DNA of 35,399 nt from Psammoneis japonica. Lineage: Eukaryota. Location: positions 1 to 35,399 of the forward strand of contig QPGO01000375.1 in assembly GCA_008632985.1 (NCBI GenBank), given 5' to 3'. Below, piece by piece: positions 1 through 35,399 of this stretch. Under the pieces are notes generated by a model. It had not been told where the DNA came from. It worked only from the letters and a program-made list of their open reading frames with translations, and ran no database searches. Position 1 is the stretch's first letter, and the number at the start of each line of letters is the position of its first letter. The translations under genes and the position numbers were made by a program.

Positions 1-820
1 TTGTCTCATTCCAACCGTCGGAACCAAGGCAGGCGATTTTGACAAATTTGGCCGATTCCCGACGTAGAGCCACGTAGGCACACACCAGCGTTCCGGGAAC
101 CGGCCGTCGCGTTCCCGGAGTGAGCGATGCACATGATATGACGCTGGAGGGTCATTTCTGGCTCGTAGAAATCTACATGTTGTCTGGTATTGAAATTCAA
201 AAAGTGCTCTCGACCCAACGTTGGTTCCTGCACATGCTGGCTACGACAATGTTGTGTAGGTCGCTGGTATATGACGTCGCGGAGTTCAATCGTGTTTGAT
301 TTGCACAAACCGACACTGACTGGGAAAAAGCAAATATAAATGAATAAACATATAAACGGAACCGCCTAATTAAAATGAATGTACATCTATATGCATTAAT
401 AATGTGGATAAAAAAGCAAACCCACGAAACGACACCGCGATCGAAGAGGCCGTCACCGTCGACAATGGCGTCTTCCAGCGGTCCCATGCCAAGAATACAT
501 CACCAGGATCACTCAATAGAGAGCCACATTAATGTATTTTGTTGGTCTCTGTGTTGCGTCAGTCCTCTAACTGATGGGTTCCTATGGAAACCGGTCAGTC
601 ACGTGGATGCGTCCTCACCTTCGGGTGCGCTTCGGCATCGGGGACCTCCGCCTCAGCGCACCCTCAGGTTCGGCCGCTCCGGCCTCCGTGGAATTTGTAC
701 GGGAGAACCGGCACTCAGCCTGCCGGCTTCGTGACCGGTTCCGATGACCTCAGCTGACGCTTCGGTCATTCCCGTACAAATTCCGCGTCGGCCGGCCAGT
801 GACTGAACGGTTTCCATACA
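1..820 (-). mobile_element. Young LTR, copy 1 (truncated by window start); reverse complement of 1566-2387
   Basis: 1-820 aligns to the reverse complement of 1566-2387 with about 30 differences. It ends ...tttccataCA at 820 and retains CpG and TpA. Strand is given only relative to copy 2. Confidence 0.8.
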
Positions 821-1565
821 GAACTGTGACTCAGAAATCACAATCCAGCACCCAAGGCAAGAACCACAGAAAAACTGCACAATTGCACCAGGTTAATGCT
901 GGGAGATGGCATTTTCCAGATTGCTGGAATCTCACCCACTTCTGGATCTCAATGCAAAATTTGCACAGAACTATGCATGGCCACCAGATGTGATTTCCAT
1001 TGCCAGAATGTGATTGCTGATTGCTGATTGGAGGTCAAGACGTTCACTTCTGGGGTGTGATTCCCAGATTGCTGATTGGCTGAGATGGATGATGATGTTG
1101 TGCAATGGATGATGATGACAAGATGAAATGTTGCAAGTCATGAAAACATGTTGCTCAATTGGCACCAACCACATGGCTTGCAGTGGTGCACACTGCACAA
1201 GTGGAACATTGACAATGACTTCATGGCAGTGTTTCTGTGTGCACATGACAGACAATGCCATGTGTGAATGGCACTGCACAATGAGACAGGATGACACACC
1301 ATCATCTGTTGCTTGCTGTCATGAAGCTGTTGCAGTCAAATGTAAAAGGACAAACATGGGCAACCTCAACTTTTTGCACCCACACAATTTTCACAGTGAA
1401 ACAGAATTTTTGATTGCAGAAAATGCCAAATCAAACAAAACCATGTCTCCATTTAATTTCTCTGTTTAAATGCATGAAGAGCTTTGTCAGCTGATTCTTT
1501 CTCATGACTCCCCCAGAAGACAAAACAAATGTAAAACAAACAACTGACCTGGACCACATGGATTC

Positions 1566-2532
1566 TGTATGGAAACCATTCAGTCACTGGCCGGCCGACG
1601 CGGAATTTGTACGGGAATGACCGAAGCGTCAGCTGAGGTCATCGGAACCGGTCACGAAGCCGGCAGGCTGAGTGCCGGTTCTCCCGTACAAATTCCACGG
1701 AGGCNNNNNNNNNNNNNNNNNNNNNNNNNNNNNNNNNNNNNNNNNNNNNNNNNNNNNNNNNNNNNNNNNNNNNNNNNNNNNNNNNNNNNNNNNNNNNNNN
1801 NNNNNNNNNNNNNNNNNNGAGGACTGACGCAACACAGAGACCAACAAAACACATTAATGTGGATCTCTATCGAGTGATCCTGGTGATGTATTCTTGGCAT
1901 AGGACCACTGGAAGACGCCATTGTCGACGGTGACGGCCTCGTCGATCGCGGTGTCGTTTCGTGGGTTTGCTTTTTCATCTACATTGTTAATGCATATAGA
2001 TGTACATTCATTTTAATTAGGCGGTTCCGTTCACATGTTTGTTCATTTATATTTGCTTTTTCCCAGTCAGCATCGGTTTGTGCAAATCAAACACGATTGA
2101 ACTCCGCGACGTCACATGCCAGCGACCTACACAACATTGTCGTAGCCAGCATGTGCAGGAACCAACGTTGGGTCGAGAGCACTTTTTGAATTTCAATGCC
2201 AGACAACATGTAGATTTCTACGAGCCAGAAATGACCCTCCAGTGCCATGTCATGTGCATCGCTCACTCCGGGAACGCGATGGCCGGTTCCCGGGAACGCT
2301 GGTATATGCCCACGTGGCTCTACGTCGGGAATTGGCCGAATTTGTCAAAAATCGCCTGCGCTGGTTCCGACGGTTGGAATGAGACAAAATTCAAATATTG
2401 GTTCCCACCCGTGTACCAAGTTCCCACGTAGCTTCTACACAACCGCCAAAATGGTCTCGGTCACAATGACTCCAGTTTCCATGCACAGTCTACACAGCGC
2501 TACGAAGAACAATGTCAGTCCGATAACTGACA
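1566..2532 (+). mobile_element. Young solo LTR, copy 2 (~970 bp, TGT...ACA) with 5-bp TSD
   Basis: Starts TGTatgg (1566) and ends aactgACA (2532). Flanked by gattc (1561-1565) and ggttc (2533-2537). The paralogous empty site reads catg-ggttc-cttgtgcaagcaccc (ggttc at 3580-3584). True polarity is unknown. Confidence 0.8.
1705..1818. other. Assembly gap (114 N) inside the solo LTR
   Basis: Run of N. Its flanks match the reverse complement of 682-691 and 558-568, so it corresponds to ~569-681 of copy 1. Confidence 0.95.
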
Positions 2533-3779
2533 GGTTCCATGTGCAAGCACCCAGTGTCTCATCTCACTCTGGTCCTTCACCTTGGTGCAACCCTCAGGGT
2601 TGGGAGCCCCCCCTTGGGTTTGGCCTCAGTGTGGCCGGGTTGCTCATGGAATTTCTTGCAATCACCAGCATGCTCCATGCTTGGCAGTGATTGCTCAGCA
2701 AATTCCTGGTTCCGGACATGGGACAAGGTTCTTCTTCCTTGTTAAAATCCATGCAGTCCAGGTCAGCCTTTTGTTTTGTGCAGCAATCAACAAAAGTGTG
2801 CAACAAAAAGTCATTGCAATTTTCAGCCATGTGAAACCCACACAGTGATCAAAGCATGTTCTCCACCGGTGGGTGGCAACCACTTCATCATGATCCAGCA
2901 CCCAGTCAAGAACCACAGAACAATCATGCAATCACACTGGGTCAATGCCCGGAGGTGGCATTTTCCAGATTACTGGAATTTCACCTGCTGTTGGATCTGA
3001 GTACAAAATTTGTGCACAGAACCATGCTCAGCTGCTGAATGTGACATCAGTTGCTGCCAGGATGTGATTGCCAATCGCTGGTTGGTTGAGATGTTTGCTG
3101 CCAGGAAGTGATTCCCTGATTGCTGGTTGGTTAAGATGGATGATGACACCATGTGGTGGATGACACTGACAAGATAAAACATTGTGAGTCATGAAGACAT
3201 TGCTCACTTGGCCCAACAATGTGGCTTGCAGTGGTGCACACCACACCTGTGGAACAACAACAGTGATGGAATGGTGATTCCATGTGAATCATTGACAATG
3301 CCATGTGCAAACATTGCCACACAACACAACAGGATGACGCATTGTTTTCTGTTGCCTGCAGTCATGAAGCCATTGCAGTTAAATGCAACTTTTTCCACAC
3401 CCATGCAATTTCCACAATGAAATGGAACTTTGATTGTAGAAAATGCCAAATCAAACAAAAACATGTTTCTGTTTAATTTCTCTGTTCAAATGCACAAAAA
3501 GCTTTGTCAACCAATTCTTTCTCTCTTCCCCACTCCACAAAACACACATGCAAAACAAATGACTGACCTGGGCTGCATGGGTTCCTTGTGCAAGCACCCA
3601 GTGTCCCATCTCAATTTGGTCTTACTCTTGGGGTTGGGGCCCCCCTTGGGTTCAGCCTTGGAACCACCAGATTGGTTGCAGAATTTGTCACAATCACTGC
3701 CAGCATGCTCTGCACTTGATGGTGATCACTCCACAAATTCCTGATTCTGGATGCATGACAGGGCACTTGCTTGTCAATG

Positions 3780-5330
3780 CCAGTTGCCCACCATTTGGGG
3801 GACACACTGCTCCATTGAAACAGACACAAAGACAAACACCTTGGCAACAAACCAGAGATGTGGGACACCAGTGGGCTTGGTTTGCGGGGCAACTTGGCCA
3901 TTCATGTGAAATTTAGGCATGCAGCATTGTTTTCACACACAACAGATGCAGGTGAGACATTCTGCTTAACAGGCAAGTCAGCGGCACCTTGGTCAGTGAG
4001 CTCAAAAGCTTTGGAGTGAATTGCAGTGGGATTGCAGTGGTCAGACTTTCCAAGTGAGTGGCAGTTGAGCTCCTTGAGCACTTGACAAACAGGAATGTCA
4101 TGCACAGCCTGCAACAATGTGACATGTTCCACTTCCACAGTCTTCAACCCCACAAGAGTCTGCAGCTTGGTCACCTGAACAAGTGGACAGCTGCCACAAT
4201 GGATGGGGTGTCCAGTCCTGGACTTAACTGAAACTGGGTCTTGCCCATCTTCCACACCAAACCAGCCCATGAAGTCAGAATTGACATGACAATCAACTCA
4301 ATGGTCTTGTGCAAGCTTAAGAATGAGACCTTCAGTGGCAGTGGTGTTGAGGTGCCTGAGTGTCTGCCTCACTGCAGCAGTGTGGGATGCTTGGGGTGCA
4401 AATAAAAAATGTGCATTTAGCCAGCTGTGTGATGACAGATGCAACAACATTCCAACAACAGAACAACAATCACAGGGTTCATGGAAAGGCAGGCCATCCA
4501 TGTTGGCACCAACAGGCACAGGCAGTGCCAGAGCAGAAGCCCTGTTGCAATCCTTCATTTGGGGGCAGTGTGCAGGACCTTGCCAATTAAACCAGGTTGG
4601 GTTGGCAAACATCATCCTTGGAGTGCTTGTTGATCTTGATTTCAAAGAAGTCACTGATGTCTCCTTCATCCCAAGTTTTGAAATGCATGGCGATGCTCAT
4701 TGTCAGAGACTCCCAGCTTGTGAACCTCCTTTTCCAGACCTTTTGCTGACACACCAGTGAATGCTGTGTCATTGACATGCACATCACACATCATGCCTTC
4801 CTTAAAGTGCAGACATGGGTCTGAGCACTTGGGAGATTGCTCAAGGCCATGCAGTCCTTTCAAAAGCTTGAGTGCCACATGGAGTCTCAACCTCAGTGCA
4901 AACCCTTTTGGCCATGATGTGTGACATTCTTTGGTGATGCCAACTTGGCAAAAGGCTGCAGCACAGTCTGCTTGACCTGCAGTCCATCCCTCCTTCAACA
5001 CAGCCATGAGCATCAGTCAGATGCCAGGCCATTGCACTGCTGGCACACAAATCTCAAAACAAGAGCCAACTCCATTTTCTGTAAATCACCTTAGATGCAG
5101 AGCCGGGTCTTGTGCTTCAACAGCATTCCATCTGGTGGCATCTTGAGTTTGAAAGCCCACGTGCTGGGAAGCACACTCATCTTCAGCATGTGTTTGACTG
5201 GCTTCCAGGCTCATCACAGGATGAACAAGTTGACTTCAGTCTTCATTGCCTTGATCCACTCACCCACATCCAGACTCTTCAGAGCAATGTGTGGCAAAGG
5301 CATGTCAGGGTAGATTTTGGATTTTCTTGC
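3780..5330 (-). pseudogene. pol: Copia A reverse transcriptase + RNase H remnant
   Basis: VLPSTWAFKLK; LKLLKGLHGLEQSP (cf. KSLYGLKQSP); SDPCLH..DVHVND (cf. YVDD, ~4766-4777); SVVGMLLHLSS; VDCHVNSDF..GVEDGQDPVSVKSRTG; VCENNAACL. Confidence 0.9.
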
Positions 5331-5929
5331 TTGCCACATGTGCCACAGGATCCCCAATGTTGCGTGTGCCAGTGTCCAAATCCATCTCAAGAGTGGCCAG
5401 ATGTGCCAGCTGAGCTTTGTGTCCAATCCACACCTCTGCTTCATCAAAAGAGCTGAGACACACTTCATCTGTCATTTTCAAAGAATGGAGCTGTCCTTTG
5501 GTCAGGAGGTGCTTTGACTGGAGGTGGTGTGGCTGTTGTTGGCTCAGGAGGTGCTTCATGTGGTGGAAGTTTGTCACTTTCTTGAGGCAGAGGTGGCTGA
5601 ATTGGCACAGACTCTAAAGAATCCACTGCTTCTTGAGTCCCAGGTGTGACTGGAGATGCAGCTTGAGTTGGCTCTTGAGTTGTGAGCATGACTCAATTCA
5701 GTGCATCATTGCAAAAAGCAAGTGGATCTTTCCCAGATGTCAGTGGAGTTGGTTGGAAGTCGTCATGAGTGTGAGTCTCTCTGGCCATTTCTTGCTCCTT
5801 GCTTTGGCATTCAGGAGGAGAGAGCCACTCATCTCACAGGTGGACCATCTGGCCCTTCTCCAGAGAGATGCAAATTGACTGCTTGAGACACAGTTGCTCC
5901 CAGTGATTGGGTGGATCTGTCTCCCTCTC

Positions 5930-6900
5930 AATCAACATGGCACAGCAGTGAACAGATTGTCAAGAAACAAATGATGCTTGGGAGCAACCTTTCCAGTTTG
6001 AAGATTGAGTGCAAGGGGTGTCTCACTTAAATGGGTCACACTCAAACCAATGAAAAGAGCATGGTGAGTGCAGGGTTGCCATTGAGGTGACTTCTTCCTG
6101 GATGCAAAAACCAGGTCAAGGATGTGTGCCAGTTGCACCCACATGACAATGTCTCTCAAGCAATGATGAGGCACTGTGGGGCTGGTGAAAATTTCCACTG
6201 GGCAATGCCCTTGAACATTGAGGGTGACATTGCAGATGTGCTTGGCACAAGATGCAGCCATGGGCCATGGTGAGCTGTTGACCCCTCCCTCCCAACGATT
6301 GATGCATGGAGGAGCACCCCTCTTGCCATGTTGGAGACCAATCAGATGCTGTGTTCAGCTGCTCCATTCTGATGGTGGGCATCATTGGCGCCACAGAACA
6401 TAAGACATTTCTTCTGCTTTCTTGTCTGCTGGATAAAAGAGTTGGCCTTGAATGTGCCACTGCTGGCAAGAAATTTTTGACAACCCCATGGTCCAGAGCA
6501 TGTTTCTCAAAGGCTTGTTTTTCTCAAATCATCTCTGCAGCGGAGAAACTGAGAGTTGACTCACCATGTGAGTTAAAGGTTGGGCCTGAGAGGCATGACT
6601 TAATGTGATCAATGCTGACAGCCTGACCCAGTTGTAAATGGTCAGCTTGAAGGGCCCTGTCACATTCAAGGACTGCCCTCTTGTGGTTGAAACTAAGAGA
6701 TCTTCTTTGACCTGTGCTTCACATCTTGGATGGTCACACTTTGCCACTGCTTGAACCAATTCAAAAAGAAAGGAAATGTGCAGAGAAGGGCTTGCACATG
6801 ACCAAAGTTCAAATGACCAAAACAGGCATGCATGTCTCAGAAAAGCTTCTGACTCACCCTCAGATTTCGATTCTCTGTCATGGATGCAACAGGCAAGTGG
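5930..6900 (-). pseudogene. pol: Copia A integrase remnant
   Basis: ENRNLRVSQK (pre-integrase); HHQNGAAEHSI..VSNMARGVLLHAS (cf. HHQNGVAERAI); WPMAA; LALNLQTGKVAPKHHLFLDNLF (cf. TGxISPQYHVVFDD). Confidence 0.88.
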
Positions 6901-6999
6901 CTTGATGGGCAATGCGGCATGCCCAACTTCCCTGCACCATCAACAAAAGTGTGCTGGTCACTTTCATGCTTTCTGTAGACTTGCTTCTCTTTGACAAAG

Positions 7000-7620
7000 A
7001 GGCGCTGTGGTGAAAACAGATGTTTGTGGGTGCCAGGGATGCAGTGTGCCATGGAACTCAGTTGTTGGATGTCAGCACAGCTCGGCATCATGAAGATCCA
7101 TGTGGTTGGTCTGGCATCTTGGATGGTCAAACTGTTGGATGTCAAGCTGCAGCTGCTGCTTGGGGATGACAACAGTCCAGTGAAAACTCATCCTTGTCAC
7201 AGGTGACAGCCAATGTGGCACTGGCATCCATGATGACATTCCAGAGACTCATTGGACATGTCAATTGGTGCCTGCAAATTGGGTGCCAGCAGCTTGGCAC
7301 TGCAAACAACTGGTCTAACATGTGCTTCTTCCAATGAAAAAAATGGGATCATGAAATTGAGCAGTGTCCATGATGTGACAAGGGATGCAGAGCTCCTCAA
7401 ACTGGAAGAAATCAGAGCTGAAGTCCTCAAGCACATCAAAGAAGTGCTTTTGCTCATCTGAAGGTTTGGTTCCTCACAAGTGTCAAAGAATGTTGATTTG
7501 TCAATCCAGTCTGACCATTCCACTGCTTCTGGGATCTTGCAGTGGCCGTGGAGATGCTTGCTCCCCTGTGCGTGCAATGGGTGGGGCATGACAAAGTCAA
7601 CAATTGAATGGACTTGGGAG
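7000..7620 (-). pseudogene. Copia A protease-region remnant
   Basis: SIVDF (cf. IVDSG) near 7600 and PGTHKHLFSPQRLF near 7010. The position between gag and integrase fits. Confidence 0.5.
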
Positions 7621-7989
7621 CCAGTTGTTGAAAGGTGGCACAGTGTGTTCAAAAATGGGCACTCAGGCTGTTGGTCCATGTGCACTGCTGACCACCAGAC
7701 CATGATGGCTGTGGACAGCACCATCCATGATGCCAGAAAGCCATGGAAGGTGGGCACTCTGCTCTGGGAATGTGGAGTGCCAGGAATGCAAGGCACATGT
7801 GCAAAACAAACACACAAGAACATTCCCAAAAGACAACCACAAGCCAAAACACAGAGAGTTTGGCTCATTCCAAAATTGATCGATGCAAAGAGGTCTTGTC
7901 TTCATCACACTCATGACAATTGTCCACACCAAGGTCTTCTGGATTACAAAGTCAAAGCCATGGTGCCAACACTTGGCAGCAAGTCAGGT

Positions 7990-9330
7990 GGGAGTGTGAA
8001 AGAACTCATGTGGATGCTTGACAGAATGCAGCTTCAAGACCAGAAACAACTCAATGGCTGGGGGGTCGTTTTCAAATGCAGAGAAGGTGTTGGAGCATTC
8101 ATGGAAGTTGTGGTCATCTTTGGGAGTGATTGTCTTAACCACGATTGGAGACACCACTGAATCCACAACTTGGCAAGTGTTTGGTGAGCTTGATTTGATG
8201 CAATTCTCCTTGAAACTAATTTCCTTGTTGCTCTCCCTCTTGGCCGAAGGTGCAGGAGTGACCATTGCTGTCACAGTTGCAGTGGCAGCAAGAAAACTTG
8301 GGTCATCCATGGCATCCGCAGCTGCACACCCCACACCCGTGTGTGCCAACTTGTGTGGGTCAGACTCCTTGGCACAAGGCTCCTTGGCAGTCTGAGCCAG
8401 TGGGCCCACAGGTGTGCCACTGTTGGGATCCATGACTTGAGACAGTTGACCAGCTGGTTCTTCCTTTGCAGGGTGCTTGAAGTCATCCTTGTGCTCCACC
8501 TCAGAGCGGTGTGGGGTCATCAGCAGACTTGGGATCCAGATTAGCATCCTTCCCCAACACTTCTTGGTGCTCTCCAGATTTTCAGATGATGACAGGTTGC
8601 CCTCAGGAAGTTTTGAGACCAAAGCCAGCCACTCCCTGTTTTTGATGTGCTCATTGTGTTGCTCTTGGATCCACACAACAACACTGATCAGTCCCAGGTC
8701 ATCACAGTCACTGCATGACTTGATTTCAGCAGGGTCCTTGAGCCCACACTTGTGCTCCATCTTCTACATGTCATCAAGCTTGTTGTGAGTGAGCCAATGG
8801 AAATGTGCAGAGGATGTCTTGGAGATCTCATGAAGTGTCTTGGAGCCCATGTTTGCCAGCAGTGTGCAGTCGGTCTGCATGATCTTCACAATGCAAAGAG
8901 CTTGGGCAGTGAAGTTGGTGCAGTCCTTGTCAGGGCAGATGTCCAAAGCAAGGTCTTCTAGATTCTTCTCAGCCACATCAACATCAGCTGGAGCACTGGT
9001 GTTGCAAGCATCAAGTGCCATCACGAACAGTGCTGATCTTGGGCAGTCTTCAAGTCCTTGAAGTGGTTGAACCTGGTCTCAATTTTCTCTCAAAAAGTGA
9101 TTGTGTTTCTAGAGCAAACCAGAAGCTGAGAGAAGCCAACATTGTTGAGCTCGCAATGTCATCATGGCATGCATCATCACTGGTGGTGTTCCAGGTCTCA
9201 TGCTCAATCTTGAGGTCACTCATGGGAAACTCATGCAGATGGTCAAAAAGACAGATGACTTTGCCACCAGCAAAGAAAAAATCTGAGTCATTTGGGTTGA
9301 TGTCTGTCATGGTCATGTCAGAGGGAGGCT
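7990..9330 (-). pseudogene. gag: Copia A gag remnant
   Basis: ALDACNTS..LEDLALDICPDKDCTNFTAQALCIVKIMQ..MEHKCGLKDP..WLALVSKLPEGN resembles diatom copia Gag as I recall it. It lies upstream of pol on the same strand. Confidence 0.7.
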
Positions 9331-9549
9331 CTTCCAAAGACAAGCCAGATGGAGTGGAGCCACCAGGTTTCTTGCATGCTGGAGAAAGAGTGGACTCTTG
9401 GTCCTGCAGAACAAAGTTTTCCTGCATGATGTCCTGGAATTGAGCCACGAGACAAGCAAGCTGTGGTGCTCCTGTTGCAAGCTGGTGACAGATTTTTGAT
9501 GTTGCCCCTCCAACAAAGTCAAGCATTTTTCTTGATCTGCTTGCAGACA

Positions 9550-10860
9550 AAGAATTTCTTGTTTTGGATCAGCCAATTCATTGGATGGGAGCTTTTGATT
9601 GGGAAAACCAATCATGGGAGGAACAGATCCAGCCAGGAAATTGAGTGCTTCAGTGAATGTGAGAAAGGGTTGAACACCCACTTGCTTTGGCACTGGTGGA
9701 GGCTGTTCAGATTCATCTGGAGGGGGGAGGAGGAACATTGGAACCATCCTGAGAAATGTCAGATGAGGCAAAGGAGACCCAACCGCAAATGCCAGCCAAG
9801 GTGACACAGTCAGTTGTTTCCAAGACTTCATCAGAAGCTCCTTGAATCAAGGGATGAGGATGTCCAGCAGCCAGCAACAAGTCTTTTGTGGAGAGCTTGG
9901 TTTACAAGGATGCTTTGACAAGAAGTGCTGTGCTTCCATTTGGATGGAACGATGTCCAAGACACCATCAATCTGACTGATGGGAGCACCAAGGCAAGAAT
10001 TTATCATCTCAGGACAGTCAATCAATGGAGTGATGCATGTCTTCTTTTGAGTGGCATGTTGGCTGAGCACGGCCTTGTGACATTTGTCCGGATGAGTGCA
10101 ATGCCAGCAAGAGAGAATGAGAAATTGAGGATGATCCTTAAGAACATCCAAAAAAGCTTTGATGACTTCTTTGGCCTTGTCATGAGAAGTCTTGACAGAG
10201 CAAAACTTTGTGCACAGGTCATTGTCCTTTGGAGAGGTGACTTGATGAGGGACAAGATAGATTGGCAGTTTTGCATCATGATGGAGAGAAACAACAGGAG
10301 CCTGAAGATGATGGAAAGCCAAATTAGCAGAGTGTCATTTCAGAAGATTGCCAGCAAGCTGAGCAATGCCCACAACATTTGCAACTGTCTCTTCCCATTG
10401 CATTGGTGCACATTGATGAGTGCCACCCATGCAGTGCATGATGAAGTGTTGAGAACAAGTTAAACCAGAAGTCCATTCCACCATGTTGTTCTCTGGGAGA
10501 ATCTTGCCACAATTGGTGCAAATGGTCACCTCATTGCTCAGAGGGTCCTGAGAAGCTTTCTGCTGCAAGTGTTGAGAATCATCGAGTGGCCTGTGGCAAA
10601 CACCACAGATGCACCAGGGTCATTGGATGCATGCTTGAAATGCAGAGCAATCTCTTGTGTTTCTTTTGAGGAGGACAAACCAGAGCCAGCTCTGGGAGGA
10701 GTGGGAGGAGCTTTGTCCTTGTCATTGGGGAGATCAGGTTGAGGATCACTGGTGGGGCGAGCCTGCGGTGGCAGAGGGGTCATCATGGTGACAAAAGCTT
10801 GGCACAAAAAGCATGCAGAATTCCACATGGAAATCGTTGATGTGCAGCTGCACAAAAAAG
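9550..10860 (-). pseudogene. Degenerate TE-like ORF, possibly ORF1 of a non-LTR element
   Basis: Protein-like frames 9831-10322 (..KEVIKAFLDVLKDHPQF..IDGVLDIVPSK..ILV) and 10335-10855 with Pro-rich linkers. The family assignment rests on resemblance only. Confidence 0.3.
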
Positions 10861-13209
10861 TGAAGGCCCATCATTCAACAAACCCTGTCATGTGACTGTC
10901 ACTCCATCATTGGCACGTTGATGCATCTGGCATTCAACAGCTGCCAGACATTGCTTGTGCCACTCACAAAGTCACCCAGTTCTCCTGTGCTCCCAAGGCC
11001 TCTCACATGCTGTTGCTGTCAAGCCCATTCTTCATTGCTTGAAGGACACTGTTGACAAGGGGCTTGTCCCAGCACCCACTGCAGATCATGGGCCAGACTG
11101 CTGGGTTGAAGCTGATTTTGTGGAACTCTTCTGCATTGAAAATTGACAAGACCCAATTTCCATCCATCAAGTCATGCTCCACACATGTCATGTGCCATGT
11201 AAGATGTCCCATCATCTGGGTGTCCAAGCTGCAGACCCTGGTGGCAGGCCACTTTCTATGATGGAACCTGAGCATGTGGTTTTTTCCCAAGTGTGATGTG
11301 TGATCTCACACCCCTTTGCAAGATCTTGAAGGAAATCAACATGCATGTTTTCATGTAGCCGGACATCCGGAAATAGGTTGCCACTCATGCCAAGGCTTTC
11401 CTGCTGGCCAACAACAGCACTGATGCCTCACCCATCAACACCACCAACCTGCCAGCATGTGTTGTGTTCAAAGACAATGCTGCTTGTTTCCAACTTGCTG
11501 ATGTGCCAAAACTGTCCCCACCAACCAAGCACATCAGCATTCCCCACACCGCTGGTTTTGTGCTGAAGTTGAAGCTCTGGAAACAAAGATCAAGCCAGCC
11601 AGGTGCCAGTGACTGGCAGCTCTTCTTCTCTTTTTGGATGAAAGGGAGAGTCATGAGTCCAATTCATGGATGGCGATTGCTCATTGTGTCATTGATTTGT
11701 CACATGTCTTCTCCCCTGGAAGAAACATCCATTGAATCTTCTGGTGGCAGTGGTGAGAGTGACATCATTGACAATTGGTCAAAACTGTTGCTCATGTCCA
11801 AGTGAGAGATTTTCTCAAAATTTGCATCTTTGGTGCATCTTGTTGTCCCCCTTGCAATGACAATCCTCTGTTGGTCTCCCACAGGAACAGTTGCATCCCC
11901 AGTCTTCTGACAGTTCAGTGGTGATGACCTTTTGCTGTGACAACAAAACATGCATGGTGCCAAAGCAATTTCAGCTGCCATTGGGAGCAGCAATCAAGGA
12001 AGGTCTTGGGTTTTAGCTTTCTGGCCAAACCGTGTCAATTGATGGTGCAAACATCATGCAACCTTTTTGAGACCTCGCACCTGCCTCTCTTCCACCAGGG
12101 ATTGAGAAGGTTCACTCTGTTCAGTGGAGCCCTGCATTTTGCTTCATTGAGAATGCACATTCAAAGCAGAGAATGACAACTTGCTGTCACTTGGTGCCGA
12201 TTTGGATTTTGATGAAATTTGCTGCACCAAGTGTGTCAAGCAACCAAAGGAGCATGCCTCACACTGTTTTGCTGAAAATGGAGATCCCGTGGGACAGAGC
12301 CTTGGAACTGGGAGCAACTGAGCCAGTTGTTCAATGATGCAGAAGTGGCACCAAGTTGGACAAGAGATTTTTGAAAGCTGGTGCCAACTGCAACAAACCT
12401 TGGTGTGCTGCAACTCACAAAAAGCACGGTCCTTGCATCACAAAACATCCATGTCGCCCATGCAGATGCCTTGAGAATGAAAGTGTGGTGGAATCAAGAG
12501 TGGGAGAAGATGATGTATTTGCCAGAGCTTTCAGTGGTGCAGAGGATGGAATTGCTGATGAAATGCAAAAGAGAGACAATGCCATCCGCGCTGGTGATGG
12601 AGTGAGCACTGATGGAACTCTTCTTTTTGCCCATGAGTGAAATGGCATTGAATGGAATCATGGCAATGATTCATTTTTGGCACGAGTGTCACATGAGGAA
12701 AAAGTTGGTGTCATGCAATTGTGTCTCCGATTCTGCTGGTGCTGGTGCTGTTGGAGTGGGTGAAGGGAGGGGACCAAACCAACTCAACCCAGTTCATGTC
12801 CAATTGTTGGATGCACTTGCTGTCACACTGTTCCTGATCACAAGTGCAAAAACAAGCATTTTGCAATGAGTGTGTCTGCTGCATGTGTGCGCAACATTGT
12901 GGAGCTTGATGAGTGCAAGCAATGAACTGAGCATGCATTGTTCAATTGCATGAAAAGGCAGTGACCAGATGTTTTACATTTAATTGGTGCAATGTCATCA
13001 TTGCATTTTACTTTTACAATGGGGTCACAAGAAAAGGTGCCAGTGGTCAATTTGTTCTCTTTTCAAGGCTGCTGCGGACATTCATTTGTTGTTTGAGGGG
13101 GTTGTTCTTTGAGAAAATCTTGATCATGTGAGAGGCATCATGCTGTTTCATGTTCATTTTCATAAAAGCAATGGGTCTTGTAATTGAGTGAATCAATCCC
13201 ATTAAAACA

Positions 13210-13412
13210 TGCCAAAAGTGTGTCCACAAAACAAATCAGCAATGAAACATGATCCATTCAAAAAATGTGAGACGATCCTCAAGTGGATCTCTTGGTCTTC
13301 CACCAATGTCCTCAGAATGTCAAAGACATTGTCACGAAGTCTCACTTTCTGAGAACCAAACTGACAAACACGTCAGTCACTTTGTCCACCCAACAATGGA
13401 CAGACTAAATTG
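13210..13412 (-). repeat. 3' LTR of copia B
   Basis: Direct repeat of 20473-20668 (shared ccaatgtcctcagaatgtcaaagacattgtcac and ccaacaatggacagactaaa). Abuts the PPT. Confidence 0.9.
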
Positions 13413-13422
13413 CTCCCCTCAA
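13413..13422 (-). other. Polypurine tract of copia B (TTGAGGGGAG)
   Basis: Plus-strand ctcccctcaa directly next to the 3' LTR. Typical copia PPT. Confidence 0.85.
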
Positions 13423-13619
13423 TCTAGACTTGGTCATGCCATGAAGCTAGATTGCTGACAAAGGGACTCATCAACATCATGTGATGGCAAATTTCAAACA
13501 AACATCCACCAAATGGGAAACTCCAAACAAAAACCAATGGCACCGGCAGGGAACTCCAAATAAATCCCTCTGCATTGGCAGGTGGTTCAGCCAACAACAG
13601 CCTGCTCCACCTTCCCACC

Positions 13620-14830
13620 AAGACAGTGCTGCATCATTCCCAAGAACCGATTGCATTTCTCCTCAGATGGAAGCACCTTGGTCAGTGGATGACTGGAACT
13701 TGAGTGCTTGTTGACACACGCCATCCACCACTCATCACATGCTGCACCCTCACAGACAAAGTGGCATGCCAGACTGTGACATCTCTTCTTCAATGTTGAG
13801 TCGGGGATGGAGGTGTTTGCCAGGACAGACTGGTTGTCCCCCATGACACAAGCTGGTCCAAAGACCGGAATTCCCATCATTCGCAGCTTGCATTGCTGCA
13901 TGCTGGTGAACTCGGAGCATGCTGCAGAAAAAATTGTGAAATGCGTGCACACAACAACACGCCATTTCGGCATTCTGGATGATGATTTTTTGATGCGGCA
14001 GATTTGTGACAGCACACTTGCAATCATGAAACTCAAGCAATGCCCCAATCAAAAACCATCTTTACCAACCAGAAGGACAGCAGGTCTCACCATGCGTTGA
14101 GCTGCTGTCATGGGCCAATGGGGCAATGTCTTTCACCGCCATGGCTGGTTGTTGATTTGCAGATTTGCGACCACACGTAGGATCCACATGAATCATGACA
14201 GTGCACGCTCTCGTTTTTCACACTTTGGGGAGAGGGTGTGCTGTTATGAAGTGTGTAGAAAATTGCACATGTAAAAAACATGCTGAAAACAAACCACATG
14301 GGAAACATGAAGAAAAATGAAAGTGGGTCACGTGCATGCGTGAAGTGCTGCATGCACAGCAGACTGCACATGTGCAAAGACACAAGCATGTGAGTGAGGA
14401 GGACAAAGTTAAAACCAAGTTCAAATTGATCACAATCAAAAGGAAACCAAACCATGCATCACAAAAATTGGATTTTGATCCCAACTGAATTGAACATTGC
14501 ATGCATTTGATTGAAGCTTGTGCAAGAAAAGTTAACGAAACATCAGATAAAATGCAAAAAACAGCTGCATTTTGTTGAGCACTTTTGCCAGCATTTTTTA
14601 AATTCTGCTTGTTAAAAATCTTGACAATGCACATTAAAAAATTTACAAAGGAAAGTGGAAACCACCACATTGCAGCCTCTGATGGACCCAAATGAGCTTG
14701 TTTCAATGCTTGTCCACTTCTTAGACATCCAGTGCACAGGGGAAGAGTTGAGACATGTGAGAAAACCAGTGTGCAAAGGATGAGCAATCAAGTCAACTGC
14801 ATGGTTCACATCCACAAAAGCTCGTATGAC
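13620..14830 (-). pseudogene. pol: Copia B RNase H, split by an insertion
   Basis: IRAFVDVNHA..HTGFL..SKKWTSIETSSFGS | EFTSMQQCKLRMMGIPV..GDNQSVLANTSIPDSTLKK..HFVCEG..LTKVLP. Confidence 0.92.
13917..14683. mobile_element. ~770-bp unclassified non-coding insertion in copia B RNase H
   Basis: Splits SSFGS|EF. GGA occurs at both junctions (13914-13916, 14684-14686). More AT-rich than the flanks. No convincing TIR. Confidence 0.7.
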
Positions 14831-15950
14831 CATGCCAAAACCTCTGGCTTGAGGCATGTTGGCAGGCATCTCCTCCCATGCAGCAAGGCCAAATTTGGAG
14901 GTTGTCCAGTCCTGTTGCACAAACAGCACTTCATCAACAACAGGGTCACTGGGATCAAACACCGTCTCCATGTTGTGGTGCTTCCTGAGGTGCAAGAAGA
15001 CATGGTGCACCTGTTTGAGGTGTCCCTCTCATGGCAGTGCCAAGTGCAAGGACATCGACACTTCAAGACAGATGTCGATGTGCCCAAGCTCAACCATCCA
15101 ATGCAGGACACCAATGAGTGACTGACAGTGGGCTGCACCCACCAGTGACAGTTCCATGCTGGTGTGAAGTTCAGGACAACATGAGCTGCTGAGAGGAGTT
15201 GGGGCTTTGGCTGGCAGCTTCTTGCCCTTTGATGCCAGGCAAGTCTCCACATTCTTGACCACTGCCTGGGTGTGCTGAGAAGAGCTGAAAGCCCATGCCT
15301 TGACTCCATTCTGAAGCTCTGCTTTTTGCAAGTGGCCACCCCGACACAAGCTGGGAGGTCCAATCAAGGCCTTCTTTGGCAAAAAGCACTTGCCAATCTT
15401 GTTCTGCAGGATCTTCTTGGCATTGTTCGAGATGCACAGCACATGTCAGTGTGCAGGAGAACATGCTCCCAATGCTCAGTGCTGTTTTCCTTAAGAGCCG
15501 CATGCATGCACACATCAGGATTAGCCCTGCAAGGCTCAAATCCAAGGTGTGACATGCACGCACAAAGATGATTAAGAAAGTCATGCCCAGCCAACTTGCC
15601 TCCATGCAAAGCATGGCAAATGAGAGCACGCTTGCCCACATTCTCAATGCCAAATTCAGGGCCACATGTGATGTGGTGCTTCTGAGACAATGGAGCCTGC
15701 AAGCACGTGTTCTGGATGTCCAGCTGCCATCACATCAACAATGTCGTTCAGGGCAGCACACGTCAGTGCGATTTGGACACTCTCCCTGGATGCAACCCCA
15801 GCATGCATCAAACCCTTGGAGCTGGAGGTCTTGTGTTCATCAAGCACCCATCTGGCCTTCCTGTCCATGGTCATCTTGACATCAAAGAACAAGTGGCCAG
15901 ACTGCTTGGACCATCCAACTGGAGTTGGGGTGTCATCATCAAGGATCTTG
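14830..15950 (-). pseudogene. pol: Copia B reverse transcriptase remnant
   Basis: FFDVKMTMDRKARWVLDEHKT; GPEFGIENVGKRALICHALHGGKLAGHDFLNHL; ANPDVCM; EHVLLHTD (cf. EYVLLYTDD, ~15445-15468); QSLIGVLHWMVELGHIDI. Confidence 0.93.
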
Positions 15951-16129
15951 AATGCAACAACACATTGTGCATCACCTTTTCAATTGCATTCTCCCACAGC
16001 TTGTTGCTGTTCTGGCAATCAAGTTCTAACGCTTTTTCAACAGCGCCAGGAAGCTTGACTCTGCACTTGTGTGTTGCACATGCACCTTGACTGCCAACAC
16101 TGTGACATCTTGCTTGGGCAGTGTGCAAG

Positions 16130-16310
16130 GCACCCACCATCGGAAGGCCGGCTTGTCATCTGTGCCCTTTGCCTTGGAAAACTTGGCCGTTTCCACTGGG
16201 TGAGATTCCTTCATGTCCTTAAGGGAGACCTGTGACTCGGTCCCATCCTTCCACAGCACCAGGAACTTCCATCCACAGGTCATCTTGCACACATGTTGCC
16301 ACTTGCCAAC
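16130..16310 (-). other. Chromo-like module between integrase and RT of copia B
   Basis: GWKFLVLWKDGTESQVSLKDMKESHPVETAKF..DKPAFRWWVP fits a chromo-type V-x-W-K-D-G-x-x-S/T-W pattern. Confidence 0.6.
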
Positions 16311-16819
16311 CTTGGCACACATGTTGTCCTTGGTCACAGCAGTGTCATCCTTGGCAAAATTGAGTGCACTGTCAAAAACATTGAGTTTGTGGCCTTCGGA
16401 GTCAACTTGAGAGAGCAAGTTCTCTGTGATGACATTGGCAGCATGCTCTTTCACAGCCCTGCCAGGAAACTTGCCTTGGCACACCAAGGTGTTCACGATT
16501 GGGTTGTCACTGTGAGTGTGCCAACAGTGCAACTGTCTGGATCCACAGCACGGCCAATGACTTTGGCTTGTTGGATCTTGTCACCTTGAGGCAGGATGAT
16601 CTCAGCATGAATCATCTTGTCATGCAAGGGAGCAGGGTTGATTGCACTCCCTTCAGCATCAACAAGGTTGTCAAGCTCAGGGAGATTGCATGGCTTCTTG
16701 TCTTCATCACCATGTGGAACAAATTGCTTGCCCACAGAAGACACAGGGCAGGCTGCAGATCCCCAATGCGACTTGACACATTGGTCAAAAATGTCTTATT
16801 TCTGTTTCTTGGTCTCACT

Positions 16820-17690
16820 GTTCAGCTCAGAAACCACCAGGCATCACATGACAGAATGCCACAGAACAACATTTCCATTGCCCTTGAGAATCCATTTGGC
16901 CATTTCATTGCCCTCCCCTTTTGCAGGACCAAGCACATGTCCAAGGACCTCACAATCAAAGTGAAATGGGTTAGTGTGCTCACAAAAGCAGTGCCACTCA
17001 TGCCATCCAAACTGAGCAAGGTTGGAGATGTCACCCTCCTCCCCTGTCATGGAGAAGTGTGGATTCCTTCCCTCAAGTTGGAACAGGTTAGGAGCCATCA
17101 GGTTGTTGATGCAGGCTTGTTGCTCAAAATGGCAGTCCCAGAAAGGAAGGGGACAGAGTGAATCCTTCACATCCTTGCAGACCGCTTCCTTCAACAAGCT
17201 GACACAGAGCTCAGCACAATTCAACCATGGCATTCCTTCCTCCAGCAGTTGCAGGCCAGTTCCCACAGAGTGAAGGAATTGGCAAATCTTGTCGAATTTC
17301 TCTGCTGAATCACTGTCGCAGATGATTGTCTCCAGTGCACCCACTTCCTTGGCAAACATCTTGAGAGCCTGGGGGGAATCTCAGAACAAGCATGCATTTG
17401 CATGACGCAGACAAAGCCTTTGTTGGCAATGAACAGCTGCATGCATGAGCAGCCCCAAGCAGACTTTCCAGCCTTCTTGGTTGCAAAGAAGGTGTCCATG
17501 AAAAAGTGTTGGGCAATTTGGCGATGTCACAACATCCTGTGATTTGCGGAGCAGTTTTGAAAGAGTGAGGGGTCCTCCAAATGACACAGGAGCTGGGCAG
17601 TGTTGTTGACAGTTCGCTCAGCATCCTTGGTGCTTGTCCTCCAGATCTTGGTCAGGTGTGCTGGAGATGCACCCTTGGACTTAGATGCCG
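16820..17690 (-). pseudogene. pol: Copia B integrase remnant
   Basis: MDTFFATKKAGKS..CMQLFIANKGF; FAKEVGALETIICD; EEGMPWLNCAELCVSLLKEAV; NLFQLEG; VLGPAKGEGNEMAKWILKGNG. Confidence 0.92.
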
Positions 17691-18249
17691 TGGTCCCTCC
17701 AACACTGAAATCGGGGTCGGATTCGAAGCATTCCATCAGATCTTCAACAATGTCTTCAAGTTGGACATCCTCAAAATGTCAAATCAACATTTTCATCTTG
17801 ATCTGAGTCATCAGTGGGTCCCGCTGCCATGGATCCCACTGAGGAGGCAAAGACCCCAACATCACGTCTGTCCTGCAAACCTTTGTCAAGTGAGACAGGG
17901 TCAACAGTGGCAGACATGTCACACACATTGGCGTGGGAGCTGTCAACTTCACGAATGGCCCTGTGACATCCCCTCAAGTCATCACAAGCTTCAACCTGAT
18001 CAACTGATGACAGGTTGCGATCAACAACACAAGATTTGATGCTTGACATGACAGAGGAGAGTTGGAACTCCATCTGGCAGATCTTCCACCAGAATCTGGA
18101 TCTGATCTCACTTGTTGAACATGTTCCCTCCCAGCCCAACATGCTCTCTTTGTTGCAAGTGCAGGCATCTGAGCAAGGGTTCCAAGAGTGTCCTGACAGA
18201 GTGAGCACCAGCATCTCTCCGGCATTTTGCATCTCCTGCAGTGTTGGAC

Positions 18250-18660
18250 ATCTGGGTGGAAAGCAAGAGAATGTGCCCCACAGAGATGAGGGAATCCTTG
18301 CTTTCATCTCTGGGAATGGCAGGGCATGGTCATCCTCCATGGGTTTGTGTTCTTTCACTTGGGTCTTTGGCATGTTGTTGACAATTGCCCCCACTTCTCA
18401 TGGCACAAAGGGTGGCGGCAAGTTGTGGTCCATTGCCGGGATGCACAGGGCATTGTGCAGAACAAGCAGGTGCATCTTCAATGAGTGAGGACAGTCATGC
18501 ACAAGCAGCACACCCACAATCCCGATGTCCTTCATTGATTCACACTTGGGACTGAAGGGACTGACATGAGCTGTGCAACAGGCATCATTTCAGGACAAAA
18601 GATCCCTTGCCAACAATGACCATGTTAGCATGTGAGTCCAGTTTGGTGCACCATTTGCTT
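18250..18660 (-). pseudogene. pol: Copia B aspartic protease remnant
   Basis: TKLDSHANMVIVG at ~18608-18648 (cf. ELDSHAN), followed by VNNMPKTQV..EDDHAL. Confidence 0.85.
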
Positions 18661-18829
18661 TCATCTCAAGTCTCTTTTGTTGTCTTCACTGTGACATCAG
18701 AGATTGCATGACGAGTGATGAACTCAAGTGCAGAATGATTGGGAACAGGCAACTGCAATTCCATGGCACAAAAGGCACAACTTCTCCCCTCAAGCAAACA
18801 GACATGGGAACAAAGCACCATCCCCACCT

Positions 18830-20435
18830 TTCATTTCTTGTCTCTGGCATGACACAGAATGGACTGCAATGAGACAGAGGGTGGCTTGAACTGGACCAAT
18901 GCTGCCTGAGCAGGGGCTGCAGTGGGGGTTAGAGGTGGCAGAGGGGGAAGTGGCTGAGGAGCAGACAATGCAGCCTGAACAAGGGAGAGCAGGTGGGCTC
19001 TGGGCCTTGATGTTGTCAGACTCAGGATCGGGCTGTTCCTCTTTCTTGCCACGGGAAGCTGGCTCAGAGGCCACGGCTTCTGAAATCATTCTCTTGGTCT
19101 TCTTGTGTTGGCCACACCCTGCCACTGGCAATTTTGGGTCCTTCTTCTGAGACAAAGTCCCTTGAATCTCACACCATTCCTTCAGTTCAGCCTTCTGTTT
19201 AGAGCTCAGTTTCTGGCATTTGGTCACAGTGTGGTGCCAGAGTTCCACGCCTGTGCTGCCCATGCCGGACTTGACAGTGCTGGAGTCAATTGCAGAAACT
19301 TCAGTGTGAGGATGTTTTGCAGCACGCTTCTTCACCACAGGGTCGCAGGGCAGAAGATGGGTGGCTGCGGCCTCCAAGTCACTTCATTTCCCATTTGGTC
19401 CTGTGTCACTGGGGACTAAAGCCATGGCAGCCTGCCAAGGCACATCGGACATTTTGATGGCATCCAGGAGACACGTGACACATGCACACTTGTTCAGAAG
19501 CTGGTGGGTGACATGTTCCATGCACTGTTGCATGGAGACAAAGGCACCGCAATGCTGAGCATCAAACTGATCAAGAGAGAAGCTTGATTGAGCTCTCCAC
19601 TTGCAAGTGTGGATGAAATCCTCTTGCTTCTTGAGTTTGGCCACCCACTTGTCCTTGCCATCATGCTGCAATGTCAGTGCAATCCACACACCTCTTTCAT
19701 CCTTCCTGTGCTGAAAGGGCTTGATTGAAGCTGCAGCCGAAGTCCCACAAGTGGCTTCTTTGAGTCCATGATGCACTGAGGAGTTGTCCTCTCGAAACAA
19801 TGGGTGAGCATGGCTTGACCAAGCTGCAAGCTTGTCCTCAACAGAACCATGTGCTGTTGAGTGTGGTTGATTTACAGCAAGCACTGGCACTGCAGGGTCA
19901 ACCGTGATGGTCTTTTGGGCAACACACTAGAGTGGAACAACCCAACCTCTGATTGCACAATCCAGGTGATCACGGAACACTTTGGTCTACTTTGCAACAG
20001 GTGGCAACTTGGCATCCTTGGGACATGCAGGTCATCCTTGTCTTTCCTGCCTTTTGAGTGCCTTCCAGGCCTTCTGGAAGTTCTTGAGGACCGGATTCTA
20101 ACGCATGTTGGTGGCAGACAGCTTGAGGCCAGCAGCCTCACAGTGCTGCCCTGCCTGTCCAGCAACCTTGAGATGCATCATGCTCTTGGCTCAATGACAA
20201 ATGCTGGTGTTTGAATGACAGCGCCAGCAGCTGCACCAGGGTTGGGGTCTGGGACAGCACCCCCTGGGCATTTGAGGTTCTTAAAAACTTGGTTGAGACC
20301 ATCCTCATTGAAGTCAGTCAGGTCGGCAACTTGTTTGAGACCTTCAACCACCAGTTGCAACTGAGTTGCATTGGGCAGACCTGTTTGGTCATTGTCATCA
20401 AAGAACGAGGTGGTCGGTGCTGTGTCAAACACCAT
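18830..20435 (-). pseudogene. gag: Copia B gag remnant
   Basis: MVFDTAPTTSFF..VPDPNPGAAAGA; HGSVEDKL..HPLFREDN..SIKPFQHRKD..AFVSMQQCMEHV; HLLPCDPVVKKR..GSTGVEL. Confidence 0.88.
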
Positions 20436-20458
20436 GATTGCTTCAGTGAGTCAAGGTG

Positions 20459-20472
20459 TGGCTCTGATGAAG
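20459..20472 (-). other. PBS-like motif of copia B (tRNA-iMet type, degenerate)
   Basis: Minus strand cttcATCAGAGCCA right after the 5' LTR, versus canonical TGGTATCAGAGC. Confidence 0.55.
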
Positions 20473-20668
20473 TGCTGAAAGTGTGTTAATGGAACAAATC
20501 AGCAACAAAACATGATCTGTTCAAATTGTGAGCAGATCATCAAATGAATCTCTTGGTCTTCTGCCAATGTCCTCAGAATGTCAAAGACATTGTCACAAAT
20601 TCTTACTTTCTGAGAATGGACAAATGCATCAGTCACTTTGTCTGTCCAACAATGGACAGACTAAAACA
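20473..20668 (-). repeat. 5' LTR of copia B
   Basis: Minus strand TGttttag...ttcagCA. Direct repeat of 13210-13412. Confidence 0.9.
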
Positions 20669-20879
20669 GAATTTTATGAGATCTCAGTGCCAGGGATGTT
20701 CACACATCATGCGTGGAGACCTGAAGCACAATGCACTCAGCTGTGATTCTTGGCTGTTGCGGTTGTTGTTGCATTGTTTGTCACATGCCGTTCTGCTCAT
20801 GCCGCCAGTCTCTCATTGCCCGTTGTGCAAAATGTCAGCTCCTCCTGCACCAAACAGAGCACTGCTGAACATGGTGTAA

Positions 20880-21800
20880 GAGCAATGTTGTTTCCACCCA
20901 TGAAGTCCATGCCAAAGGAAGGAAAATGCTCAAACAGCAGAGTGTCAGTTTGTTCAAGACAATGGCTGCTGGAGGTTGAAAAGTTGAAGCCCACAGATGC
21001 TGTTTGTCAAGATGTTGTGGCCAAGGCCATGGAAGCTGTAAAAAAAAAAGAAATGGAAAACCTGAGTGAAGAGAGGCACAAGACCTTTTGCAAAGATGCA
21101 GATGCACTTCAGCAGCAAATTGTGGCATTGTGTGAGGTTGTCAACAAAACAAAGATTGAAGTCAATGATGCAAAATGGACAGGCTTTAAGAGCTCAGCCA
21201 AGTGCCAGATTGCAATGAAAAGATTGAAAACTTTAGAGCTTGCATTGACGTGGAAAGAAATGTGCAATGATGCTGTGCAAAATGTGCTGAACAACTTCCA
21301 GGCCCACAAAGAAGCCAAGAAGGAGAAAGAGAAAGAAGAGGAAAGCAGAGTAGAGCAACAAAAGAAGCTTCAGCAGGTGTGCAAAAGCATTTCACCACAT
21401 TCTTGTTTGGCAGTGCATCAGCCACAGAGGAGAACAGCTGGTTGGCAGCAATGGCCATGAACAATGATGGTGCAGAAGTTTCTTTGGACATCTCAGATCT
21501 AAGAACACATCTTCAAGAGCTTGACCAAGAGCAAAGAAAACTGCAAAGAAAAACAGGACAGAATGCAGAGTCAGTGTTGGCAAAGGTGCCAAAGAGTTGA
21601 GAGCTGCTGCCAAGTTCAACTGGCTTGTTGGCGAGAAAAGAAAGCACACAAGAAGCAGCAGCCACAAGAAATTTGAGAGAGAAAACAAGAAACAAAACAG
21701 TGCAAGCATTTCAGGGCATCTTTGTTGCTCCATGTGCAACCTGCCTTCGCACAACAAGTGATCAATGACCCAGCATTTTGATGATGAGAAGCACCAGCCA
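20880..21800 (+). pseudogene. Degenerate coiled-coil protein ORF, unknown family
   Basis: K/E/Q-rich helical frames 20750-21460 and 21379-21600, joined by a frameshift and followed by stops. Confidence 0.4.
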
Positions 21801-23036
21801 GCAATTGCCACAAAACAAATGGCAACAAAGGGACCCAATCAGCTGCAGCAGCCCATCCAAGAACTTTGCAGGCATCAAGCACAGAACCACTCAGCTGGCT
21901 GCTCTGTGTCTTTTGAGCCTGAGCTCTTCATCATTGTCACCTGGCCAGCATGTCACCAGGAATGCTTGGGAGATTCTCACCTTTTGTAGACAGTGTGTTG
22001 CCATCAGCTTTGACCCCAGGTTGTGCAAAAAATCTGCCTCACATCTGTGGACAAGTGGCACATGATGAGCTCAGGAACAAATGCAAAAGTGCTTTCTTGA
22101 ATTTGGGGAACATCAGATGGCACATCAGCCAGGGCTGAGGCAGAAGTTGAAGTTTGTTTTGTGACAAAAGATCACAACATCATTGAGCCACTGGTCAAGG
22201 TCAATCTTTTTGACAAAAGGCTCAGTGCAGAGAACACAGTGAACAATTTGGCCAACATGATCAAAAATTGCCACAGGGTTGGATCCAGTTAATTGGCAGT
22301 GAAGGACCTTCTAAATGAACTGGTCACTGAAGCAAGCTGTGTGTGTGCCACACAGATGCAGTGCTGATCAATGACAGCCTTTTTCCAATGTTGTCAGTGC
22401 TTTGAGATTTAACAACTGCACAAATCCATTGCCTCTGTGTGGCACTCTCACATTGCTGTTGCCCTTGTTGAGTGCAGAGTGACCAAGCATGCCAATGTCA
22501 AGGAAAACACTCAGCACAAGTGTCTTCTCTCTCAGTTGAAAAGCACTCTCAAGAACTTGCAGCAAAAGATCGTGCATGACATTTTTGAGGCTCGCATGTT
22601 TAAACACTGAGCAGCAAGTGCTGTCACTTGCTTGAGCACCAGCAGCAGGTGACAGCTGCAAATGTGTGCAACAGTGAGTTTCATTTCTGTCACTTGTCTC
22701 TAATTGCTTCTGTTGCAGCTGCCAGCTCATCATGAGTGCATTGCAACATTTTGGTGTGATGCCACATAGAGTCATCCTTGTGAATTCTACACAATTTTCA
22801 AACTGCATGTTTTTGCACATTGAGTGCAAAGTGAGCCCCAAAAACTCAAAAGCACCCCCGCACATTTAGCCAGTCCTTGTTGGTGGTCTGTTGTGATGGA
22901 CAGAGCCACAACTTAAAGGCTGCAACCACCATCTTTCTCGTGCAACTTGCTCGGCCTTTCCACTGCCCCCAACCAGGCAATGGCATCACGCACCCAATTT
23001 TTCAAATCTTTCATGCTTCCATGTGTTAGAGCATCA

Positions 23037-23366
23037 AGATCAAGGGGAACACAAGACACCTGGAAATGTTGAAGACAACATGTTGAAGCCCCTGACTTGG
23101 TGAATTTGGCGACTCTTTGCACCTGGAATTTCATCATCACCCATCTCACTCACCTTTCAGTTTGTCTCACTTTTTAGAGTGAATCATCTAGTTTGCAAGA
23201 GATTGCCTTTGTTGTCACTGGGCACGTGTTGTGATGCAAGTTTGAAGTTTGCAATGACACTTCCATTTAAACCACAGCCAACAGAGCAACCAGGGCAAGT
23301 GTGATGAGTGGCACCGGAAGCCTCACAGGATTCCTTTTTGGTCACATTGATTTGTTGGTTCAACAC
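23037..23366 (+). repeat. ~330-bp dispersed repeat, copy 1 (copy 2 at 33743-34070)
   Basis: Shared agatcaaggggaacacaaga.acctggaaatgttgaaga.aacatgttgaagcccctgac ... ggttcaacac. Confidence 0.9.
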
Positions 23367-23452
23367 TCATCCCAAAGAGTCAAAAGCACTTTGTTCAGTG
23401 CTGGCACAAACTGGCTTTTGTGCAGTCATCTGGTGTTAGATCCTTGCACAAC

Positions 23453-25260
23453 ATGAGTGGCAGAGGAGGAGGTGGAACAAGTGGTGGAGGCTGAAGTCAC
23501 AGTCAAAGCAAAAGTGACAAAAGTCACAAGTCTTACAATGTCAAGAAGAAGACTGACTTGAAGAAAAGCCTTCAGCCTGGGATGAAGTTTCATCCTTCAT
23601 CACTGACAGCAATGCTCACAATGCAACATGTGAAAATGTCAAGGAAAAGGTCATCAGTTGCACTCAGAAACAATGTGACCAAGGCGTGCATCTGGCAATG
23701 ACAGAAATTGAAGATGACTGGGTGGAAGAAAACAATGACTCCTTGCTGCTGTCTAAACAGCAGATGAGTCTCTGTACAGAGACCGTCACAGGAGCCAAAA
23801 GACTGGGGTCATGACATCGGCACTGCTGTCATCATTCTTGTGAGCCGTGTGGCTCAAAAGCAAACTGCATCTCACGATGCGTGTGGAACTAAGAGCACAC
23901 ACAATTGTGTGTGACAAACTAAAATCTTGTTCAAAAAATCCTGTCAGGCAAGATCCTTGGAAGACACAAAGCACAAAGACTTCAACACCAAGAAATGCAC
24001 CTTGGGCACACCCAAGACAGATCTGCCTGCTGAAGAATCAAAGACAGACCACCACACTGAGCTGGAAGTGCCAGCACAAGGCCGAGCTCCATGACTGCAA
24101 TGATGAACTGAAGAAGCTGGAAGAAAACAAGACTGTGACATTTGCTAAGATCCCCCAGAGAACTGCTGCACCAAGCCAATGAAGCAAAGAGTGCAAGGCA
24201 ACCCCAGTTGCTCAAGCATCAGGGATGATCTGACAGAGCCACTTAAGCTCATGAAACCCTCTTGTGTTCAACTCAGTGAGAGGTCCACACCCATTCCATG
24301 CACTTGCCAAGCCCCTGCAGCACATGCTGGAAGTAAAGCAGCAAGACAACAAATTACTGAACAATCGCCCATCAAGAGTCAAGAATCAGTGACATGCCAC
24401 AAGCAACAGTCTGGGGTGCAAAATGCCAGATGGGTTTGTTGAGAACACCAAGGAGCACAGGGACAGTGCTGCGACAGCCCAGTCTGACCTGAAAAAAGCA
24501 GCATGCAAGACATGGATGACATGCCTGTTCACAGAGAACAGCAATGATTGCCTCTGCAAGTGCTTAAAAAAGCACTTCATTGGAGATTGCAGCTCAAGCA
24601 AGGACACGCACATGAAGACCCTTGACAAGGCAATGGATGCACTGCTGAATCATCCAAAAGATGACAGCCCCCCACAAACAAAATGACAGGAGCAACAGTG
24701 AGCATTCCAACAACAGGAACGGCAACAATGAACAGGACAATGAGAGGTCCAACCACCCAACGGAGAGTCATGCCCAGATGGGCAACCAAGACAATTCTGT
24801 GATGTGTCACTGTTGTGGTAAACTGAACCACAACAAGTTCCCCCAGCTGCAAGCAAAACAAAATTGCATGTTGTGAATGGCTCAGGAACACTGGGAAGAA
24901 GTTGGGCACCAAAGGACAGAGCCAGGCACAAACACAAGATGAAGACAACTCATTTTTTGGACAGCAACAGTGCAAGCATTGACACCACCAGATCTAACAA
25001 ATCAAGTTGCAGCCAAGGCAGCAAGAAGCATGCAAGGCACAGATGCCAGCCAGACACCAAAAAGCCAGAAATGAGCCTGATGAGCCAAGCCAATGTCAGC
25101 ATCAAGTCAGATGAACTCATCCTCCACAATGGCTCTGATCTCAGCATGGCAGCAAGCCAGGAACTGGTTCACAACACACATCCGGCAAAGGTCAAGTTGA
25201 CCGGTCCACCAACACAGGAATGAACACCTTGGATGAGGACTGCACCATGCCTGGATGGGA
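23453..25260 (+). pseudogene. gag: Copia C gag, zinc knuckle and protease remnant
   Basis: MSGRGGGG start; ATCENVKEKVI; MKQRVQGNP..IRDD; DGFVENTKEH..KTLDKAMDALLNH; CHCCGKLNH (cf. CYCCGKxxH); LILHNGSDLS (cf. ILDNGS). Confidence 0.8.
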
Positions 25261-25499
25261 GCAAATCTGCAAAGAGTGGCCATGCATGGAACATGAGTCA
25301 TTTTTGGCACTCAGTGTTTGCATCGTGGTGGGTTTGTTGGGATGTTGCCAGTGCTTGGTTTTGGTTTGTTTGATGTTCACACACAATGACAGTTTGGCTT
25401 GGCTTGTCCTTGTGGTTGGCACAATGCTGCCCAATGGTGGCAGAGGGACAGACCAGCTCCATCATCCCAATGGGAACACCTGGCACCAATCTGTGAAGA

Positions 25500-26030
25500 G
25501 GGAATTTGTGATCCCCTGTTGAATGACAAGTTGCTCTCACAATGGCATTGCCAAACCTCAAGTCTTCATGGAACACACATCAAAAAAATTTCTGCAGAAG
25601 CAATGCTGACTGTGACCACTGCAAAATGCGTGCAGAAACATTTTGTGTTAACCTTCAAACAATGACAGCACATGAATGTTCAAAAGTTCTGGTGAAAACC
25701 ATCGGTTGTGGCACAACTCATCTGTTGCAATGAAAAAACATCGATTGCACAAAAACAATGACATTGCAACACTGACATGAGTCTTGTCAGTGTTGCAAAA
25801 CATCAAAGGTTGGACAAATCCATGCTTTTGGTGGTGAGAGCTCCTTTGCAAGTCAGAGACCATGCAAAAATGGCAAAAATGTCATCATTGTGCATGTTTT
25901 GGTTCACATGTGGCTGGAGCACATTTGCTGGCAGAAGTCTCTGATTGCATGAATCTGGGGCTGATTCCCATGATCATGATGGACCATGTTCCCGAAGTTG
26001 AGCAGAGCACAAAAAAAAAAGATCTGTGTT
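25500..26030 (+). pseudogene. pol: Copia C fragmentary integrase
   Basis: DHVPEVEQST at ~25982-26010 (cf. EHVPEAERNN). Heavily deleted. Confidence 0.5.
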
Positions 26031-26390
26031 TTAAGTGCTGTCACTCCTTTGCCAGCCAGGCTGGTGCCGGCTGACCCTCACCCCCAGCACACAGTTAATT
26101 GCAGCAGGGGCTTGCGTGGGATCAGCTGGAATGGCATCACCAGAAGGTGACACCCCACCAAGACAACTGAAAAGGAATGATTCACACCAGGGACTTGTTG
26201 CATGCTTGTTGATGATAGCTGCAGAAGGAACACCACTGCTGCAACAGACAATTGAATTCAGACAGGCTTTTAAAATAGTCCACAAAAGGAGCCTTGAAGG
26301 CAAGACCACACAGGAAACGAGAATCCATGGAATCGCACGGAATGTGTGCGCGACTCCGTCGCGAAAAGCCTCAAAACGGAATATGAATAA

Positions 26391-26743
26391 CCCTGCTTAT
26401 GCACACGAACCACCTGGTGGTCCGTGTGCATTTTTGGGTGCACACGAACCACCTGGTGGTTCGTGTGCACCCTACGCAAAATGCTGCGTAGATTTGTACC
26501 GAATTAAATCTGAATGCCTACATCTGCAGCAGGCTCTACGTGAAAACGCACTCGAAACAGTGTCCACCGAGCCGGCAGTCATGTGCCGGAACGTCGTGAA
26601 AAGTATTTTATGTCTGAGAAAGAGTTCGTCAGGGCCGGCGAACAACACCCCTCTACGATGCGACTGGTATAAAATGTACGTAAATGCACAGGAACCAGCA
26701 TGTGGTTCGTGTGCAAATTAGAGCTCGTGAAAAATAAGCAGGG
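26391..26743. mobile_element. piggyBac-like MITE (353 bp) with ATAA TSD
   Basis: Perfect 10-bp TIR CCCTGCTTAT / ATAAGCAGGG. ATAA on both sides (26387-90, 26744-47). Internal palindromes. Confidence 0.8.
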
Positions 26744-27233
26744 ATAACACGGTGCAAAACGAAAAAAGCCTCATCAAAATCCATATCACATTCCGATGTA
26801 TGTGCTCATTCCGTACCCAAGACGCAATTTGCATATTACGTTTCACCATTTTGTTTGTTAGAAAGAGGCCATTTATTTTAAATTCCATTTGCTGTTCCTT
26901 TTACTACATTCCGTTTGTGATTCCTTTCGCTCAACCAATGACACGGAATGCAATGGCTTCACTTTCTGTGTTGTGGTCGGAATGTGGCATGTTATCTCTA
27001 GAGCTTGTGATATGGAATACGTTGCAGAATCAAGTGAAATTCTAAAATAGGATTATTGTGCTGCTGCATTTCTATTGCACAGAAGAACTCCTGCTCCGCC
27101 CACACTGGTTCTCTGCCTGCATTTGCACGACCGATCACTTTGCTGCACCACTCAGCCGAATCTCAGAACGATGCATTCCTTCTTTTGATTATCTTGGGTG
27201 CCCAATGGATGACAAGGGGCACTTCAACCTTTC

Positions 27234-27526
27234 CTAAACATGAGCAACATGTGACAAAGTTAAAAGTGAGCAACGCGTTCAATGTGACAGAAAAAGCAAA
27301 ATGAAGCTTGCACTTACGGGCCGTTGATGGATGCAGCTGTCCAGACGTCTCTTTTGCCAAAAACTAGAGCGGTCGATGATACGGTGCCACTCTCTCAGCA
27401 GTAGAGCAGCCGCACTCGGAACCAGAACCCTCTGGACTCTGGAAACAAACCCCAACAGCAAAACGAGAGAAGAAAATGTGAGTGCAAGCGACCTTTGAAG
27501 TGCTGCACAATCACATCATAACTTAC
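27234..27526 (-). other. Two candidate GT-AG introns (27439-27526, 27234-27317) around a 121-nt exon
   Basis: Both begin GTAAGT, are 88 and 84 nt long, contain a CTCAC branch-like motif and a pyrimidine tract, and end ttcCAG / ttTAG. Confidence 0.5.
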
Positions 27527-28595
27527 CATCGAGTGTGCTGTAATTGTCACAAATCATACCACTCACTCATCCTATTGTTCTTCCCATTGTTTGCCGTTGT
27601 TGATTCAGATGCGCTCTGCCGCTGGCTGTGTTGCGTGTTTTTTATGAGAGCGAACGAGAAGAAGTGCGAGAAGATGTGGCTGCGATGCGAATCATCCTCT
27701 CCTCTGGTATAAATCGTCGTACCTTCTACAGAGCAATCAAAGTCACGTAGAATTCAACGACGTCTTTCCACGTACTGTTAAATAAATTAGCACGTGGTCA
27801 TTAAATGTTTTCTTCTTTGTTTTCGATGTAATTACTTCACAACATGTTGTATGATTTGAATTGTTTATTTTAAAAGTCCTTAATTTGTTAATAACATATT
27901 GTAATATGAAAACAATAATAAAATGTACAATCCTTTTAGGATTCTCATTCCAATGTTAATTAAATATTTTAACCGTCATTATTGTACTATCTTCTTTACT
28001 GCGCAACGAGTTAAAATAAAAATAAGGATATGGATATCCTACATAACATTTTCCACGATCGAAGACGACAACAACATACATGCCATGACGACAATGCGCG
28101 GCCTTACAGCATTACAGCATCAAACATCTCACCGTCATTCTTGATGCTGGTCGTGAATCATCACAGAGGGACGAATAGAGAGCATTAAATAATAGAGTAG
28201 TGACATTAGCCAATGTGGACAATGTTCGTTGCAATTTTTTGCCTCAACACATGCTCTGTGCCAACAAATGGCACCTCGTTGAAAATGGAATCCGTTGGCC
28301 TCAGTCTGTGCACGGAATGAAGTGGTCGTTCCAGTTTCAAGTTCATATTCCGCATGAAAACGGAATGCACTTGTCTTGGTGATTGGAATGGAATATGACC
28401 ATCGTGTTCCGATTGCTGACACTTCCATCTGGAACATGAGGGCACATTCCTTAGAAAAGTCCAAAACGGAGTGCGAAAAAGTCCTCATTTTTTATGGAAC
28501 AAACAAATGGAATAAGGAGAAAAAGCACACATTCTGTGCAATTCCGTGGATTCTCGTTTCCTGTGTAGCAGGTCATCGGAGAAAATGTTCATGGT

Positions 28596-29075
28596 ACACA
28601 GAAACAATTCTGGGTCTTGCACAGAAAAGCCAATGGCAGCAGCAAACGGATGACAATTAAATGGCACCACAGGATGACTTGTGTTCTTGCTGAAAAGGGC
28701 CACAACAGAAGCAGCACATTCACCACAAAGAGTGAAGTGCTTGATTGCATGGCAGAGAAGAGAAGTGGGGTTGAAGACCAATTCGCAAGGACAAAAGTAG
28801 TCCGGAGAAGTGACACGTAGACATTCAGTGGCAACACACAGAAACAACACCAGATCTTGCACAGAAAAGCCAATGGGAGCAGCAAATGGACAACAATCAA
28901 GTGACTCTGAAGGACAACCGACATTCTTGCTGAAAAGGGCCACAACAGAAGTGGCACTTGCACCACAAAGAGTGAAGGACTTGATTGCATGGCAAGGAAA
29001 AAGAAGTGGCATTAAAGACTGACTGGCAAGGACAAAAAAGCAGACTGGGGAAGTGACATGTAGATCATCAGCAGC
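28596..29075. repeat. Tandem duplication, 2 x 240 bp
   Basis: gaaacaa at 28601 and 28841. tcttgcacagaaaagccaatgg and ttcttgctgaaaagggccacaacagaag recur at exactly +240. Confidence 0.92.
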
Positions 29076-29529
29076 ATCTGTGGATCCACACAGAATTTGC
29101 ACTAGAACCTGTGTGGAAAATTTTCTGAGACAACAGAAAATTATGAGAAACAACAACCAGCATGCGAGCCAACTGGCCACAACACTCGTCGTTTTCCACT
29201 GATGAACTTTGCTCATCATGCTGCAACAAGGATGTGCCATTGGCAAATGTGGACAGAATGGGCTTGTTGGAGCCAAATCAACACCATCTGAAAAGGGCAA
29301 CATCAGTGAAAGAAGGTGCATAGAAACCTGCGTAGAAGCTGAGGGCATGCAGCTGATGTTGAAAAAGTGAGCAGAGCACACAGACCACAAAGGAGCAAAC
29401 TCGAGCTGCCACACACCATGTTCCACACAAAATGACACCAAAGCTGATGCACAAGCACACTGAAATTAAGAACAATGTCATGTCAAATGTGCACCCATAA
29501 AAGGAAGGGCTTTCTGACACTCGCAGCCC

Positions 29530-30250
29530 ACACAACATCACACAACAAAGGAGCCTCAATCATGACAAACACTTCCAGCTCAGGTTTGGGGAATTTGCAA
29601 TTTCTCATGTCGAGACTGGCCCAATGAACACCATGGACACACATGGTGTTGCACCATGAACCCACACATGGGCAAGTCATTGAATCCCTGCAAGTGCACC
29701 TCCATGCCCCTGACTGACATGCATGTGCAGGCAGTCCAGAAGATGGCCATTGGACAAGGCATCAAAGAATTTAAATTTGTGGGAAAATGCAGAAACAACA
29801 ATCTGCATGATGCTGATTGGACTGCAGGAGTGGACAACAACAAAAGCAACAACAATGAAAGTGACAGTGACAAAAATGGTGTTTACAGCACATGCCTGTG
29901 ACCTTGCTTTGATCTGCCCAAGGGTGGACACTGCACCATGAACCCACACATGGGCAAGCCACTGAATTCCTGCAAGTGCACCTCCATCCATGCCCCTGAC
30001 TGACAAGCATGTGCAGGCAGTCCAGAAGATGGCCATTGGACAAGAAGGCATCAAATGATTTAAATGCATGGGAAAATGCAGAGACAATCTGTGTGATGCT
30101 GGTTGGACTGCAAGAGCAGACAAGAACAAAAGCAACAGCCATGAAAGTGATGGCAACAAAAGCAACAGTGACAAAAGCGACAAAGAAGATGAATGCAAGG
30201 ATGATGATGATGACACTGGCCACATGACCAAGTCCATCGATGATGATTGT
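29530..30250 (+). pseudogene. pol: Copia C integrase C-terminal region with internal ~280-bp duplication
   Basis: LNHDKHFQLRFGEF; MPLTDMHVQAVQKMAIGQGIKEFKF..HDADWTAGVD. 29634-29877 is repeated at 29924-30175. Confidence 0.8.
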
Positions 30251-30639
30251 GAAGACAGCAGACTCAGATGATGAGTGTAAAGAAGCTGATGAGCAGATTC
30301 CAGATGACAAAAGTCCAGCTGGCAAAAGAAGGTCCAGTCCCAAGCAACAGCATGACAACCAAGAAACAGAAGAAGAAGACTGCAGAAGTCAAGAAAACAA
30401 AGATTGCCAAGACAATGAGGAACAAGAAAGAGCTGCAGAACCACAAGACAATGACCAACCTGATGAAGACAACAAATGGGAAGGAGAAAGACCAGTGGAA
30501 GAGGCAAGTGGCATGCCTGGCAGAGCAACCAGGAGTGGCACACAATGCAGTGCATCCTTCAACATGAAATCAAGCAATCACAGAGAAAAGAAAGTTCAAC
30601 TTGCAAGAGTGGCAAACACCAAGGAAGTGGAACAAGAGC

Positions 30640-31500
30640 AAAACAAGCTTGAGCACTGCCATCATTTAAGAACAAAGGTGAGTCCCAATCCAGAGGACAA
30701 CATTGAGTGCAATGTGGAAACAGCGATGGTGCAGGCACACTGCATGTGTGAGATTGGCAATTGACTCTGATCAGGTGTGGGCATTTCATTTGCCCAACAA
30801 CATTTGCTGCACAAAGGCCTCAAAGCATTTGGCCAGAAGGGACATGATGCTTTAGAGAAAGAGATGAAAAACAACTGCATGACCGAGTGTGCTTTGCACC
30901 AGCATCAGTCAAGGATGTGACTCCGACTGAAAGGAGCAGCCATGGTGTTCCTGGCTGAAACACATGATGGTGGAATTAAAGGGCAATCAGTTTTACAATG
31001 GGGAACCAACCCAAGAATGGCTGGACAAAGATGAGTCTGCCAGCCCTGCAGTGTCCTTGGAAGGAACATTGGTGATGACAATTGTTGATGCACAATGTCA
31101 TGAGCACCGTTGCACTGAATGCATTTTTGTGCAAACAATGACACTGGAGCTTGAGGAAAGCAAAAACCAGATTGTGGCAAAGATTGCAGGTGTGTTGGTT
31201 GTGGGCATTGATCCCAACCTGTGCAGCCCACATGTGGTCCTGCAAAAGGGCAAGAGAGCCCTTTGTGTCCCAGCAATCAGAGCCATCTGCTGCATGGTGC
31301 AAGCAATTTTGCAAAAACTCAGATGAGACAGGGTTTTTAAGTTCAACTTGTGCAATCTGTGCATTGCCAATCAAACAGTTGATGGCAAGCAGCACACTGT
31401 CTGATTCCATGTGAACAACCTGATGCCAAGTCACAAGAACTCCAAAGTGAAAGACAAGTTTTTAAGCTGGTTAAACAAGATGTGTGGAAGCTATGGCAAA
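30640..31500 (+). pseudogene. pol: Copia C reverse transcriptase remnant
   Basis: SFAQQHLLHKGLKAFGQKG; NGEPTQEWLDKDESASPAVSLE; VDGKQHTV*FHVNNL (cf. FHVDDL, 31405-31422). Confidence 0.9.
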
Positions 31501-31939
31501 AACACCTCCTGAGCTTGCAACCATTGCTCCCACATCAATGACAGAGATCTGTTGTGAATTGCACACGGCACTCTGCCACATGTCCATGTGCACCTGAACA
31601 AGCTGCACACAGACACAACATGATTTGGACCCATTCTTTGAAAATCCAGATCACACCAAGCCCAAGGCAAACTTTGTGAACATTTTTCTTGATTGCCTCA
31701 TCAATCAAGCAATCCCACCTTGCACAGTGGACCCTTCCAGACTTGGGTGGCCAAGAGACTGTTCCTGCCCAAGAGAGGCCATGTGGATGTCTGCCCCACT
31801 GTCAAAGCATCATGTGTGTGGGTCAAGGGACATGTGATTGGAGATTGTGGGGAAAGCCAGTCCATTGTCTCAAGCACAGGAACTGGACATAAAATGAAGT
31901 CACCACACCAAGTGCAAAGGACCTCTGAGTTGTCAAGTG

Positions 31940-32390
31940 GCACATGGATGTGTCATTTGCAGCTCACCCTGATTTCAAGAGCTGTGCCTGAGGAATTGTG
32001 ACCACGGGTGATGGAGCAGTGCAGGCTGCATTGAAGTGCCAGAAGCTCAACACCCAAAGGAGCACAGGAGCTGAACTTGTTGGAGTCAATGACACAATGA
32101 CCATGATGCCATGGACAAAATTGTTCATGGAGCACCAAGGGTGGCTGATCAAGAGGAAGAACAGCATGACAAGAGTGCCACATTGCTGGAAAGCAATGGG
32201 TGCAAGAGTCCCAGCAAGTGGTGCAGAGCACTCGACATTTGGCATTTCTTTGTCACCGATTGGATCAAGAAGGGCAACCTAAGTTTGCAATGCTGTCCTG
32301 CTGATGACATGCCTGGAGACTTCATGACCAAGCCACCACAGGGCAAGAAGTTTTGAAAGTTTGAACAAGCTGTTGTGGGCAGTCAACTTC
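31940..32390 (+). pseudogene. pol: Copia C RNase H remnant
   Basis: DVSFAAHPDFKS; QKLNTQRSTGAELVGVND; WTKLFMEHQG; DKSATLLESNG; HFFVTD..GDFMTKPPQGKKF. Confidence 0.92.
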
Positions 32391-32604
32391 AAGCACAGTG
32401 GGAGTGTTTCCTGTTTGTGACATCAGACAAGAGTTCTGATGCATGTGGACGAACGATCCCTGAAACCCAGAAAAGGTGCTGAGCTTGATGGTTCAACCAG
32501 CTGCAATTTGTTTTCAGAATGAACAAACATTGACAATGGGTGGTGATGACTCATGTGAACTCTGCACATGGTGACCAAGGTGTGGCCATCAGACAGCCAG
32601 CTGG

Positions 32605-33792
32605 ATGACCAAGAAAGACTCACTGTTTTCGAGCCACCCAAAAATGCAAGAGATGACAGATGAAGATTGCAGCCAAGAAATGGAAGAGTTGAAGAGGTGG
32701 AATGACAGATGCCAGAAAATGCTGACTGTCAATCTGTGCCTGTGCCAAGACACCCTGGATCTGCAACAGGTGTTGGACTCCATCAAGGAGATGAAAACAG
32801 AAGACCCAAATTTGACAACACTTTCCCATTGGGGGGAGCCAGAGTCATTGGGCATGTGGCATGGTCTGTGGTTGGATGGATGCAAGTTGTTTGTGGAAGT
32901 GCACAAAGAGATGGCACAGAGGAGCTTTGAGACACCAGAGCACATGTCTGCCAATGAATTGATGTTCTCCATCTGTGATGATTGGAGAGGAACATCTGAA
33001 ATTGGGCACTGAGCCAATGGAGCTCACAAGACTGAAGGACATTGGCAAATTGTTTGAAGCTGAGCTTTGAGGCAAGGCATGGTGTGTCATCATCCACAAC
33101 AACATGGGAATGAGGAGTGCCTTGAAGATGGGTGCATTGCCAGATCATTGGGCAACCAGTTGCAATTGGCCCTGAGCAAGAGTGACACTCATGAAACCTG
33201 TGGAAAATCAAATGTTTGCTCAACTGCCTGTGGCATGGACAAGAATGGGGTGTGTGGCACCCTTGTGAAGCTCATCAAGAACCATGATCTTGATGTTGTC
33301 ATGACCCACCAAGGACTCATGAGGGATGATGATGGTGTCATCAATGACGTGCAGAAATTGGCATCATTCTTCCACCATGAGTTTTCACCTGCATGGAAAT
33401 TGCACAAATGGTTTTGCAGAGAAATGGAGTTCTTTGATTTGACTCCCAAAGCAATCAATGGTTGGATTGTGAATTTGATCAAGGATCATGACAGTGAAGA
33501 CAAGAAAGAGAAACTTTGTTGCAATTGTGTGGAACACTTTGTGAAGTGTGTTCATGACATCACACACTTGTTTGACAACATGATCAATTGCTCTGATGAT
33601 GGATGGCATCACAGCTTTTGCACCACCAATTTAAAGGATGACTTGGAAGAGGCGACCAAAGAATGTCATCTCTCAAGATCAGCTGGGATGAAACTGGCCA
33701 TGAGAACATTGTTGCAAGTGTCAGGAGTGTGTTGGATTGTTGAGATCAAGGGGAACACAAGAGACCTGGAAATGTTGAAGAGAACATGTTGA
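32605..33792 (+). pseudogene. Degenerate ORF of unknown family (~400 codons, frameshifted)
   Basis: Globular-looking frames 32605-33012 and 33067-33792. The C-terminus (IKGNTRDLEMLKRTC*) is repeated at ~23040. Confidence 0.45.
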
Positions 33793-34070
33793 AGCCCCTG
33801 ACGTGGATTTGGTGACTCTTTGCATTTGGAATTTCATTGTCACAGATCTCACTTGCCATTCAGTTCATCTCACTCTTTGGAGTGAATCATCTGGTTTGCA
33901 AGAGATTGCATTTGGCATTGCCAGGCACCCACTGCATTGTGAGTTTGAAGTTTGCATTGACAACTTCTGGGCAAACCACAGCCAACAGAGTGACCAGGGC
34001 AAGTGCAACAAGTGGAAAAGGAAGTCTTGTGGAATTCCCTTTTGGCAACATTAACTTGCTGGTTCAACAC
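33743..34070 (+). repeat. ~330-bp dispersed repeat, copy 2
   Basis: Direct repeat of 23037-23366. Confidence 0.9.
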
Positions 34071-35399
34071 CACACTCTGTCACATCTTTGCCCATGTGCA
34101 GTGTTGGCTGCCAATCCATCTCTGCTTCCCCCATCCCCTTCCTCATCTCTCAACTTGCCCACTCCCTGCAATGTGCCATGCATGGACCAGCTGCAGGCAA
34201 CAACACAAGCTCCCTCCCTTCTGTGCTTGCTCACTCTGCACCTGGGCCACCTCCTGCTGCCCCCTGCACCTTCACCAGGTCTTCCAACACTGCAGCACAG
34301 CTGCCATGCAGACTCTCGACCCTCCTCCACCCTCCCTCAAAGCCCTTGTGAAAACACACCCACTGCACAACCTCTCCCAGACCCCACACCATGCCCACCT
34401 CCAACGTCAACTAGAAACTCTCCAACAGCAAGGGCCATGGCACATCATCCTTGCACTCCCACCCCTCCTCTCTCCACTTGCAAGCCTCACTCTCCACTCC
34501 CTTGCCTGCTCACCACCCCAACAATGCTTGAACCCCAAACAGTTCCACCTCATGCTGCAACACAAGCTGCGACTTCCTGTTTTGCCCCACCAGCTTGAGC
34601 CCATCTCTTGCCCTTCTTGCGCTGGTGCCATCAACCCCTGCAGCGATTCATGCTTTCTGCTGCGGATCTCTTGGACACAAAACAACCATGTCCAATGCCA
34701 TCCATGATGGCCCATGCACTGCACTCCAGACCCTTGCTCCTCTCTCTGGCATTTGCACTGACTCCTCCGCCGTCCACTTGATGTCACCATCCCCAAACCT
34801 CCCACATTGCTGCTTGCTCCTGGCTTGCCTGCCCCAAGTCTCAACCCTCACACCAAGGCACACCACATGAGCACCAAAAGGAAGTTCAATGCTCACTGCC
34901 TTCTTTTCGGAGCCAACCAAGAACACCCCATTCCTGCTCCATCAGCTCCTGCCTGGACCACTGAATCCTTCTTTCAACATCCAGCTGCCCATGCTGCACA
35001 CGCCTGTGCCCAACTATCACCATCTGCTGCTCTCCCCGCTGCCACCACCACTTGGCAGAACACATCCACCGCACACTTTGGCCTGACCCACCACACTTCT
35101 GCTCCATCACAATGGGGCCTTCAAAGCCCAAGCCTTGTGATCACCAAATTGCTTGCCAACCAACTAACCTGATGCTCCGCCAAAACTACAATCCCAACTC
35201 TCCAACCCCAATCTGAAACCCATCCCTTTTGCTCCGCATCTGCTCCCCCCCCCGCACCACTGGGTGACGTTGCACTTGAACTCCTCATGCGTTTGCACTG
35301 CCAGGTGGTTTCCCCTGACCAACAAACAGTGCCCTCTTTCAGCAGACCCTCACAGCTTTCTCACAACAAGGTCCTCCAGAGATCATCTCTTCACATTCG

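Follow-up and report, generated by a model that had tools for sequence, protein, structure and literature searches.

The window analysed here, a single stretch of DNA of 35,399 nucleotides, opens with two LTR-like copies, about 96% identical, that differ from each other mainly at TA dinucleotides and that lie in DNA where TA is scarce. The question raised by this locus is in which direction these sites changed, at what time relative to the insertion of the copies, and by which process. The relevant features at the start of the window are listed below.

1..826, minus strand: copy 1 of the LTR-like repeat, defined by its alignment to copy 2; the window start cuts off about 145 nt of its 3' part.
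575..826, minus strand: self-pairing module at the LTR 5' end, with 20-nt terminal inverted repeats, defined by fold and self-alignment.
827..1560, no strand: old-composition DNA between the copies, a 78% identical paralogue of 2880-3590 (direct repeats D3, D4, D5 and D8).
1561..1565, plus strand: left target-site duplication of copy 2, GATTC (filled versus paralogous empty site).
1566..2532, plus strand: copy 2, a complete solo-LTR-like insertion of 967 nt with TG...CA ends; 1705-1818 is a run of 114 N.
2533..2537, plus strand: right target-site duplication of copy 2, GGTTC (filled versus paralogous empty site).
3580..3584, plus strand: paralogous empty target site, where GGTTC occurs once (alignment of empty versus filled site).

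Formal alignment of copy 1 with copy 2 (aligned part 1566-2387, within the element 1566-2532) gave 709 columns and 31 differences, three boundary columns being set aside. The differences comprised 26 transitions, 3 transversions and 2 one-base indels. Fifteen transitions opposed TA to CA or TG, seven opposed CG to TG or CA, two were found in other contexts, and the remaining two formed one TG/CA doublet at copy-1 positions 314/315. The initial annotation had counted about 15 TA differences, about 7 CG differences, one doublet and about 5-7 others; the formal counts (15, 7, 1 and 7) agree with it, and the three differences that it quoted as examples were found where it had placed them.

The TA class was over-represented among the transitions (15/26 for a chance share of 0.22; P(>=15) = 9.2e-5), in keeping with the dominance that had been noted for it. 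The CG class stood at chance (7/26 versus a share of 0.31, P = 0.74), and both classes were enriched relative to non-YpR contexts. Nineteen TA and 48 CG are common to both copies. Assuming loss polarity, 15/34 TA (about 44%) and 7/55 CG (13%) have diverged (Fisher P = 0.0019), and fewer than 1% of the other sites of the two copies differ; TpA changes thus exceed CpG changes in spite of the CpG-rich composition of the LTR, as claimed earlier. On the same strand, the TA-class sites are 7 T/C and 8 A/G, that is, both strands are equally affected. The TA state is carried by copy 1 at 11 and by copy 2 at 4 of the 15 TA-class sites, and the CG state by copy 1 at 5 and by copy 2 at 2 of the 7 CG-class sites. 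Under loss polarity, the derived states therefore number 6 in copy 1 and 16 in copy 2 (binomial P = 0.052), whereas a polarity in which every change is C>T divides them 13:9 (P = 0.52), which is nearer to clock-like. The 6:16 split counts against losses in the two copies. When the strands were pooled, a 5' A preceded 17 of the 30 varying TAs of the LTR copies, versus 9 of the 38 conserved ones (Fisher P = 0.0067).

The two copies are separate, inverted solo-LTR-like insertions of one multi-copy retroelement family. Copy 2 lies between the two sides of a 5-bp target duplication, GATTC/GGTTC, alike at four of five positions, and 3576-3590 is a site without exactly the 967-nt stretch; this empty site is a paralogue (78% alike) and not an allele. 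The element thus displays what is expected of a solo LTR, namely TG...CA termini, a target duplication in the range of 4-6 bp with its empty site, and a dispersed multi-copy family. In this family, 167 contig pieces were aligned to the LTR with a summed depth of 300-1,370 versus 32.7 on the unique flank, depth not being equal to copy number, and loose contig ends at about 816-820 run into different flanks. A contig joint between 823 and 1562, on opposite strands, agrees with the inverted arrangement. That the copies are the LTR pair of one element was ruled out by their inverted orientation and by the non-coding loop of 737 nt and old composition that separates them. Given this arrangement, they did not start out as identical sequences when they were inserted. 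Neither copy has an internal region beside it. Within the window, a blastn search (word size 7, best E 0.22) revealed no further copies of the LTR, and when metagenomes were scanned with a degenerate 22-mer from the LTR, a single locus (L001) came up, which matches over 24 nt by chance and shows no wider likeness.

The initial annotation called the copies young LTRs, and this is supported: both are LTR-like, and the DNA around them is older. Copy 1 has a TA observed/expected ratio (o/e) of 0.66 and a CG o/e of 1.19, and the spacer 827..1560 has values of 0.10 and 0.03; alignment of this spacer with 2880-3590 contains 34 CA/TG doublets. The self-pairing module of copy 1 has a DNA fold of -90.3 kcal/mol versus -44.3 +/- 3.7 for shuffled sequences (z -12.3), and family variants at positions 699 and 775 are complementary partners within it.

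The background of the window (31,461 nt) contains 179 TA, 239 CG, 3,715 CA and 3,444 TG (CA+TG 7,159), which corresponds to o/e values of 0.12 for TA, 0.18 for CG (1.2 in the LTR) and 1.7-1.9 for CA/TG. Taken together, the four YpR dinucleotides keep their share, 0.241 in the background versus 0.256-0.264 for the young islands, which is what transitions inside this class predict. Outside the two young islands, TA o/e lies at 0.00-0.24 in nearly every 500-nt bin, with CA and TG at about 1.4-2.7. TC is not depleted (o/e 1.02). Across five old repeat pairs (1,562 columns), 66 of 124 adjacent double differences were CA/TG doublets, next to 40 other transitions and 40 transversions. ATA/TAT is the most depleted TA context of the background (0.32 of the Markov expectation), and only 8% of the surviving background TAs have a 5' A. 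The background ratio translates into about 20 losses per gain on each path, so that at LTR composition 89-92% of TA-class changes would be losses.

Two further elements mark the extremes of this composition.

13215..20665, minus strand: old, fully eroded Ty1/copia-like retrotransposon, identified by its own LTR pair and a reverse-transcriptase match.
26308..28566, no strand: second young island, a non-coding element that has terminal inverted repeats of 42 nt and a nearly normal content of TA and CG.

The second young island holds 104 TA and 103 CG in 2259 nt, and neither a Pfam match nor a long coding frame was found in it. Over the whole window, 63 stop-to-stop frames of at least 120 aa yielded no Pfam family at E<=0.001 and, at E<=1, sub-threshold noise only (6 frames); searches for Rfam families and tRNAs gave no matches, and no recognisable host gene was found. 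For a protein-like frame of 90 aa (20181-20450, minus strand), a comparison with longer proteins gave no relatives. The window being wholly mobile DNA, a genome-wide claim was rejected, and our statements are limited to this 35-kb stretch.

The old Copia element provides the direction of change over the long term. Its 195-nt LTR pair (13215-13409 and 20478-20665), identical when inserted, is now 85% identical and contains 6 CA/TG doublets. The reverse-transcriptase region, 14948-15844, matches an intact relative (P0003, PF07727) with 53-59% identity. All 15 Tyr positions of this relative read His (CAY, 9) or Cys (TGY, 6) in the window copy, the tiling giving 14/15 and the fifteenth being read as Cys from an in-frame piece, and not a single Tyr is left among the 298 aligned residues. 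In addition, Gln, His, Cys or TGA stands at 12 of the 20 Arg positions, where CGN codons read CAN or TGN. Among 150 aligned relatives, 107-143 of which cover the positions concerned, Tyr is present at 9 of the 15 positions in 75-91%. In seven other tyrosine-poor public relatives, His and Cys are combined differently at these positions, which points to independent events from TA to CA and from TA to TG. Outgroup comparison of these translated sequences shows the direction in the old Copia gene to be from TA to CA/TG. The element is the late phase of the erosion seen on the LTR copies.

In order to read the direction site by site in the young copies, the states of the family were taken from the best-supported 40 of 178 contig-table rows; these contigs may share their sample with the assembly and are not an independent confirmation of it. 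Nine of the differing substitution sites were visible in these rows. Eight of them had both states, each at a depth equal to about 2 to 17 copies, and of the seven visible TA-class sites, six had both states in more than one copy-equivalent. The depth-weighted majority, a rule that is biased at hypermutable sites, was CA/TG at positions 137, 268, 271 and 400 (63-82%) and at position 406 (55%), and TA at positions 81 and 83, again among the best-supported rows. At position 83, the CA of copy 1 has about the depth of one copy (36.5 versus 172.6 for TA), and this is the only position private to copy 1 among the listed rows. A third copy, found on a contig of run X2, carries TA at position 400 as well as at 406, and a single loss in each of copy 1 and copy 2 explains both sites. 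Run X2 contributed two contigs to the alignment and run X3 none. One-sided shares such as 82% CA are not expected from independent parallel decay, which predicts similar amounts of CA and TG, and the majority-CA/TG states at the visible sites look inherited. At positions 535/536, TA, TG and CA are all present in the family contigs. Such three-state sites were rejected as proof of TA ancestry, since an ancestral CG followed by successive C>T steps yields them as well. Twenty of the 29 substitution differences were not among the best-supported 40 of 178 rows; this absence suggests that the state of copy 2 is rare at about 20 further sites.

These observations modify the view that the differences are independent, post-insertion hits, each copy having lost different TAs. 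The copies are separate insertions and both states recur elsewhere in the family at 6 of the 7 visible sites, and this claim is not supported as worded: read from the contigs, the differences at these six sites are inherited subfamily variants or parallel hits, and not demonstrably independent hits after insertion. The comparison with a family consensus, which the initial annotation had named as the way to polarise each site, with CA/TG in the consensus as a refutation, gives TA at two visible sites and CA/TG at five of seven, which counts against a clean reading. The proposed direction from TA to CA/TG is upheld over the long term, by the Copia outgroup and by the composition of the window, and is settled only in part site by site in the two copies.

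We regard the following explanation as probable. Solo-LTR-like copies would have landed in much older, fully eroded mobile DNA, in which two context-dependent transition processes may remove both self-complementary pyrimidine-purine dinucleotides, TpA being converted to CpA or TpG and CpG to TpG or CpA. The TpA process would be faster per site than the CpG process; the LTR copies would represent an early stage and the surrounding 31 kb the end stage. The spectrum of changes, the end state and the direction from TA to CA/TG in Copia are the established parts of this explanation. Most of the 15 TA-class differences are probably losses and not gains, with an estimate of 11-13 losses among 15-17 changes.

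There is close to an even chance that the same process acted with another timing, a large share of the 31 differences pre-dating the insertions and marking subfamilies, that is, source lineages. The inverted and separate positions of the copies, together with the target duplication and empty site that belong to copy 2, are in line with it, and so are the many copies implied by a family depth of 300-1,370 versus 32.7 and the presence of both states, each with the depth of about 2 to 17 copies, at all but one of the nine visible differing sites, only position 83 being private to copy 1 among the best-supported rows. However, the absence of 20/29 differences from the best-supported 40 of 178 rows suggests that the copy 2 states are rare (at most about 3 copy-equivalents) and lineage-specific, and hypermutable sites that are hit in parallel can look like shared ancestry. 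An opposite direction was also considered, in which RIP-like deamination, or deamination after non-CpG methylation, changes C to T at the CpA and CpG of young duplicated elements, so that TA is gained, the TA-richer copy 1 is the more mutated one, and a separate, slower process removes TA later. Closely linked inverted duplicates are classic substrates of Neurospora RIP, and the inverted, linked pair was counted for this reading. So were the similar divergence per dinucleotide (15/108 CA/TG versus 7/55 CG), the clock-like split of derived states (13:9, P = 0.52), the CA/TG family majority at 5 of 7 sites among the best-supported rows and the three-state sites, which are obtainable from CG. We nevertheless consider it improbable. 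RIP is indicated by a TpA/ApT above 0.89 and a (CpA+TpG)/(ApC+GpT) below 1.03, whereas copy 1 has values of 0.59 and 1.06, copy 2 of 0.52 and 1.12, and the background of 0.09 and 1.98. Every older repeat of the window is TA-poor and not TA-rich, the Tyr codons of the old Copia went to His or Cys, which is the reverse direction, and the varying TAs sit in the most depleted, not the most enriched, context of the old DNA. Furthermore, gains as frequent as 15 at the divergence of the two copies, with TA held at an o/e of 0.12, would require still faster losses, and these would dominate in TA-rich sequence anyway.

Two further explanations were considered. An assembly or polishing artefact, in which the copies are mosaics of family variants or a fold-back chimera, is very improbable. 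Both states occur elsewhere in the family at many differing sites, which makes mis-assigned reads possible, and copy 2 contains the 114-N run. However, a contig of single-copy depth (32.7) spans 795-1562, from copy 1 through the whole loop, with no difference; another contig joins the inner end of copy 2 to the loop on the opposite strand; 37 of the 167 contig pieces are at least 99% alike to copy 1; and the private state of copy 1 at position 83 has the depth of one copy. The fold-back chimera was rejected on the distinct flanks and the target duplication of copy 2, to which the asymmetric loop is added; a chimera would give identical arms. ADAR-like editing that acts on the element's RNA ahead of reverse transcription and becomes fixed in new copies has the slightest probability of all. 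The preference of ADAR for a U before the edited A and its action on double-stranded RNA (bioRxiv 10.64898/2026.01.13.699255, in a passage citing others) would suit an LTR with a strongly pairing module, but editing of one strand gives sense A>G only, and 8 A/G and 7 T/C were seen. Transcript editing was rejected on this strand symmetry. In addition, the coding strand of the old Copia has both His (T>C) and Cys (A>G), and the context of the non-retro element and old non-coding repeats are eroded too.

Among known systems, the closest likeness is found in the alga Bigelowiella natans. According to passages of a preprint (Mettrop et al., 2026; bioRxiv 10.64898/2026.01.13.699255), mutation-accumulation lines acquired 231 mutations in two regions of integrated viral DNA, one of a giant virus and one of a virophage; 230 of them were A>G or T>C, all GC-biased ones were on TpA, and this hypermutation arises de novo at a rate about 1000-fold above background. 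The same passages describe 124 TpA-poor, CpA+TpG-rich genomic clusters, defined by a Rho(TpA) of at most 0.43 together with a Rho(CpA+TpG) of at least 1.52 in consecutive 1-kb windows, an enrichment of reverse-transcriptase and DDE domains in TpA-poor coding sequences, and a TpA o/e of 0.45 in the viral region. Transitions from TpA to CpA/TpG on both strands, foreign or mobile targets, and long-term TpA depletion with CpA/TpG excess in clusters are shared with the present locus, as far as these passages describe them. Here too the changes are concentrated on TpA and on both strands, though less exclusively than in the preprint; the old Copia gene has the same direction from TpA to CpA/TpG by outgroup, and nearly every 500-nt bin outside the young islands falls within the Rho limits. 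In contrast to the de novo mutations of B. natans, the changes of the window are deduced from a comparison of copies, and TA accounts for only 15 of the 31 differences, a share that, like the prominent loss of CpG, counts against the explanation given above. LTR, Copia and terminal-inverted-repeat elements are hit here instead of the viral regions described there, and erosion has gone much further (TA o/e 0.12 over 31 kb versus 0.45). CpG is lost in parallel and ATA/TAT is preferred; the main text of bioRxiv 10.64898/2026.01.13.699255 mentions neither CpG nor LTRs nor flanking or trinucleotide context. By this analogy, the process is probably TpA-targeted hypermutation of foreign or mobile DNA as in the B. 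natans lines.

With fungal RIP, the locus shares dinucleotide-specific transitions that disable repeated or mobile DNA on both strands and affect linked duplicates; RIP makes TpA from CpA, whereas TpA is destroyed here, the old repeats are TA-poor, and the composition lies outside the RIP indices. The loss of CpG resembles the methylation-deamination decay of vertebrate Alu and L1 elements, with CG changed to TG/CA between copies (7 CG-class differences), CA/TG doublets, depletion with age to a CpG o/e of about 0.2 in the old DNA and apparent conversion of Arg CGN to CAN/TGN. It is most simply, and probably, 5-methylcytosine deamination on silenced elements. Unlike in that decay, a second dinucleotide, TpA, decays here, and does so faster (15/34 versus 7/55). 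Among the ten papers listed by a search for cytosine methylation in B. natans, none named this species.

For the TpA changes, adenine deamination at TpA is a tentative candidate; ADAT2-like deamination is the proposal of the B. natans preprint, in its passages on mechanism (bioRxiv 10.64898/2026.01.13.699255). Thymine oxidation, in which 5-hydroxymethyluracil (5hmU) or 5-formyluracil (5fU) pairs with G, is a somewhat unlikely cause, and the remaining weight goes to some other cause. Passages of PMC11071213, PMC11572971 and bioRxiv 10.1101/2023.11.30.569493 describe 5hmU as enriched on dinoflagellate transposons, including Copia LTRs, and 5fU as able to pair with G, giving T-to-C; they mention early work with a preference of 5hmU for TA and TC contexts and none of it in Breviolum minutum, and they report no mutational consequence on the repeats. 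A modification of thymine in TA and TC contexts predicts depletion of TC, and TC is not depleted in the window, which counts against it. Literature searches found nothing on TpA depletion in dinoflagellates, and the dinoflagellate spliced-leader motif had no match in the window with up to 3 mismatches.

A single defence-like editing system might erase TpA fastest, with a preference for ATA/TAT, and CpG more slowly in newly inserted mobile DNA, stopping sharply at insertion boundaries, until Tyr codons and TAA/TAG are gone. It would be the mirror image of fungal RIP and would extend the virus hypermutation of B. natans to retrotransposons, possibly in a second lineage, and inverted pairs, through hairpin RNA, could be among its triggers. 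We consider this unlikely as a whole.

The first report of a hypermutation that destroys TpA dates from 2026 and concerns two viral insertions in one alga (bioRxiv 10.64898/2026.01.13.699255). In the window, retrotransposons seem to undergo the same process, and three of its stages are found within 35 kb: solo LTRs about 96% identical, a barely touched terminal-inverted-repeat element, and a Copia with rewritten Tyr and Arg codons. LTR and Copia elements as targets and the end state are new here, and the locus adds a TpA decay several times faster per site than that of CpG, the parallel loss of CpG and the ATA/TAT preference. Elements eroded in this way escape detection by Pfam, with no family in 63 frames despite the presence of a Copia polymerase gene. 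In addition, long frames stay open in all six phases for lack of TAA and TAG, and gene callers will report false proteins from such DNA; the seven tyrosine-poor relatives are present in public protein sets.

The start of the window falls inside an inverted repeat formed by two young LTR-like copies. These copies and the other features considered here are the following.

Features of the window referred to in the text
1-826, reverse strand: copy 1 of the LTR-like sequence
1566-2532: copy 2; its part up to 2387 aligns with copy 1, which is cut off there by the window start
Target duplication of copy 2: GATTC on the left, GGTTC on the right; single GGTTC in the paralogous empty site
13215-20665, minus strand: old Ty1/copia-like element with a 195-nt LTR pair (85% identical, 6 CA/TG doublets)
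26308-28566: non-coding element of 2,259 nt with 42-nt terminal inverted repeats, forming the young islands together with the two LTR copies

In a formal alignment of 709 columns, copies 1 and 2 showed 31 differences, namely 26 transitions, 3 transversions and 2 single-base indels. When sorted by dinucleotide context, 15 transitions were TA-class (TA versus CA/TG), 7 were CG-class (CG versus TG/CA), 2 made up one TG/CA doublet and 2 were of other kinds. The counts of these classes in the initial annotation were thus reproduced, the three sequence examples it had quoted were found in place, and its observation on the copy-to-copy differences was confirmed as a whole. The TA-class has a chance share of 0.22 for a random transition here, against 15/26 seen (P=9.2e-5), and the CG-class is not enriched among transitions (7/26, chance share 0.31). 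Both classes change at a far higher rate than other sites (5 changes in ~531 positions). The copies have 19 TA and 48 CG in common; counted as losses, TA diverged at 15/34 and CG at 7/55 (Fisher P=0.0019). Positions 1705-1818 of copy 2 are a run of 114 N, exactly equal in length to its counterpart in copy 1 (568-681), and almost the same positions (575-681) are omitted by one contig of the family.

The two copies are inverted and separated by a 737-nt spacer of non-coding DNA with "old" composition (TA o/e 0.10, CG o/e 0.03), which is a 78% paralogue of 2880-3590. Sister LTRs of a single element are thereby ruled out. With respect to the paralogous empty site, copy 2 is an exact insertion of 967 nt which starts with TG and ends with CA. 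Since an exact insertion with TG...CA ends and a flanking duplication is the signature of integrase-mediated insertion, "solo LTR" appears to be the best label for copy 2, as judged from its termini and target duplication. A very strong fold is predicted for the ~250 nt at the start of the LTR (z -12.3). The pentamers adjoining the 5' ends are alike (AGTTC at 827-831 for copy 1, GATTC at 1561-1565 for copy 2), which may point to a preferred target sequence, or to insertion into repeat units that are paralogues of each other.

Contigs of the family were obtained from a public sequencing run that contains 95% of the window's sampled words and may share the assembly's sample; they were mapped on 1-1562. 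The depth was 32.7 in the unique loop between the copies versus 300-1,370 summed over the LTR (167 contig pieces), and the family is therefore multi-copy. A contig of single-copy depth extends from within copy 1 across the loop with 0 differences, and another links the far end of the loop to the inner end of copy 2 on the opposite strand. Thus, the inverted arrangement is real in these data, which are possibly not independent of the assembly. The stem-paired LTR positions 699 and 775, both in GTAC, covary (A>G at 699 in 62%, T>C at 775 in 75%); as this keeps the pair intact, TA erosion can be compensatory inside palindromes.

Outside the two islands, 31,461 nt contain 179 TA and 239 CG versus 3,715 CA and 3,444 TG (o/e 0.12, 0.18, 1.73 and 1.85, respectively). 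The four pyrimidine-purine dinucleotides sum to 0.241 in this background versus 0.256-0.264 in the islands, a conservation expected if transitions turned TA and CG into CA and TG. In five old repeat pairs (1,562 columns, 78-86% identical), CA/TG doublets are the chief difference and account for 66 of the 124 adjacent double differences; other transitions and transversions number 40 each. Such doublets are the product expected where an ancestral TA or CG was resolved separately in each copy, to CA in one and to TG in the other. The erosion is stated for the window alone, which holds no recognisable host gene with which a targeted bias could be compared with a genome-wide one. The young element 26308-28566 has normal TA and CG content, and the 3 mismatches between its terminal repeats are all CG versus TG/CA. 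It carries a 31-nt palindromic motif three times near its left end, and no target duplication was recognised around it.

As TAA and TAG are almost absent from the window, every one of the six phases has long stop-to-stop frames, 34 of which reach at least 150 aa. Cys, His, Trp and Met make up a large share of the translated residues (median 17%), and no Pfam family was found among the 63 frames of at least 120 aa. Gene callers would output false proteins from such DNA.

Owing to its rewritten Tyr and Arg codons, the Ty1/copia-like element also remained undetected in the Pfam search of the window frames (E<=0.001). Its reverse-transcriptase region is 53-59% identical to P0003, a public protein of 301 aa with an RVT_2 domain. 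In the window copy, all 15 Tyr of P0003 are replaced, 9 by His (CAY) and 6 by Cys (TGY); automated tiling recovers 14 of these, and the fifteenth is a Cys in an in-frame piece. Conversely, no His or Cys of P0003 was changed to Tyr, and Tyr is absent from the 298 aligned residues of the window copy. Of the 20 Arg positions, 12 now encode Gln, His or Cys or have become TGA. In a set of 150 additional relatives, Tyr occupies 9 of the 15 positions in 75-91% of the sequences covering each. Seven of these relatives (P0040, P0060, P0066, P0084, P0093, P0115 and P0145; 9-11% His+Cys, 37-60% identical to the window copy) are nearly devoid of tyrosine and present differing His/Cys mixes at the same conserved positions, so that the same TAY codon became CAY in some copies and TGY in others. 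These seven proteins resemble eroded members of further Copia families, and the same erosion would therefore be present in other public data sets. As read from these codons, the long-term direction is from TA to CA/TG and from CG to CA/TG. A putative RNase-H-like stretch at the C-terminal end (13590-14048) can still be made out by eye.

For the two LTR copies themselves, the evidence on direction is mixed. In favour of loss, the background ratio gives a loss rate ~20x the gain rate per path, so that 89-92% of TA-class changes at LTR composition should be losses. A 5' A (strands pooled) is found at 17/30 variable TAs versus 9/38 conserved TAs (P=0.0067); in old DNA, ATA/TAT is the most depleted TA context (0.32 of expectation), and the 5' neighbour of the surviving TAs is A in 8% and T in 54% of cases. 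Furthermore, copy 1 retains more TA (11 vs 4) and more CG (5 vs 2). In the family contigs, at position 83 (copy-1 coordinates, as below), the CA of copy 1 occurs at one copy's depth and TA at about five, and 535/536 occur with TA, TG and CA states. A contig of another run (X2) representing a third copy, 3 transversions away from both copies, has TA at 400 and 406, and a single loss per copy therefore suffices. Against loss, among the 7 TA-class sites in the 40 of 178 variable rows listed in the contig variant table, CA/TG has the depth-weighted majority at 137, 268, 271, 400 (63-82%) and 406 (55%), and TA at 81 and 83; the family majority, a biased guide at hypermutable sites, speaks for loss at 2 of these sites and against it at 5. 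At 6 of the 7, both states occur at ~2-17 copy-equivalents; they therefore represent variants of subfamilies or parallel hits and are not demonstrably changes that one copy acquired after its insertion. The derived states are distributed 6:16 between copy 1 and copy 2 with TA and CG ancestral (P=0.052), versus 13:9 under an all-C>T polarity, with CA/TG ancestral at TA-class sites. We take ~11-13 of the 15-17 TA-class changes to be losses, a figure which leans partly on the inferred rarity of copy-2 states outside the listed rows. The interpretation in the initial annotation is hence partly supported: the process it named is correct and the direction very probably so, but its implied frame of sister LTRs fails on the inverted orientation, and the hits are not demonstrably post-insertion.

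A 2026 preprint on Bigelowiella natans followed mutation-accumulation lines and reports that mutation is ~1000x faster in two integrated viral regions than elsewhere in the genome, 230/231 changes being A>G or T>C and the GC-biased ones all on TpA; it describes 124 clusters in the genome with little TpA and much CpA+TpG, an enrichment of reverse-transcriptase and DDE domains in coding sequences poor in TpA, and an ADAT2-like adenine deaminase as the proposed enzyme (10.64898/2026.01.13.699255). By analogy, the erosion in the window appears to be the same kind of process, and that experiment fixes the TpA direction in at least one protist. The targets differ, being LTR, Copia and terminal-inverted-repeat elements here and integrated viral regions there, and the erosion is far more complete in the window than in the B. 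natans data. The window adds a parallel CpG loss and a flanking preference; in the preprint's text, "CpG" and "LTR" have 0 occurrences and flanking context is unmentioned (10.64898/2026.01.13.699255). The window provides a further example of a kind of mutation process described only very recently, and its additional features merit follow-up.

Thymine oxidation is an alternative chemistry. In the portions of the literature consulted, 5-hydroxymethyluracil is concentrated on dinoflagellate repeats, Copia LTRs among them, and pairing of ionised 5-formyluracil with G leads to T-to-C changes, but a sequence preference was not found for 5-hydroxymethyluracil in Breviolum (PMC11071213, PMC11572971, bioRxiv 2023.11.30.569493); moreover, TC is not depleted in the window, and no sign of a dinoflagellate origin was found in it, the spliced-leader motif of that group having 0 matches. 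As TpA is self-complementary, a change at T and a change at A are indistinguishable from sequence. Fungal RIP is a functional analogue of the process but runs in the opposite direction, and RIP indices do not indicate it here.

Near the end of the window, 34001-35000 has a GC of 0.55 and a GC skew of -0.45, with plus-strand open frames rich in Pro, Ser and Thr (33816-34595); a repeat that also occurs at 23022-23366 makes up part of it.

Follow-up and report, generated by a model that had tools for sequence, protein, structure and literature searches.

Parallel loss of CpG and TpA from old transposons of Psammoneis japonica and a possible second mutagenic mark on silenced DNA

Introduction

In the repeats of vertebrates and plants, deamination of 5-methylcytosine (5mC) erodes CpG, a symmetric dinucleotide, autonomously at each site and by transitions to TpG or CpA on either strand; copies are CpG-rich when young, and the decay grows with age. 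Fungal RIP inactivates transposon copies by transitions only and leaves a strong dinucleotide skew, creating TpA from CpA in strand-coordinated bursts that are triggered by duplication; it requires a C5 methyltransferase of the RID/Dim-2 type, active in the premeiotic phase. Enterobacterial very-short-patch repair depletes CTAG; there, a system that handles 5mC incidentally turns a TA-containing word into CA or TG, within a single bacterial tetranucleotide context. A thymine mark made by TET/JBP thymine hydroxylases, called 5hmU in dinoflagellates and base J when found in kinetoplastids, lies on transposons and has a silencing role; the lineages known to have such thymine modification are dinoflagellates and Euglenozoa. 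In the passages covered here, 5hmU on repeats is described as silencing transposons in dinoflagellates, with older work placing it preferentially at TA and TC (PMC11572971), and a base-resolution map of 5hmU in Breviolum as showing no sequence motif (PMC11071213); mutational decay at TpA is not reported in those passages.

The window analyzed here is a whole stretch of 35,399 nucleotides from Psammoneis japonica (assembly GCA_008632985.1, contig QPGO01000375.1, forward strand, positions 1 to 35,399). An earlier note on this DNA had proposed that CpG and TpA were both being destroyed in its transposons by a "reverse-RIP" form of genome defence.

Results

Old and young transposons differ in composition

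Across the entire window, observed/expected (o/e) ratios are 0.231 for CG, 0.142 for TA, 1.832 for TG and 1.715 for CA, while the remaining 12 dinucleotides lie at 0.92-1.16. Consistent with the earlier note, which described old transposon DNA as poor in both CG and TA and rich in TG/CA, the approximately 30 kb of such DNA has CpG at 0.03-0.17, TpA at 0.05-0.13 and TpG/CpA at 1.6-2.3. Three young insertions are at 0.9-1.2 for CpG and 0.53-0.67 for TpA, so that old and young elements are clearly unequal in TpA, and the young ones resemble intact relatives from other organisms (CG 0.39-1.06, TA 0.51-0.67). The inverted arms at 1-823 and 1563-2387 have CG at 1.2 and TA at 0.53-0.67, and the island at 26291-28850 has CG at 0.9 and TA at 0.53. 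Along segments of increasing divergence, CG o/e falls in the order 1.2 > 0.9 > 0.33-0.41 > 0.03-0.17, and within each segment the CpG and TpA decay are of similar size. Normal and depleted DNA adjoin exactly at transposon ends, inside one scaffold (Table 1). The proposed extent of the phenomenon, 821 to 35,399, held at its start, where depleted DNA begins at 824, just past the young arm, but not over its full span, which includes young DNA of normal composition (1563-2387 and 26308-28566) and intermediate DNA (2388-2886 and 13929-14683).

Table 1. Features of the window, with o/e ratios where given
Feature	Position	Strand	Remarks
Young repeated element, left inverted arm	1-823	+	CG o/e 1.2, TA 0.67
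Old DNA between arms	824-1562	.	CG n=1, TA n=6; paralogue of 2887-3584, 72% identity
Young repeated element, right inverted arm	1563-2387	-	95-99% identical to 1-823; N gap 1705-1818
Old paralogue of 837-1565	2887-3584	.	Decay complete
Copia element A, reverse-transcriptase remnant	4666-5016	-	HVND (4768-4779) for YVDD; RVT_2 E=2.8e-4
Copia element B, 3' LTR	13215-13409	-	Pairs with 20478-20665
Copia element B, gag-pol remnant	13605-18650	-	TA o/e 0.05, CG 0.17; basis of polarised codon test
Insert within copia element B	13929-14683	.	CG o/e 0.41, TA 0.19; high copy, summed contig depth 4355
Decayed peptides, element B	15445-15468 (EHVLLHTD), 15595-15612 (ALHGGK)	-	Tyr to His
Copia element B, 5' LTR	20478-20665	-	Pairs with 13215-13409
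Copia element C, 5' LTR	23037-23366	+	Pairs with 33743-34070
Copia element C, gag zinc knuckle	24805-24822	+	Reads CHCCGK
Young non-coding element, 42-nt terminal inverted repeats	26308-28566	.	Within copia element C; normal composition inside, depleted outside
Copia element C, reverse-transcriptase remnant	30786-32330	+	SFAQQH at 30786-30803
Copia element C, 3' LTR	33743-34070	+	Pairs with 23037-23366
Old depleted segments	824-1562, 2887-13604, 14684-26290, 28851-35399		CG o/e 0.03-0.17, TA 0.05-0.13
Intermediate segments	2388-2886, 13929-14683		Decay between young and old

As the window holds neither genes nor unique neutral DNA, this contrast is one between old and young transposons. The depletion extends to all DNA outside the young insertions, including stretches left unclassified by searches, as would be expected if an untargeted, genome-wide bias in replication, repair or genome-wide marks stripped CpG and TpA, and the normal-looking elements were recent arrivals, for example by horizontal transfer; the match between the young elements and intact relatives elsewhere points the same way. 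Such a bias would, however, require that three unrelated non-coding young families (the arms, the element with terminal inverted repeats and, in part, 13929-14683) all be recent invaders, since resident lineages should already be depleted at unconstrained sites, and we consider it unlikely. Nevertheless, the one ground from which we infer targeting to silenced transposons is the normal composition of the young elements, which arrival by horizontal transfer would explain equally well.

Conserved codons give the direction of decay

The five decayed copia peptides quoted in the earlier note were all located, on the strands and at the positions listed in Table 1. To polarise codon changes, element B was compared with 62 relatives of full length, using columns with a conservation of 80% or more. 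None of its 35 conserved Tyr columns was kept (18 Cys, 16 His, 1 Ala), and only 12 of 58 conserved Arg columns were (Gln 11, His 10, Cys 9, stop 4, Trp 3). Control residues were retained at 86-97% (Phe 30/34, Asn 30/31, His 13/14, Lys 31/36), and retention differed strongly between Tyr and Phe (Fisher test, p=1.5e-15) and between Arg and Lys (p=4e-10). The Arg products comprise 21 CAN codons (Gln, His) and 16 TGN codons (Cys, stop, Trp), i.e., CpG>CpA and CpG>TpG occurred in like numbers. These results confirm the direction suggested earlier, from TA to CA or TG and from CG to TG or CA. The 12 Tyr-majority columns of element C gave 7 Cys, 2 His, 1 Trp and 1 Phe, with 1 Tyr kept.

The decay is directional, transition-only, equal on the two strands and independent from site to site. 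Across 45 Tyr columns there are 22 Cys and 20 His, upholding the claim that both strands were hit about equally, and the outcomes are not clustered by strand (23 runs observed, 21.95 expected). As the earlier note had anticipated, T>C is enriched at TpA; elsewhere it is rare in element B (Phe to Leu or Ser 1/34, Met to Thr 0/17), with no excess at TpC. Changes to Phe, Ser, Asn or Asp are absent from the 45 Tyr columns, and AA to AG is also rare in element B (Lys to Arg 4/36, Asn to Ser 1/31). The note's suggestion of Pol-eta-like error-prone repair, in which T:G mismatches derived from 5mC would draw in mismatch repair and a polymerase making nearby WA>WG changes, would link methylation at CpG with the loss of TpA, and Pol-eta prefers TA as its hotspot; nonetheless, the absence of transversions contradicts it, as do the rarity of AA>AG and the lack of strand bias, and we reject this candidate as highly improbable.

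The surviving TA sites indicate that TpA decay depends on context, RTAY being lost fastest and YTAR slowest. The 29.9 kb of old DNA retains 4 RTAY, 58 mixed and 94 YTAR sites, compared with 50, 79 and 32 in 3.9 kb of young DNA (chi-square, p=1.5e-16); part of the surviving YTAR could be newly arisen TAs. Between the two arms alone the RTAY preference is not significant (8/15 against 7/19, p=0.49). CTAG is among the better-surviving contexts, and others ending in G are also found among the survivors.

Decay took place in the DNA, after insertion

The two LTRs of element B are 82% identical and differ by 6 CA|TG doublets (CA in one copy opposite TG in the other), 2 CG-type, 1 TA-type and 13 other differences; those of element C are 80% identical, with 12 CA|TG doublets, 4 TA-type, 1 CG-type and 27 other differences. 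As LTRs are identical at integration, these aligned CA|TG differences place the decay after insertion, on DNA. DNA transposons with inverted ends show it as well. Eight paralogue pairs, both LTR pairs included, contain 136 adjacent double differences, and in 75 of these CA stands opposite TG.

This evidence bears out the view that the process acts on DNA and contradicts ADAR-like A-to-I editing of element RNA fixed through reverse transcription. ADAR prefers an A with a 5' U/T neighbor, and the A>G changes seen here do have that appearance; however, the equality of strands, the decay of inverted-end DNA elements, the lack of preference for TAG and the unexplained loss of CpG all stand against editing, which we consider almost certainly not the cause.

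The copies at 837-1565 and 2887-3584 carry 34 CA|TG doublets, and with 13 single-type differences in 741 columns these lead us to infer about 81 ancestral CG and TA sites (10.9%). That estimate is near the 11.9% of the young arm, which suggests that the old copies started with normal composition. Ordinary divergence is also present in old copies (86 other transitions and 84 transversions), which is not what would be expected if the pattern were an artefact introduced during sequencing, base-calling or assembly, for instance through misreading of modified bases or chemical conversion of the DNA. Short-read contigs at a depth of about 33 agree with the assembly, seven of the eight long pieces containing no other letter, although the only run in which the stretch occurs may be the assembly's own source, in which case the agreement is not independent. 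The exact borders at transposon ends also count against an artefact, as do 20 relatives poor in Tyr, found in contigs of ENA, Logan and JGI, which have 39 Cys and 31 His in 92 cells of 7 conserved Tyr columns and show that the pattern is not peculiar to this locus. Thus, the data largely argue against an artefact, which we regard as very improbable.

Young copies are decaying, but are the least affected

Arm 1-823 has a summed depth of 343 in the contigs of the short-read run, about tenfold that of old DNA (approximately 40). The arms differ from each other at 15 of 34 TA sites (44%), 7 of 58 CG sites (12%) and 7 of 525 other bases (1.3%), indicating that decay is still active in copies 95-99% identical, at many times the rate of other substitutions. 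The 40 variant places listed from the run contigs include 30 transitions, of which 25 are TA- or CG-type, and all three mismatches between the ends of the element at 26308-28566 are CG against TG/CA.

Although classical RIP is likewise transition-only, it is disfavored by the low TpA (o/e 0.05-0.13; TAY to CAY or TGY), TpA being destroyed rather than created, and by the little-mutated 820-bp arms, which are almost intact despite being near-identical and multicopy. The repeat-triggered "reverse-RIP" of the earlier note is not supported, for similar reasons: at tenfold depth the arms still have CG at 1.2 and TA at about 0.6, decay tracks age and not duplication, and there are no strand runs.

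An enzymatic hypermutation defence might still operate through one or more deaminases directed to repeats or heterochromatin, candidates being members of the cytidine/adenosine deaminase superfamily. At TpA, these would turn A into inosine; at CpG, they would turn C or 5mC into U or T. The tRNA adenosine deaminase targets U-A in the anticodon loop, and trypanosome ADAT2/3 is able to deaminate C in DNA; we know of no eukaryotic DNA adenine deaminase of this kind. Two decays similar in size and very fast over background, a transition-only spectrum and the inactivation of all elements observed would suit such a defence, as would a weak trend for A>G in TAY (11 Cys to 4 His in Tyr codons after a pyrimidine). 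That trend, however, is not significant and is absent from the arms, where 2 events fit it and 5 do not; further, decay is least advanced in the youngest multicopy sequences, and the strands alternate randomly, without the coordinated runs expected of a processive single-strand deaminase. We therefore rate this defence as rather improbable.

Database searches and open reading frames

Both the copia relatives and the closest atlas clusters are of diatom type (Bacillariophyta), and a search for the dinoflagellate spliced-leader relic gave 0 matches, where chance alone would give 0.96. The 35 kb contain 84 ORFs of at least 110 aa. Long spurious ORFs are abundant in such DNA because TAA and TAG are erased, and those of decayed elements get into protein databases. 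Decayed elements also escape family searches: there was one weak Pfam match among 53 ORFs, the RVT_2 match of element A, which at 21 bits is under the 31.6-bit cut-off.

Discussion

The reading that we favor, at a probability of roughly 0.4, is that silenced insertions bear two mutagenic symmetric marks, 5mC at CpG and a TpA-directed modification, and that decay is a by-product of silencing rather than a duplication-triggered defence. A transposon would insert and go silent, after which both self-complementary pyrimidine-purine steps would decay site by site, CpG to TpG/CpA and TpA to CpA/TpG, until both were nearly lost and the DNA was saturated with TG/CA. Active master copies would be spared the marks, so that young copies would begin with normal composition. 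The CpG half, which looks exactly like methylation-driven CpG decay, would be ordinary 5mC deamination. In contrast to that process, TpA falls here in parallel and, between the arms, young copies lose it no more slowly than CpG (44% versus 12%); this loss is beyond 5mC chemistry because it requires A:T>G:C. The TpA half would most likely arise because a second symmetric modification, on the same silenced DNA, is mutagenic as a side effect. No described mutational process matching this TA loss was found in the literature searched. Very-short-patch repair differs in that CTAG survives rather well here, and CpG is also lost.

The leading candidate for the second mark is an oxidised thymine of the 5hmU/5fU type, the product of a TET/JBP-like dioxygenase, which would pair with G at replication. 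5fU yields mainly T>C, and to our knowledge there is no report of 5hmU in diatoms. In the passage covered, TET2 variants oxidise T, giving hmU as well as fU, and do so to a greater extent in the presence of mC (PMC11804724), and the early TpA preference of 5hmU fits a TpA-directed T>C (PMC11572971). Against 5hmU, T>C is not raised at TpC, its second reported context; the copia relatives are diatom-type, nothing in the window suggests a dinoflagellate, and the Breviolum mark is described as motif-free (PMC11071213). The same footprint would be expected of an adenine that is modified or deaminated, both candidates in the earlier note, with a deaminase less likely than a TpA-directed modification. 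The fuller proposal, that a probable diatom or relative has a second, heritable symmetric mutagenic TpA mark, which prefers RTAY, is laid together with 5mCpG on silenced transposons and erases TpA by A:T>G:C faster than CpG, is tentative and on balance doubtful.

For the shaping of genome composition by an epigenetic mark, CpG decay is the textbook example, and an equally strong TpA decay would imply unrecognised A:T chemistry in silenced DNA, whether a modified thymine, a modified adenine or a DNA adenine deaminase. Hosts could be sought by a computational screen for repeats with TpA o/e near 0.05 and for dead retroelements with Tyr replaced by Cys or His. If the second TpA mark is real, it would mirror CpG decay and constitute a new axis between epigenetics and mutation, and in metagenomes its footprint could be recognized as retroelement ORFs that lack Tyr and are rich in Cys and His.

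Composition of the window

Both CpG and TpA are depleted across the window, with observed/expected ratios (o/e) of 0.231 (CG) and 0.142 (TA), and TG (1.832) and CA (1.715) are in excess; the remaining dinucleotides lie at 0.92-1.16. The borders between normal and depleted composition are transposon ends. Five intact relatives, found in a metagenome scan with the window's decayed ORF (52-63% identity), exhibited no decay signature; in their DNA, CG o/e is 0.39-1.06 and TA o/e 0.51-0.67, indicating that the young elements of the window are ordinary in composition and the old DNA is not. An earlier note had claimed that old transposon DNA here lost CpG and TpA in favor of TpG and CpA, and both the whole-window and the segment ratios bear this out, with old and young elements differing in TpA o/e. 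An untargeted, genome-wide bias, under which the young elements would simply have arrived recently, is an alternative that we consider improbable.

Features of the window and their CG and TA o/e
Feature	Position	Strand	Description	CG o/e	TA o/e
Arm of young repeated element	1-823	+	Inverted arms 95-99% identical; old DNA piece between	1.2 (both arms)	0.53-0.67 (both arms)
Arm of young repeated element	1563-2387	-	As above
Old DNA	824-1562, 2887-13604, 14684-26290, 28851-35399			0.03-0.17	0.05-0.13
Intermediate DNA	2388-2886, 13929-14683			0.33-0.41	0.19-0.25
Copia element A	~4666-5016	-	Decayed
Copia element B	13215-20665	-	Decayed; LTRs 13215-13409 and 20478-20665; gag-pol 13605-18650
Insert within element B	13929-14683		High copy	0.41	0.19
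Copia element C	23037-34070	+	Decayed; LTRs 23037-23366 and 33743-34070
TIR element interrupting element C	26308-28566		2.26 kb; 42-nt terminal inverted repeats	0.9	0.53

No host gene is recognizable in the 35,399 nt of the window, which is eukaryotic repeat DNA. Scans of it returned no Rfam family, no tRNA, and one trivial tandem array; a spliced-leader relic was sought in it and none was found, and no RNA runs containing it were listed. The insert within element B is half decayed already despite belonging to a very abundant family (summed contig depth approximately 4355, versus approximately 40-150 in its neighbors), and may have been amplified from a source that had itself decayed. By eye, the young arm has a long imperfect palindrome at its inner end (583-817; e.g., 583-603 vs. 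797-817 and 687-704 vs. 771-787), and the 114-N gap of the second arm (1705-1818) coincides exactly with that arm's palindromic part, suggesting that a hairpin broke the short-read assembly. The TIR element has no ORF longer than 118 aa and is thus non-autonomous; a 31-34-nt palindrome (TGCACACGAACCACC...GGTGGTTCGTGTGCA) occurs three times near its left end (26400-26715). Immediately to its right, inside element C, lie two pairs of direct repeats, adjacent within each pair and approximately 230 bp long (28596-29064 and 29650-30161; 79% and 86% identical), with 7 and 5 CA/TG doublets among their differences.

Direction of change in conserved codons

We polarized the changes in element B by alignment to full-length relatives (62 sequences of 1400 aa or more), using the 715 columns in which at least 80% agreed. 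None of the 35 conserved Tyr was kept (18 Cys, 16 His, 1 Ala), and Arg was kept in 12 of 58 columns, the replacements including 11 Gln, 10 His, 9 Cys, 4 stops, and 3 Trp. Conservation was high for Phe (30/34 kept), Asn (30/31), His (13/14), Lys (31/36), and Trp (19/22). At a looser cut-off (at least 60% Tyr), Cys replaced Tyr in 22 of 45 columns and His in 20, with Thr, Trp, and Ala in one column each; the Ala is a product of an overlapping frame. In none of the 45 was Tyr kept or changed to Phe, Ser, Asn, or Asp. By our own reading, the other common changes (Asp>Asn, Glu>Lys, Thr>Met, Ser>Leu, Ile>Thr/Val, and Val>Ile) are ones that decay of CG or TA would produce across codon borders. Contrary to what would undermine the earlier note's direction of change, Tyr is present in the intact relatives, and T>C occurs mostly at TpA.

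Element C is a weaker replicate of the Tyr loss: 12 Tyr-majority columns among its phmmer relatives gave 7 Cys, 2 His, 1 Trp, and 1 Phe, with one Tyr kept. The relatives of element B had no match to elements A or C, leaving the peptide HVND as the sole means of polarizing element A. No copy above 61% identity was found in a near-length protein search.

We also considered whether the composition is an artefact. The sole run found to contain the window, X1 (contigs totaling 141 Mb, approximately 33 in unique depth), is probably the assembly's source. Of eight long X1 pieces listed, seven match the old DNA without other letters or gaps and the remaining one has 12 gap positions; as X1 may be the assembly's own source, this agreement is not independent support. 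Runs X2 and X3 cover almost nothing of the window. Of 132 variant places, the 40 listed comprise 16 TA-type and 9 CG-type transitions, 5 other transitions, and 10 transversions. An ORF of element C yielded nothing in a word-based search; phmmer found 118 relatives, and 20 of these are Tyr-poor (Tyr no more than 0.8%, length 100 aa or more). By exact-sequence look-up, 10 of these 20 are singletons on small ENA, Logan, and JGI contigs. Seven columns are conserved as Tyr among 66 normal relatives; of the 92 cells that the Tyr-poor set has there, 39 are Cys, 31 are His, and 4 are Tyr. Low Tyr was the criterion for selecting this set, but replacement by Cys or His was not. These relatives, whose host may or may not be that of the window, provide independent support against an artefact.

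Decay of inserted copies

In eight paralogue pairs within the window, CA is aligned with TG in 75 of 136 adjacent double differences; such a doublet marks a single CG or TA of the ancestor that changed separately in each copy, to TG in one and CA in the other. The same pairs contain 33 differences of TA vs. CA/TG, 18 of CG vs. CA/TG, 86 other transitions, and 84 transversions. The two LTRs of an element are identical at integration; those of element B now show 6 doublets and 3 single-type differences vs. 13 others, and those of element C 12 and 5 vs. 27. The two ends of the TIR element mismatch at three positions, in each case CG vs. TG/CA. The old pair 837-1565 / 2887-3584 exhibits 34 doublets and 13 single-type differences in 741 columns; assuming that each decayed site became TG or CA at random, the pair would have held approximately 81 ancestral CG+TA sites (10.9%), as compared with 11.9% in the young arm, from which we infer that the old DNA began normal. 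Taken together, LTR-pair divergence, affected TIR elements, and changes on both strands uphold the earlier note's placing of the process on DNA, and rule out RNA editing.

Between the arms, 15 of 34 TA sites, 7 of 58 CG sites, and 7 of 525 other bases differ (709 aligned bases), so that the chance of differing is approximately 33 times that of another base at a TA site and approximately 9 times at a CG site. Background divergence in the old pair is approximately 9%, with CG and TA saturated. Outcomes in element B are symmetric, both at TA (22 Cys vs. 20 His) and in Arg codons (21 CAN vs. 16 TGN). Cys and His outcomes form 23 runs along the element vs. 21.95 expected (z=0.33), indicating no strand-coordinated bursts at neighboring sites.

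Flanking bases affect TA and hardly affect CG, whose loss is almost uniform across flanks. In 29.9 kb of old DNA, the surviving TAs comprise 4 RTAY (ATAT 0, ATAC/GTAT 2, GTAC 2), 58 mixed, and 94 YTAR (TTAA 47, CTAA/TTAG 39, CTAG 8), vs. 50, 79, and 32 in 3.9 kb of young DNA (chi-square p=1.5e-16); part of the YTAR survivors could be new TAs arising from the abundant TG/CA. The arms follow the same trend, not significant alone, with TA changed at 8/15 RTAY, 7/15 mixed, and 0/4 YTAR sites. Tyr codons after a pyrimidine in element B gave 11 Cys vs. 4 His; a strand-specific RTA/TAY model is contradicted by the arms (2 sites fit and 5 do not, by our own reading), and we prefer a symmetric flank effect. 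Between 23000 and 32000 there is a strong A-over-T skew (AT skew 0.23-0.34), and some 2-kb bins contain more CA than TG (z as low as -3.2). This skew may stem from the strand composition of the element itself, and a strand-asymmetric component of decay may contribute.

Candidate mechanisms

The analysis shows that CpG and TpA decay together on DNA, after insertion, autonomously at each site, by transitions only, and symmetrically on the two strands, and that the process is still running. Pol-eta-type repair (WA->WG), a candidate in the earlier note, is ruled out, as transversions are absent and AA is spared. Classical RIP is excluded by its opposite effect on TpA and by the sparing of near-identical multicopy elements. 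Selection against UpA and CpG in RNA (PMC3829696) is likewise ruled out: dead copies have lost conserved codons to these changes, and LTRs have changed too.

CpG loss would reflect deamination of 5mC, and TpA loss requires an A:T>G:C change, which can fall on either strand of the palindromic step. Our preferred reading, to which we assign a probability of roughly 0.4, is that silenced DNA bears a second symmetric modification, at TpA, which mispairs when the DNA is replicated; a targeted deaminase we regard as improbable, on a par with an untargeted bias. For the modification that we favor, oxidized thymine is the leading candidate. In dinoflagellates, 5hmU marks and silences repeats and is reported preferentially in TA and TC (in passages of PMC11572971), whereas TpC is unaffected in the window; in Breviolum, 5hmU showed no motif (PMC11071213). 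Variants of TET2 convert T to hmU and fU, more so near mC, according to passages of PMC11804724. Nothing links the window to a dinoflagellate, however: the copia family here is diatom-type, and the distant relatives named in cluster look-ups are diatoms only.

Implications

In full-text literature, largely from outside the subscription journals, we found neither joint CpG and TpA decay nor hypermutation of TpA to CpA/TpG in repeats described. We would place the decay here with a known kind of process, in which a mark drives the loss of dinucleotides from transposons; the bolder reading, in which TpA bears a mutagenic mark of a new kind, we hold to be somewhat unlikely. With TAA and TAG erased, TGA is the only stop left, which accounts for the 84 ORFs (stop to stop, 110 aa or longer) in the window, on both strands and often overlapping; when 53 of the 84 were scanned against Pfam, the sole match was RVT_2, below threshold (E=2.8e-4). 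Gene callers run on such DNA will yield spurious Tyr-free proteins rich in Cys, His, and Trp, and proteins of this type are already present in public collections.
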